A stretch of 64,000 nucleotides of DNA from Botryllus schlosseri (taxonomy: Eukaryota), in contig CM119372.1 of the NCBI GenBank assembly GCA_051294905.1, positions 3,040,001 to 3,104,000 on the forward strand. Reading direction: 5' to 3'. The position numbers and the translations under genes were made by a program. Positions 1 through 64,000 of this stretch are shown one piece after another. The notes beneath the pieces are model-generated. The model was not told the DNA's origin. It saw only the letters and a program-made list of their open reading frames with translations, and made no database searches. Positions within the stretch are counted from its first letter, which is position 1, and each line of letters begins with the position of its first letter.

Positions 1-263
1 TTTATCTGCATGACGAATCTTATGGCTTTATTATTGTCGCCATTTTCCTCTGAATCACATCATCAAAAAGACATTTTATCTCTCCAATGCAATGTTATAT
101 GTTGCCCGATTTCGCAGTTAGGCCAGTTGACATCCATATGCATGAATAATTCATAGTTTTCTGTTTGATTCATTCATATACTGGTCTTTATACGCATCGA
201 TTTGAATAATTATGGATGATTCACGAATGTATGCACAATTTTGACATTTCACATGCACTACAC

Positions 264-630
264 CAGCGTTGGACCATTTGAAAATTTTCAAGCTTTTCCA
301 AATTAGATTGGAATTAGACTTTTAGGTCAACATTTTTTTTCCAAATTAGAATAGAATTGGAATTATAGATACAGTTTTGTTTCCAAGTTTAAATTACAAT
401 TACGGAATTGGCAAAAATTTTCATACGAAATCTTAATTCACACTCATACACATGAGAACGGAAAATGTTTGTACAGCAAGCTTGGCTCGCACTGTGTAGT
501 TCTTTAGCATTTTCAGGAAAACCAGAAATTAGATTAGAATTAAAATTTTAGTGTAGAAACATTTCACAAATTAGATTATAATTAGATTACAGGTATTTTG
601 CTATAATTAGTCTAATTGTCCAAGTCTACG
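264..630. mobile_element. hAT-type MITE, AATTAG-rich family
   Basis: Imperfect TIRs CAGCGTTGGAC...GTCCAAGTCTACG and 8-bp TSD CACTACAC (256-263, 631-638). Related copies at 28063-29239, 47017-47691, ~51290-51480, ~56470-56700 and ~59665-59990. Confidence 0.75.
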
Positions 631-685
631 CACTACACTGCATATAAGTTTATAACGGATGGTAAGCCATGCCGTAATCATTCAG

Positions 686-855
686 GGTAACAAGGGCGGT
701 GTTGCCGTCTCTGCGCGGGTGTACGGCCAGCATATTTGCTTTCTCAACGCTCATTTGTCCGCACATCTGACCAACGATGACGGCCGGATCAGCGACGTCA
801 ACGAAATTTACCGGGAAATGAGCTTTCGTGGAAAGGCTACCGTGCAAGACCACGA
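686..855 (+). CDS. INPP5K: Inositol polyphosphate 5-phosphatase (INPP5K/J-like), first exon in window; gene is 5'-partial
   Basis: ttcag|GNKGGVAVSARVYGQHICFLNAHLSAH...QDH|gtaagt. GNKGGV and CFxNxHLxAH are 5-phosphatase motifs; ends in phase 2. Confidence 0.9.
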
Positions 856-1408
856 GTAAGTGCCGTCGGCTGTTCCAAAAAGTTGTTTTTTCAAATTTTA
901 CTGGCTACTCGATATAATTTTAGCTTGCCTGTAACGCCTGAAGAAACGCTGCGCACTAAATTTGACTTGGTTCCAACTCGGTCAAGAATTTCTATGAGAC
1001 GAAAAAATTTTGGATTTATTTAAAAAAAATTAATTTTCTTCAAATGTTACCGGCCGTAAGTGGCCTACCATTTTTTTTTTCAAATCAAAAGTTTTCCACG
1101 CCGATAACAGTTCTATCAATTAGCCAATGAAACTTCAAAAAACTTCAAAAGTTGTTTTCAAACAGCCCCTAGTGTGCATTTCTGGCTGAATTCGTAAAAA
1201 TGAATCTCTATCTGTTGATCATTTCGTGCCCGACGCCCACGCAAGTTCGGTTCATTCGATATTTTCTATCATTCAATGTGTCGCATGTTTGGTGCAACCG
1301 TTTCTGCAGAAGTCAATACCGGTATACCGTTTCAAATTGCCCACATCGAGTTGAATTCATTGGTTCAAACTGCAAAGCATGCCGTAGTTCAATAGGCCTA
1401 GTTATCAG

Positions 1409-2265
1409 CAGGGCGATTTATTTTACCTAAAAAACGAAAGATATTGACCTGATAATCTTAATTTTGACCAAATTTGACCTAACGTATTCAAATTAGGTGT
1501 TTTCCCACATAATTTAAAATTGTACTGCTTGTCTTCATTTCTGGTTGGAACTGTCTGTCCTTACGAAGGAGTTTATCCTGAAAAAAACTTTTTTGCCTCA
1601 AAAACTAACAATTTTTTTATGAAAAAACTTTATTTAACAAAATCTAGCCTTATGAAGAAGTTCAGTAGCTAGATTACCCATTATGGTAGAAATAATTAAA
1701 AAATTTTGTAGTGCAACGAAAGTTACTTTCCTATATTCTCGGGTAGAAAGTGTCTGTCCTAACTAAGTACAGTAGCTTGTCAGGAATGGAGAAAGAACGT
1801 TCAACACCAGCAGTTGTTAGCTGACAGCACTGAAGTTGTGGGTACATTGCTGGTGACAAACCGTGATGCTCCATTCTGCCAATGGTGTCTACATCACAAT
1901 TTTTCATCATGCGCTTTTTGATATAAGGTCCATGCAATGACCACGCAGTCTTGCTTCAGTTGGGTTATTGCAGTACGTTGAGCTCTTGAGCATAACACCA
2001 TGTCAACCTATTTTTTTCATTTGAACGTTTAATATTCACAATTAGCAGACAATCGGCCGTCCACAACGGTAGACCTACAAAGTAGGCTACAAGCTGTAAA
2101 ATGTCAAATGATAAGTTCACCGACAATGCAAAATCTATGATACAAACGAAATGCAGATTGCAAAAATGTTTTAACTTCGTAAAAAATTTTGACTTTTTTT
2201 GATCTGACGCTACAATTTTGACCTAATTTTGACTTTTTTTTGACAAGTCAAAAAAAATTGCCCTA
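1409..2265 (-). mobile_element. Non-autonomous hAT element with C-terminal dimerization-domain remnant
   Basis: TIR (C/T)AGGGCG/CAATT and TSD GTTATCAG (1401-1408, 2266-2273). ORF 1731-1937 contains LQCCQLTTAGVERSFS (hATC-like). Homologous copy at 32124-32963. Confidence 0.85.
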
Positions 2266-2884
2266 GTTATCAGTTTATACATTCTGTAATGCATGATGAA
2301 AACTATAACAATATCAATTGAAAAATATACTCGTATTGAAAGAAACCCGAAAATTTTCGGCTGGCGCTTGGTGGGAAATCGTCAGTAACTAATAGAGAAT
2401 TGGAAAGAACATTGAATATCAATAATCGTCTGCCCAATTATAGGGTTGCCTTGTCTCCTTCAAGGACGGCCAGACGTCCTCCTTTTTTGCAATTTGTCGT
2501 CCCTTATAGCTCTAAGAGCCAGGCAATCATAGAACTAAAAAATTGCATAAAATACGGGATATTTGGATATGGACGGCAAGAAGTCGCCAACCCATAATAT
2601 GTGGGGCATTTGGTAGTAGAATTGGTAAAATGACCTTTTTTCTTTCAATCAGCACACTCAACACACCGGTAGTAGCAGTTAAATTTCCAAATTCCCCATA
2701 TTAATGAATGCTACTTGATATTGTGCGAAGTTTTATTTATGAAAATATTAGTAGGCTTACGTATATAATGATTTGTAAATGCCGTCAGATCTGGATATGT
2801 TAACCAATTTCTGATACCGTATCAACTTAAGCAATTACAATGTAATATAATTTCCACGCAAAATAATCTTGCACTTTCTTACAG

Positions 2885-2996
2885 CCTGGTTCTGATGTTT
2901 GGCGACTTGAATTTCCGTATTGACGAGTATTCCAGAGCATTTGTACTTGATAGCATCAAGAAAAAGAACTATTCCGAGCTTTGGTCAAGGGACCAG
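2885..2996 (+). CDS. INPP5K: INPP5K/J-like exon
   Basis: acag|(D)LVLMFGDLNFRIDEYSRAFVLDSIKKKNYSELWSRDQ|gtaa. Contains the catalytic motif GDLNFR; not in the supplied ORF track. Confidence 0.92.
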
Positions 2997-4112
2997 GTAA
3001 AGCTGTTCCATATCCATTTATCGGTTGTGTGAAGCTTGATGCAATTGGATTTGCCACGCATGTATGAAAGAATATGATTGATCTGTTTGGTAGTCTGTGC
3101 TGATGATGACTATCTTTGAATACAATGAATCATTGTTTGTCACGTCATTAATAATTGAACCTGGCAAACAAGGTTGGAATTGAAGGAATTTTAACACAGA
3201 CTATTCTGTATTTCAAATATTTCAGTTATTTATTAATATTAATGTGTAGATTCAAGCCTAATCAATTAGCCTTCAGTCTATGTCGCTGGTATTGGTGCAC
3301 TGTTATTTTGAGCTGAGATAAGTAATCCGTTATGAGAAACAACAATTACAGTCATCAATTGGAACAATAGAGTCATTATAAAAACGACAAATACAGTCTT
3401 TAATAGGAGGATGTAGGCTACCTAAATCAGCACTTCCTACTGTGCACTGTGCGTGCAGTGATGCAATGTATTGTGTAGTCTGGATTGGTTTTTAGTCAAT
3501 CTGGCAAATTCATTCTATACTATAGCATCTTACACAGAGTATTTTCCACAGTAGGACCTACCCCAATAATGTAAGGGCTTTAGAAGTATTTGAAAAATAC
3601 AACTCGCTTCAATACAGATGTAGACAATATTGTCTACATTAAATTAGCGAATAGATCAATTCACGCTAAATTTTCATGATTTATGATCATCGCATCTAAA
3701 ATTATCCAGGCCCAGACCATGATATTGTTCTAACGAGTGATCAAATCAATCATTGCCTTGATTATATCCCGTTATTTACACTGTCGTATAAGCTCAGGGC
3801 TATTCTTTAATGATTAATCATTAACATAATATGATTTGTTAGAGCTTACAGTATGGCAGATCACAAATTTGGTCTATTTATGACTTTGAGATGTTTAGGC
3901 TATGTTATGATACATGACTGTGTATAAATCTACAATTTTTTATACATGTATCAGACTACACAGTTCACATTTTCAAAGATCCTTACATTTTTATTATTTA
4001 AATTATATTGATTATACCCTCATGAGGTGTTATCAACTCATTGTTTGCCAAGATATTTTATAAAAGAATCCACTCGAGTTTGTGTGACACAAATAGACTC
4101 TTTTATTCACAG

Positions 4113-4190
4113 TTGAAAAAGCATATGAAGTCACATCCGATTTTGTCCACATTTGAAGAAGCAACACTGGATTTTGATCCTACATACAAG
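4113..4190 (+). CDS. INPP5K: INPP5K/J-like exon
   Basis: cag|LKKHMKSHPILSTFEEATLDFDPTYK|gtacc. Contains the FxExxxxFxPTYK motif; phase 0/0. Confidence 0.9.
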
Positions 4191-4638
4191 GTACCGGTTT
4201 TATACTGTTCTGATCTGACCTGACCGTAGAAGCGATTGATATTGGACTGAAAACATCAGTACTTATGCGGATCTACTTTCACTGTGTTGTGCATATTTAT
4301 CGAACCCAAACCGAAAGCGTGACAGAATCTGGTGTATAAGTTTGATAAAGAGTAGTTGCCCAAACCTTTCATTAATGTAAATCACTAGAACATAAATATA
4401 TTTTCGTCCTTGATGTTTTTGCGGCACATACGCCGACTCATGATATACATACACACGATATGTGCATATGCACACCATGAGTGCATGATGGACATATGCC
4501 GCTGGACAAGGAAGGTGCAGAAATAGCCTGGTAAGGCTTTCAAAGTCTTGCGCCACCCAACGAACATTATCCCGCCTGTGAATGGTTTTGAGTTGGCGGC
4601 CCCTGGTGTATGCGTTAATAATTGTTGCCTTGTTGTAG

Positions 4639-4747
4639 TATGACCCAAATACCGATATCTACGATACAAGTGAAAAGCAAAGGAAGCCAGCGTGGACTGA
4701 TAGGGTCCTATGGCGTATTCATCCGGAGTTCAAAGCAGGCAAGAGAG
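4639..4747 (+). CDS. INPP5K: INPP5K/J-like exon
   Basis: tag|[36 protein letters not shown]|gtaag. Contains the catalytic motif PAWTDRVLW. Confidence 0.92.
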
Positions 4748-4874
4748 GTAAGGACATATGTTAAACTTGGAGGTGGTTAGTACTTCCGAGTACTCAAGTA
4801 CGGTTTGCCTGCTTGCACCAATTGATTAACTGGTTATGTTTGTACTCTTTGTATTTGTTGTAATTTTCAATTGA

Positions 4875-5392
4875 TTAGTATATTCATATTGAAATGAACC
4901 CGAATATTTTCTGCCAACACTCGTTACGGGTAATCGTCAGCAACTAGTAGAGAATTGGAAAGAACAGGGTATAGCCTATCAACAATCGTATCACAAAATA
5001 TGACTTCACCGGCATGAAATTTTGAATAATCGGGAGGAAGAGAAGACTTGAGCTTAATATACTATATTTAGATGGTACACAAACTCTTTCTATAGGCACA
5101 ACCTTTGTTTGCGTATTTTGATAAAAGTCAACTGCAAGGCACCCAAATGAAAGTGTCGGCCTCTCCCGGCAACACAAAATCTGCCGTCTCGATAATTTTT
5201 CACGCAAACAGGACCGTTGCCGTCATATTTTGTGGTACGATTGTTGATATACAATGTTCTTTCCAATACTCTACCAGTTCTTGACGATTACCCCTGATGA
5301 GTGTCAGTCGAAAGCATTCGGCTTCTATTCAATATGAATATAATATTCCAATGTATATTGATTGAAGTTCTGTACCTCTAAGAATCTCTTCA
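4875..5392 (-). mobile_element. 5'-truncated Penelope-like element (GIY-YIG C-terminus plus 3' pLTR) with an inverted pLTR at its 5' end
   Basis: Minus strand ~5200-5060 reads NYRDGRFCVAGRGRHFHLGALQLTFIKIRKQRLCL*KEFVYHL, homologous to the PLE C-terminus near 62200-62300. The ~170-bp repeat follows it, and an inverted copy of the repeat lies at ~5220-5392. Confidence 0.8.
5290..5323 (+). ncRNA. Minimal type I hammerhead ribozyme motif in a PLE pLTR
   Basis: ACCC-CTGATGA-GTGTCAGTC-GAAA-GCAT-TC-GGCT: core intact, stem I imperfect. Confidence 0.55.
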
Positions 5393-5891
5393 GATGTTGT
5401 AGTTTTGTAAATTAGAAGTCTGTTTGGGATGGAATTGTCCTGCTAACTGCCTAAAATAGCCCCTGTATCAAAGTAACTGAATCTATTTTCGAAAATAGCA
5501 CCTATTCACAGAAACGTCATAGTTCCACTTGAATTAGTTTTGACATGTTTCGGAAATTGGTCCTGCTTGTAATTGAGTCGAAATCTACAGTGCTAATTCT
5601 GCTTTTAGTTAAGTACCAATGCCAGACATTTGTATGCTATACATGCAAGGCTTTGACACTTTAGTGTGTGAGTTTGTTGATAGGGCTGAGCCAGGGGTAT
5701 TTTGGGGCTGTGACGTCACATGCTCAAGTGTCGCATATGGTGGAGTGTTGACAGCCATCTTAGCAAATTGGATATGGCCTCTTTACCCGAAAAAAGGAAT
5801 CCGGTTTTGGCTTGTGAATATCTACTGTGCACCAAATCTTACTTGCATGCTGCTACAGTTAACTTATCAAGACTGTTACCGCTCTTTGCAG

Positions 5892-5992
5892 CTCCAAATT
5901 TTACGTTGACGTATGTGGATCAATCTTTTACGAACCACGCGGAGCTGAAGCAAAGTGATCACAAGCCTGTGTCGTGTGAATTTGACTTGAAA
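5892..5992 (+). CDS. INPP5K: INPP5K/J-like exon
   Basis: gcag|(A)PNFTLTYVDQSFTNHAELKQSDHKPVSCEFDLK|gtagg. The SDHKPV motif ends the 5-phosphatase domain; phase 1/0. Confidence 0.9.
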
Positions 5993-6301
5993 GTAGGAAT
6001 TGTGTCGGTATTCGAATGCTAGAACTACTAAATGGAATCGCTGTCATTAACACCTTTCGTTCTGTGGTTGTAACTTTGTTATTGTTCGCACACCACCTTG
6101 GCAACTTCTACAATTTTTCTGGAGTCTGAGAGAGATAATTATAAGTATGCTAAATTCTGGATTACTCTGGATTACTTGCCGAAAGATTGTTGTATAAATT
6201 GTATTTTGTGCATAATTCTCAAGCAGCGCAATTTAAACTGATCTGCTGACTCTCTAGTGTGAATTATCACTTGGAAATGAAGGTTTTTTCATTTCCAACA
6301 G

Positions 6302-6442
6302 ATCAAGCGAACTGCCTCGCATGAACCGGTAATTCGTATCGAGAACGAGGGCGAATGGGCTTGTCACAAAGACGGAAAGATCAAAATGGAGCTCTGCGAA
6401 GGCTTTTCGTGGGCCAGTCGAGATTACGTGGCGCTTTACAAG
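6302..6442 (+). CDS. INPP5K: INPP5K/J-like exon, start of SKICH domain
   Basis: cag|IKRTASHEPVIRIENEGEWACHKDGKIKMELCEGFSWASRDYVALYK|gtttg. Resembles the SKICH SxxDWIGLYK segment. Confidence 0.82.
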
Positions 6443-6774
6443 GTTTGGTTTGATCGTGCTAATCCATTTTCTGTTTCCTGTTAGACTTTTTTTACACTAG
6501 GATTGGGCAAAATTGTGCATCTGAGTGATTCAATTTCGATTGAGTATCCATTCATCTCTCGTTGTGGAGTTGACAACTAGAAAATTTCAGCTCTTCGACG
6601 TTAGATTAAAATTAAAAGTATAGCTACACAAATCTATTTGAAGTAAAAGTTGCTGACCACCAGAATAACCAGTGCATGCAGGAGGAATCTACTTGAAATA
6701 GAAGCAAATTAACTTCGTTACTGACGCGCTCTGGTTTACAATCTCTACGCTGACTTTAAACCTTGTTCTCACAG

Positions 6775-7056
6775 CACGAATTGAGAGACTTCCGCACCTA
6801 CCACACGTACGAGTACGTCCCCAAAGCCCCGGACCACCGCAACGAATCTTCAGACGAGGAATCGGACGAGGACCGTCAACGTTTGGATGGCAGGCGTTTG
6901 TCGCGGGCCGCCAACGACGATCCCAACGACAACGTAGTCCACCACCTCGACATGAGAAAATCGTCGATTACCGAACCGGGTATTTACAGGCTCGGGTATT
7001 ACAGCATGAAGATGTCGTGTTTGGTCGCAATCAGCGAACCGTTTGAAATTAAATGA
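6775..7056 (+). CDS. INPP5K: INPP5K/J-like terminal exon, end of SKICH domain
   Basis: acag|HELRDFRTYHTYEYV...GIYRLGYYSMKMSCLVAISEPFEIK*. Matches the SKICH ending LxYYS...G/AISxPFxI. The seven exons total 993 nt in one frame. Confidence 0.88.
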   Translation, partial: HELRDFRTYHTYEYVPKAPDHRNESSDEESDEDRQRLDGRRLSRAANDDPNDNVVHHLDMRKSSITEPGIYRLGYYSMKMSCLVAISEPFEIK

Positions 7057-8140
7057 TTTCTCTAGCTTGCGACAAAGGTGTCTGTTATCATTCGTGTACT
7101 TCCGTAACACATGGTGACTTTTGTAGCAATTCAAATTTACATAATTTTATGAGAGACTGTTGGAGGTACGGAACTTTAATATCCTATTGGGAGGTACGGA
7201 ACTTTAATATCCTATTGAAGGTTGAAGACCTTCTTGGAGGTACGGATCTTCAATATACAATGGAATAGTATATTGATATTGAAATATACCCGAATATGTT
7301 CAGCTGACACTCGTCAAATTAATCATCAGCATCTAGTGGAGAATTGGGAAGAACATTTTATGTCAACAATCGCATCACCAAATAAGTCGTCTGTATGACT
7401 GTAGTTGGGTCGATTAGAAAATATCGGAATTACTGTTGAAATGAAACGATTAACTTCGGTTGAAGCTGGTCAGTGACTAGTAGAGATTTCGAAGGAACTT
7501 TGTATATCAAATCAACAGACGTATCACCAAATAAAACTTCACCAGCACGAAAAATTTGAATATAATCCATGCCAACAGTTGGCTTAAAAGTTTAAATTAT
7601 ACAGGAACTCCGTCTTTTGGCACAGATGTTCGTTCTTAAATTGTCTTTGGAATACTTGGCTGATGTATGCAATTAAAACAAACACTGGAGTCAACTGGCA
7701 TTGCTAAAGTCACCCCTGTTACGGTAGTAGACATTTTTTCTTTCCGTTTTATATATTGGAATCGGTCGCTTTCCCTCTTTTCTTAAGATGATCCCAAGGT
7801 GATTATAAGATATGCAGATCGCACAATATAGTTTTTATGTAATTTCAGTTGGTTATATCCGCCCTGCCGTGTGTGTTATAATTAATGTCTTGGTTTGTTT
7901 CTGACCATGAGTTACTCGCGTTTTAGGAATGTTTTCATTTTACTCAACATCGATGTTACTGGATTCTGGATTATGCAGTTAATCGTATGTAGTCTCTGTG
8001 CTAGTGATTAGCGTTGGGCTTAAATCCAGTCTTGATGATTCTTCTGAACCAAGTATTAGGTGCCGGGTATCACTCATTTTATCTGATAATAGCATGGATG
8101 ATTTGGAAAACTCATATATGTACCTTTTAACCACAACATA

Positions 8141-8858
8141 GGGGAGAGGAGGAAAAGATCATACTTTTTGTCATATTTCAAGGCCGCTCAGAGAGTAATG
8201 CTCTTTGAGCATCCGTTTTGGTACCAATGCAAAGCCTGTGATCTGTACTATTCATACGTTCGTGAAACGTCTCAACTTACCAGGGTAAGGGTAACATGAG
8301 ATACGCTGGGTCCAAGATGAGACACACCAGCAATCTTGTTCGTTACAGCACCAGTTTATCCCAAATAGGTATATCAAATTTTAACATCATGAATGAAATT
8401 TTTTTAACCATGAAATAATCAACTTTCACAACGAATCTGTAACTTTAAACGTCATAAAGTAGTTTGTCCACGGGAGCTGCAAATCTCTTCTCTACCTGAG
8501 ACCTGTCAGTCTGTCGCTTCTTGTCAACTCACATAACTATTGTGTTATTTTCGCTGTAAACAGTTTGAATTTCAAGCATATCGAGGCATTCGATGTAAAG
8601 TTCTTCCTATACCGTACCCATGTTTCAACTTACACCCAATCCTTCGTCTTATCTCACCCCCACATTGAATTTTGAATATACTCACACTATGAAAATATCG
8701 TTTTGGCATACATCTATTTAACCTCGAATCTGTCTGCCTCAGTCACATGGTAGAACTATAGAGTGACACTGTGGGAACAGCATGGTTGAACGATTCTGCA
8801 AATCAACATATTGTTCTTTGAAAAATATCCATGCATCTCATCTTTGCCTCCTCTCCCC
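8141..8858. mobile_element. TA-flanked TIR element (Tc1/mariner-pogo-type MITE)
   Basis: TA|GGGGAGAGGAGGAAAAGAT ... ATCTTTGCCTCCTCTCCCC|TA. Confidence 0.75.
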
Positions 8859-11082
8859 TACATTGAAAATATACTCAGTATACACGCCACATTGATGATG
8901 TTTTTCAACCATGTCTAGTTTTGTGAGAACATTGCGGACTCATTACTGCTTCGCATGTAATGTGCGTGTTTAGGATGTTGTGTTACAAGCAATTTTGATT
9001 TCAAGGCTGTTACTCAAAAAACTAGTCTCTCAATACTTGCTCGAGTGATTAGAATTAATACTCGATTACTCAAATCAATGTGCTCAGCCCTAATGGAGAT
9101 ATAAAGTTCTGGTAACACTGTTCAGTACCATACTGTCATTCTATGTCAAGCGAAAATTTGTAATGAAATGGTGAAAGTTGAAAAGCACCCTGTTCCCTAC
9201 TGGCTAATGGCTACGTCAGCATTCCAAGAATTTCGATTTTTGCCAAAATGGAGCATATGGCGCCACTCACGTTTTCATATTTAAGTGAGAGTAATGAATA
9301 ATCTTTCCAAGTTTAGGAACATTAAAGCTTTTAGTTTGCGTTGATGGCGCTGGTGGTACCTCAACTCGTCTGAATTGTATGCTGGATGATTTGTTGCGTT
9401 GTTTGCGAACGTACAGTTGGCATGACTGGCTGAATTTATATGGTATGGTCCATGTTTTATTACAAATCATTTTAGGATACAGCTTGGAACAATGTAATTT
9501 CTCCACCTGACACGTAGACTTCTTCAAACTATTGTCTTTGAATAATCTAAAATTTCTATTAGTTGTAAGCTACGATTTTAGACTACTGACTTCATATGTC
9601 ATGCCAACTTCTTGATTTAGCTTATGTAGTGTAGTGTACTGCTCTGTTACAATTAAAAAGAATCCCTATTTGGTGCACCCCAATCATTCGAAAATTGTTT
9701 TTTATACCTTAATTGCAAAGTGAAAGCCAATGAATGAATAATTGAATAATCTCACTGCGACACTGGACAGTAATATACAGAACATCCATCTATTTCTTCT
9801 TTTATCATTGTAATCTCGCCGTTATACTTGATTGTTCTATGCGTGTTACTGAATATTATCATCCTATTCCATTGAATGATTTTAATTTTTTGATGTAGTT
9901 GGTTTTCCTGTTTCGTCCGTACATTTAGGTTGCCACTTCTTTCTGTCAAATTGCTATATGGAGTTGATATAACTTATCTGAAATATATATCCTTCCATTC
10001 ATGGCATCGTGGTAGTAATGACTTTGAGTCATTATATTAAATACTAGTGTGTCAAGACGGGTTCATTGTAACTTCCAAGAATGGTTAAGTTACCATGTGA
10101 TTGCTATTTCGTTTATTATAGACTGATACTTGAACAGTAGGGTGACAAACTGAAACTGCAGTAGGGTGACAAACTGAAACTGCTAACAGTGTTATGAATT
10201 TGAGGCAAAACTAAAAAGCAAAACTAAAAAGTAAGATTGGCTCGGAACCTTGCGATTTCGTTATCAGTAGCGTAGGAAGTATATGACAGCATGCTTGGTT
10301 CAAGAACTCAGATGCTGTTCTCATTTGTTGTCTTTGAGGACGACTCCTTTCAACTGATCTGTTGCATTTGATTTGGATTGCTGACATATCCAAGGCGGAA
10401 TTCTTCAACTGAATTATCTCTTACTCGGACGGAACACACGTTGCTAAAATTCATCAGGTCATGTTTGAAGGTCTGTGTATAAAGCTAGAATAATCTATTT
10501 TGCAATCACATCCGAAATACCCGGAACAAAGGGCTATTACATGAAACTAGGCCTAATGCACAGAACAGTAGAAAAAGCATTGAATAAACGAGTTGCAAAT
10601 GATAGGATATTGGAGTTGACAAAAACTCAAGGCACAGGCTTCTACGTCCGATGATGATTTCACTGGAAACGGCTATTGAGTATCAAAACAGTATTCAGGA
10701 CTACAAGCAACACTAGGATAATACAAAAATGATTACGATCGTCTAGAGAACTTCAAAGGTTTGATATTTCCGCTACCACTATATGGATGATGATGAATTG
10801 CAGATGGATCAGAACTTCATTATATAATTGATAGTATACCCTATACTCATATTGAAATGAACCAGGACATTTTCGACCCTAACACTTGTCAGGGCTAATC
10901 ATCTCTACTAGCTAATGATTATCCCTTATGAATGTCAGCCGAACATATCAGGATTTATTTTAATCTGGAATACACTATTCAATTATATAATGAAGTGTTG
11001 AAATTGCCAGCAAAAAATTCCAGGAAGCTGCATGCGCTAATAGAAAAGGCAAGCCAAGACCATGGTATCAAATATTTTCTAT

Positions 11083-13107
11083 TTATAATATCGATTTATA
11101 TTTGCACGCAAACATCACCCAACTGGCTACCGCGTCTTCGGGAAACACAAAAACCTGAACCCTCACAGCCAGTCGAACATTATCCCCTCTGCAACCCAAT
11201 ATCTCTGCGCACACCCTGTTCTTCAAGCAGCTGGCAAACGCCCTCCTGGCGTTTCGGTGCAAGAATTGAATCGGAAATCCTTTGAAGGTGTGTCCCTCCG
11301 GAACAGCTCTACGAATAGCTTCCTGAAACTCTTCGTTGCCGGAAGCTGGCGGTTCCCCGCCGCTCGTGCGTTCACTCTCATATGCTGCCAGTGCCGGTGA
11401 CAAGACATAACATAAATGATCATCCCAGCACGTTGATAACTCCAAGTCTAACCGGTGTTCGACAAGTAAACCTCTCAACTCTGATTCCATTTGACTGCTA
11501 GCTAACGCCGGGTCAAGAGTAGGTGTTAGCAATGGCGCAATTGGTGGAAAACCAGGCGCATTAGCGCCAAACACTGATTTAATGGCTTCGTAGCTCATAG
11601 GCTTCCATTGCGATGAGTCGGATATGTTGAAAGTACAAGTTTCGACGATATCAGTGGGTTGAGAGTTCGCAAAAAAGTTTTCATGACTATACATACATCC
11701 TATGCTTTTAAACGGATGATTATTCACGGGTTGCTTTATCGCTGGTGGATCATCAGCTGATACCATACGGTGCATATACCGATGGCCTGTTACTGAATCC
11801 CAAAATATGACAGTGGCACCTTCGCCGTATCTTGTGGCGACCCAAGTGTATGGTACACCTTTGCCTTTCATACCAACGCAGACGTAAGCATCAAGTCCAA
11901 ATCCCAACAGCAGACTGCACAGCAAATTAGAGTGATCCTCATGATCGCCTTTACGTAGTGCAAAAAAGGCGTGTGATGTGAGCCACTGTTCAGTGCCACT
12001 AGCGGAACCAACGCTAGGAGCACGCTCGTACCCTAAAGTACTAACGAATCGAGCTGCTTGGCGTGGAGTGTGCAATAACCTGCCCGCACGTAGCGGTTTC
12101 ACGAAAGTACACACAGGCCGGTTTCGACCAGTTTCGTCTTGCGCAAAAATCTTCACAGATCTACAATTGTGCTCTTCGCGTATTTGTAGATATTCTTTCC
12201 ACCATTGCTTCGCGTAAACTAAAAATAATCTTTCCCGTTCAGCGACACGCCTACGTTCCAATTGACATTGCGCATCGACTACTTCACGTGTTAAGTTAAC
12301 TCGGTTTTGCCGTGGCACAATTTCAACTTTTGCTTCCAATATGCCGGCCGGGATTTTAGACTCGGAACCTACACCCATCAATTCGATCGATAACTTGATA
12401 GAACCTTGCGCATCACACAAAACTTTCCGCCATTCCAAGTAATGAGTGCCGACTAAAGTTAAAGTTCCATCAGGGTCGGTACGTGTTAGTATTAAATGTA
12501 TTTGGTCGCCAAGTGATAACATAGTCTCAGTATCAGCCATACGTGCTTCACCTCCTACCGCATTAGAATGCAGTTCTAACAGAAATCCTTCAGATAAGTC
12601 AGGCTCACACGCGACAGGTACAGGCCTAGAACGGAACCTCTGACCGCGAAATAAGATATGAAGTGTGAACATAGCGTGCGGCTTTGTGGTATCGCTGACA
12701 TTCCCCGGATATTCAGGCGTGTTGAGATGATCGATGAACGCTTTTCCTCCGAGAACATGGAAAAATATGTAGCGACGCGTTGGGTCTACGGCTACTTTAT
12801 TTTTCAAGTCGGCTTGCACCAATTCTTCCTCGATATTTTTGTGAGTCGCGGGCTTCGTATGTGCTGATACAATCGGTGTTTCGTACCTCAATCTTTGTAG
12901 AATTTCTTCGACCACCCCACGGCGTTTCAAGTCTTCTAATATATCGCCTTCTGATATCTCCTGGTGGTCTTTCTCGGGGGATAGGTGTTGACGTAAGCTT
13001 CCGGCTAACGCATCTTTAATTTGCGTGGACACGTTTGCTTTGACAAGTTGATTGTGTATGATTTGTTTCAGTTCCGCGAGCTTTTCGGGAGGAAGGGCAG
13101 ACGCCAT
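11083..13107 (-). CDS. CEP76: Centrosomal protein CEP76, intronless, 674 aa
   Basis: Single ORF. The N-terminus MASALPPEKLAELKQIIHNQL matches the CEP76 start. It has a C2-like region (FRGQRFRSRPVPVACEP), ERERLFLVYAKQWWKEYLQIR, the transglutaminase-like GDHEDHSNLLCSLLLGFGLDAYVCVG and the C-terminus WVMFACKYKSIL. The ATG at 13107 is preferred over the track's TTG start at 13167. Confidence 0.95.
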   Translation of the reverse strand: MASALPPEKLAELKQIIHNQLVKANVSTQIKDALAGSLRQHLSPEKDHQEISEGDILEDLKRRGVVEEILQRLRYETPIVSAHTKPATHKNIEEELVQADLKNKVAVDPTRRYIFFHVLGGKAFIDHLNTPEYPGNVSDTTKPHAMFTLHILFRGQRFRSRPVPVACEPDLSEGFLLELHSNAVGGEARMADTETMLSLGDQIHLILTRTDPDGTLTLVGTHYLEWRKVLCDAQGSIKLSIELMGVGSESKIPAGILEAKVEIVPRQNRVNLTREVVDAQCQLERRRVAERERLFLVYAKQWWKEYLQIREEHNCRSVKIFAQDETGRNRPVCTFVKPLRAGRLLHTPRQAARFVSTLGYERAPSVGSASGTEQWLTSHAFFALRKGDHEDHSNLLCSLLLGFGLDAYVCVGMKGKGVPYTWVATRYGEGATVIFWDSVTGHRYMHRMVSADDPPAIKQPVNNHPFKSIGCMYSHENFFANSQPTDIVETCTFNISDSSQWKPMSYEAIKSVFGANAPGFPPIAPLLTPTLDPALASSQMESELRGLLVEHRLDLELSTCWDDHLCYVLSPALAAYESERTSGGEPPASGNEEFQEAIRRAVPEGHTFKGFPIQFLHRNARRAFASCLKNRVCAEILGCRGDNVRLAVRVQVFVFPEDAVASWVMFACKYKSIL

Positions 13108-13352
13108 GCCGTGTTTACTGCGGTCTGTATCGGAACTTAACAATTGCTTGCTAAATAAAATATACAAATTGTAATTTTAGTCACTATGAACAGAGAACAA
13201 AAATATCACAGCATTGAAATATCAGGAAGACAAAACAGACTCCATGCCGTGTTTATTAACATGTGTATCAAAACGTATTAATTGCTTGCGAAATAAAATA
13301 TACAAATTGTAATTTTTTCTAAAATCAACAAAAACTGTTACGGCATTGAAAT
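13085..13352 (-). repeat. Diverged ~138-bp tandem duplication of the CEP76 start/5'-leader region
   Basis: CCATGCCGTGTTTA...ATTGCTTGC(T/G)AAATAAAATATACAAATTGTAATTTT...GCATTGAAATA occurs at ~13104-13221 and ~13242-13352. Confidence 0.85.
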
Positions 13353-13390
13353 AGGCCATCTCTAAGGAAAACAAAATAAATTAGCAATAT

Positions 13391-13626
13391 CGTCACTGCG
13401 GAATCAAAGTAGCTTATGTCCATTTTACACATTTCGAGAAAATTAAATTCATGTAAAGTTTTTATTTTCTTTCGGTCAAATTTTGGCCATAATTAAGTTT
13501 GAAACTATGCAATAAACATAAACATGGCCGAGATATAGCCTAAAAATATAAAAATTTTACAAAAACCTGATTTTATATATAGCCTATTTGAAAATGGACA
13601 TAAGCTGCGTTGATTCCATCGCGACG
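13391..13626. mobile_element. MITE with ~35-bp TIRs flanked by ATAT
   Basis: ATAT|CGTCACTGCGGAATCAAAGTAGCTTATGTCCATTTT ... AAAATGGACATAAGCTGCGTTGATTCCATCGCGACG|ATAT. Confidence 0.75.
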
Positions 13627-14094
13627 ATATACATAATGTGCATTAGATATTAACAAGACTAGCTCAGAAAGATTGTTCAAACAGGTCGTAATATATGAAT
13701 TCCGGATGAAGCACTTGAATGCATTTGAAAACTAATACAATGTCATTGATTTGGTTGAATGTAGGCTATAGGCCTGATATATATATATTGTATAGCTGTA
13801 TACCATACATTGTATAGCAATCAGGAGTTTACAAAACCAAATTTAGTTACTAACATACTTTGACTCGCTATTTCGCTGACAAATATCATCAAGAAATTTT
13901 CAAAATATTCTGGGAAAGGGACATTTTCAGTATCTTGAAACATTTTTTTAGGCCAAGGGCGGAGATCATGAAGGTAGCTTATCCAGAAAAATTCTAATCG
14001 CCCGATTGAAACCGCTAATCATGGCGCATGAAGGTTGATAACATCTAGCGCGAGGATTATCCGGAGTCATCTGGTACGGTCAGTAGGTTGCCAC

Positions 14095-14279
14095 CAATGT
14101 TCCCTCTAAGCTGCGCAGTGCGCACGTGCCCAAATGCGCAGTGCAGACACGGTCTCTGCGCACAGAAAATCTAAGTTGCGCACAAAAAATCCGAAGTGAT
14201 GACCTTTTTTTGGTCGTTACGCACTGTTGTCCAAGTTGGTGAGTGTGCGCAGACTCATCAAAAATTATAGGGAACATTG
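14095..14279. mobile_element. hAT-type MITE, CAATGTTCCC family
   Basis: TIR CAATGTTCCCT/AGGGAACATTG and perfect 8-bp TSD GTTGCCAC. Confidence 0.9.
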
Positions 14280-14473
14280 GTTGCCACAATTAACAGTTTT
14301 TAATTATACTCCTGACAAGCCAACTTTACGATCTCCGCTCTAAGTGGTCTATTAAAGAGTAGAGAAAGATCTCTTTTCATTGTCCCACTTGAGCTGGCAT
14401 GATATTTATACTAGGACTTGGGAATAAAATCAAAACTGTTTGCATGAAAGTAAAAATAGAAATACACACGTCC

Positions 14474-15628
14474 TCACTCCCATACCATGTCATTTCGCAA
14501 TGGATCAAAAGCCACTATAAGCCACCCGAGTGCCGCAAAAACTGCTCTAAGAACATTAAGAATAAGCCAAGTGTTAACAGACGATGCAGGATCCAATAAA
14601 GACCCAGTCAATTCCGCAGGTAACGTGGATGTCGCAAGTGTAGTAGTTGATGTTGAAACGGTATCACTAGTGATACCAACACCAGAACTAATCCAGGCGT
14701 CTAAGCCCGAAAGTCCGACACTAAAACAAAACGTTACGAAATACACAAACACAGACACGGCAGCAAGGTCAAACTTGATCAAGCTGTTAAAGAAATGTTT
14801 ATCTTTGTTAGCAAAATCATACCTATCCATGGACGATACAAAAAGTGCCGAGAGAATGATATAGTAAATAGTTTGTGCCGGTAACGCGAGAGTTTGATAT
14901 TGAATCAAGAAATTTTGTGTTCTATTCGGCTGATACAAGGAGTAACAAAATATTACATGCCAAATAGCCAATCCCGCCAATGCACCGTGTAATGTAAGCG
15001 TGATGTACATGAAGATCTTTTCGTTTTGCTGCGCAATATCGAACGGTTTCAGTCTATCTTCGCCATATGTCAATCCAGCATCGTGTTCTGCGGCTTCTGT
15101 TCTTTTGTCGATCCATTCTCTATTACGTGCCACGAATCCGTTAGTTGTTTGGATATAAACTCTATCATTTGGCGCACTACCACCAATTCCTGTAGCAATC
15201 CCCGGTAGTGTTGATAAAGATACATGGCCATCCGCTCGTTCTACAATTACCAAATCTTCTTCATTTTCGAGCTCAGACACTAAAGTTCGATGCAGATTGG
15301 CTGATTCTTGTTTTTGCGTGTTAGCTTTCGGTCGCCTGCGTCTATTTTCTCTTGATTGAGACTCAGCGACTGGGACATCATCTCTGGAACGGGAAGGTTT
15401 TGCCTGTGTTTGAGAACTACTCACGTCTATATCTCTTCTCGTAGTGTCTTCGTTTTCCGGTTTTTGTTTCTTACGCCGTTGAGTACGGCGTGGAACAGAC
15501 TCATCTACTGTGTCACCAGTGGCGTTGTTGGTGGATTTTATCGAGGGTAAGGCTCTAGTGGGGCGCGCTTGTGGAGCATTATTCAGCGTCGGCAACGCCC
15601 TAGGGGGCTTAGGATTAGCGTCTGACAT
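14474..15628 (-). CDS. TMEM237: Transmembrane protein 237 (ciliary transition zone), single long coding exon
   Basis: Charged, low-complexity N-terminus followed by HGALAGLAIWHVIFCY...QYQTLALPAQTIYYIILSALFVSSMDRYDF and WLILNVLRAVFAALGWLIVAF, the 4-TM TMEM237 pattern. The extreme C-terminus may be spliced. Confidence 0.88.
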   Translation of the reverse strand: MSDANPKPPRALPTLNNAPQARPTRALPSIKSTNNATGDTVDESVPRRTQRRKKQKPENEDTTRRDIDVSSSQTQAKPSRSRDDVPVAESQSRENRRRRPKANTQKQESANLHRTLVSELENEEDLVIVERADGHVSLSTLPGIATGIGGSAPNDRVYIQTTNGFVARNREWIDKRTEAAEHDAGLTYGEDRLKPFDIAQQNEKIFMYITLTLHGALAGLAIWHVIFCYSLYQPNRTQNFLIQYQTLALPAQTIYYIILSALFVSSMDRYDFANKDKHFFNSLIKFDLAAVSVFVYFVTFCFSVGLSGLDAWISSGVGITSDTVSTSTTTLATSTLPAELTGSLLDPASSVNTWLILNVLRAVFAALGWLIVAFDPLRNDMVWE

Positions 15629-15932
15629 CCTTGGATGATCTCTTCCAGTCTCTATTTCTAATAATAACTACCAAAAGTCAATAGCTAAACCGTATCTAGG
15701 CACCGTAAGCTACCAAGTCATCGAATGTTTTCTTCGTGACTTCAATTTTCCGTTGGTATTTTCGATGTTTTCGTTATAACGAAAGATTTACCTCGTTACT
15801 GCGTTGCTCGGTTATGTAGTTACGGAAGTATCATCATCATAATTTTATGAAATTAATTAACCCCATCACAGCAATATACAACGTAGATACGTTGTAAATT
15901 GCTATGACCACATCATTGCCAGGTAACAGTCA

Positions 15933-16158
15933 CCGCCTTTGGTGTCGTCCTTACCTGAGCAGACACACGTTTCGGCAACCCCAAGACGGAAGATAATTTC
16001 AATAGCTAATCGGTCGACGTGTTCCTTGCCGACTTGAAACGATTAGCAAAGTTGGCGGGTATCGGTCAAAACGACGACGAACGGCTGTTGAAATTATCTT
16101 TCGTCTTTGGGGTTGGCGAAACGTGCGTCTGCTCAGGTAAGGACGACACCAAAGGCGG
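15933..16158. repeat. Fold-back inverted repeat (~75-bp arms) made of a gag-like fragment
   Basis: CCGCCTTTGGTGTCGTCCTTACCTGAGCAGAC...TTTCAATAGC / GCTGTTGAAA...GTCTGCTCAGGTAAGGACGACACCAAAGGCGG. The + strand translates SVDVFLADLKRLAKLAGIGQNDDERLLKLSF. Confidence 0.8.
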
Positions 16159-16254
16159 AGCAGTTGAAATTGACTGAGGTGCTATCGATAGCACGTGCCC
16201 TCGTTACCGATCTGGGTTGGATGGTGCCGAGATGAGCGCTGCTTCCAGTTCATA

Positions 16255-16335
16255 AGATGGAGAGAAAAGATGAGAGGTGGAGAGAGATGGAGAGAAGAGA
16301 TGAGAAGTGGAGAGAGATGGAGAGAAGAGAAGTTA
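16255..16335. repeat. GA-rich ~30-bp tandem repeat
   Basis: AGATGGAGAGAA(A/G)AGATGAGA(G/A)GTGGAGAG repeated about 2.5 times. Confidence 0.8.
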
Positions 16336-16699
16336 GACGATGATGAATGGTGGTGAAGAGTGATATACATCACGGGTGAATGTGTCTTGGTCTAGATTTT
16401 GTGTACTGACTGTTATCTCGGACGCTGGTCATAGCGCGTGCGACTGATTGATTGCTCGTTAATTAGTTCGAATTTTGTTTGTCTGATGTTCGTGAATATT
16501 GGTACACAGAGCTGGTGTGACCCGTGGATATAGAGAGGTCGTTTTATAGTTGTCGCGATGCCGTTATGGCATTTTCCGTTTTCATCTTTTAAGTATACTT
16601 CGCACAATAACGAAACGATGAAAGGGTGTCGAAACGACTTCTTTTAATCAGACCTCGGCCTCTAGAGCATATAAATTAGAGGCATTCACACTGGATAAG

Positions 16700-18345
16700 A
16701 ATACGACACAATGAAAGATGGGAAGGTGTAGAAGCGACTTGGAGTAGTCTATGAAATCGGACACCCCACCTTGGCCTAGGCGATGAAAAGAGGAGGCATG
16801 CACGCACATGAATGAAAAGTAAAGAAGATAGTATAGAAAAAAGCAAGCGACAAAAATGGGATGGCATGTCATGGAAGGCGAGATCGATAGGTGGGTCGTG
16901 GTCCGGTAATCTTGAGGATGGACTAGTAGTATTCATTTAGTAGTAATTGCTTGTATTTCGACTTGAATGTGGACATGCTCGTCGACTGTCGGATAGCCGG
17001 CGAGATACTGTTCCACACATCAGGTCCGGCATATTTGATGGAGCGATGATCTTTTCGGTCGATCATATGATATTTGGACGACGTGGACGCACGTGTGTTG
17101 CCCTTGTGCGCTTTTGATTCCGAGGTAAAAATGTCATTGAAATATTCGGAGCAACGACCGCAGTGGAACTGATACATAAACTTGGCGATTTCTAGTTCCC
17201 GCTATCTTCTATGTTTAGGACACCGAATCTATTCAGCAGCGACTTGTTGGATGGACTACCAGGCCCCTGTGGGGCTCTAGCTATGATACGGAGTACGTTA
17301 TATTGTAACTTTTGCAGTGGTTCGAGTGCAGTTTTACTGGCACCCCAGAGGATGCCGTATTGTAACTTCAAGTGGATTTAAAGAGTATCGGAAGAACCCA
17401 GGCAAACATGAAGCATATAAGGCCACACTTCGGTGATAATTTACTGTCGAGCGACTGAATATGATTCTTCCGGGACATGTCCGAGTCCAGTAAAACCCCG
17501 AGGTATTTGGCATTTTTCGTATTGGAAACGGGCTGACCAGCAATGTTGACGGTTAGGTTTTTTTTAATTAATTGTCACCAATTGGGAGGTCGAGGCGTTC
17601 ATGCAAATGTTGTTTTGGTAGTCCACTCATGCACTTCGGGCATTTGGTCACTAGTCAGGGCATCCAACTTTGCCGTCGAAGATGCGGAAGAGAGGAGGTG
17701 AGTATCATCAGCGAACCGTGTGGTGCTCAATGAGGTTTAAAAAAATGTCGTTGACATATAAAGTGAAAAGGACCGGTCCAAGTAGCCTACTGAGCCCTAG
17801 GGTACGCCACAGGTCACCAGATGAGGAGAGGACAAGGTGTTTGAGATTGCAACCAATTGTTGGCGTCCAGTGAGGTAACGTTTCATGAGCTCAAGCTCTG
17901 CGCCCCGAAACCCGTAACGCGTCAATTTCGAGATGAAAATGTTATGATCAATGTTCCCTCTAATTATTCACGAGTTTGCGCGTACTCACCAACTCACTGC
18001 GCGGTCCCCTGGACAACAGTGCGCACCGACTAAAAAAAGGTCATCACTTCGTTTTTGTGCGCAGCTTAGATTTTCTGTGCGTAGAGACCGTGTCAGCACT
18101 GCGCAATTGCGCACGTGCGCAGCTTAAAGGGAACATTGGTTATGATCTACCTAAGCAGTCAAACGTTTTTTTGAGATACCATACCATACCATAATACTGT
18201 TCAGCCACTGTTAAGAGGACATGTGAGGTTTGGTGTTTGTTTCGGAAGCCAAATTGTTGATGGGAAATGACAGACATTTTTGCGAGGAGTGAGGATAGAC
18301 GGGAAAGGAGCAATTTTTCGAATACAGTCCCAATGCATAGGAGTA
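16700..18345 (-). mobile_element. Decayed non-LTR retrotransposon (CR1/L2-like) ORF2 RT and 3' UTR
   Basis: Minus-strand frames give QQFGFRNKHQT, LKKTFD, GVP*GS/LGPVLFTLYVND, FADDT, KYLGVLLD and SIKYAGPDVWNSISPAIRQSTSMSTFKSKYK, with frameshifts. Interrupted by a MITE at 17949-18138. Confidence 0.85.
17949..18138. mobile_element. hAT-type MITE (CAATGTTCCC family) inserted in the LINE RT
   Basis: TIR CAATGTTCCCT/AGGGAACATTG and perfect TSD GTTATGAT. Confidence 0.9.
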
Positions 18346-19257
18346 CGGACAACATGAAGGGAATAGCGATGAAAATCAATGTTCGTGCATTCATTCATTC
18401 AACATTATTTTCATGAGTTCATCACAATGATAGTGATGCAATTGCTTTTTAATTTCTTTAATAAAGTAACGCGTCCTCCGAAATTTAAAAATCTCGCTTC
18501 ACTTGGATAGTCGCTAAGTTAACCCATAATGACTACTGGATGCATGTGGTTGGTGACTTTTTCATAACTGCTCCAGATGTTCACTCTCACAATACAAGAT
18601 CATCGTTAAAGAAAATTATATACTGTACTTTCCCCTACCAAGCGTTGCCATATTTTGAGGTCCGAAAAGGAGAACACTTTTCAAAAATTTTGAAACCTGT
18701 AGTACCGGAAAAGAAAACTAGTGATTTTGAAGATTTTTCGACCATCTTACTAGGGCGATTTTTTGACATGTCAAAAAAAAGTCAACATTTTGACAAAATT
18801 GTGGCGTTAGGTCACAAAATAGTCAAAATTGTTTACAAAGTCAAAAAATGTTTGCAACTTGCATTTGTATCGTATGTTTGCACTGGCGGTGGACTTATCA
18901 TTTGACATTTTGCAGCTTGCATCCTACTTTATAGGCCTACCCTTGTGGACGGTCCATTGCCTGCTCATTGTGAATCATAAAGGGTCAAATGAAACAAATA
19001 GGTTGACATGTGGAAAAGTGGATTTAACAAGACTTTTACTGGAAACTAAGCAGTCAACACAATGAATTGGACTCGGACTCGAGTCATATTACCATGACTC
19101 GGATTCGGCCCTCTGCTCGCTGACTTGGACTCGAACTTGACTCGGTGGTGAACTGAAAATGACTCGACTTGACTCGAGTCAAAACTATAAAAGCGAGATT
19201 GACTTGTGATTCGGAGCCATGTGACTTGGTTACACTTACAACCCTGGGGAATATAGC

Positions 19258-19642
19258 TAGGGTTGCATTTAAAACAAACGGTGTTCTAAGTTGTGTTTTT
19301 TTAAGTTGTAAAATTGGGCCATAATTGTGTAACCACTTCTCAAAAAACATGTTGTATGAGCATACGGACACTTACCACCGGATTTTGCCGACGTATACCG
19401 ATATGGGATGGTTGAAACCCTCAAAATAGTCGGTTCAACAGTTATAGTACAGATATTTCGTCCAAGGAGCTATATTTACCCTATATTTTCAATTGTCCAT
19501 GTCAAATCATTATGACGTCACAATCGAATATTCGTGACGTCATGGATTGATTAAAAAAAAACAATAAAAAACATGTTTTAAATAAGGGCCTTGTTTTAAA
19601 CATGTTTGTTTTAAATTGATTTTTGTTTTAAATGCTACCCTA
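19258..19642. mobile_element. hAT-type MITE
   Basis: TIR TAGGGTTGCATTTAAAACAAA / TTTGTTTTAAATGCTACCCTA and TSD (A/G)ATATAGC. Confidence 0.75.
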
Positions 19643-21296
19643 GATATAGCTAGAATTAGAAATTGGCAATTTCACTCATTTTATTTCAAACCATCTAGAT
19701 CTCCCTACTTCCCACCTATCTCGAAATGTTGGGGAGTGACCAATTGCATGGTGGGTAAAATCCGATTGAGAGATCGATTTATTAGTTGGCGCAGTTTCTG
19801 TGTGAACTTTTTATGTTATTGTTTCATCGGAGATCTATATGCAACGATTATACACACAGCAGTAGCTCAGACGTTATAGAGCACTGGCCTCGCATGCAGT
19901 CTGCCGAACCAGTTTGCAAGTCAATGTTTTAGTATTGAAGCATTTTGGGGCCAAATAGAAACTAGTTTAACATTTTCAATTCTACATTCGCCACTTAGAT
20001 TAATCCCATTTCTATTCCACAGTTACTATTGAAATCCAGAATGATGCATCGCAAAATACGACATGGGCTACGTCACGCACTGGCGTAGTGCAAGAGAAAA
20101 TATGCTGAACCTGACTAATCGCTTAAATTTTTGGTCTTGATAGCGTTCACAACTGATTTAACGTCAATGTACTAACTATTAGTAATTTCATACGCTACAC
20201 GAGATTTCGGAGCGCCGCTCCATCAGGTGTGAAAGCGAAAGTTATTTCGTCCCATTCAGAGTTTTGCAGTGTTGCAACATGTATAAAGCTCTTATTCTAA
20301 AGTGTGAAAGCGCGTAAGAGTAGTAAGGAAACAATATTTCGTAGTGTGTAATGATTCCCTCCATGCAACGAGATAGCTGAAATCGGAGATTACCGAGAAC
20401 GAGATCTCCTCACGCCGCTGCACATGCTGTTAGGCTGCAACTAAACGAAATAATCGCCCTATGACCACTTACCAGCTTGGTTTCAGAACGTTGTATCGGG
20501 ATGATTATGTTCGTTAACAATGTACCAATGCCTGAGCAATGAGGAGTTTGGCTTAGAGTTGCCTTGGCATACGTAAGAAGTATGTCATAGTGTACAGGAG
20601 TGTAGATTCTGTAGTAGGATACATTTACATTTACGTGTACATGGTCATTGGTCATGGTTTCTGGTAGCATGTCTGCGTAGACGTATTCATCTCACACAGC
20701 TGCGATATTGACGACGCCATAATCGCTCGGTAAGGAACCATGATATGTGCAATACAATGATATGGCACATTAATTCTCTCCCGTACATTGTCACGGAAGC
20801 ATGAATGTGACACACTCGAAAACGACAGGAATGCAGAAAAATAATATAACCCCCTGTAGTACAGACCGTGACTGCAATGGTCGAAAAGTCGTTCACGTGA
20901 CATAGGAATTTGGGAAATGCTGTTTAGTATTCGCGGACGTGAATGCGTTAAAGTATAAGCAAAGTCTAAATGTTTTCGGATACAGATAATCTTTTTTCAT
21001 GGGGTTTAGCTGAGCAACATAAGCGCTCAAGATTTGAGAGTGAATCAGCCCTAGTGATAACCGGTCGACTGAACGTCGATGTAGCGTACACTTCAAGAGT
21101 ATGTCTACGCAGATTTTGTGAAATATAGAGTTGTCTGGATATTGTGAACACTGAGTTTGTCACAAGCATCGCATATTGGTATGCATCTGGAATAGGATAT
21201 ATATTGAAGTATGCCAGGAAGTATTCGAGTAGAAAATGGCTTCTTACACCACTAACACAAGTGCAAATGATTTTATACTACTTCTATACTTAACGG

Positions 21297-22681
21297 CAGT
21301 GTTGCGATCAAGTCACTACCTTCGAGTCACGAGTCATCTCGAGTCATTGCAGATTTTGACTCGAGTCAAGTCAAGTCACTCGATTTTCAAAGGTGACTCG
21401 AGTCAAGTCAAGTCACCCGATTTTTGGAGATGACTCGAGTCAAGTCGAGTCAAGTCAAGTCAAGTCACGAGTCAAGTCATTATTCGAGTCAAGTTGAATT
21501 TTCAAAGTACAAGACATGATTCAAAGTCATTGCATCATGCTAACTGTTTTATATACAGATGGAGTCCCCATTTAATCTGAATTGAAGAACGAATCAAGAG
21601 TTGATTGTACAATGTACACTGTACACGCAAGGAGGCGCTTATCGCTCATGCATACGTAGAACTGTCAAACTACGCAAGTATAGCAGTATAGCCTCATTCT
21701 ATAACATGGGTGGGAAACTGCGACTCGCGAGCCGCATGCTACTCTTTGAGCCTTTGATTGCGGCTGTTCAACGAGTGTGCAATGTGCATTCGGTGATAAT
21801 GAACGTAAGCCACTGTGCCTTTTCCGTCAATATTCGCCCAATAATCACATAACTAGAATTGAAACGGCATTACGAAACCAAACACCAAAACCCTAATTGC
21901 CACGAGTTACCCAATAAAGACATATTTACGAAGTATTATGATTACCGAGCTCCGGACTGTTAGACGTCTTATCAGCCCGATTTCAAACACCTTCCGCCAA
22001 GGCGGAGACGCATCGTATTATACCACTCAATAATATACTTCATTCGATACCCTACATTTCCTTGTGACGGAATAAATTTAGTATATATCAATTTTTGGGT
22101 TGTGACTCTTTCAAGGCAACGATTTTTGATATGCGACTCGCACGTGAAGCCGCTCTGCCCACCGCTGATCTATAATTATCGGCCGAAATATAGGATAACA
22201 TATGAAACATCAGAAAGTTCAAAAAATGATATGGAGCAATAGTACCCTACCCACATATATATTTATGGCATACCATTACAAACGTATGGACGATATCCGT
22301 TCGATTTAAAGCACACAAGAGGGTTGGTTGAGGTGAGCAAGTTTACGACAACGTAAGCTATAAGCTCCGATCACTGCGTTAACGATCAATTCATTAGTGA
22401 TGTAACAATGGAGGCTCGGTAAAAGGCACAATCATTGATTGATCGGATAAAAATCCAAACTTATACAAGATACGGCGATTTAGTCGACATCGATTACTTG
22501 ATGACTTGAAATTGACTCGTAAATTTTGCTTCGAGTCACGAGTCAATCTGCATTTCTGAAGCGTCGAGTCAAGTCAAGTCAAGTCATTTTTGCAAAGTGA
22601 CTCGAGTCAAGTCAAGTCATGCGAAAAAGGTGACTCGAGTCTGACTCGAGTCAAGTCATGACTCGAGTCATCCCAACACTG
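21297..22681. mobile_element. hAT-type non-autonomous element with GAGTCAAGTC subterminal arrays and a nested Charlie-like element (21705-22167)
   Basis: TIR CAGTGTTG and perfect TSD CTTAACGG. The nested element carries ELKRHYETKH (Charlie/Buster N-terminal motif) and a near-TSD (T/A)TCTATAA. Confidence 0.85.
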
Positions 22682-24519
22682 CTTAACGGTTTTTAAGTAA
22701 AGCTACATACTTTTTATACAGTGCATTTTGTAATTTAGATAGTAGTTTTAGGTAGGCTTTCATCACTTTTACGAGTGAAATTTCACAACAACCTGGCAAA
22801 ATACTCCCTGTCTCGAGTTTACTGACTGTGTTTCTTCCAAGAACGGTAGGTTACCTATATTCGTGCCTATGTCAGTTAATGTTATTCGCGCCAAGATGCA
22901 TCTTTGAAGCCCAACAGCGAATATTTCAAATCTGCATTTTAAAACTATTTACTTACCTAATAACCTTTCAGAGTACTCACATTCTACTTGAGTACGCTAA
23001 TAATGCTGACTAACTTGATCACATATTGAGAGTTTAAACCAGGCATGTCAAACATACGTCGCGCGATGCCATGGCGGGAGAATGAAAATATGCTACAATT
23101 ATCCAGCACATTTCCATCGAATGTGAGGATTTTTAATAAGAAATACCTTCAAGTAGGACATTGCATATGGTCCCTCAAGAAATTATACATCGAACATCTT
23201 CACATTATAACCGCCCGGCGACAATATTAATGTGTCTTCCCTCAAATCACTTTTAGCAAAAACAATGTGATATTGACTCAGAATCCCGTGAAGGGCAAAA
23301 AGTGCAATCGTAGTGCAGTATTTTCAAGGAAAATGGACGGAAAGCTATATTATTCACAGAAGCGAAAACGCCAGTGCTCAAAGAGTATATTGCAAATATC
23401 TGTGTTCGCATTCGCACTGCCATTAGGCTAGCTTCTGACTAATAGGTGAGATCCGACATTCATTCCAGGCCTTGATCTCGTCAATGAAGTGCAACAACAG
23501 TCAAGAATGCGTGCCATAAATTTTGCAAAGAGGTGAGAGGTGATGACTCATGACCTCGACACGACAGAGATTGGAGTGCAATGGTACCTTACGTAAAGAT
23601 CTTTTTGCTGCAGTTTTAATGCGTTTGCTTTCTGAGGAAACGACTGCTGCCCAAGTGTGTATTTCACACATTCAATTTAAATCTGAGGTCACGTCATAAT
23701 CAAAGCGCAGTGCCCCTTTGAAGGGAATTTCCCTTTCAGTACTGACCTTGTTCAGATATAAAGCTAAGCTTGCTATTGCTGGTAGCCAATTTGCTGTCTG
23801 CTGGATGATGTTGTATGTTTTTGTGTGGTTCAGGATGACAAATCAGATGAGATGCTTGCTTTCTGTAGTAAAGCAATTTGGGATTACATTTGATTGGTAT
23901 GGAATTTTGATCACACACGTTTTCCATGTTGAATTCGTACCAGCCTGTGCCATATCGTACATATGTACCAGTAGTGCAGCACTACCGGTGTACGGTATCA
24001 GCTCGGTTCAGTTTATACTTGGTGGGATGCGCGACAGAATGCCACGGGGATCTTCGCCCTTCACAGATCTCAGTTTAAAAGCAAATAACTATACACACTA
24101 TAGACCCCGTAACACTTAAGAGCCCCTGTTTCAGTTGTTTATAACTGTGTTCCATGATAGATAAATTAGTAGTGTACCGTATGGGTATGACAGTATAATC
24201 TGTAATGAAATCGGCAAGTCATTGCATGTTTCCAATTCCATTCTTTGCGAATAACCATGTCGCTATATAGAATAAAAATGTTACATATCTCTATAGGCTT
24301 GATCATAACGAATGGGTCGGGGCGAAACAGTGTACCTTAGTTTTTACTCAACACCGCAGCAGTATCGTTAAAAAATGGTTAATTCTGGAGTCGAGTCGGA
24401 ATGATGACCTTTTTTTAGTCAACACAACAAGATTACCAGTAAAATAGCTGTTTTCGATTCCGGTGATCTAACTTTTATGGTTTGTAAAAAGTGTCGATGA
24501 TTCTAGTATCACTCATGAT

Positions 24520-24711
24520 CAACGCCCTCTCTAATTTTTGACGAGTCAGCGCACACTCACCAAGTCACTGCGCAGACCCTGGGAAAACAGTGCATAACGA
24601 CTAAAAAAAGGTCATCACTTCGGATTTGTTGTGCGCAACTTAGATTTCTGTGCGCAGAGACCATATCAGCACTGTGTATTTGCGCACGTTCGCAGCTTAG
24701 AGGGAACATTG
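24520..24711. mobile_element. hAT-type MITE, CAATGTTCCC family
   Basis: Same internal sequence as the 14095 and 17949 copies; TSD CTCATGAT. Confidence 0.85.
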
Positions 24712-25129
24712 CTCATGATGACATCATAGCACATAGCAGCATAGAATGATTTTGAAGGTTCACTTCATATACGTACGTTTTATGCTGCCGTAAAAAAATG
24801 CAAGTTTTACCCCACATTACAGATAATTTGGCATTTTCGACTATTGCAATATGTGACAATGACTGCTGTGGGTTGATCACGACCTCGCGGAAATGGCATC
24901 TTCACACACGTGCGTAGCTTGGGGCACGTGTGTGTTTGGGATACTCTCATACGATCACTCGGGAGTTTCAAGGCTTTTAAAATATATCGAAATATAGCTC
25001 TTGGTGGAGAGGAGCACGTCATTTCCGTGCTTGAAAAAACGTCCCTCAATTCTCGGCTCGAATGAATCAAATTAATACTCGATTCGGATTCAGGTCGGCA
25101 TTGTCCATTAGGTATAGTAGGCCCTATAC

Positions 25130-26224
25130 CAGGGGTGGACAAGTATTTTTTACCGCGGCCCAAATGAGAAGTAGAAAATACGTTGGCGAGCCGAGGGATA
25201 ATATTTAGCTATATTCTGAAGCATATGTTAATTTTATTTCTAAATTACATTGTTAATAAATGCTACTCAGTGAATGTGTTGATGTTAGATAATGAGAAAC
25301 TGACGGTTAATTAAAAAAAATATCTATTTGCCGTCATGCTTCGAAACAATGTTAAATATGATCCATTTTGAACTATCTTTAAACCCGTATCCACGTTATA
25401 CTATTAAGACACTAAAAAGGTGGTTCTCAAACTTTTTTAGGCACGCCCCCCTTTATGATAGTGAAAAATTTCGCGCCCCCTTATCTTATCCCAACGGATA
25501 GTTTGATGGCATGGAAGGTGATGGCTGTTGATGAGAGAATTCTAAAATATCAAAGTCAGACAATACACAGTGCAATAACTATGAGCCATGGGGTAAATCG
25601 CGTCTAGCGCGAATTTTTTTCATTTGACCTCGGTTTCACGCCCGCCGGTTCGAGAACCACTGCACTGATCTGTATCTGGGACAAAGCTTATTGTCTGGGT
25701 CGCTGACTTTCGAGCAGTGTGCAGCTTAAATAGCCATGATGTTGAGCGAAAGCTTGCAGTTTTTATGAAATTCGCCTTCCCTTGACCGAGTGTCTGTCTT
25801 AGTGTTTTTGTCATAAGACAATAAGACTTTAATTAAAATCCTAAATCTCGGCGACATGCTCGGCACAAACTAAAAGGTGTAACTCTTCAAAACACAGACT
25901 GTATAATACGTAATGCGACAATGGCAACAAAGATGGTTTGAACTATATGGAAAGAGTGATTTCTTGCGACATTAATACTAGTCATACTTTGCTACATTGA
26001 CATTATTTTGAATCTGGATTACGCATGTTAGGTACGTAGGCAGCGTAATCATGGCGAATTAATTAACAGGCTTCAAAGTAAACGAATTTCCTGTCCAGTT
26101 GATACAGCCTATGGTTTTAGTTTACGTATCAACATTCAAAAAGCAGGTTTTATGTTTTGAATTCCAAGCATCCTCTCGCGGGCCGCACAGAATAGCTCCG
26201 CGGGCCTCACTTTGCCCAGGTCTG
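25130..26224. mobile_element. Charlie-like hAT non-autonomous element with a nested MITE (~25418-25662)
   Basis: TIR CAGGGGTGGACAA / TTGCCCAGGTCTG and perfect TSD CCCTATAC. Confidence 0.8.
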
Positions 26225-28062
26225 CCCTATACTATTAGTAAGTATAGAGTAGTATGAGCATGGAAAACAGTTTTCCATGGTATGAGAAACCAAGAGACTA
26301 CTCAAACGCGTGCATTACAAAATTGTTCAAAAAAAACAAGCAAGGATATTTCTAATCGCGCGCTAATTCCCACCATCTTTGGAAGTACCTTTAAATAATG
26401 CATGTCCACATTTTATTGATTTCTTTCACATTCAGTCCCGAGGTTGGTATTCAGCATTGATATAGCCTAGTATCCTCGAATTTGATTTGAATGCATTTCG
26501 GAGATATTTGATGGGCTGAAATTATAAATCAGAATTATTATTGAATAATATATTCATACTGAAAGGCACCCGAATATTTCTGCTGACACTCGTCAGGGGC
26601 AATCTTGAGAGTTTCAAAGAACAATGTATACCGCCAACTAATAGGAATATATAATTCAATTATATATTGAAGTTCTACCCTCAAAGAATCTCTTTAAATA
26701 GTATTGAGTTGCATTGATGTTATTGAAATTATACCGATTTTTATAGATATATCATTAATTAAAATTCTGCTCCGTACGAATGCGTATGTATCATGCTATC
26801 GTGGCATCCCTACTCACCGCTTTTGAGATCCTATTTTTGAAATTTTTCACATCAATTGGTATCGATTGCAGGTGCGTCATTATTGATTGCATTTCCGTAC
26901 GAGATAATGGAGGCAGTAGATTCGTCTTAGGATCCGTACGAAATGAATGCTTACCATGCAGTCATTAGCAATTCATGTCTTTGCAATTATTTTCATATCT
27001 TTTCTTGCGCATGATAGATAAAAACGAAATGCTATAAATAACCGTATCTGGAACATTAAACCTCAGCTATTCCGTCGGGTTTAATTGTGGTCCTTAAATT
27101 GCCTAATGTCTAGCGTCAAATGTCCTTGAAACTCGGCGCGCGTATCCTTGTTCTTAAGCTCGCAATATTGATTTATCTTCCGAAATACTGTCAAAGACTT
27201 GTCGATTGAGATATCGACTCGTTCTCTGCATTCGCCGAGCGGAGTGGACAGTTAAGACACAAAAACGCAGACGTCTTTATGCTGAGGTTATCTGTACTTC
27301 GAATTGTGAGTTATGCCTACGTGAGAGAATGGTAATAATTACAAGCGCATCCCGATTGTCGCCATCGGTATGTTACTGTAAACGCGACTGATTTGGTGAG
27401 GGATGGTTGGTCGCGGCTTCTGTTTTAACGCATTGCGAATTCTCATTAAACGTTTCGTATATAATTCGAAGGATTGGTGAGATAGATTCCAGGATAATTT
27501 AAAGTCCGTTCTGTCCTGAGCATACCAGACTTGTACAAACTACCAGTCTAGTTACTGTATAGTTGACCGTCAACATCATGGGGTGTACCGGTTCAAAAGG
27601 GTGCAGGGTGCAAGAGAAACATTGCAGTTTATATCCGGTTGTTGATGTTGTCGACGTAATTTTAGTAATCAGCCTCTGAACTGCATGGACCAACATATCG
27701 GTTATATGGAAGTGACGGCCTTTTCTTAGTTTGTGCACATACGCAGCATGAACAGATTGAACAGGAACACCGATGTGTGACAATTTGTTGGCATGCAGAT
27801 AAAACCGATGACCTTTTTTAGCCGCCACATACAATTTATATAGGTTTACTTGTCAGGGGTGCATAAGTCAGAGCTAGGGTAGAACTTTCAAGCGTGGACC
27901 ACTCCGAAAAAGGATGGAGAGCGCTTTTAGTTCTGGTTCTAGTTCTAGTCGCACATTACAATAATTGTTGCGGAACAATTAGAAAACAAGTGTCGTTGAG
28001 GCGTGAATCGTGATACCGGTGTTTTGTTGTGTGATGTTCTGGCAGCTATTGCTAGCTCAGAG

Positions 28063-29239
28063 CATACTTGGACAACTAGAAAATTTTCAGCTTTTCCGAA
28101 TTAAATTAGAATTAGAGCTACACAAGTTTTTCCAAATTAGATTAGATTAGAATTAGAATTAGAGCTACACAGCTTTTTTCAAATTAGATTAGAATTAGAA
28201 TTAGAGCCACACAGCTTTTTCTTTATTGAATGAAATTGTGAATGGGAAATAAATACAGCAAAAACCAGTTCATATCAAATTACAATGCATTCTCATAACC
28301 ACGAGAAAGGTTAACGTCTGTACACCAAGCTTGTCTCATTTTGTACTATACCAGGGGTCGACGCAATCGCGGCCGGCGATCTGATTTGAGATTTTGGAAG
28401 AACGCGAAATACAGCATTTTGAAATGCTAAAATTGATTTCAGTTTCAAATTATTATTATTGTTGTTGTTTCAAAATATACTATTCGCCTGTGGCCAACAA
28501 CACTATTCCACACTACCTGAAACGGTTTCGGCGATGGCAACAGCATTCCATCGATGCAAAGTCAGCCGATATCAATGAGCATAATGCCTTGACGTGCAAT
28601 GGCCCAGACACTGCCAAGACCGAGACGCTTAGAAAACGTCATAGGACGTCCCCACAAGATCAATCTTTAGGGTGAGATATTCTGGAGCCCCAACATCGAT
28701 TCATTAGTCGTTGGAAAGCGTTGTCGGGTATCGTGCGCAGCGCATAAAGTTCAAAATAAAATGAAGTTTATAATCATGACATTTCTTGTTGTATTTGTAC
28801 TGCTTTCATAAAATATTACTTCTTTTGTGGTAGCCATGAGCATCGCCCATGTTAGTCAGCACGGCGTTACTAACGTAAATAGATTTAAGAACCAGAATGT
28901 TGTTTGCACACTACAAGCTACTATGCTAGCCGGCTATTATTCATCACAATAACTACTAAGTAAGGGGATGGCAGGCAGCTTGGCAGTGGATTTCCTAGCG
29001 CGAGAGGGATATTCTTGTTAACTTGCTGCAAAATGTCTCGAAGAAAGAGGCATTCTCAGGAAAACAATAAATTAGATTAGTATTAAAATTAGAGCATAGG
29101 AACATTTCACAAATTAGATTAGAATTAGAATAAGACCATAAGAACATTTCTCAAATTAGATTAAAATTAGATTAGTGGCGTTTCACTCTAATTTAGTGAA
29201 ATTAAACAACTAGAATTATCTAGTTGTCAAAGTCATCTG
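28063..29239. mobile_element. hAT-type MITE (AATTAG-rich family) with an internal insertion
   Basis: CATACTTGGACAACTAG ... CTAGTTGTCAAAGTCATCTG and perfect TSD GCTCAGAG. Confidence 0.8.
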
Positions 29240-29631
29240 GCTCAGAGCCGTCACTTGGCGTAGCCACGAGAGGGTTTTAAGGGCCGAACCTCCTCCCATT
29301 TAAAACTCGTTCTTTCGACATGTCGATTCTGTCTCTGTTCTCTGATATTTCTTGGCTTGCTTGAAATTCAGGAATTGTATCTACTTATGGTTGTGATTTA
29401 GTATGTTGGTTCGTCCTAGTTCTAGTTCGATCTAGTTGCGAGTTTTGAAAATCTAATCGTTTGTATAGGGCTGGGGGATATACCGTCGGATGAGCAAAAC
29501 CAGTTCTTGCGTCTCTCCCAAACAAACAGATTTCAACGCGCGGTTACATAGGTTTATCGCAATGGTATTTATTTTCATAATGGTGAGATTGCTTTATTTT
29601 CAGTTTATCAAAAACATCTGTGAACGTAGCT

Positions 29632-29821
29632 ATGGCGCGTTCGGCGTCGTTTACGGCATTGCTATTATTTTGCGCCTTGACACCTTCGTTAGGTTTGAAA
29701 TGCAATGAGGGATTCAATATGACTTTGAACGGGATCCCTCTGTATTTTTGGACCGAGCGCGAATGTCGCGAAGACAGCAAGTGCATGGGGCAGGAAATAG
29801 CTATCGGCACGGATTTGGATG
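29632..29821 (+). CDS. Novel Ly6/uPAR-like surface protein, exon 1 (signal peptide and first three LU cysteines)
   Basis: MARSASFTALLLFCALTPSLG-LKCNEGFNMTLNGIPLYFWTERECREDSKCMGQEIAIGTDLD G|gtaagt (phase 1). An acceptor-like ttattttcag lies 28 nt upstream of the ATG. Confidence 0.82.
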
Positions 29822-30498
29822 GTAAGTCGCGTTGATTAGTATCGCATTAACATTTCATTACATATATGAAAATTTGAAGAGCCTCTAGCTAGGAGGTACA
29901 GAACTTCAATATAAAATTGTCTTGGTATATTCATCTTGAAATAAACCCGAATATTTTCTGCTGACTCTCGTCATGGGTAATCGTTAGCAACTAGTAGAGA
30001 ATGGAAAATACCATACAGTATGTTGTTGACGATTACCCTTGCCCAAGGTCGTAACTGCCGCACTCTAAACTCCCTAATTGTGGGGGGCAAATTATTTCGC
30101 AAATCAACATCACAGATAAAGTATTTTTGGGGAGATTCCGCAAAAATTCAAAATTTTCTTCGTGCGATTTCGTGTAGTTTAATGTCTACTTTTTAATATG
30201 GGTACTCGCAGTGCCCCTAGAAAAAAATACGCATATTTTCAGCGCCGGCTGTTACCTCGTCACGACACACCAAGACTGTTGGAGTTTCGGCCAATATGCG
30301 AATTGTGTGATCAAATAAAACCTTGGCCGAAAATTTCATCCGCAAGTTGGCCGAGACCATCAGTATATAATGGGCTGTTCAAAAATAGCTAATTTTCCAA
30401 ATTTCACTCACTTGGATATAAAATTGCCAGGTTTCCTTAACAAACGCTACACACCAAATTTGGGTCGAATCCGACCTGTAACGGCCGTGCAATCTTAA

Positions 30499-31486
30499 AG
30501 GGGCACTGCGCTCTAAATATGATGTGGTCTCAAATTGAAGGGCAAAACGAAAAAAAAAATTTGGCCGCAGCCGTTTTCTTCAGAACGCCACCGTAATGGA
30601 GCTGCAATTTATTGAAATTTCCAGAAACGCACCCGGCTGCAGCTGTCGCGGCTCCGGGTAATTTCTTAACCCGTTACATGGCACGATGACTTCATCGTCG
30701 CACTTGCTGGACGCGATTACGCAGGCACGCAGTGGACGAACTGTAGATAGTTGTCAGCCGATGTTATGAAGCAAATATGTCTTACACGCCAAGGTGGTGT
30801 AGATACGGCGTTCCACGGACGATATTGAAATTTGCACCTAAACGTCTTCATTTTACTTATGACACAATAATGCTTGCACGAACCAAACTGGCTGTCCTGG
30901 ACCACAATGAGAATGTTGGCAGATTTCCTGCGGTGACACAAGAAGGTTTGCTGTGCAGATGTTTGCAAGTCAAGGTACTCAGTTACTTACTCTATATTTG
31001 TTTAAGCAGGTGTTCTACGATACAAAAAAAGTTACTCTCGGTCAGCAAAAGAGTTAATCTTGAAAAGCATGTATGAAAAGAAGACGAACCACTATGCGAG
31101 AGAGCTTTTGAGGAAATAGAATACACTACGCCCAATTAAGAGAAAAATCTGCTGACTGAATATCGTCCGTGGAACGCCGTATCTACACCACCTTGGCGTG
31201 TAAGACATATTTGCTTCATAACATCGGCTGACAACTATCTACAGTTCGTCCACTGCGTGCCTGCGTAATCGCGTCCAGCAAGTGCGACGATGAAGTCATC
31301 GTGCCATGTAACGGGTTAAGAAATTACCCGGAGCCGCGACAGCTGCAGCCGGGTGCGTTTCTGGAAATTTCAATAAATTGCAGCTCCATTACGGTGGCGT
31401 TCTGAAGAAAACGGCTGCGGCCAAAATTTTTTTTTCGTTTTGCCCTTCAATTTGAGACCACATCATATTTAGAGCGCAGTGCCCCT
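30499..31486 (+). mobile_element. Kolobok-like non-autonomous element with 328-bp TIRs and a spliced transposase remnant
   Basis: TTAA|AGGGGCACTGCG...CGCAGTGCCCCT|TTAA, with TIRs at 30499-30826 and 31159-31486 that are nearly identical. The core encodes KRLHFTYDTIMLARTKLAVLDHNENVGR. Confidence 0.8.
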
Positions 31487-32123
31487 TTAAATTAATGGAA
31501 ATTTCGACCATTTTTGAATTTATAGTACCCGTATTTACGGTAAAAAATTTCGGCACTTCGATATGACCAAATATTGTGTTCAAGGCATGCCTGAAGGAAA
31601 AGTGATGCTTTTTTCACGGTTTTACATCTGGATACTGGGTTGCGATAGGGTGAAATAATAAAATTGTTAATTAATTAAAAAATTAATTTGACACTGATTT
31701 GCTGGAAAGGAATCAACGAAATTGAAGTAGTCTCGTTAGAACGATGATGATATATATTAACAAATAAAATACATTTAAGGCTGAAATCGGGCACCATGAA
31801 GAGAAAATGAACTGACGCACAGGTGAAATACAGCTAAATATTTTTCACAGATTATTATCGATACCCGAAAGTATCTTTTTACGTGCCGATGTAGATTTGA
31901 CGACGTTTTGGCTGTTTTCTTCGCAATGCGTTATAATATTTTGGTTTTCACGACTCCTATATACCTCCACGAGGCGAATTACGAATGCGGAGGCATTATT
32001 TTCGAATTTTAGCGGATCTGCATCATCATAGGCCATTTGTATGTGCCGTAGTGAACTCGCGCCAACCAACAATGGAATGCTTGAGGTATGTCATGTTACC
32101 AGTTGGTTGATAATAATGATGAC

Positions 32124-32963
32124 TAGGGCGATTTTTATTGACTTGTCAAAATTGTAGCGTTAGGTAAAAATTTGTCAAAATTGTTCACAAAGTCAAAAAA
32201 TTTTTGACGTCTGCCTTTCGTTTATATCGTAGATTTTGCACTGTCGTTGAACTTATCATTTGATATTTTACAGCTTGTAGCCTACTTTATAGCCCTAACG
32301 CTGTAAACGGCCCATTGTGTGCTCATTGTGGATCATAAACGGTCAAATAAAACAAATAGTTAGACATGGTGTTATGGTCAATGTACCGCAATATCCTAAC
32401 TGAGAAAAGAATTATAAGGCATTGCATCATTCTTATATCAAGAAGCGCATGATGAAAAATTCGGATGTAGACAACATTGTCAGAATGAAGCAACACGGTG
32501 TGTCACCAGCAGTGTACGCACGACTTGAGTGTTGTCAGCGAACAACTGCTACTGTTGAACGTTCGTTCTCCATTATTGGCAAGCTTTTTAGTAAGGACAT
32601 GCACTTTCTACCCAATAATGTAGGAAACTATCTCTCGTTGTACTACACCAAATTTTAGTTATTCCTACCGTAATACTTATTGTAACTACTGGAATTCTTC
32701 ATAGAGCCAGATTTCGTTAAAATATTAGTTTTTTTTCATTTAAAAATTAGCCTGTTTTTAAGCCAAAAACGATTTTTCATGCCAAACTTTTTCGTTAGGA
32801 CAGCCAGTTCTAACGAAACGTGAAGATAAGTGGTACAATTTTAACATTATGTGGGGAAAACTCCTAATTTGCATACGTTAGGTCAAAATTTGATCAAAAT
32901 TCAGTTTGTTTAAGTGAAAGGAAAGTCAAAATTGTCATTTGTTTAGGTAAAAAAATCGCCCTA
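32124..32963 (+). mobile_element. Non-autonomous hAT element with dimerization-domain remnant
   Basis: TIR TAGGGCGATTTTT and perfect TSD ATGATGAC. ORF 32422-32658 contains LECCQRTTATVERSFSIIGKLFSKDMHFLPNN. Confidence 0.88.
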
Positions 32964-33506
32964 ATGATGACATATCTTTCTCATACCAATAATTCTTCTG
33001 AACCACTTCATATCATCCTCGAGATTTGGTGGTGATACAGGACCCAATGAAAGAAAGCACTAGCAAGGAATGGGAAGAGCTAGAACGAGCAACGGCATAA
33101 AGATCAACATTGAAAATGAACTGTGACATTGGGCACTAGGCGGAGGTCGATGTCAGTTTAAGAGACCGCAACTGCGCGTCGTTCGGCATCCTCCAATATG
33201 TTCATTACATCGCATGGTGTCTTATCGCATTGTGTGTGTCTTGATCGGATGGAAATATATTCTCCAGATTATTGTCTTTCCATACAACTGTCTTCACTTA
33301 GCCTAGTAATCGGCAATGCGCTTTATTGCGGAGTTCAGTTATCCACCAGCTCATTTGCTCTGATTACGTGAAGTTCACACTGGTGCGAAAAAAGATATCG
33401 CCTCTATAGTCTACGAAATATATTTTACTGTATTTTAACTGCTTGGCAATTTATTTTCTCTTAATGGTCCCGGATTTCAGTGCTGAAAGTTTGTTTTTGT
33501 GGTACT

Positions 33507-33694
33507 CATGGTGTTTGTCGACTACTATGGTCATTGGTCATTTACACCAGGCCGATATTCTTCATTTTTATTCCGTAACTGCCGACCTCCAACACTTAGG
33601 TACGGGACTTCTGAAGTCGACCTCGGTCGGACTCGAACTCGCAACCCATTGGTGTTGCAGCCGTGGATTATACCACTGCGGTATCTCCATCACT
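33507..33694 (-). mobile_element. tRNA-derived SINE
   Basis: Minus-strand head AGTGATGGAGATACCGCAGTGGTA (A-box-like) ... GAGTTCGAGTCC (B-box), followed by a non-tRNA body. Second copy at ~39968-40237 and a 3' fragment at ~61261-61335. Confidence 0.7.
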
Positions 33695-35338
33695 ATCGTT
33701 GTCACGGAGCTCTTTCGATGTAGTTCCAGCTTATCAGTGTCAAATTCATTTTTTGTTAGCAGTTTCATCATCCAAACTCGATCAAAGGCCTTTTCTCAAG
33801 ATGTAAACGCGTGAAAAAAAGCATCACTTTCCCTTCAGGCACGCCTGGAACACGATATTTGGTCATATCGAAGTGTCGAAATTTTTCACCGTAAATACTA
33901 TAAATTCAAAAATAATCGAAATTTCAATTTTAGGTTGCACGGCCTTTACTGGTCGGAATTGACCCAAATATGGTGTGAAGCGTTCGTTTAGGCAACCTGA
34001 CAATTTTATCACTAAGCGAGTGAAATTTGGAAAAAAAGTAATTTTTGAACAACCCTAATATACATATCATATTTCCAATTGGCCATTGTCCATTGGTACG
34101 GAATAGTCCTGTGCTTGCTATCTGAAGTCACCACTTCCCTCAGCTCTTCCAGTAAATCTGATCACGTGAACTGGGAGACGATGAAAAATTATTAGCAAAA
34201 TATGCACTCACCAATATTATAGACATAGTTCAATCCTTTGTGTGAATTTTTATGGTGCGTCTCCCGACTACGCACATAAATAGACATAGTAGCTTTGACT
34301 GTAAAACGTTCTTTTTTCTGTTAGTGGTGAAATGACCCGTCGTGAAGGGGGGCCTGAATGTCCAAGCCATCCAGAAGTTTGGTTTATGATCATATAGGGG
34401 GCCCAAGACCAACGTTTTAGAGAGGGATGGCCAAGTACTGTATCGGCCCTTCCCTGACGCGTGTCATCCCAAAATATTTTAATATCAATATATCAATGAA
34501 TTTTATATGAAGTTCTGTACCCCTAAGAAGCTCTCCAAATATTGGATAATGTTGTCGAATTTGCAATATCACCGTGACGATATATATGCATGTGTTGTGC
34601 AGGAGTTATCGACAGCAACTGCCGTTGTACAGAATGGGAAAGAACATTGTATAATGTATATCAACAATCGTATCACAGAATATGACTATGCGATGTTGTA
34701 CAAGGTACATATTCATTTGATTCGAATTCCATATAATAACTAATATAGACGTGGCGCACGAAACATGAGATGTTATAAGCGCCATCACTATAACGAGTTT
34801 AGTACTATAATATTACTGCATAACAGTAACACATCATCACACCCCGCGTGCGGTTACATATGTATGAATGCGCCAGGAAGCCAATAGCTAACTGGGTGTT
34901 AATCAGCCTCGCCGGCAGGATTATATTTGATCGCGCAAACATAAAACGTAATCAGCATCCATGCACTGCAGCAATGGCTGATTAGCGACTTAAATCGATG
35001 ATTTCCCCCATAGCTGGACCGACGGTCTTAACACCTTGCTCGTTGCTTTTGGTCGATATAATCAACCTTTGCTGCTGTGTAGGCACGCTGATTAGGATTT
35101 GTATTAAGCTTATTGCTGGCTATGTTTTATTGCGCGAAAAAATCTATTCTTGCAGATGAGTGTGATTAGCGCACTGTATCACGTCCGTTTCCGGGCAGAG
35201 CACAGATGTGACTGCGCAGTGTGCAGGTGCGCACTGTGCATAGTGATGTGTTGGTTCGTTTCCTGTTGTGTGTGTTGGTATTCAGCATACATACAAGTAT
35301 AATCACTATACTGATCGAGGTCAAGTTATACTATAGAT

Positions 35339-37859
35339 CAGTGCTTTTCAACCTTTTTGAGCTTCATTCGCACTTTTTTTTGTAAAATAAATTTCATTCG
35401 CACAAACTTACCGAATATTGATATACAAAAAGAAGACGAAAATACAACATTTATTTGCTCAGATGTGCAACAAATTGGCTATTATGTATCTTAAGCTATC
35501 AAGTGTCTCATGAAAAATGCTACTATTTTCGCTCGTTTTGATTTCAGCTATTCCACTAAAACCCTTCTTTTAGTTAACTAGTGCTTGGATGATCAGGTCT
35601 TAAAGCAGGGGTCACCAACACGCAGCCCGCGGGTTGCATGAGGCGAGCGATGTCATATTTTGCGGCCCGGGATCTGTTTTCAGAAGAACGCCCAGTACTT
35701 AAAGTCATTTCTGTTTAAAAATATTGTCGACGTTGTTCAAAATGTGCTATTCTCCCTTTAGAAACGCGAAGCGCCCTCCTTAAACGCGAAACCCCATCCC
35801 TTTGTAATGGCCCTTCAGACCCTAATACTCGGTTGCAATTCAATAAGTCGTATTATCAGTGTTGCACGCGGCCAAATAACTAAAGGCGTGATACCAATTA
35901 GCGAGATTCGTCATTGCGCATTGCACTGCAAATGTAACTTGACACGAGCGACACGATCTACCGCTGAGATAATAGCGAAATCAGGCCATTTATTGCCGCG
36001 CGCTCGGCAATCGTTGCTAGCCTGATCCATCACGTCTCCAACAGGCCTAGTTCCGCTGTCTTGAATGATGACATCTGCAATTGGCCGTGTGTGCACGATA
36101 TCATCGCTGGCCTACACAATCGCATCTGCATTGACTTAGTGCGCACGATATCATCGCTGGCCTGCACAATCGCATCTGCAATAGGCCTAGTATACGAAAG
36201 ATATCGCTAGCCTAACTACCGCGTCTTGGGCCTACCATACTTTGGCCGGGGCTACGTAAGACGCATTGGTCAGCGCGCGTATTTATTATTGTTCGATGCC
36301 GTGATTAGCGCGGGTATTCAATTGTTCCAACAGATCAGGCAGTCGCTAATTACCACTCTTTCGGTCTCGTCGACAAGCTTATCATACACGTATAATCGTC
36401 AACACGAGGATGTTGTATAGTCGTTATTTACGCATGTACTTGACCCTAATGAATTGATGCTATATTACCAGGGCCGTAACTGCCGCACCCCAAACCCAAT
36501 TTATGCAATATTTTCAAAAATATTTCGCGCTAGGCGCAATTTCAAGTCGCCAAATATCTTAATTATTGGGTGCTCTTTCCCCAAGAAAAAATACGCAAGA
36601 TTGATAGAAATGGGCATATCGGTGTGGGCCATGGCCATTACCGCGGCACGAAGCACAAAGACATAAACCATGCGCGGGGCCTACGATACGATAAGTATCG
36701 TAGGCCCCGCCATGCGACTCCAAGAAGTGTGCCAGAACGATCGCAGCGAGACAAACACACAAGACAAATACCATCCTGCAGGAAAAAATTATATGCCATT
36801 GAAGAAATACCAATCCGAAACCGTGTGATCATTCAGTCTAGTACGTTGGAGCGATTCTATATTTTTGATATAGCAGACAGGAGGTCACGAAATAACATCA
36901 TGTAACGAAGTCATACCAACGGGTCCGCCCGCCCGAAGATGTTCGATCATTATTTACGGACTGTACACTGTACAGTTTCAAAGACAACTCACTCAGTTCT
37001 ACCGGTAAAACTCATTACGTGAGCAGAGAGGACAAGACATTGATAGCAATATATATGCAATTCCCGATCTTATTGACCCATTCTATCATGAATTATCGAA
37101 AATTTTCGCGCTTAGCGCTGGCTCACGGAAGTTCGGTTTATCACCATATGGGGGCCCAGGAACAACGTTTCGGGGGCTGACGAAGTGCTGTTACGGCCCT
37201 GTATATTGCTATATTCGGTAAAAATCGAACCCGCCCCTTTATTTCAACAACCCTCCACTTTTTCTCGGCTGGCTTCGCCGAACAGACAGATAGTCCTGGC
37301 ACAGTGTCGACCCAAAATTATACCCTTTGCGGTATATACTTTAATAACCCCTGAAAGGGTAAAACTTGCGTTACTGTAACTTGCAAATGGCAGTCTGTAA
37401 TGATAGTATTTACTACTGTCCTCGTGCCTAACACTAGTCGAACAGGTATTACGGAAATATTGATGATTGTTTAGCGAAAGTAAGCAGAAAGGGAATTTAA
37501 CGTCATTTTCCCAGTCTCTGACGGGCTCCTATATGTCTGTCACTACACCAGCTTCCAAACCAGGGTTTTTGTTACGTAATAATTATAGTGCGAAAATATC
37601 AATTCACTACGGCTTGTGAGAGCTACGACTAGTGGTGCGTCGTAAGTTAAACATGTTTTCACAATTGCGTCGCAACAACTAAAGTTACACTGCGCTTGAA
37701 TTTCGTATTATGTTTATTTGAAAAGCAATTATTATTCACGATTTTCATTCGCACTCATCCGGGATTTTCATTCGCACCGTTCGCACCATGTTCGTCATTC
37801 GCACTTCAAATTTTTTCATTCGCACAAGTGCGAACCGTCACACAGGTTGAAAAGCACTG
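35339..37859. mobile_element. hAT-type element with nested insertions, including 36469-37201
   Basis: TIR CAGTGCTTTTCAACCT and perfect TSD CTATAGAT. The nested CAGGGCCGTAAC...GTTACGGCCCTG element has TSD TATATT(A/G)C. Confidence 0.85.
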
Positions 37860-38587
37860 CTATAGATAACTAACATACCGTAGGTTAGTTATCTATAGTT
37901 ATACACTACCGGTACTGTACAAATGCCATCTGATCCGACAACTCTAAGCACGATTGAAAATTCTCAAGGGAAGAATCTACTCATATAATAATGATAGAAA
38001 GACGGATTAGCAAACGTAAACCACATATCCAGATCCGTCGGTCCGTTGGTCCTGTAAATCCAAGATTTCCACCAGAGCGTATGCCACCTTTTTGGGATTT
38101 CATGGGGTGGTACACGTCAGGGTGAAAATCTGCGAAATACTACACGGTTTTCGTTTACGTTGTGGTCAGACTTGTACAAGCTACCAATCTAGATAGTCAA
38201 CAGTCCGCCTGCTACTGTTTTGCCGTATTTCTAGTTCTAGTTGCGGATTTCGAAAAGAGAGTAGTTCTAGTTCTAGTTCTAGTTGTGAATTTTGAAATGC
38301 GAGTCGTTCTTGTTCTAGTTCTAGTTGCGCATTTGCCATATATATATAGTTCTATATCGGTAGGCGTGAATTGTGATACCGGTGTTCTGTTGTGTGATGC
38401 TCCTACAGCCATTGCCTGATCGGAGTCGTCACTACTAACAATGGCGTAACCATTTCGAACTTGTAATGCGGTTCATGTGGAAAGCTGCTCCGATTCCGAT
38501 AAAAAATAAATTAATAAGTTGCTTTGGCAGTTAATCTATAGTTATTTGTATTCTATTTATTTGCGGAATTTTAAGGGTGTTTGCAAG

Positions 38588-39883
38588 CAGAGGTGGTCAG
38601 TAACGAAGTACTTCTACTTTTTCGAAGTACTCAAGTAGTATTCCTCTACTTCTGGTACTCACTCAAGTAGATCTGATTTTAGCTACTTCTACTCCTACAT
38701 TTCATAATATTTTGTGATCTACTTAATTACTTTCCGCTATTTCCAGTTTGTTAAGTAGAAGTAGTTTAATCCTCCAATCAGGAAGATATCCTGGGGAATT
38801 TCGGGGCTGTTTTTACGGTGTATCAACATTTAATTTTCATAAAAGTTGAGTAAAGTCCAGAATTTCCGTCGCGCTTTGCGCTCAGTAGCTACGAAGTAAC
38901 CACTATGATCTCACGAAAGTATCGGTGAATATAATTTTGGTAGCGGGTTGGCGAGGTTCCATTCACACCGCATTGTCGCCCTTTGCTCATATGAAATATT
39001 TCGCCACAGTATATATAAGGCTCATCGTAACGTTTGAAACTGATGTTTCGCAATCTAGCGTTTACTTAGCATATCGTAATCTAGCAGTCCATGGCGCGCC
39101 CTAATCTGGAAAAGTGAACTCTGATTTTTTTTAGATTTAGAGCTGTTTTAGCATACCACCTTTGAAACTTTCTGTCTTTAGACATGAAATATATATTCCG
39201 CTTTCAGAAGTAGTGGTTATGTTTCACTTTCAATTCCCAGTATCATATACTTTTGAGTTCCAATTAATATCAGTTTCTTTGTCTCGATAACATACATGTT
39301 GAAGTATAAAAGCAAGCGTAGTAATGCATTTAATATCCGGAAATAAAGTTACACAATATGGCATTTTACGACCCACCATATTTTTTGTTAACGTTCGCTA
39401 ATCGCGCAAAGTATTCACACCGTATCCTATACAACTTCTCCGTATTGCTCTTCGACTAAACTACGTCCCTTATAATATGGGTGAGTGCGCCAAACCATCA
39501 TATTTTCTAAAACGTGATGTTCGATTAAACAGAGGGTTAGTATCGCCTTTCCATATCAATACTATCATTTGCATTCCAGCGATGGAACGAATGCTTATGC
39601 TGTCGAAAATTGGATACCTCCTGGTATGCATCAATATGAATCAATCTCGGCACCTTTCGCGTAGCCCAATTTGCACCTTTTGACAATCCATGCGAACGAA
39701 TTACGATTGTTTTCACAACTACTTAATGACTTGAGTAGATTTAAAGTCAGTCAATTCTACTTCTTCTTCAGTTAGTTTTAGGTTGCTTACTGAAGGAGTA
39801 CTTCTACTCGTACTCGGGTAGTTTTTTCGTCGCTACTCCTACTTCTACTTGAGTAGCTTTCTTGACTACTTTGACCACCTCTG
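38588..39883. mobile_element. hAT-type non-autonomous element with AAGTA/TACTT subterminal repeats
   Basis: TIR CAGAGGTGGTCA and TSD (T/G)TTGCAAG. Confidence 0.8.
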
Positions 39884-39967
39884 GTTGCAAGTTTTGAAAA
39901 GTGTGTAGTTCTGGTTCTAGTTGCGATAATTGAAAAGTGAGTAGTTCTAGTTGCGCATTTGTGGTAT

Positions 39968-40237
39968 TGATGGTGTTTGTCGAATAAAATATGGTCCTTC
40001 ATACCCCAGGCCGATTTTCTTCATTATAATTCAGTTTCGGCCGATATTTAGCAAGGGCCCACTTCTAGGCTTTTTTTTGAAGACACGGCTTGCGGAAATG
40101 GGATGACGAGGAGAAGCGTATAGATAAACTTCCAACACTTCGGCAGGAATTCTGGAGTCGGCCTCGGTCGGACTCGAACTCGCAACCCATTGGTGTTGCA
40201 GCTGTGGATCATACCACTATACGCTTTATCGCCACTA
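39968..40237 (-). mobile_element. tRNA-derived SINE, second copy
   Basis: Shares CCTCGGTCGGACTCGAACTCGCAACCCATTGGTGTTGCAGC with the 33507-33694 copy. Confidence 0.7.
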
Positions 40238-40300
40238 CAGTATAGTTTGTAAAAGTCTGGTTGTGGTATATAGTTGAACGTTGTGACGTGCCATTTTCAG

Positions 40301-41031
40301 GAAGCTCGTTCCAAACAGCTATGCGATATGGAGCGTGCGTGGGCGCCGCGTACGGTGATTACCTCGACTGCCAGAATCTCTTTGGAGAAGACAGCAATTT
40401 CGATCCTGCAAATCTCCTCGACATCATACCCGGAATCGAAAAGGGCATCACCAATGCAGTTGCGGATTTCAGTCAAGATGTTTCCGCCTCTTTATTGCAA
40501 TTGCTGTCCGACGGAACAGGGATAGAAGCGTTCGTGAACGGAGCCTTTGATTTTTATCAAAATCTGGGGCTTAATCTGACTGAAGCTGTTCCTCTGAAAC
40601 CGTCGCTTGTTAAAATGTTGTCCGTATCGTTAAATGCAACGGACCAGGATGGTTTCGACGCCCTGAACGCAGCAGTTTTAGAGTTTTTCACCGCGTTTTC
40701 ACAGTTAGACACTGGAAATGATGAGTTTTCCGCAGATTTACGCACCTTCATGGCAAACATCGGCGTACAGTCTGATGAAATCACACCTTATGCGGCGCTG
40801 ATCGATAAAGGCCCAGGATTGTTTCGATCGTTGTTTCCCGCGAGCTGGCAATTGAATCTTTGGTACGATGTGGCTATCAAACTCGTAGGCGACATAGACC
40901 CGAGTAACTGGACAAAGACGACGGAAGATCTGGTCGGTACTATCAAGTCTTCGTATGATATTCCGTCAGAGATATCCGGTCTGGTGAACGTATTTTTGGA
41001 TGCAATGCCAGACCTCGCGAAAGGTTCACAG
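40301..41031 (+). CDS. Novel Ly6/uPAR-like surface protein, exon 2
   Basis: ttttcag|(G)SSFQTAMRYGACVGAAYGDYLDCQNLF...DAMPDLAKGSQ|gtaata. Phase 1/0; 731-nt open frame with coding-like composition. Confidence 0.88.
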
Positions 41032-42267
41032 GTAATACTACTACTTGGTACAGTTCAGGATTACTTAATGACATAGTTGGTCATAGGGTTGCATTTGGTT
41101 GCATTTTGCAAATGGTGTTTGTAACATTTTGTTTAAAGATGGTTTCAAAAAAAGTCCTAAAATTTAAAACATTGTATAATCACGCCATAATTGTGTAAAA
41201 ACTTTCGAAAAAACATATAGTATGAGCCTACGGACCATTTGCACTCAATAGAGTCGACGTACACGCTTGTACTTCTGCGCAACGGAGAGTATTTTCTCGA
41301 AAACCAATTGGTCATTCTATCAACAAGAGTATAAAGATGATATCCCTTAAAATCTTCAACTAGAATAAATCTAATGCCCCTAAACATTATGTTGCTCCAT
41401 TTTGATTCAAAACGGTCTTCGGTGTGTAAAAATAACAAGTAGATTTAATTTCTGAACTTTATAATCCGACTGAGCTATTTTTATTTATATCTACTAGCCC
41501 ATGGTTCCCAACCTGTCTCGACTCATCGCCCCGTTATCAAGCTCGACATATTTTTTTTTCACTTCCCCTCGTATTTCTGGATCCGAAAAAGAGGATATAT
41601 GAACCGGAAATTTATTCACCTACTTCTGATCGTTGGTCATTTTTCCGAGTAGGTGCTCGGCAAACCGATATCCGCGTCTACTTTCCGTTGAGCTGACTTT
41701 CTTAGTCAACTTTCGCGTCATATGCAGGATAAGCCGTATTCACGTGCGTTTTTTGGCCGTGTTAATTAAATATATATCACTGGACTGGACAGTCTAACAT
41801 TTTATCCCCTATCGCCCCCCCCCCAATCGCCCCTTTGGTATTTTCGCCCCAATTTTTCTCAAAATCGCCCACGTTGGGATCTTGTGAACCACTGATCTCA
41901 CCCATACAGCAAAACTATGAGATTTACTTCAAAAACAGCACCACGGAATATCTCCAAAACCAGAGCCAATTAGAAAAAAAACAAGGTCATATCCGGAATC
42001 ATTGCCCGCCATAACCCCCAAAACCGCTCTTACTTCGTCTGCCTTAAAAGATGTGTTGACCAGTGTCATTATCTATCAAACCCTGGGGCAAATCTACTTT
42101 TTGGACTTTGCTCGATTACTTTTCATACCTTTTGTTTTCTGCTTCGACTTGAAGTAATGATGTCTTCGACATTGCTAATTCTGCTTGTAATTGCGTAGCA
42201 ACGCTGATTGCTTTAACTACCTGTTCTTGTCGATAGGTACAGTCTGAACCATTTCATTTCACCACAG

Positions 42268-42433
42268 ATGAATCCCGCATACGTCGGTGTCTGGTCGCTT
42301 GAACTACTAAAGAAGTACAGCCAGCAAGACAACGCGACTCAGGCTTTTTCGACAAGCCTTATTAATCTGATTGAGACAATGACGAATGCGACGCTGCCGG
42401 ACGAAATTCTGACTACGATCCAATGGATACCAG
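42268..42433 (+). CDS. Novel Ly6/uPAR-like surface protein, exon 3
   Basis: ccacag|MNPAYVGVWSLELLKKY...EILTTIQWIP G|gtaaga; phase 0/1. Confidence 0.85.
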
Positions 42434-42607
42434 GTAAGATATTAGCAAACTTTACAAGCAATAAGTCATCGATGTATTGCAAAAATATTTTCATGTTCCA
42501 ATTCCGGGTAGAAGTACAAAATTTACACGTCCCTCGGCACATTGATACAATGTTGGCTACTAATACCGAATAACCTTAGGATCTGTTATTCTAGGGTTAC
42601 TATACGT

Positions 42608-44125
42608 CAGGGGTCGGCAACCTTTTGCTAGTCACGGGCCAAATTTCGAGTGTACAACTTTTTGGCGGGCCGGACGTTTTCTTGATACTATATTTTCCGC
42701 TCACTTCGGTAAATTATCCTACATTGCTGCAATCTCAATCATACCAACCATAAAACACATGTATTTACGTTTCAACAACGCAGAATAAATATGACAATTG
42801 ACGCAGCTTGCTTTGTGAAAGGTTTTCAATTTCTGGTAACAGTCAGATGAAGCAAGAATCAGACCCTATTCTAAATGGGCGTCCGAGATACGTGATCTTA
42901 GCTTGCTCTTCGTGAATTTCATTGTTCAAAACTATTGCTCACATGCGTACGTGCTGCTAAAAATCGATGCGATGTCTTTTGCATAGTTTGATAAGCTGGG
43001 ATGAAGATCAATTTCAAGAACGTACTCTTTGTCAAAGTCATGCAGCGATAGGCTATGCTCTTTGTATGAAATTTGTCATTCAATCCAAGTGCATCGCATT
43101 TCAAAAAGGCCTATATGAAATTTTCAGACAATGGTATTGGCGTCCACATTAAATGGAGCACTGAATAGTCAGAATTTATTTTGTATAGAAGGAATGTCGG
43201 AAAAGCGGTTGAATATTCAGTAATTAAATTTCGTATCACAGTTACCAATATAGTGTTGGTACTAGGTTTTCTCTCCTCCAGTATAGGAAAGTGATAATAA
43301 TTTACTCTGTACTGTTGACATTCCCCGAGTCGCAGATTTGTTTCAAATGCGCCTCAACATCTCATGTATTCAGTTGTCCACCCCCCCTCCCCCCGAAGTT
43401 GCAAATTCAATTTGTTCAGATGTGACATTAAATGTACCAGGAGAGCCAGATAAGATACCCATTTTCTATTACAAGATTATGAGTCAGCGTTATTTGTATT
43501 TTCGAGGAAAGTTGCTATTTCATTTCTCAGTTCATAGACTGGTGCAAGCATAGCTGCTCGACTTGATGCGCGAACATGTCAGACATACATTACATCGCCA
43601 TATTTATTCTATGCTTCTAGTTATCTGTCGTAACAATGTTGGTGATTCAGTTTCTGAGACAAAATCATATTTACAGTTTTAATCATTGTGGCCAAAACAC
43701 TTCAGGTTTGTAGTATTGGCGCACAATGCCTTCTGGTGAATTAAACTATGAATAACTAGCCTACGGAGGCTAGTTATCTGTAATCAAACAGTTTAAGTTT
43801 GAGATTTTGTCATTGCGTCTGAGATGTTCCAAGCGTTTTTTAGGCAGAGGAAGGACACCTTCGGTTGCGAGATGCACACGATTGATAAGCACTGATCTAG
43901 TCTACTCTAGCTTCATCTCCTACTCCAACCGCTTTCGTTTTGTGGCGTCACAATAGACTAATACGATGTAGGCAAGTTATCAATGCCGAATTCTTTCCAA
44001 GCAGTGCTGCACTGCTGATTGAAACTCATTGTGAAACGGCGGGCCGCAATCTTGTGATAACTAATTATTATGTCGCGGGCCGGACGATTTCGCTTGGCGG
44101 GCCGGGTCCGGGTTGCCGACCGTTG
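42608..44125 (-). mobile_element. Charlie/Buster-like hAT remnant
   Basis: TIR CAGGGGTCGGCAACC / GGTTGCCGACCGTTG and TSD CTA(T/C)ACGT. The decayed minus-strand frame reads IFSSTYACEQ*F*TMKFTKSKLRSRISDAHL (hATC motif). Confidence 0.82.
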
Positions 44126-44336
44126 CTACACGTCATCCTTTAGGAGGATTTGTTCTCTCTTTGAAGAAATTTCCTCCCTTCGCCCGAATGTCCTACTTTT
44201 CGACAATTTTTCCTCTTTCTTATACTAAAATGTCAAAAAATACCATGAAATATGTTAAATTTTTGTCTAAAATATAGACGCGGAAGTCAAATTTGAAAAT
44301 TGACCTTTTTGTTAGTCAACAGCACAGAACTATAGG

Positions 44337-45695
44337 CAGGGTTGCCATTGACATAGATCCAAAAATAAGGACAGTCGAAAAACTAAATTAGTTATAAAAG
44401 GCGTTTTTGTACATACGTTATATTTATACGAGCCGTGGCATATCTCATTCACACTTTTCGTCGGAAACAGCCTGCTCCAGCAACTCCTTGTTAGTATAAA
44501 GTGCTTCATGGATCGCACGATAGCTCAGGTCTCGGTTTTACCTTTACTCAGGGCCGAAACAGCACTTCGTCAGACCCCCGCCCCCCAAAAAAATCGTTGG
44601 GCTTGGGCGCCCCATAGGGTGATAAATCAAACCTCTTCACCTCGTTGTGATTAGATGCGTCAACCAAGAAAGAAAAAGACTGTACTATAGTGTACGTACA
44701 CCAAGTTTAGACAAAATCGTTTTTGTGCACGGAGCAAGAACTCCAGTAACATTGTTGCTTGTAGTTTTGGTCCTGGCCGAAGCAAACTTATTTGCGATGT
44801 AAGAATCGGGAATATTGCTTTGAACAATTGCGATGTGCAATCATTGGGGCGGAATGATTCTTGGTGTTTGCAGTATGGGATGCCTAAGTACCCTCAGCAG
44901 CAGCTGCCTTGTCTGTAGTCGTTGGTGCTGATATACTTGTGAAAATATTATTCATCGAATGGCTCGAATTATTCATTATGACACACTTCTTGTATTTTTG
45001 GGTATCAATATGACTTAAGATAGCGGCCTCCCGGTTAATGTCACAATTGTAGATATTACAATGTGCGAAACACTCGCCCTTCAGCTTCAAGCTTCGTTTG
45101 ATACCTTTGAATTCACTATCATAATCGCCACGAAAAACCTTTTCACGCCTGCTCATTTTAACCAAGCCGATTTTGCCTTACTGGTAGCTAACACTATACG
45201 TAGCCCACAATATAATTTAGATGAATTTATCAATGATTTATAGCTTTACTTTTTAACCCACGTGTCGACGCCCTTTTTCAGTACGCAATATAAACGATGC
45301 CTTCCCCGCAGCTTGTTCTGCTGTAGACTAAACAGCAGAAACCTGGTACTGCTGTTTACTGCTAAAATGACGTCCGCTGCGATAGCTTGCTACAGCCTAA
45401 ACTGCTACATCACTCACTGCCCTAGCCATCGCAATACTTCGAAGTCAAATCCTGTGGTGTGTATACGCCACGGAAGTTACTTTCAATTGTAATGTCGCAA
45501 AATCTGGAAGCAAAAGCATAATTTTAGAATATTATGCAACACGGCTACCAGACAGAAACGATCGAAGGTCTGTAGTTGTTGAAAATAAGACAAAATAAGG
45601 ACGCCAGTCGAAAACAAGGACATTTCTTAGAAATAAGGACGTGGCTCTTCAAAATAAGGACAAATCTTAGAAATAAGGACGGTATGGCAACCCTG
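44337..45695 (-). mobile_element. hAT remnant with N-terminal BED-like transposase fragment
   Basis: TIR CAGGGTTGCCAT and perfect TSD ACTATAGG. ORF 44884-45165 reads FAHCNIYNCDI...SHIDTQKY...AAAEGT. Confidence 0.8.
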
Positions 45696-45859
45696 ACTAT
45701 AGGTAAAAAGTGGGTAATTCGGGAGTCGAGCCACGCAACAACATTTCCAGTAAACATTTCAAAATCAGCTGTTTTCAATTTCGGCAAACTAACTTTTGTG
45801 ATTTGGTAGAAGTGTCCTCCTTTCCCGACTACAAAATATGGTAACCCTATGTTATTCAG

Positions 45860-46140
45860 GTCTGTTCTATGAAATCGCACCCGGAGACAAAGCTATTGTC
45901 CAAGAAGTCTATCGACGGATGACGGACGGGATCAACTCGTTCAAAGATTTCAATTCAACTGCTCCCGAAACGAAACTTAGCATGATGATCAAGACGTTGA
46001 TTTACGCTTTTGGGGGAAGCGCGCAATTCGAAGCGGTACCCATCTACAATGCGCTGGTCGTCAACTTGTCGAAAATGTTCTACGACCTGATGAATGTCAC
46101 TAACGTGGATTACACGGGTTTTTTAGACCAGTTCTCGATG
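45860..46140 (+). CDS. Novel Ly6/uPAR-like surface protein, exon 4
   Basis: tgttattcag|(G)LFYEIAPGDKAIVQEVY...TGFLDQFSM|gtaggt; phase 1/0. Confidence 0.85.
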
Positions 46141-46780
46141 GTAGGTAATGCAGCGTTTTGACGTTTGAAAATAGATTTTCGGGCTCATCATGATGAATAT
46201 ACTATTGCTATTCAATCTTAAAACTATAACGCAAAGCGACTGAATGACGCTACAAATAAGTGAAATCTCCAAATATATGTCAAGTTACACAGCGATACAC
46301 AAGCTATTTCATGCGGATTATATGACAACTTAGCTCATAAGATTGATGCAAACTCAAGCTAAAACTAGTTTATACTATTCAAAATCAAAATTGCAAAAAT
46401 TACGTATTAGTTTTCCCTAAAAACTGTTCACGTTCAAGTGGAATTAGTCTCAAAAGTGAGGGGTGCAATACTAGGCAAAACATACTTTGTTACTACCAAC
46501 AGGTAGAAGTAGTTCGTTACTGACCACATTTGTGTTTAATATATATATTGAATATCAAATGTGACATATAACTACACACCTGCATAGTCTCAGGAAACTC
46601 GTGATAATCGTACCCCAATATCGTATCTGTGTTTGGTCGGTAGACAATCGTAACACGGTGAGGCAAAGTTAAAGTTAATATATGCGATACACCCCGATGA
46701 ATGCAATCCATGGTCAATTTATATTAGCAACCTCTTCCACGGGGAAAATAATAAACATTGAGACTAGCATGGTTTTACAG

Positions 46781-46903
46781 GTTATTGAGGAAGGGTTCAA
46801 AAATGGGCCGGCTGTCAATGTCGGAGAATTGATCCCCAATGTATTACTTATCTTCGGAGGCACCGTACCCATGGAGCTGAAACCGATCCTCGACAATTTC
46901 CAG
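46781..46903 (+). CDS. Novel Ly6/uPAR-like surface protein, exon 5
   Basis: ttttacag|VIEEGFKNGPAVNVGELIPNVLLIFGGTVPMELKPILDNFQ|gtgctg; phase 0/0. Confidence 0.8.
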
Positions 46904-47697
46904 GTGCTGTATTTAGGAGTTCCATCCATGATCTGAGAAAAGATCGCTAATTATTAGGAAGTTTATCTGCATAACACTGTTTTGGAAGTTCGTTCGGCGT
47001 CAATGCGCCGTCAGAGCAGACTTGGGCGATCGATAGTCCTAGTTGTCTGAATCGAGTGAAATGCCGATAATCCAATTCCAATCTAAATTTAATCCTAATC
47101 TAATTTCTAGTTTTACTGAAAATGGTACCGTAAAACTGTATAGTGCAAAACTAGGGTTACCATACGTCCTCTTTTAAGAGGATTTGTCCTTTTTTTTTTA
47201 AAGTGTCCTCGGAGGACGCCCAAATGTCCTCTTTTTGAGATTTTGTCCTCTTTTTTGAAAATTTTTATGTATGGCAAAATTGACTTCGATACAGTAAATC
47301 AGCACTGAAGTAACAATCCGGACTTTTTTTTTGGTCAACCGACCACGATGTGGGAAAAATTGACCGTTTTTTCAGGATTTTTCCTCCGGTTTTGCAAGTC
47401 TGAAAATTTTGAAAAAGTGTCCTCTTTTCAGATTTCCAAAATATGGTGACCCTAGCAAAACGAGCAAAACTTGCTGTGCAGACCTTTGCCATTCTCATGC
47501 TAACAAGAGTGAACCCTGGTTTGATATGAATTAACTTGATTTTTTTGTTGGATCTCCGTCTAATTCGACTTTGATTCAAGTCAAAGTTTTTTAAGCATTC
47601 ATTAATTCTAATTCTAATCTAAGCGCGACTAAAATTCTAGTTCTAATCTACTTTGGAAAAGCCGAAAATTTTCTCTATCTGTCCAGCTATGTATCAG

Positions 47698-47942
47698 ACG
47701 AGTCTTCTTTACTACCAGAGTATCATCGAGTCAGCTACCACTGGAAACTTCACAAAACTCAACAAATCAATCGACAGCATCATCGCCAGTTACGAGGACG
47801 CATTTCCAGGGTCCCCGTTTCCGGAACTAATAGGACGCGGTGTGAATTTAACATTAAGACTGATCGTTTCACCCGAAGATGCTGCCGAGGTTAATTTACA
47901 GCTGCAGTACTGGCACGTGGAATTGCAATTTGCAATTATCAA
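47698..47942 (+). CDS. Novel Ly6/uPAR-like surface protein, exon 6
   Basis: atcag|TSLLYYQSIIESATTGNFTKLNKSID...LQYWHVELQFAII(K)|gtatgt. Phase 0/2; boundaries chosen for phase consistency with the neighbouring exons. Confidence 0.75.
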
Positions 47943-48097
47943 GTATGTTTTCCTGAATCAATTATATCACTGTTTGGTGAATGTTACATCCACTTAAAAA
48001 GGGAATCACATGATCTTATCTTATAGTTACTTGACGGCTTCCAGATGTCGCAAGATGCATCTCAGCGACTAACAGAGAATGATTAATGAGTGATCAT

Positions 48098-50287
48098 TAG
48101 GGCAAGTTTTTGCAACTTTTGCAACTTTTTTTAAACCTTTCGACATGCTTCGTAATTACTCAGAATCTACGTATTATGGTGTTTTAAGCTGTTCGGAGGG
48201 ATTTTATAGTGCAACTTTTTGCAACTTTTCTCTATTTTTCATAGCCAGGTTTACAGCAACTTTTATCAAATATTGCGTCAAAATGTGAAGGAGTTATTTA
48301 AAAACATGCTATGCACTATTCCTAGCATGGTTCTGCTCCCTTCTCCCTTCGATGTGCATAACAAAGACCTGTATGATGGGTTAGCTGCATCTCAGTGTTA
48401 TCTGTGACACAATGGAGAGAAGTTCACCTCCACCTTCCAAGCAAGACGGTGCCCGAATAATATGTAAATAGATCGCTTTATTAATTCTGTCGTTTAAAGT
48501 TGAAATGGTTTCCCATTTCACGAACGACCGGGCGAGACCGCCGAAAATTACATTTTCACTGGGTCCCCTACTTCAGGCTATTGATTTTGTTAAAGTCGCC
48601 AAGTGCCGAGTTTTTCTGTAATGTCATTGGTCAAGATTGTAGACCTAGGGGGTGGTTTGGGGTGTGCAGGGCCGTAACAGCACTTCGCCAGGCCCCCCCA
48701 AAACTTTGGTCTTGGGCCCCCCATATGATGATAAACCGAACTTATGGGGGGCTTCGCCCCCCAGACCCCCCCTCACGCTGTATCCTGTACGCCGTTATCC
48801 GCTACTTATCATCTTTCATGGGGCTCCGTTGACTGGGTACGCTTTTCTCGCCTAAACGCGCGAAGCGCGAAAAATTATGTAATTCGTGATTGAATCGGTA
48901 AATATGATCGTGAATTGCATACGTATTGCTATCAATTTTTACCCTCTCTCTGCTCACCTAATCAGATTTACAGGTAGAGCTGAGTGAGGCGTGTTTGAAT
49001 AGGTAGGACCCCTCAATAATAATTAAACATCTTCGGGCGTATACCCATTGTCAGGAACGAAACAGCACTTCGTCAGACCCCTAAAAAAATCTTGGGTCTT
49101 GGGCTCCCATAGGGTGATAACCCGACCCCCAATGACGTTCGCTTTGCCACGAAATTAGTCGTACTGTTTAGTGAGCCAGCGCCAAGCGCGAAAATTTTCG
49201 ATAATTCATGATACAATCGGTCAATAAGATCGGGAATTGCATATATATTGCTATCAATTTCTTGTCCTCTCTGCTCACGTAATCAGATTTACCGGCAGAG
49301 CTGAGTGAGGAGTCTTGGAAACTGTAGGGCCCGTTGGTATGACTCCGTAACATAATGTTATTTCGTGACTTCCTGTCTGCTATATCAAAAAATATAGAAT
49401 CGCCCAAACGTAGGCTACTAAACTAAAAGACACACACGATTTCAAATTGGTATTTCTTCACTGGTATATAATTTTCCCCTGCGGGATGGTATTTGTCTTG
49501 TGTGGTTCAGATTGCCAAGACAGGAACATTCGGCGTCAGTCATTTAGGCGCTTTTGGACAATTAAACCTACATGTATTTTGTATATATAACGAAGTTTTC
49601 GGTCAGCATAAGGACGGTCCTTTTCGGCCAAGGTTTTCTCACTGCCGATCGTTCTAGCACATTTCTTGGAGTCGCATGTCACATGGCCTGAAACTTTATA
49701 TGTCTTGGTATATCGTGGCGCGATAATGACCAACGCAAATACACCCATTTCAATAATCTTTTTTTTTGCTTATTTTTTTTTTTGGGGGGGGGGGGGCAAG
49801 AGTACTCCAAAATCAAGATATGTGGCAACTTGAAATCGCGCCCAGCGCGAAAAAATTTTGAAAAAGTTGCATAAATTTTCAAAAAATACTCTATAATTTA
49901 TGCTAATCCACGAAATAATTTTGGGCCCCCTTCGAGCTCGGCCCCCCCCAATTGGTAGGTTTGGGGTGCGGCAGTTACGGTGCTGGGGGTGTGTTATTCT
50001 ACTTGTTTTAGGGGGAGGGGGTTATCGCTATGCTGTTTGGAATTTCTTGGGGAAATTATTATTTATTTTTTTGCTGGTTTTGTCAGACTGTTAAATGACG
50101 AAGTAGCAAATTTGACAACTCTGCAGTAACTAGGTTATACAACGAAGCCTTTCTAATATCACATATCCTGATAATTCAACAAAAAATATAATTGCAACAA
50201 AAAATAAAAATGCAACTTTTTGCTACAACTTTTGTTAAAATTAAATGCAACTTTCTCGCGATTTTAGTGCAACATCAACTTGCCCTA
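48098..50287. mobile_element. hAT-type element with a nested CAGGGCCGTAAC element (48667-49985)
   Basis: TIR TAGGGCAAGTT and TSD GT(G/C)ATCAT. The nested element has TSD GGGGTGTG. Confidence 0.8.
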
Positions 50288-50768
50288 GTCATCATACACG
50301 AATAGATGTGAGAGATCCCGAAAGCGTTTTCCGTCATCGTCATGCACCGGCTCAGTTGTTCTCATAATAAGTACGCAAATCCGTCGAAACGCTGTACTTT
50401 CTACTTGAAAAAAGTAACAAGGAAAAACTTTAGCAGGAAATGCTGTTTATGCATTCGTTGTCTCGAGAACAAATTGGGTCGATATTACGAATAATATTGC
50501 TATATACAATTGCATGTTATATTGGTGTTGAAGTAAACCCGAATATTTACGGCTGGCACTCGTCAGGGCTATTATCTTCAGTAGCTACTAGATAATTGGA
50601 AAGAACATCGTATTTGACATATAATGTTGTTTTCTGCTAGTTGTTGACGATTACCCCTGACGAGTATCACCGGAAAGATTCGGGTTTATTTGAACAGGAA
50701 TACAAGTCCTGTACCTCCAATAATCTTAACAATATTTCTAATTGGCCGTTATCTGTGTCTCATTTCAG

Positions 50769-51023
50769 ATCTACAAACTACAGCGCCGATGAGCTTTTCC
50801 AAATGGCGACAGCCGCATGGCCAGATTTCGATCTCTATATCCGCACGCTAAAATCCATGAATCCCGAGGATGTTGAGGGGTTGATGAAAGCCATCACGCT
50901 CTGGGCGAGCAACGGGCCGTACACTACGCAAGGATTCGTGGACGCTACCAAGCCTGTGTTTATGAATATCACAAAATCAATCGAAGCCTTACTTGGGGAA
51001 TTGAGACAATCATTCACGCCAAG
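50769..51023 (+). CDS. Novel Ly6/uPAR-like surface protein, exon 7
   Basis: atttcag|(K)STNYSADELFQMATAAWPDFDLY...LLGELRQSFTP(R)|gttggt; phase 2/2. Confidence 0.85.
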
Positions 51024-51544
51024 GTTGGTACACTTCTTTCTTTTGGTGAGTTTTATTCATTAAACACGAGATCGCAAGAATGACACTACTGCTGATGCCC
51101 GATATCGCAAATCCGCTGCAAAACAGCCATTATGCAATGTGCATGGCTCCTGGTGAGAGTATGCATATCATTTTGTATGTTTTATATCGGGGGCGGGCAA
51201 TCGCATAAATATTCCAAGGTACGTTGTGCTTATAACTGAATAACTATTTGTTCAATAATTATCGGTTTAATTGAACTGTAGCAGGCTTGGAACAACTTTC
51301 CTAATCTGACAAATTATACATAATCTACTGTCTAATTTTAATTTGACTGTCATATCCAGCTTTCCTGAAAATGCTACAGGAGAACTGTATATTGCGTAAC
51401 AAGCCAACGTTAGTGTGCAGACATTTGCACAGCTCATGCAAATGGGAATGAGCTTTGATTTGGTATGAACTGGACTTGATTATTGTTGTTCAAGTTGAAG
51501 TTTCTTCATAAAATTTTGTCACTTCAAAACATCACAAGACTGCA

Positions 51545-52485
51545 ATACAATGAATGATAGGAAGATGCCGAAACGACTAGGAGTAGTCTTGAGATCAGAC
51601 ACCCACCTGGGCCTAGGCGATGTAAAGAGAAGGCATGCACACTAGGGCTGTTCAAAAATAACTTTTTTTTTCGGATTCCAGCCATTCACTGATTAAATTG
51701 TCAGGTTACCCTAAAAAAACGCTGCACACCAAATTTGGTTCGATTTTAACAAGTATAGGACTCCGCAGATCCAATTAAAATTTTTAATTTATTATGGAAA
51801 ATTAAAAAAAAAAAATTTCCAGATTTTTCTGCCAACCCCATGAAATTATTGAGCTGTCTTCAAAGACGTTGCAAAACAAATTTGAGTCAATTCTGACCAG
51901 TAGAAGCGGAGTTATGTGAGTTTTTCGTTGATAAATCGCGGATTATCCACCGATCAAGGATAATCTGAGGATTATCATCGAAAAACTCACATAATTCCGC
52001 TTCTACTGGTCGGAATTGACTCAAATTTGTTTTGCAACGTCTTTGAAGACAGCTCAACAATTTCACGGGGTTGGCAGAAAAATTTGGAAATTTTTTTTTT
52101 TAATTTTCCATAATAAATTGAAAATTTTAATTGCATCTGCGGAGGCCTTTACTGGTTGGAATCGAGTGAAATTTGGTGAGCAAGGTTTTCTACTGCAACC
52201 TGACGATTTAAGAGGTGACCGGCTTGAATCGGGAAAAAATGTTATTTTTGAACAGCCCTAATGCACACTGAATGAAAATATAAGAAGATAATATAAAGTG
52301 GCAAGCGATAAAATCAGGTGGCAAGTGACGAAAGGCGAGATCGATATGTCAGGTCGTGGTCCGGTAAATGGTGAGGGCTGACTAGTATTCATCCAGCAAA
52401 AATTGCTGGTATTTCGACTTGAATGCGGACATGCTCGACGACTGTCGGATAGCCGGCGAGATGCTGTTCCACACTTCAGCTCCGT
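51545..52485 (-). mobile_element. 3' fragment of the same CR1/L2-like LINE, split by a palindromic MITE
   Basis: 51545-51642 and 52261-52485 align with ~16707-17030. Confidence 0.75.
51643..52260. mobile_element. Fully palindromic MITE, TAGGGCTGTTCAAAA family
   Basis: ~300-bp inverted arms meeting near 51950; perfect TSD ATGCACAC. Confidence 0.9.
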
Positions 52486-52599
52486 GCTTCTTTCTAATCA
52501 GAAATTTAATTCAATTTTGAAGTATTTGCGAATTATGATTCTACTCTAAATTTGGATAAGTGGAAAATTTTCTCGTCACCCGACTCTGAGCTCTACCAG

Positions 52600-52882
52600 G
52601 AAACAGGAATTGTATTTCTATCAAAAATTGCGTTTCTTCGTCAACAGCTTGTGCAAGTTTGGATCGTGTGTCACTGATCTCTGCAATACGCAGACCTACA
52701 TCACCGAGAGTCAAGTCTTTACAGACATGCCAGCGACCAGTGCACCAGCTGCGGAGGAGACCACTGGATCCAGTCTGACGCAAGCCGTAATGGCCACTAC
52801 CAGCGATGGGCAAACACCGAAGCGTTACACGCTGACGAATGTAGCCGTTGTGATGACAGCAATGTTCAGCATGCTTGGATGA
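52600..52882 (+). CDS. Novel Ly6/uPAR-like surface protein, exon 8 (LU terminal motif, S/T stalk, probable GPI signal)
   Basis: ctaccag|(R)KQELYFYQKLRFFVNSLCKFGSCVTDLCN-TQ...TTSDGQTPKRYTLTNVAVVMTAMFSMLG*. The phase 2 acceptor matches exon 7; total CDS is 2274 nt. Confidence 0.85.
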
Positions 52883-53589
52883 ATGAGACTCGGAAGCTAC
52901 ACTTCTTGAATAGTATACAATCGAGACGATTGAATTTTTAATCAACTAATCAATGAACAATTTGTGGGGGCTTCCGAGATATGTGGAATTATGCACTGCA
53001 TCGTTAAAACCACTACGTTTCCTTAGTTATATGACAGTTCTAAAGTACATGAATAACGTCGATATCGATTAAAGTATGTTGGCTGTTGTGCGCACATTAT
53101 TTCGTCGATTTCATTGCCTGTACGGATGCACATTTTGGACGATTATATCACTAAGGCTGGCCACAATGATTCGAGTGGAGCACCATGCCACTAATCGTTA
53201 ATTTGTTAACAAGAATGATAGTTTCGATGATATTTTCCACTGCCTTAAAATCTCGTTAGGCCGTATCACAGTATATGGAACATGTAGTACAGAGATACGC
53301 GTGTTGGTGGAAATGACATGTGAAATCGTGATCAATCCACATCATTTTCACAAAGCGCTGTAATCTTAGTCGAAAAAACACCAAATTATCTTAAATGCAA
53401 TGTATAGAAGAGGAAATTATATTCTTTGCTATGGTACAAAAGGTACATATTTGAACTCCCCACCTTGTTTACACAATCATGAAGTCATAATGAGTGATAT
53501 TCGTCTCGATACTCTCGAAGCCTAATTCTCGAATCCGAATCGAATCATTCAGCTACTCGATTTTGTTCAGCCGTATTTATCACCTAACA

Positions 53590-55348
53590 CAGTGGTTCTC
53601 AACCGCCGGTCCGCGGACCGGTGCCGGTCCGCGACGACATTCCTGCCGGTCCGCCGGCAAAATTACAAATTTATACCTTAATTTCAAGATGCAATTTTGA
53701 AGGCTTTTTCATTGATAAAATAAATTAACTATTAAAGTTTAAACTGATTCAGAACTTCGTGAGGTAACTTTAGGGCTGGAAACATGTTCGATATGTTTCA
53801 TACTTAGACAGCGCAGTTTGCGTGATCATTCGCTTTCGATTCATCTGTTTGTGCAGGACCGTATCTGGGGCACCCCAAACCAACCCAATTGGAGAGGGGC
53901 CGAGTTTGGAAGGGGTCCAAAATTATTCTGCAAATGAACATAAATCATATCGTTTTAAAAAAAGAACTTTTCCCAATATTTTATAAATTGTTTTCGTGCT
54001 TTGCGCAACTTAGGGATGGTTGCATCAATCGCGATCATTTCTTGATCGCAGACCATATAATGCGGATCATCAGCGTTTCACTGCATATATGATGATCAGA
54101 GCCCATTATCGGTGACATTTGATCTGTAAAACTGGATCCATGCACCTCGCGAGGTGTTTCAAGGAGTTGATTGGCAGTAGAAACACCGTCCGTCGTACGC
54201 CAGACAATATGTCCGACCCTCAGCGCAGTCCGAGGATACCCCATACATGATGTCCAAGTGTCAACACAGTCCGAGCATACCCCACATATACGGCAGACAT
54301 GATGTCCGAGTAGCAACGCAGTGCGAACATAATCCAGACATACCCCAGTCATGATATCCGAGTGTTAACATAGTCCGAACATACCCCAGACAAACCCAGA
54401 CATGCTGTCCGAGTAGCAACGCAGTTGGTTACGCTGCGTTATGTGTGTTCGCTATGTAGTTACTAACTTGTGTTTTTATCGTGTAGGCTTGTCTCTATCT
54501 AACTCTAACCGCAGGCGACGACTATTTTAAAACCTAATTTCTCGACCCAGTTGCTGTATTTGGACATTTCTTCGTTACATCGATTATTACATTACATATA
54601 ATTTCTACCTCCATCTACGAATCATCATTTGCATGGATCGGTCGTGGAATTTGAGTTCAATTCAAAAAGTGGTTTCCATAACTGCCCTTAAGTTAGGAGA
54701 AGTTACAGATGTGCTCACAAGTACAGGTGAAAACATACACTCAACTGTAGGGTCTGGGGTCGAAGTCCCCGGATCATCGTGTGGGGGCCAACGCCAGCGT
54801 TTTTGGGAGTGAGCAGACGAAGTGCTTTTCGGCCTGGATTTGCGGATGGCCGGTATAGCTGCTATAAGGTGTTTTCGTGCGGCGCATTGTATTCGTAGTT
54901 GCCTGAGTAGCCTGCGCAGCCTGCGCCTGGTGGTAGTGGGCAATGAGCAAGGTAGCACGACAAAGTGTTTGGTTCGAGTCGAAAACGCTTCTTCTCTCGA
55001 TATTCTCGAAGACAAGAATATTATTCGAGTTGGTGTGGTCGGTTAAACCCACGGCCTTCGGCGCGAAAAACTGTAAACGACTCTCGGCGGCGGCACGTTC
55101 ACCTAAACAAGGCAATTTCACCTCGACTCAGCGGACTCACTACCATGAAATCGCATGGATGCCATCATGAAGATATTTAATTACGATCAAACCCCTCTAA
55201 ATTCGACTCTCTAGCACCATTCAATTGCAAAAAAAACGTTGCATACTTGACATTTTGGGTTCATTTCAATTTGTGAAATTCCACCGGTCCGCCAAACATT
55301 TTTAAAAATTTTACCGGTCCGCGAGGTGAAAAAGGTTGAGAACCACTG
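53590..55348. mobile_element. hAT/Charlie-like non-autonomous element with internal cargo
   Basis: TIR CAGTGGTTCTCAACC and perfect TSD ACCTAACA. Contains an internal ~51-bp tandem array and a GC-rich segment. Confidence 0.85.
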
Positions 55349-55852
55349 ACCTAACATGAATTCACTACGGTATTTCATAGTGTCGCTATACCCATCAGCA
55401 AGTGTTATCTGTGTCTGGTAGATGATATCGAATTTTATTTATCAAACCATTACCTACTTTCAAAACTTTTCATACGAGCCATATATCTTGCTATTACACG
55501 GCGATTTTTTTTGCCGGCTTCAATAATTCATATCTTCAAATAACTATATCCGTCGCCTCCTTATATCATCTCTATTCGCTGAGAATTCTATTCTTATTAA
55601 AAATGATATAGGCCTACTGCCACTTTTCCCTCCAAACTTCGCGCGTGTGCAATGGGAGACTTTCACCGACCACTCGAGGGCGCCAACAGCTCGTCTTGTC
55701 GTCCGTAGTAAACATAAACAAAGCCGGGTAACTCGTAGCTTGGTCATGTTTATTCGCTAGAAACCACGATATCATTGCTAGAAACCAGGTCAGCCCCTGC
55801 CTGTTGGATTCAGATAAAAGAATTAATCTCTGGTGTGTATGGCGTTTAAATT

Positions 55853-56222
55853 TTAAAACCAGAATGATCCTCGGAAAACTGTCCAGGGTGTTGCTAAATG
55901 AACTTTGAAAATGTTACAAATACTCGCTTTAAAGTGATAGTTGGACATCGTGTTGGATCTAAAAAAATGTTTTAATATACATTTGTATCAAAGTACATGA
56001 TCATTGGAGTATATTAAAACCAGAATAGTCCTCAGTAAATTGTCCAGGATGTTGCTAAGCGAAGTTTATAAATGGTAGGCCTACATACGCACTGTTGGTA
56101 ATCGCAATTTATGCGTAATGATAAGCCAATTTCAAAGTGATAGTTGGACATCGTCGGACCTGAAATGCCTTAATTTGCTTTTATCTCATAGTGTGTGATG
56201 CGTGAAGTATATTAAAACCAGA
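55853..56222. repeat. Diverged ~160-200-bp tandem duplication
   Basis: TTAAAACCAGAAT(G/A)(A/G)TCCTC...TGTCCAGG(G/A)TGTTGCTAA...AAAGTGATAGTTGGACATCGT occurs twice, and a third TTAAAACCAGA start follows. Confidence 0.7.
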
Positions 56223-58550
56223 CTGGTAATATATATGTATGCAATTCCCGATATTATTGACCTATTCAATAATGAATTATATAAATTTTTCGCGCTTGGC
56301 GTGACGAAGCCGTAAAAACTGACTCGCGAATGACTATAACAAATCTCGCTCACAAAGTGCCGGTGAGAACGTCTGACCTGTTGGGTGGTCTAGGAGGCGA
56401 GGACCCCAGAATATTGGTTCATCACCCTATGGGGAGCCCAATACCAACAAAATACCGGTGTTCGAATTCTAATCTCATTTGTGAAACGTTTCTAAGCTTT
56501 GATTCTGATCCTAATCTAATACCTGGTTTTCCTGGAAATGCTACAGGAGAACTGTAATATGCGGATCGAACCATGCTTGCTGTACAGATATTTTCCCGTC
56601 TCGTGCTTTTTGAGATTGAACTCTGATTTGGTAGAAGCTGAACCTGATTTCTGTTGTATTTCTTTCTAATTCCAAATTGAATTCCATAATTCCTTTTTTG
56701 GGGTGCTCAAAATATGGCCGGCCCATATAGTTTCTTGCTGGTGATTCAAATGGTCATGGGCGTGGGCACGAATGGTTATCCGGAAATCAACGTGAATAGG
56801 ACCTTATCGAGATACACATACTGCATTGCAACTGTTGACAGAACTTACCAAAGAGTAACAGGAAAAGCTTACGCTGGAAATGATGACTTTGCGTATCAAA
56901 ATAGAATCGCGATCTATTCCTTGTTTTATTAGTGATTGATCGTTGCCGGTGTCGAGTAGGCTGGGCATGCGTGCCATCAGTATCAAAAATATAATGAAAA
57001 GCAAATTGAGTGAGGCATGTCACGTAAACGGTTTTGTTTGTATTGACTACGCGGAAGTCGAGCGACTAAAAAGGCGGGTTAATTCTATAAAAAATAATAC
57101 CGTTATAGTAATGTCTTTTTATTGTCATTATAAATGTTTTTTTCTCGTTTATATGCAGGGTGATGGCCAGGGATTAGTTCACTGCTTCTCAAACTGTGGT
57201 ACGTGTACCAATAGTCGAACGGGAGGCCTTTTTAGTTATCGGATTCGGGAGGCGGGTACGTCACAATTCTAAATTCACTGACACTAATCGCTAAAGAACC
57301 CGAACGATCATTATCGGCTCGCCGATGATATCGAGTCCATGTCACACTTCGAAAGAAATATTAGTATCGGCTCTTTGAGCTAAATACATATCGGCAAAAT
57401 TACCTGACGTTACGGCATGGTTGTTCGGGGTCAGAGATTTATAATAATATGCGGGGAATGGGAGTAATTTCCTATAGCTTACAGGCAGAGGTGTAAGTAG
57501 GCAAAACCTACTTGAGTAGTCTACAATAGTTGAAGTGTCTCATTAGTGACCACCTATGCTCCCTTTCATGTCCAAGTATAGTAACGAAAGCAACGCTATC
57601 CAAATGGTGCGAGTTGAGCTATATGCCATGTTTTTTTAAATATCGGGTAAATATATCGGTGAAGAAGCTAGTAATCGGTTTTGTCAGTTTTAGCACAAAA
57701 ATATGATATCGACCGGGCCCATCTAATATCACATTATATAATTCTGATTTGTGCCTAAAAATACTGCACGTTAGGTTAATTACGAACATTTCCGAAATAT
57801 TGGGGCATGGCCTCTTCCGCCTCTTGGGTTCGTCTATGGGCACAATTACGGTACAAAAGAAGAACAAAACGGGTAAAAACAGCCGAATGACAACACAACA
57901 CTAATGAAACATATCCAGAGTGTAGAGATGGTGTTTCTGGAGGCGGAGGATCGGCTGATGCAGCTTTATAATGATTTTAAATGATTTTACAAACGGAGCG
58001 AGAGAGCGCGAGCATCTGTGAAAAACTGGATGCTATTATAGTATTGGGCGCATTCAAGATGGTCAGTGGTTTTTAACATTTACTATGCTTGATAACCCTT
58101 ACGCTAATCTACAAGCCTTCGGCGAACCCCAAATGTTCACCTGATGGTCACAAAAACCATAATCCACCATATTGGCATTGCGCAGTTAATGCACTACTAT
58201 AAAATACTGGTACACATGACGAACTGTGCACCGACCACAGTGTTGCAAATAAAAAACGTTACAACATAATATTCACAAAAAAACAAAAATATTATAATGA
58301 GTATTTACTGCAAATCAATGTGACTCTGCTATATGAGTTGGGTGTGTTTCTGGACATCAGACGACCCCTTGAAAGTAGCCCAACGAACCACAGGGTTTGA
58401 ACCCGCTTAACAACCACTGTTTTAGGTCCTGTCCGATACCTGAATTGTAAACCGCTATATCAGCTCATTGTGATGACGAGGTGTAAGGGGTATCATCCTG
58501 CGATATTCAAATTTTGACTGGGAAGGCCTTGCTGCAAACGATGACATGTT

Positions 58551-58700
58551 TGAAGAGCTTCTTGGAGGTACAGAACTTCAATATACAATTAAATAGTATA
58601 TTCATATTGAAATGAACCCGAATATTTTCGGCTGACACTCGTCAGGGGTAATCGTCAGCAACTAGTAGAGAATTGGAAAGAACATTGTATATCAACAATG
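58551..58700 (-). mobile_element. Solo Penelope-like pLTR, best-preserved copy
   Basis: Consensus-like copy of the dispersed ~170-bp repeat shown at 4875-5030 to be the PLE 3' UTR. Confidence 0.75.
58616..58649 (-). ncRNA. Minimal type I hammerhead ribozyme
   Basis: Minus strand ACCC-CUGACGA-GUGUCAGCC-GAAA-AUAU-UC-GGGU. Stem I is ACCC/GGGU, the core is intact, stem III holds the palindrome AAUAUU, and the cleavage triplet is UUC. Confidence 0.72.
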
Positions 58701-59211
58701 ACGATGACATGTGCGACACATATGGCTATTGTCACAGCGACACGTAGCCTATTCCGGTTAATTATGTTGCTCTGAATTGCAGGTAACAAGTCCTCATCAG
58801 AAAAGGAATAGGCGGAAAATTAATCTTAGGCAGTGCTGCATTGTGTCATTCGCATGACGGTACACATTATATACATCACCTGTGTGTAATAGCGTAACCT
58901 CGCGTAACATTTGAACCGCTAAACCCATTCTATAAAGTTTTGACTTCCGGAATTGCACCACATCAGTGCAGTATCTTCATACATAAATAGACGACGTGGT
59001 TCAACCCTGTATCAGATTCCATCTTACCATGTGCAATATTGCATAGGGAAATAACACTAACGAGCTCCGTGGTATCCGCGTGAGATTGAGAGTGGCGTGG
59101 GTATTGGGTAATTTAGAGATGATCATTGCAAGGTGAGCCTAGTAGTAACAAATAGTTGATGAAGTCAACACGAGCTGTTCCGAATTTCTGTAGATGTGTA
59201 GTGATGTTTCG

Positions 59212-59514
59212 GGTTGTCCGACATATGAGCATGCGACACAATGGAAAACGACAGTTCAGCATGGAACACATCAGCATGCGCCACTTCAGCATGTGACTGC
59301 ATAACCCAGAAACTTACTCTAACCCGAAACGTAGCCTAACCTAACCTAACCTAACCTAACCTAACCTAAAGCCTAACCCTAACCCAACCATAAATCCAAC
59401 CCTAACCTACCCCTAACCCGTAATTTAACCCACGTGCTCATGTGTCGCATGCCAAATTGTCGCATGCCGAAGTCTCGCATGCTGTAATGTATCATGCTCA
59501 TATGTCCACGGACC
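59212..59514. mobile_element. MULE-like MITE with a telomere-like (CCTAA)n core
   Basis: 9-bp TSD GATGTTTCG; TIR GGT...GACATATGAGCATG; ~15-bp AGCATG subterminal repeats; (CCTAA)7 at 59335-59369. Confidence 0.8.
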
Positions 59515-60074
59515 GATGTTTCGACGCGTCGCTGCTAATCAATGTTAACTTCGCAGGCGTGACTCCTGAATCTGGCGGTTAGTGCTTATTGAGACCAGCA
59601 AGCCTTGCGTGTCGATCAATCTGACATTAAACTGCATGCAAGCAATTACACGAGACCGAACAGAGAGTTGGACAACTAGAATATTTTCAGCTTCTTCCAA
59701 ATAAAATTATAATTCAAGTTACTGAACTCACAAAAACTTGGAAATGGAATTACATGCCGAATTAGAATGAAATAAATCATAAATCACGCTACGTTCATGT
59801 CAAATCTGAGTTCGTTCCCATACACATGAGATTGGCAATTGTCTGTACACCAAGCTTGGCTCGTTTCTCACCATACAGTAGATGTAACATTTTCTGGGAA
59901 ACCAGAGATTAGAATAGAATTAAAATCAGAGCATAGAAACGTACAAATTTCACAAATTAGGTCAGGTTACCGTCATTTCGTTCCAATTAGTCAACCATAA
60001 TTAGCCCGAAGAATGTTAACGGTATAAGACGTCACTTATATCGATGAAGATCAAGAGAATAATGAAGGTATATT

Positions 60075-60899
60075 CAGGGGTGGCAAACCTTTTCAGCCAA
60101 AGGGCCACATGAGATTTACGAACCATTGCGCGGGCCACTTGAATATTGATGACCTTTTGGTAGTCGTCCAATAAGAGAAAACCGGATTAGGTAACGGTGA
60201 AAGCAAGACTTATATTACCACGCATCAAAAATCGATCACACTTATGTGAATAAAATCCAGTTTACGGTAATGTCATAGCCGCGCCAAGCGCGATATTTTA
60301 AAAAAATTAATGAATGACCGTCGCCTCTGTATATGACTGGGCTTATTTGGCAAGGACTGGATTATTCGGCGCCTGAACAGTGAACATATCGATTTCATTT
60401 TGTGCCAATGTTTCATCGATCTTTCTGCAAGTGTAGCCGTGAAGTCTCATGTTGGACGACACTTTCTCTCATAATTGCCAATATAGCTAGACTCAATTCT
60501 GCAAATTGGGCGTAATTTAAATTTTCAGGAGGGGGACCAATACTAAAAGCAAGCAATCGAGTGACAATAAATCACGCGAAGCGATAAGAAAAATATCAAG
60601 TCAAATAAATCTGCCTCGAAATATTCTACTTGATTGTCGTATACGAAGATCTACGAAAAATCGGGTTGTGGCCCCTTGCTACGCCAATTCGTCGGAACTG
60701 ATATTTTAGTCTTCAACATCCCGTATTACGCGGTCAGACTAATCAAATTTTGGTTGGCCATGCGAGTTTACAATAAATTACCTGGACAATGTCTTTTTTG
60801 ATATTAGAGTTAATTTCGAGAATTATCTCGCGGGCCACTCTAAACCTACTCGCTTGTCACTCAAAACCTTCTCGCGGGCCACGGGTTGGCCAGCCCTCG
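60075..60899. mobile_element. Charlie-like hAT MITE
   Basis: TIR CAGGGGTGGCAAACC / GGTTGGCCAGCCCTCG, GCGGGCCAC subterminal motifs and an imperfect TSD. Confidence 0.7.
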
Positions 60900-61395
60900 T
60901 GTATATAGTTGAAACAAAGAAAAGGCAATGAGACCGCTTACAAATCTCTGGAAATTAGTCTTACGTTCATTTTCGCGAGAAGCCGTTCATCTCAATTGCG
61001 GGATCGTATTTCACTAACATGGTCCAGAATCGTGCCCAGCCTATTCTTGGCTGAAAGCAGTCTGGAATAGGCCTCGTTATCGTTGGAATTTAAGTCCGGG
61101 ATGTTCCCTCCGAATTGAAATGAGATGACGTATATACAGAAGCGTCGAACTAAATCAAACTTCCTCTGCGGTCGGAATGGCCTTCTTGTCGCAAATTGCG
61201 ACGCTATTTGAATCCCCGAATCTCCCGCTTTTCGCTCAATATTTGTATGTTTGAGGTACACATGGTGTTTGTAGAATACTATGGTCATTTGCACCAGGCC
61301 AATTTCTTCATTTTTATTCCGTAACTGCCGACTTGTAGGGTTTTATAGGACACCGCTTACGCCGATGATATGGCGACGAGGAGCCTAGATAACCT

Positions 61396-61748
61396 AGGGT
61401 TACCATGCGTCCTCCTTTAGGAGGATTTGTTCCCCTTTTTCGGGTTTTTGAAAATGTCCTTCTTTTTGAGATTGTGTCCTCTTTTTTGAGAATTTTGGTT
61501 AAACATAGGGCAAAATTCAACTGAGATACAGTAAAACAGCACTGAACTTACGCTCCGTCGGGTATTTCGGGAGCTGAGCCGGAAAGTTCACTATTTTGGA
61601 CGCTGAGCGAGAAAGTTGACCTTTTTTTAGTCAATCGATCACGAAGTGGAAAAAATTCACGATTTTCCTTGATTTTCCTCTTGTATTCCAAGTTTGAAAA
61701 TTTTGAAAAAGTGTCCTCCTTTCCCGATTCCAAAATATGGCAACCCTA
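61396..61748. mobile_element. TAGGGTTACCAT-family hAT MITE
   Basis: TAGGGTTACCAT ... ATATGGCAACCCTA; homologous to 47152-47454. Confidence 0.75.
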
Positions 61749-61849
61749 AAATAAACCTACAACACTTAGGTAGGAATATGCCTAAATCCGAATCTCGCAA
61801 TACAAAAATAAATGTGTCTGTATCAGTGCTTCCCAGCACTGTTCAATTG

Positions 61850-62302
61850 AACAATTGATTTCGGCGGTCACCAAGTGTTATGACACAGTGAAAAACAATG
61901 TGATTTTTACGACAACGCAACTGCTCCCTTCGTAACGTACAGACGTGCTTCCTGCACTTCAATAAAGCAATGTAGCGTACGAATATAAGTGTCACTGTGA
62001 CTGTGGTTACGCAGGAAGAAAGTCGAAGCGTTTGCAGGAACTAATGAAGCAGCATGTTCCTAGATTTATCCGGAACACGTGAATCACGCTCGGTGAAAAG
62101 CTCACGCTTGACTCATCCACTCAAGCTAGAGGCTGAGAGATCAAAGGCCATAAATTCTACCATTGGCAAACATCTGTTGGATGACCCCGATTTTGCAGAA
62201 AATTATCGAGTCATCGGGACAGGCTCTCACAATTTCATTTGTGTACCTTGGAGTCGACCTTTATCAAAATACATCACCCCAAGCTTTGTCCACAGAAGGA
62301 GT
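61850..62302 (+). mobile_element. Decayed Penelope-like fragment, GIY-YIG endonuclease region
   Basis: Aligns with 63835-64000 and continues YAGRKSKRLQELMKQHVP...STIGKHLLDDP...FIKIHHPKLCPQKE, with stops and frameshifts. Confidence 0.85.
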
Positions 62303-62671
62303 TATTATTATTATTATAGATGGTAAAAAATGAAGTGGTGCATATCACCGATAAAGGTCTGGTGCACCACGTGCAAAGTTAATCGTAAAGAATAGTCAAT
62401 TCAGGACAAATACATATGGAAAGGTTGAAAAAATCATAGCAATACGATACAAGAATCCACGAATTCGATGGCAGCCGTAAAAAGTAGCGGGTTATCTCAA
62501 GGTTATAAGTACTGAACGCAAGATGTAGTGCTTCACAATACTGTTTTACCGTACGTCTATGGTGAGCGTATTTACAACATGATAAAATAAAATGTTCGAC
62601 AGTGTCTGCTACGAAAGCAGGAGCTCGTGAACCATCTTCAAATAGTACATTGAACGCCCTCTTCTTTGAGA

Positions 62672-62832
62672 TTTCATTTCATGCTGGGGACGTCATATTT
62701 TGTGATAACTGATAAGATTGTTGATATACAATGTCCTTTCCAATTCTCTACTAGTTGCTGACGATTACCCCTGATGACTGTCAGCCGAAAATATCCGGGT
62801 TCATTTCAATGTGAATATACTATTCAATTGTA
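62672..62832 (+). mobile_element. Penelope-like pLTR in direct orientation, abutting the truncated RT ORF
   Basis: Copy of the ~170-bp repeat. Its hammerhead motif at 62767-62800 has substitutions next to the core. Confidence 0.75.
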
Positions 62833-64000
62833 CCAAAAACTCACAAAGAAAACGTTCCCATGAGACCGATACTCTCCATGATCGGGTCTGCTCAACATCA
62901 ACTGGCAAAATGGCTTATTGGCATCTTGGAACCTGTTCGAGAACTGTACGGCACCGAATGTGTTCGTGATTCGTTCACTTTCGCCAGTGAGATGCGAAAC
63001 CTGAACCTGCCGGATTCAGAAGTGTTCTTGAGCTCATTTGATATCTCTAGTCTCTTTACAAACGTTCCGCTACAAGAGACTATCGATATTTGTGCGAACG
63101 CGCTTTACGGCGGTAAGCTAGCACCACCATCAATGCCGCGTAAAGTTTTTGTCGAACTTTTACAGGCAGCTACATGTTCTGTTGAATTTAGCTTTAACGA
63201 TGTTATCTATATACAAATAGACGGCATATCGATGGGATCTCCCTTGGGACCTATTTTGGCTAACATTTTCGTAGGATTTTATGAGGTCGAGCTTCTCTCC
63301 CAGCGTGTGTCCGTCAAACCGTTGTTGTACCGACGTTATGTAGACGATACTTTTGTCATATTCAGAAATGAGATAGACTGTGATCAATTTCTCATTCACT
63401 TAAACTCGCTTCACCCGGCTCTGCTATTCACAATTGAAAAAGAACGAAATAACTCATTGTCATTTTTGGACGTTTTAGTCGAAAAACATGATACCAATAA
63501 ATTTGAAACATCAATCTTCCGGAAACCGACATTCACTGGCCAATACCTTCGTTGGAATTCATTTAGTCCTAGACGCAGAAAAATCAACCTCATAGGTACC
63601 CTCGTGCATAGAGCGTTGATGATTTGTTCGGGTAATAAACTGAACTCAGAACTTGACAATATCCGGAAAATCTTACTTGATAACGGTTACCCTGAACATG
63701 TCATCAACCGTGGCATAGAGAGGAAGGTAACGCATTTCAATGCAGAAAAGTCAACAGAGCCTACCGAACGAACAACCAAAGATGTTTACATCCATTTACC
63801 TTGGATAGGGCCTATTTCCACCCGCTTTGAAAAGCAATTGATTTCAGCGGTCAATAAGTGTTACGACACAGTGAAGACCAACGTGATTTTCACGACAACG
63901 CAACTGCTCCCTGCAACACGTAAAGACGTGCTACCCGCACTTCAGCAAAGCAATGTAGTTTACGAATTTAAGTGTCACTGTGATTGTGGCTACGTGGGAA
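62833..64000 (+). mobile_element. Penelope-like retroelement, uninterrupted RT plus start of GIY-YIG ORF; 5'-truncated and runs off the window
   Basis: 389 open codons: PKTHKENVPMRPILSMIGS, SFDISSLFTNVP, QIDGISMGSPLGPILANIFV, RYVDDTF, FLDVLV, RKPTFTGQYL, NGYP and SNVVYEFKCHCDCGYVG. Absent from the ORF track because no stop codon is reached. Confidence 0.95.

Follow-up and report, generated by a model that had tools for sequence, protein, structure and literature searches.

Thirteen copies of a short repeat lie scattered over a 64,000-nt stretch of the Botryllus schlosseri genome (the window), and they raise two questions: whether they are fragments of a coding Penelope-like retrotransposon (PLE) or a family in their own right, and what the hammerhead motif within them is for. 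The element and its truncated copies turn out to be ordinary; the ribozyme variant is the point of interest, given that what PLE hammerheads do is still described as unclear (PMC8557442).

The repeat and its coding element

All 13 positions listed in a sequence-only reading of this DNA proved to be copies of the repeat: blastn with the 58.6-kb copy recovered the other 12 at E-values of 3e-48 to 4e-14, together with partial arms at 26640-26698, 7469-7510 and 34600-34653, and a covariance model built from nine sequences, two of them window copies, gave exactly 13 matches in the window at E<=1. The length of ~170 bp given there has to be reduced, since the copies share 65-153 nt, mostly 100-150 nt, with the best copy. 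The pseudo-LTR (pLTR) copies, the coding remnants and the candidate target-site duplications (TSDs) are as follows.

2309..2429, minus: decayed ORF-less copy, short tail (blastn, covariance model)
4856-4867 and 5395-5406: 11/12 duplication framing the 4.9/5.3-kb pair (1.3% of random pairs)
4862..5213, minus: 5'-truncated PLE copy with endonuclease C-terminus (5213-5054), 3' flank, damaged hammerhead (4892-4944) and short tail (profiles, covariance model)
5214..5394, plus: inverted pLTR arm that abuts the 4.9-kb copy at its 5' end and has a long tail (blastn, covariance model)
7222..7640, minus: decayed pLTR with long tail (7222-7384), partial 3' flank before it (7469-7562) and weak ORF-end remnant near 7590-7631 (E 2) (blastn, covariance model)
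10810..10996: two decayed copies arranged as a divergent inverted pair, on the minus strand at 10810-10903 and on the plus strand at 10902-10996 (blastn, covariance model)
26540..26698: decayed copy, short tail (26540-26604, minus) and inverted tail-only arm (26640-26698, plus)
29873..30040, minus: decayed copy, long tail (29873-30014), and short inverted fragment near 30023-30040
34452..34687: plus-strand decayed copy at 34452-34544 and, on the minus strand, a detached 5' part at 34600-34687 (weak, E 0.51)
50493 and 50731: possible 9/10 duplication around the 50.5/50.6-kb pair (2.3% of random pairs)
50502..50730: divergent inverted pair, 50502-50613 minus with short tail and 50614-50730 plus with longer tail
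58538-58549 and 58701-58712: perfect 12-bp TSD (its score is reached by 0.3% of 299 random position pairs)
58549..58699, minus: long-tailed ORF-less pLTR copy, the best preserved; alone among the 13 it has every motif feature (blastn; covariance model 68.5 bits, the copy being in the model's training set)
61849..62832, plus: 5'-truncated PLE copy with decayed linker and endonuclease (61849-62303), ORF end (~62610-62650), 3' flank and short tail; it carries a ~310-nt insertion, seen from joints that skip it in contigs of public runs
62754-62806, plus: damaged hammerhead of the preceding copy (covariance model)
62833..64000, plus: unbroken 389-codon PLE frame with reverse transcriptase (RT), thumb/linker and GIY-YIG start, 5'-truncated and open at the window end (RVT_1, E 6.6e-8)

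The repeat is almost certainly the pLTR of a PLE, as had been proposed: endonuclease ends precede two copies, an RT frame follows the copy at 62767, and the C-terminus upstream of the 4.9-kb copy (5213-5054, minus) is confirmed by comparing its profile with PLE proteins (probability 97.3%, E 1.6e-11). The RT frame, which had been overlooked, directly abuts the short tail of the upstream copy, forming a partial tandem. A search for its relatives yielded 714 out of 3911 candidates of 682-2000 aa; the top full-length relative is 841 aa long, 66% identical and equipped with both RT and GIY-YIG domains. The 53-aa endonuclease remnant, used as a query for homologues, gave no match. The RVT_1 match, the unbroken frame into the GIY start, the endonuclease C-termini and the relatives with both domains are features of EN+ PLEs. 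Among the named clades (Penelope/Poseidon, Neptune, Nematis), the element may belong to the Penelope/Poseidon type, given that no Cys linker motif was seen; the RT tree compared it with loci other than named references. A full-length PLE copy is absent from the window. Relatives were also sought elsewhere: viral contigs gave none by protein, alignment or DNA pattern, and prokaryote genome contigs held 13 PLE-like loci and no covariance-model match below E 0.2.

The element runs from the ORF end through the 3' flank and the hammerhead to a 14-nt segment and then the first ORF codons. At 58549..58605 (minus), tblastn identifies the first 18-19 codons of the PLE ORF, including the PLE tail, with the AUG at 58605 (N-terminal profile at 58605-58546, E 8.5e-8). 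The repeat thus ends, over its last ~55 nt, in the 18 codons with which the ORF opens, and this puts the predicted cut 14 nt upstream of the AUG. The ribozyme had been placed, in sense orientation, in the PLE 3' UTR; the orientation holds, whereas the simple 3' UTR placement gives way to a position 14 nt upstream of the ORF start codon.

The ends of the copies point to their origin. The 3' ends fall into two groups, at +36 to +49 nt past the cut (seven copies) and +64 to +71 (six copies), with two preferred end points ~30 nt apart, and in the 4.9/5.3-kb, 26.6-kb and 50.5/50.6-kb pairs one end is short and the other long. In published PLE work, reverse transcription begins at two sites within the first codons of the ORF, so that tails come out either short or long, and cutting and extension affect both DNA strands (PMC11167929); inverted pairs would then arise from two priming events. 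The 5' ends scatter from about -28 to -106, those of ORF-linked copies reaching far into the ORF. No window copy begins at the predicted cut, from which we infer that the copies were made from uncut RNA. Ten of the 13 copies have no ORF remnant upstream, and their interpretation as extreme truncations is borne out: truncation of the kind usual in PLEs, rather than a retrozyme, explains the TSDs, the inverted pairs, the tails on one side only and the scatter of the 5' ends. No convincing TSD is present at the 2.3-, 7.3-, 10.8-, 29.9- and 34.4-kb units, and TSD-like matches at 26.6 and 62.7 kb are borderline, the latter falling inside the ORF remnant. Every core base of the hammerhead is kept in only two copies (58.6 and 5.3 kb), and core plus all helices only at 58.6 kb, the other 12 copies being damaged; the element survives in the window mostly as dead, 5'-truncated copies.

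The pLTR-only copies might instead be complete short cDNAs, primed internally at the ORF start and extended back to the transcription start in the upstream pLTR, a possibility that we would entertain but consider unlikely. Internal initiation within the ORF start has been demonstrated in the anole PLE, PLE transcription initiates in the upstream pLTR (PMC6765202), and seven of the 13 copies, plus the 34600-34687 part, begin at about -66 to -106. However, several short arms are trimmed at inversion junctions, many contigs continue upstream beyond -100, and strong random truncation would give a similar picture. This alternative bears only on the origin of the short copies.

The hammerhead and its predicted loop II/leader pairing

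The intact copy at 58.6 kb contains the motif in the form originally described, a type I hammerhead in sense orientation with stem I ACCC/GGGU, CUGACGA, GAAA, the palindrome AAUAUU as a dimer-type stem III, and UUC.

58616..58659, minus: hammerhead motif
58649-58646 with 58619-58616: stem I
58645-58639: core
58638/58630: one-pair stem II
58637-58631: loop II
58629-58626: GAAA
58626-58621: palindrome
58620/58619: predicted cut between these positions
58659-58653, minus: leader strand of the predicted pseudoknot

Stem II is a single G-C pair closing a 7-nt loop. The type I boxes CUGANGA, GAAA and NUH, joined by stems I-III with stem I open, are intact in this copy and in the majority letters of four public runs, and the motif very probably belongs to the hammerhead class. 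In the 62.7-kb copy, the majority letters at 62775, 62778 and 62795 in four public runs are those of the intact copy. The features of the Cervera 2014 consensus include the palindromic positions 15.2-16.2/loop 3 and the G10.1-C11.1 pair, both present here; helix II departs from it, having one pair and no extra base after A9 in all of five related PLE families. The Rfam Hammerhead_1 model, suggested earlier as a check, failed to confirm the motif, with no hammerhead family found at gathering score or at E<=10. The lack of excess core conservation, which was to count against a ribozyme, is indeed seen in the window (82% vs 84%; 138/168 core vs 749/891 flank positions, p 0.57), where the core decays like the flanks, an even decay expected of dead copies. 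Across families, on the other hand, the core holds while the flanks change: the core boxes, the G-C pair and a palindromic or near-palindromic stem III persist in families whose RTs are 52-68% identical to that of the window.

The predicted pairing of loop II over 5-7 bases with the leader upstream of stem I had also been overlooked. Each of the five families has a loop II that pairs best with its own leader, the Watson-Crick helices measuring 6, 6, 6, 6 and 5 pairs (p 0.002-0.036 by family, with shuffled leaders or random 16-mers as controls). Among eight distinct sequences from four families, 96% of cells in the helix pair, slid registers falling to 23-37%, and the covariation score of the whole structure was reached by none of 500 shuffles. 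Double-sided changes occur at four of the seven loop/leader pairs, and stem I co-varies at four of four. L056 has only five loop/leader pairs and was found by pattern rather than by the covariance model; it was left out of the pair counts because of a misplacement in the alignment. The G...C spacer is fixed at 8-9 nt in all five families, and none of 19 long-stem-II PLE hammerheads has at least five loop/leader pairs. An RT tree of 34 rows comprised the window and those 33 of 80 loci that had an assigned motif type and >=150 aligned residues. In it the short-stem form makes up one side of a branch supported at 100/99; each locus was labelled by its own motif, and close relatives served as seeds for the locus search. 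The five-family tests are not fully independent, because the families are related; three of them share most of the helix, and the idea arose in the window family. Several copies of family B break the helix, including L003 and L012, where the motif precedes a continuing ORF.

Taken with these qualifications, the helix is very likely under selection. The motif in the pLTR is probably a type I hammerhead in which a 6-7-pair pseudoknot of loop II with the leader is predicted to brace the single pair of stem II. That the helix serves as an activating pseudoknot is the reading that we favour on balance, and measurable self-cleavage of the predicted hammerhead is about equally to be expected.

The same helix could act as an off-switch, a plain hairpin around the CUGANGA box that keeps the ribozyme inactive until it is refolded by the PLE protein or by a second motif. 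The lowest-energy nested fold in families B and C does include the helix and enclose the core, and the lack of window copies starting at the cut suits an uncut RNA template, as in the anole PLE. Against this, the bases of the helix are not those of stem I, and each of the two co-varies, so that they can coexist, and the constant G...C spacer resembles that of the published active form with a one-pair stem II; we consider an off-switch improbable. Another hairpin, between core and loop II, was rejected as a conserved switch because its five Watson-Crick pairs in the window family shrink to 2-3 in the other four.

It is very improbable that the motif is a decayed, non-cutting relic with a loop/leader match inherited by chance. 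Such a relic would fit the missing Rfam match, the even decay of core and flanks in the window and the lowest-energy fold of the intact copy, which pairs loop II with the core and ties up GAAA (as computed by a program that excludes pseudoknots), but not the persistence of core boxes, G-C pair and stem III at 52-68% RT identity, nor two helices that change in step.

Comparison with known systems

In most respects the element resembles canonical EN+ PLEs (PMC8557442, PMC11167929), sharing with them an RT followed by a C-terminal GIY-YIG, 5' truncation, partial-tandem pLTRs, an adjacent inverted truncated copy, a hammerhead at the pLTR/ORF junction and a one-sided 30-40-bp tail of the first ORF codons. 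In the anole PLE, the ORF begins inside the ribozyme, whereas the predicted cut here lies 14 nt before the AUG; cleavage of that ribozyme required protein and was dispensable for insertion in vitro (PMC11167929).

The metazoan PLE minimal hammerheads (PMC4209133) are likewise of type I, with a short stem I, G10.1-C11.1, a palindromic dimer-suited stem III, scattered single and opposite-strand copies and C3/U3 variants. Their helix II, however, has at least three pairs in 56 of 56 motifs in Fig. S3 of that paper, against one pair here, and nearly all have the extra base after A9 that is missing here. PLE hammerheads usually lack tertiary contacts according to a review (PMC6155905), in contrast to the predicted pairing of loop II with the leader. 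A structural counterpart is a metagenome-derived type II hammerhead that combines a one-pair stem II with a six-pair helix that would tie stems I and II; it cleaves at >1.2 per min and requires its pseudoknot, and pseudoknots are reported there across all three hammerhead types (PMC3088659). That example pairs loop I with a 3' tail, whereas here loop II of a type I motif pairs with a 5' leader, within an animal retroelement and with a dimer-type stem III. Hammerheads in the 5' UTRs of fungal RNA viruses (PMC13725137) are also of type I, with a helix II of 1-2 pairs and a cut a few bases before the start codon; they differ in a long helix III, in having no recognised loop contact and in bench-tested cleavage and translation effects, compared with sequence predictions here. 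Viral type I hammerheads with a one-pair helix II are slow, at ~0.01 per min (PMC13725137).

Non-LTR retrozymes (PMC7229834, 10.64898/2026.07.22.740005) share short non-coding repeats, a type I hammerhead and pLTR kinship with the present copies, but form head-to-tail arrays of fixed units, while the copies here lie scattered, are truncated to different extents and are linked to a coding element. That the short copies form a separate non-autonomous family of this kind, spreading via its own RNA circles, as the sequence-only reading had suggested, is hardly credible: the ten copies without upstream ORF remnants, a summed contig depth more than 100 times higher on the pLTR than on the 5' RT part (not a copy number) and the derivation of animal retrozymes from pLTRs (2026 preprint 10.64898/2026.07.22.740005) are outweighed by the absence of tandem arrays or head-to-tail hammerhead units from the 64-kb window, by 5' ends that scatter or reach far into the ORF with none at the cut, by inverted pairs known for PLEs, and by 3' ends, tails and sequence that match the coding element (the solo 58.6-kb and ORF-linked 62.7-kb copies being 95% identical).

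A possible role for the putatively braced ribozyme

No description of a pseudoknotted PLE hammerhead was identified in the searched portions of the literature. The study of PLE hammerhead variants by Lünse et al. in 2017 may already show the braced form, and its abstract is said to describe the loop II/leader contact as common in other hammerheads. The predicted braced form escapes Rfam detection here.

In the mechanism that we propose, the palindromic stem III would form between the two motifs of a tandem transcript, giving dimer cleavage, while the pseudoknot would keep stems I and II parallel and substitute for the lost stem II; cutting would release a unit RNA with a 14-nt leader. Extended to the whole branch, this would make one group of PLEs the bearers of a distinct fast hammerhead with a one-pair stem II, a full pseudoknot and a dimer-gated stem III, which in each of the five families cuts 3-52 nt upstream of the AUG and yields an uncapped, translated mRNA, uncut RNA being the template for new copies; as a whole, we regard this scheme as speculative and rather unlikely to hold. 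If true, the fast ribozyme would answer what PLE hammerheads are for, in contrast to the sluggish PLE motifs tested so far. Those assayed cleave poorly and are said to be without tertiary contacts. A branch whose predicted brace co-varies and can be mutated offers a clean structure-function test, and the position of the predicted cut just ahead of the AUG ties the motif to the ribozyme-assisted translation reported in viruses and in R2/L1Tc-type elements.

Pseudo-LTR copies and their parent element

The repeat is the pseudo-LTR (pLTR) of a Penelope-like element (PLE). By blastn with the best copy (58549-58699, minus strand; the 58.6-kb copy) as query, the other 12 copies in the window were matched at E-values of 3e-48 to 4e-14, along with some partial arms. 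Thirteen matches at E<=1 came from a covariance model built in this analysis, whose training set included two of the 13 window copies. The repeat is present at all 13 positions named by the sequence-only reading, which had put its length at ~170 bp; the length in common is mostly 100-150 nt. The Rfam hammerhead match it had proposed to look for was absent at the gathering score or E<=10. The coding parts of the element and its relatives are as follows.

5213-5054, minus strand: endonuclease C-terminus before the 4.9-kb copy, as previously proposed; matches PLE proteins
61849-62650: second endonuclease half, interrupted, upstream of the 62.7-kb copy
62304-62610: ~310-nt insertion beginning in a short TTA run and splitting this PLE endonuclease end; skipped by contigs of other copies
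directly 3' of the 62.7-kb copy to the window end: unbroken 389-codon frame with reverse transcriptase (RT) and the start of GIY-YIG
57904-58061, minus strand: second PLE subfamily, represented by an endonuclease end that no hammerhead follows

Of 3911 candidates, 714 are relatives of the 389-codon frame; the best of full length has 841 aa and 66% identity. Lying directly after the 62.7-kb copy, the frame makes up with it the partial tandem described for PLEs (PMC8557442). In translation, the final ~55 nt of the long copies match the N-terminus of RT-frame relatives (profile E 8.5e-8), so that 14 nt separate the predicted cut from the AUG downstream; the corresponding distance in the four related families is 3 to 52 nt.

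Measured from the cut, the 3' ends cluster in two ranges: 7 copies stop at +36 to +49 and 6 at +64 to +71. This agrees with an optional tail of 30-40 bp and with the two places at which reverse transcription starts internally in the anole PLE (PMC11167929). Each of three inverted pairs has one short and one long end, and both ends of the 10.8-kb pair are intermediate. A perfect 12-bp target duplication flanks the solo 58.6-kb copy (matched by 0.3% of 299 random pairs), and a single 11/12 duplication frames the 4.9/5.3-kb pair (1.3% of 299), which was therefore inserted as one unit; no duplication was found at five other units in the window. Comparable ORF-plus-pLTR arrangements with an inverted pLTR upstream occur at the related loci L021 and L047. 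At 7152-7222, a tandemly duplicated 28-nt piece of PLE tail adjoins the 7.3-kb copy.

The suggested retrozyme-like family is not supported, because 5' ends are scattered (about -28 to -106, also into the ORF), none of the 13 copies begins at the cut and no tandem array was found in the window. The short copies may be random truncations, or full cDNAs reaching back to a start site.

One-pair stem II and the predicted loop/leader helix

The motif would work like a PLE minimal hammerhead, but it departs from that consensus at helix II, where stem II consists of one G-C pair against at least three pairs in 56/56 published rows. All motif features are kept in the 58.6-kb copy only; the 5.3-kb copy keeps the core and not the helices. 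No excess of core over flank conservation, a proposed test of function, was detected among the 12 other window copies (138/168 versus 749/891, p 0.57), an even decay that dead copies would be expected to show. At three places in the motif the 62.7-kb copy departs from the intact one, and there the majority letters in four public runs, among the rows listed, agree with the intact copy; the intact form is therefore likely the family's parent form.

The 7-nt loop II is complementary to a 7-nt stretch ending 7 nt upstream of the core. This complementarity was first noted in the window and then tested on 80 related loci, 17 of which have a motif whose spacer is likewise 8-9 nt long; the covariance model gave 19 matches in 16 of the 80 and missed L056. 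Together with the window these loci form five families, whose loop/leader pairs are listed below.

GUCAGC/GCUGAC
GUCAGA/UCUGAC
GUCGGA/UCCGAC
GCUAGA/UCUAGC
AAUGC/GCAUU

In all five, the best pairing partner of each loop is its own leader, though the families are related and the tests not independent. Among 8 distinct sequences from four families, both sides change at 4/7 pairs and 96% of cells pair, dropping to 23-37% in slid registers; the whole-structure covariation score was reached by 0/500 shuffles, which ignore kinship. In 19 hammerheads from more distant PLE loci with a 4-7-pair stem II, the helix never exceeds 4 pairs and is significant in none of them. An RT tree with 34 rows (midpoint root, seeded locus search, motif labels assigned by us) places the short-stem form on one side of a branch with support 100/99.

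Some loci of family B, one of the five, among them L004, L014, L019, L021 and L047, have a core beginning with U, not C (U3 with G8 or A8), and in these loci the AUG lies just 3 nt past the predicted cut and overlaps stem I. A U3-A8 variant appears in Cervera 2014.

Proposed role of the ribozyme

Layout, end points, duplications and covariation are direct observations. We propose that the loop/leader helix and stem I would form together as a pseudoknot holding stems I and II parallel, a brace like that in the one-pair stem II ribozyme of Perreault 2011 (PMC3088659). Cleavage, which would probably involve a dimer or protein assistance, would release a unit RNA whose leader is short. The literature describes dimer cleavage via palindromic stem III, internal priming, both strands being cut, and uncut RNA serving as template. 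The main alternative is an off-switch function of the helix. Against the brace stand the lowest-energy nested fold, which in the window copy does not form a hammerhead, and the broken helix of some family B copies, including L003 and L012 ahead of a continuing ORF. Besides the proposed pseudoknot brace, a role in translation may be considered by analogy with fungal virus hammerheads.

The element itself is known; its ribozyme appears to be a new variant. PLE hammerheads usually lack tertiary contacts, according to a review (PMC6155905). Outside PLEs, both pseudoknots and one-pair stems II have been described in hammerheads. A pseudoknotted PLE hammerhead was not found in literature searches, and Lünse 2017 could contain one.

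Other elements

Two adjacent genes, each in a single frame and apparently intronless, were assigned by Pfam; the other window genes appear intron-bearing. The two point to an animal-type eukaryote as host.

11083-13176, minus strand: CEP76
14474-15667, minus strand: TMEM237

PLE-like RT sequences were also seen in bacterial metagenome-assembled genomes (L081-L093; P0050), where they are likely host DNA carried over. A ~1-kb element at 30495-31490, putatively Kolobok-like, has TTAA at either end and terminal inverted repeats of 332 nt; its spacer contains a transposase-like remnant. Long hairpin-forming inverted repeats at 51716-52189 and 15965-16126, with sub-threshold Rfam matches, are probably miniature DNA transposons.

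Follow-up and report, generated by a model that had tools for sequence, protein, structure and literature searches.

A gene on the forward strand of the window (the whole stretch of 64,000 nucleotides of Botryllus schlosseri DNA analyzed here) encodes a 734-aa protein, which is probably a secreted, N-glycosylated surface protein with a three-finger domain whose third finger has been replaced by a nested, all-helical domain of ~570 residues. The two pieces of the split domain would form a disulfide clasp above a stalk and a GPI-type signal, with the helical domain providing a binding or recognition surface. Such a split three-finger arrangement is not known to have been described before. The eight-exon gene is real, with transcription and splicing seen in RNA-derived contigs and RNA-seq reads across the six of its seven junctions that were compared. 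It belongs to a small family that lacks a Pfam domain and is represented by at least 11 loci in the own genome.

Gene structure and transcription

The eight exons of the model in the earlier note join in frame with GT-AG ends at all seven introns and translate to 757 aa followed by a stop codon. Our comparison with RNA covered window positions 33101-53100, i.e., six of the seven junctions, with the exon 1-2 junction lying outside this range. Four of these six occur in RNA as written in that model (41031/42268, 42433/45860, 46140/46781, with three polymorphic letters at the junction, and 47942/50769), while the acceptors of two exons were moved: that of exon 6 from 47698 to 47719 (21 nt downstream, seven codons fewer) and that of exon 8 from 52600 to 52648 (48 nt downstream, 16 codons fewer). 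The joint 46903/47719 is found in four raw RNA reads of X23 from two starts and in contigs of X1 and X5, and the joint 51023/52648 in six X23 reads from five starts and in contigs of X9, X1, and X5. Homologues of the protein likewise read L-R-x-x-F-x-P-x-x-C-K without the extra 16 residues bearing on the exon 8 acceptor. Hence, the eight-exon organization stands with two corrected acceptors, and the protein comprises 734 aa rather than 757 (Table 1). An X1 contig of 2008 nt runs, spliced, from exon 2 to beyond the stop codon, and the 3'UTR extends at least to 53091.

Table 1. Window positions of the exons and encoded elements in the corrected gene model.
Feature	Positions	Strand	Content and support
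Exon 1	29632..29821	+	Start codon, 21-aa signal-like peptide (29632-29694), N-module with Cys24, Cys45, Cys51; ends in phase 1
Exon 2	40301..41031	+	End of N-module to ~40371 with Cys76, Cys87; remainder is start of helical insert
Exon 3	42268..42433	+	Helical insert; both junctions in spliced contigs
Exon 4	45860..46140	+	Helical insert; X1 contig
Exon 5	46781..46903	+	Helical insert; RNA contigs
Exon 6 (corrected)	47719..47942	+	X23 reads, X1 and X5 contigs
Exon 7	50769..51023	+	End of helical insert; ends in phase 2; joint 47942/50769 in X1 and X5 contigs
Exon 8 (corrected)	52648..52882	+	C-module, stalk, hydrophobic tail, stop codon
C-module CKFGSCVTDLCN	52652-52687	+	In exon 8
Stalk, 48 aa, 17 Ser/Thr	52688-52831	+	In exon 8
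Hydrophobic tail, 16 aa	52832-52879	+	In exon 8

Cysteine frame and terminal signals

The corrected protein has Cys residues at 14, 24, 45, 51, 76, 87, 659, 664, and 669, as against 14 (in the signal), 24, 45, 51, 76, 87, 682, 687, and 692 in the 757-aa model. The eight mature Cys in a 5+3 partition thus hold as initially described, while the Cys-free gap, given earlier as 594 residues, becomes 571 upon acceptor correction; the corrected protein retains the 21-aa signal-like start, the C-terminal motif CKFGSCVTDLCN, and the hydrophobic C-terminal tail. In the canonical Ly6/uPAR (LU) frame, mature position 3 is a Cys, the Cys total eight or ten, and the C-terminus reads C-C-x4-C-N. The window protein begins, in its mature form, with L-K-C (positions 1-3), has eight Cys, and has a terminal C-x4-C-N with D-L before the last Cys, all of which are kept family-wide; its fourth-to-fifth Cys spacing is 11 residues, and the adjacent Cys-Cys is replaced by C-x4-C. 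Eight-Cys LU domains are connected 1-3, 2-4, 5-6, and 7-8, and the corresponding disulfides expected here would be C24-C51, C45-C76, C87-C659, and C664-C669. Provided that none of the eight Cys is left unpaired, the 5+3 split itself implies at least one disulfide linking one module to the other, but some paralogs have an odd number of additional Cys in the insert, indicating that a free Cys is tolerated and weakening this parity argument.

The protein further contains 14 N-x-S/T sequons. Its C-terminus is organized as S-D-G, a 7-residue polar spacer, and 16 hydrophobic residues (mean Kyte-Doolittle 1.64) with no cytoplasmic tail. A small residue followed by a polar spacer and a hydrophobic end lacking a cytoplasmic tail is the layout of a GPI signal, and the sequence fits this layout, making the protein a candidate for GPI anchoring.

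Relatives in the own genome and in Styela clava

Exon 2 has eight paralogous matches in the own genome, and each tandem paralog has an exon 1 match of its own located upstream of exon 2. As for named relatives, these are all 'uncharacterized' proteins of Styela clava, namely LOC120342120 (P0027), LOC120338161, LOC120343116, LOC120342692, and LOC120342139; a search of one literature library found no paper naming these LOC identifiers. P0027 is 41% identical to the window protein over the full length, and the homologues with both Cys clusters include a 762-aa product of a 2489-nt contig. The search for paralogs and orthologs that the earlier note suggested recovered a conserved Cys frame around a variable insert: the same 5+3 frame is common to the window protein, P0027, P0011, P0012, P0013, P0017, P0026, and P0019, and is kept among members with as little as 27% identity, with the gap between the clusters measuring 571 residues in the window protein and 582-2446 in its relatives (i.e., inserts of ~570 to ~2450 residues, with varying insert Cys). 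In the exon 1 region, a C-x-E/D-G-x-N motif and the three Cys are invariant in all 13 rows of the N-module alignment. Endings with the hydrophobic segment and no residues beyond it recur in P0027, P0012, P0013, P0010, P0019, and P0026; however, the Styela model P0011 has no hydrophobic segment at its end, and in two other Styela gene models GPS and 7tm_2 domains take the place of the tail behind the same ectodomain. Members of the family thus differ in how they are attached, and the ectodomain behaves as a module.

Sequence searches and the predicted fold

None of the sequence methods recognizes an LU domain. Pfam searches with the eight exon pieces and seven full-length homologues gave no match at E <= 0.001, the best score being that to CD59 (PF25152; E 0.5, 10.5 bits versus a cut-off of 33.9); a PF00021 (UPAR_LY6) search of the own genome matched four loci, all of them outside the window; PDB sequences searched with profiles gave no match; and an hhalign comparison with a canonical LU exon from the same genome returned a probability of 1.5. 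A split domain may defeat linear profiles, and the Pfam result thus lowers the proof of membership while saying little on likeness of fold.

Our fold assignment is based on an AlphaFold2 model of full-length P0027, computed with a 13-row alignment (mean pLDDT 80.2, pTM 0.51). The model contains strands at 23-32, 35-44, 49-60, and 63-74, about 30 helices from 75 to 684, and a terminal strand at 689-695 that is assigned to a sheet, the only other strands in the model lying within 23-74. When the N-module was modeled without the C-terminal piece, the same four strands were obtained, and a search of 48,161 chains with this fold placed three-finger/LU proteins at ranks 1-13 (Z 5.4-4.1; TEX101, Prod1, Lynx1, GPIHBP1, CD177 twice, PSCA, Lynx2, three-finger toxins, and SLURP-2), with three-finger proteins occupying 26 of the best 50 rows of matches. 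The N-module aligns with 1..63 of 74 residues of Lynx1, 1..50 of 61 of a short neurotoxin, and 0..61 of 78 of CD59, i.e., small single-domain matches are aligned in their entirety except for the last ~10-17 residues. The whole P0027 model superposes on the complete LU domain of GPIHBP1 across model positions 21/22..708/709 with an rmsd of 2.8-3.0, aligning 79 of 80, 80 of 83, and 80 of 81 residues of the LU chains at Z 7.0, 6.8, and 6.7, respectively; by the tool's own scale, Z values of 5.4-7.0 are middling. Foldseek gave no match at E <= 0.001. The prediction on a 41%-identical homologue supports a three-finger fold in which fingers I and II are hairpins and the last strand enters the central sheet, and with it the split three-finger reading put forward in the earlier note, in that both Cys clusters are predicted to pack into one sheet.

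Alternative readings

The N-terminal 65 residues could instead be an autonomous, degenerate three-finger-like β domain which the helical domain merely follows, with the C-terminal Cys triad being a separate small knot or a pre-stalk hinge and the LU likeness having been learned by AlphaFold2 from the C-x4-C-N motif. Such an organization would fit the N-module folding to the same four strands and already matching LU proteins on its own, the missing adjacent Cys-Cys and the want of any sequence profile tying either piece to LU families, and the pLDDT of ~77 around the C-terminal strand together with the pTM of 0.51. We nevertheless consider it unlikely, as a 5+3 Cys parity kept down to 27% identity demands a cross-link, the strand 689-695 could pair into a sheet with 23-74 only, and adding the C-terminal piece lifts the GPIHBP1 match from 66 to 79-80 residues and its Z from 5.2 to 6.7-7.0.

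Somewhat less probable still is that the split architecture holds but the protein lacks a GPI anchor, and is either released by secretion or spans the membrane with its C-terminal hydrophobic segment, having no cytoplasmic tail. P0011 and the two Styela models with GPS and 7tm_2 point in this direction, but the window protein itself ends in 16 hydrophobic residues after S-D-G and a short polar spacer, and six relatives share that kind of ending. That exon 1 belongs to a different gene than exons 2-8, making the model a gene-prediction artefact, might be suspected from the 10.5-kb intron between exons 1 and 2 and from the position of their junction outside the RNA-compared stretch; yet this is highly improbable, as several lines of evidence support the junction indirectly. 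At the exon 2 acceptor, a 217-nt RNA contig matches only from 40300 onward, starting at its letter 31, and its preceding 30 letters are non-intronic; exon 1 shows homology to the N-terminal end of full-length members (55% identity to residues 7-57 of P0027, E 1.6e-11), and the alignment of the corrected model with P0027 begins at residue 1; the tandem paralogs all have an exon 1 match, and three paralogs have an intron at this position that is likewise in phase 1 and is 71-660 nt long. Exons 2-8 are joined by contigs, and in homologues the two Cys clusters sit in a single protein, which argues against exon 8 being foreign as well.

Proposed architecture and its implications

In the split three-finger reading, residues 22-87 with their five Cys would constitute fingers I and II, and residues 659-670 (C-x4-C-x-x-D-L-C-N) would supply the last strand and the remaining three Cys. 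The N- and C-terminal pieces would then make up a disulfide-stapled clasp tying both ends of the helical domain, directly above the Ser/Thr-rich stalk and the hydrophobic GPI-type signal. The working surface would be the large, fast-diverging, paralog-expanded helical domain, whose role is most likely that of an extracellular binding or recognition module. This domain is uncharacterized and apparently tunicate-restricted, with no detectable relative in Pfam or PDB.

More tentatively, and with rather less confidence, we suggest that a family particular to Styela-type tunicates has evolved whose three-finger fold serves as a disulfide-locked socket, not as the binding head, and holds a nested helical domain of 570 to ~2450 residues. 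The ectodomain would be a cassette used in GPI-anchored form or on an adhesion-GPCR stalk, defining a new class of chordate surface receptor encoded in tandem arrays. If true, the insertion would far exceed any other known in a three-finger fold, and the receptors might serve in recognition, whether cell-cell, gamete, or self/non-self.

Few small extracellular folds have been studied as thoroughly as the three-finger/LU domains (snake toxins, CD59, uPAR, Lynx, GPIHBP1, TGF-β receptors), which are regarded as compact, loop-presenting binders. A conserved family with one finger exchanged for a domain seven to thirty times the size of the scaffold would demonstrate that this fold can accommodate extreme domain nesting, and would account for the failure of linear sequence profiles to detect it. 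The family offers a concrete disulfide map open to test, and its tandem expansion, fast divergence, and possible adhesion-GPCR link make it a candidate surface-recognition family in tunicates, the closest invertebrate relatives of vertebrates.

Comparison with known systems

The Styela clava proteins are true homologues and share the 5+3 Cys frame, helical insert, stalk, and tail; they are known from computer annotation only, with no name, Pfam domain, or function, and differ in insert length and, in some cases, in fusion to GPS and 7tm_2. Ly6/uPAR proteins such as GPIHBP1, CD59, Lynx1, TEX101, and CD177 resemble the window protein in several respects: the signal peptide is followed by L-x-C at mature position 3, the eight-Cys frame closes with C-x-x-D-L-C-N, fingers I and II take the form of β hairpins, and a Ser/Thr stalk leads to a hydrophobic, GPI-like C-terminal signal. 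The likeness in predicted fold extends over the whole LU domain of GPIHBP1. However, known LU domains are contiguous and ~70-90 aa long, whereas here the pieces lie 571 residues apart, with a helical domain in place of finger III (up to 2446 residues in a Styela relative), C-x4-C in place of the adjacent Cys-Cys, and no match to an LU or Pfam profile; the break in contiguity is what sets the protein apart as a variant from an ordinary LU member. The ectodomains of TGF-β/activin/BMP receptors also match the N-module fold (ALK3, BMPR-IA, ALK1, BMPR-IB, and BMPRII, Z 3.5-3.0), below the Ly6/uPAR proteins, and illustrate that a three-finger fold can be the ligand-binding head of a membrane receptor; unlike the window protein, they have a small contiguous domain with no nested domain, followed by a transmembrane helix and a kinase.

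An eight-exon gene corrected by transcripts

The eight exons given in the earlier note join in frame, their phases agree and each of the seven introns has GT-AG ends; the product is a protein of 757 aa plus stop whose signal-like start contains a cysteine at 14, with further cysteines at 24, 45, 51, 76, 87, 682, 687 and 692. Raw RNA-seq reads of run X23 and contigs of runs X9, X1 and X5, aligned to window positions 33101-53100, cover six of the junctions; the gene and its cysteine pattern are borne out, but two of its acceptors and the lengths given are not. A spliced 2008-nt X1 contig extends from exon 2 past the stop codon, and four of the six junctions are exactly as written (41031|42268, 42433|45860, 46140|46781, where the joint has three polymorphic letters, and 47942|50769). 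The other two have different acceptors, placing the start of exon 6 at 47719 instead of 47698 (four X23 reads with two starts; X1 and X5 contigs) and that of exon 8 at 52648 instead of 52600 (six X23 reads with five starts; X9, X1 and X5 contigs). Each of these acceptors is preceded by a good pyrimidine tract, and the residues they drop are absent from the homologues too. The corrected protein has 734 aa, with cysteines at 14, 24, 45, 51, 76 and 87, and then at 659, 664 and 669, placing 571 residues between the two groups as against 594. Support for the exon 1-2 junction (29821|40301), outside the 20-kb stretch aligned, is indirect: exon 1 is 55% identical to residues 7-57 of a full-length homologue from Styela; the match of a 217-nt contig to the window starts only at 40300, with the contig's 31st letter; in every tandem paralog a separate match to exon 1 lies upstream of exon 2; and the three paralogs at 21.5 Mb have an identical phase-1 exon 1-2 junction, with introns of 103, 660 and 71 nt.

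Intron 1 (29822-40300) measures 10.5 kb, as against 0.07-3.6 kb in the paralogs, and the very high summed contig depth in its bins (700-830 in X9 at 33101-33767 and 38437-39103), together with many loose ends, points to repeated or transposon-derived sequence within it. The X1 contig differs from the window at few letters in exons 2-3 (4/565 and 2/168) and at more in exons 4-8 (16/280, 10/120, 18/228, 11/253 and 10/391); ten of the 16 listed coding differences are synonymous and the other six nonsynonymous. A divergent allele could account for this unevenness (45860-52882 versus 40301-42433), as could gene conversion between members of the tandem array. Elsewhere in the window, homologues of the centrosome/cilium genes CEP76 and TMEM237 adjoin each other, and both appear to be intronless.

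A constant cysteine frame around a variable insert

Searching exon 2 against 1.84 billion representative proteins recovered only 11 matches at E <= 0.001, nine of them at E <= 1e-10, and every named one is a Styela clava entry titled "uncharacterized protein LOC...". The best full-length relative is P0027 (LOC120342120, 758 aa), which aligns from residue 1 of the corrected protein with 41% identity over 722 columns. Other family products of 762 and 696 aa are encoded on contigs of 2489 and 2172 nt, respectively, which leave no room for introns. In its own 495-Mb genome the family occupies at least 11 loci, including those in the table, and exon 2 is only 48-57% identical among the tandem paralogs.

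Coordinates of family loci and neighbouring genes (C2, C3 and C6 are sequences of the same genome, G000)
Feature	Position	Strand	Description
Window gene	window 29632-52882	+	eight exons, 734 aa
Tandem array	C2:3.07-3.18 Mb		four loci, the window gene being the first
Compact genes	C2:21.5 Mb		three genes; insert mostly in one exon
L008	G000:C2:13439473-13445652	-	intronless 2494-aa open frame; consecutive insert-like modules
L009	G000:C6:12774200-12784100 (~C6:12.78 Mb)	-	divergent member; N-module exon, 364-aa frame, downstream exon with a Cys motif
N-module exons	C3:22.10 and C3:22.15 Mb		two exons
CEP76 homologue	window 11083-13176	-	697 aa, single open frame; all four CEP76 Pfam domains, E 1e-16 to 8e-54
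TMEM237 homologue	window 14474-15667	-	397 aa, single open frame; E 5e-42

Conserved cysteines flank a variable insert: every full-length member examined has five N-terminal cysteines (in the N-module) and three C-terminal ones (in the C-module), while the distance between the groups goes from 571 residues in the window protein through 582, 606, 620, 623, 630 and 704 in relatives to 2446 in Styela P0019. Eight positions of the N-module (C24, G27, N29, P36, W40, C45, C51 and Q54) are invariant in 13 of 13 aligned rows, and extra cysteines in the insert are gained and lost from member to member. Since these extra cysteines are odd in number in some paralogs, the argument from the 5+3 frame for a cross-link between the two groups is suggestive only.

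In L008, query residues of about 170-430 are matched repeatedly, giving several successive insert-like copies, and this locus looks like the counterpart of P0019 (2634 aa). L009 combines a typical N-module exon with an open frame that begins with the conserved R-Y-G-G-C and has a very different insert, and further downstream lies an exon with a C-x4-C-x4-C-N motif. Two short family proteins, P0014 (269 aa) and P0018 (262 aa), lack the middle of the insert, so that its initial 100-150 residues run straight into its last third; they could be splice variants or else short paralogs. In the Styela models P0020 (1398 aa) and P0028 (1397 aa) the N-module/insert/C-module ectodomain is joined to a GPS motif (PF01825) and a secretin-type 7TM domain, 7tm_2 (PF00002). 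One of the two models had earlier been annotated with 705 aa, comprising just the GPCR part. The fusions might represent either a real adhesion-GPCR ectodomain or merged neighbouring genes.

Predicted fold

Sequence searches linked neither the modules nor the insert to a known family. Pfam searches with the exons and full-length homologues gave no match to LU (the Ly6/uPAR three-finger domain) or any other family; two profile searches of PDB sequences (profiles A3 and A2) matched nothing; and a PF00021 search of the genome did not match the window gene. When hhalign compared profile A3 with an exon that encodes a canonical LU domain in this genome, the probability was 1.5. Word-index searches yielded no match for exon 2 among longer proteins and, for the N-module profile among short ones, no canonical LU protein and two fragments of the same family; queries of the ESM Atlas, one using exon 2 and one using the insert, gave no usable match.

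An AlphaFold2 model was made on P0027, not the window protein, from a shallow alignment of 13 rows (mean pLDDT 80.2, pTM 0.51). It has a signal helix followed by strands at 23-32, 35-44, 49-60 and 63-74 (pLDDT 74-81), an insert made up of some 30 helices that span 75-684, most of them at pLDDT 85-95, and then a strand at 689-695 with two of the three C-terminal cysteines, a disordered stalk and a terminal helix. Residues 1-95 folded separately give the same four strands. As the model has no other strands, that at 689-695 can pair only with the N-terminal sheet.

Comparison of the modeled N-module with 48,161 representative chains, with no prefilter, placed three-finger/LU proteins at all of ranks 1-13 (Z 5.4 to 4.1), namely TEX101, Prod1, Lynx1, GPIHBP1, CD177 (twice), PSCA, Lynx2, a short alpha-neurotoxin, another three-finger toxin, SLURP-2, mambalgin-1 and kappa-bungarotoxin. 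Three-finger proteins make up 26 of the 50 matches listed, including CD59 and five TGF-beta-family receptor ectodomains, which we take to have this fold. The small single-domain matches align except for about their last 10-17 residues (Lynx1 1..63 of 74, neurotoxin 1..50 of 61, CD59 0..61 of 78), and the model identifies this unmatched C-terminal piece with the strand supplied after the insert. The whole P0027 model aligns with three GPIHBP1 LU chains over 79 of 80, 80 of 83 and 80 of 81 residues, drawing on model positions 21/22..708/709, whereas the N-module alone aligns over 66 residues (Z 5.2); the whole-model values (Z 7.0, 6.8 and 6.7; rmsd 2.8-3.0), like all those here, are modest, Z under 8 being common by the tool's own warning. 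By this longer and higher-scoring alignment, the N- and C-terminal pieces of the model jointly make up a full LU domain.

The Foldseek result tempers this reading. The search returned nothing at E <= 0.001 for either P0027 model (whole or N-module), its LU entries being C4.4A at rank 3 (E 0.45) and CD177 at rank 26 (probability 0.90, E 1.0). A two-chain prediction of the P0027 N-module (21-95) and C-module (678-715), run without alignment or controls, scored 0.02 against a mark of 0.34 and weighs on neither side. On balance, transcripts, family conservation and the predicted structure of P0027 lend support to the proposal of the earlier note, a three-finger fold split by an insert, and we consider this architecture with its nested helical domain to be likely.

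For the insert, no relative was detected, the whole-model fold searches yielding only generic helical hairpins at residues 524-606. A single weak signal hints at internal repeats, with blocks 211-330 and 331-460 aligning by hhalign at a probability of 81 over 48 columns and the other nine of the ten block pairs at 36 or below.

Proposed function

The window protein begins with a signal-like segment in which S-L-G precedes L-K-C, and has 14 N-glycosylation sequons. Its C-terminal part consists of a 48-residue stalk, in which 17 residues are Ser/Thr, and a 16-residue hydrophobic tail with which the chain stops. Such a layout is that of a putative GPI signal. We propose that the protein would enter the secretory pathway via its signal-like start and become heavily N-glycosylated at the predicted sequons. 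The three-finger halves would form a disulfide-stapled clasp as a membrane-proximal base, with finger III replaced by the helical domain, which would be displayed outward.

We have much less confidence in any function than in the architecture. The helical domain most likely has an extracellular binding or recognition role, given that it is variable and expanded, as in the divergent exon 2 of the tandem paralogs, and is multiplied in the giant relatives, and two Styela models couple the ectodomain to GPS and 7tm_2. A lipid or hydrophobic ligand for this domain is conceivable.

Comparison with Ly6/uPAR domains

The literature searched on LU, three-finger proteins, ascidians and domain insertion contained no description of a split three-finger architecture, and no paper was found there for six Styela LOC identifiers. 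In a term search of PMC13719153, on invertebrate LU domains, neither tunicates, Styela or Ciona nor inserts came up. Canonical LU domains have adjacent Cys-Cys, whereas this family has C-x4-C instead. The window protein resembles Ly6/uPAR proteins in its predicted fold and, as far as its sequence indicates, in its targeting layout, but it has neither the profile match nor the contiguity of that family, and these differences mark it as a probable three-finger fold with a nested domain rather than an ordinary LU member.
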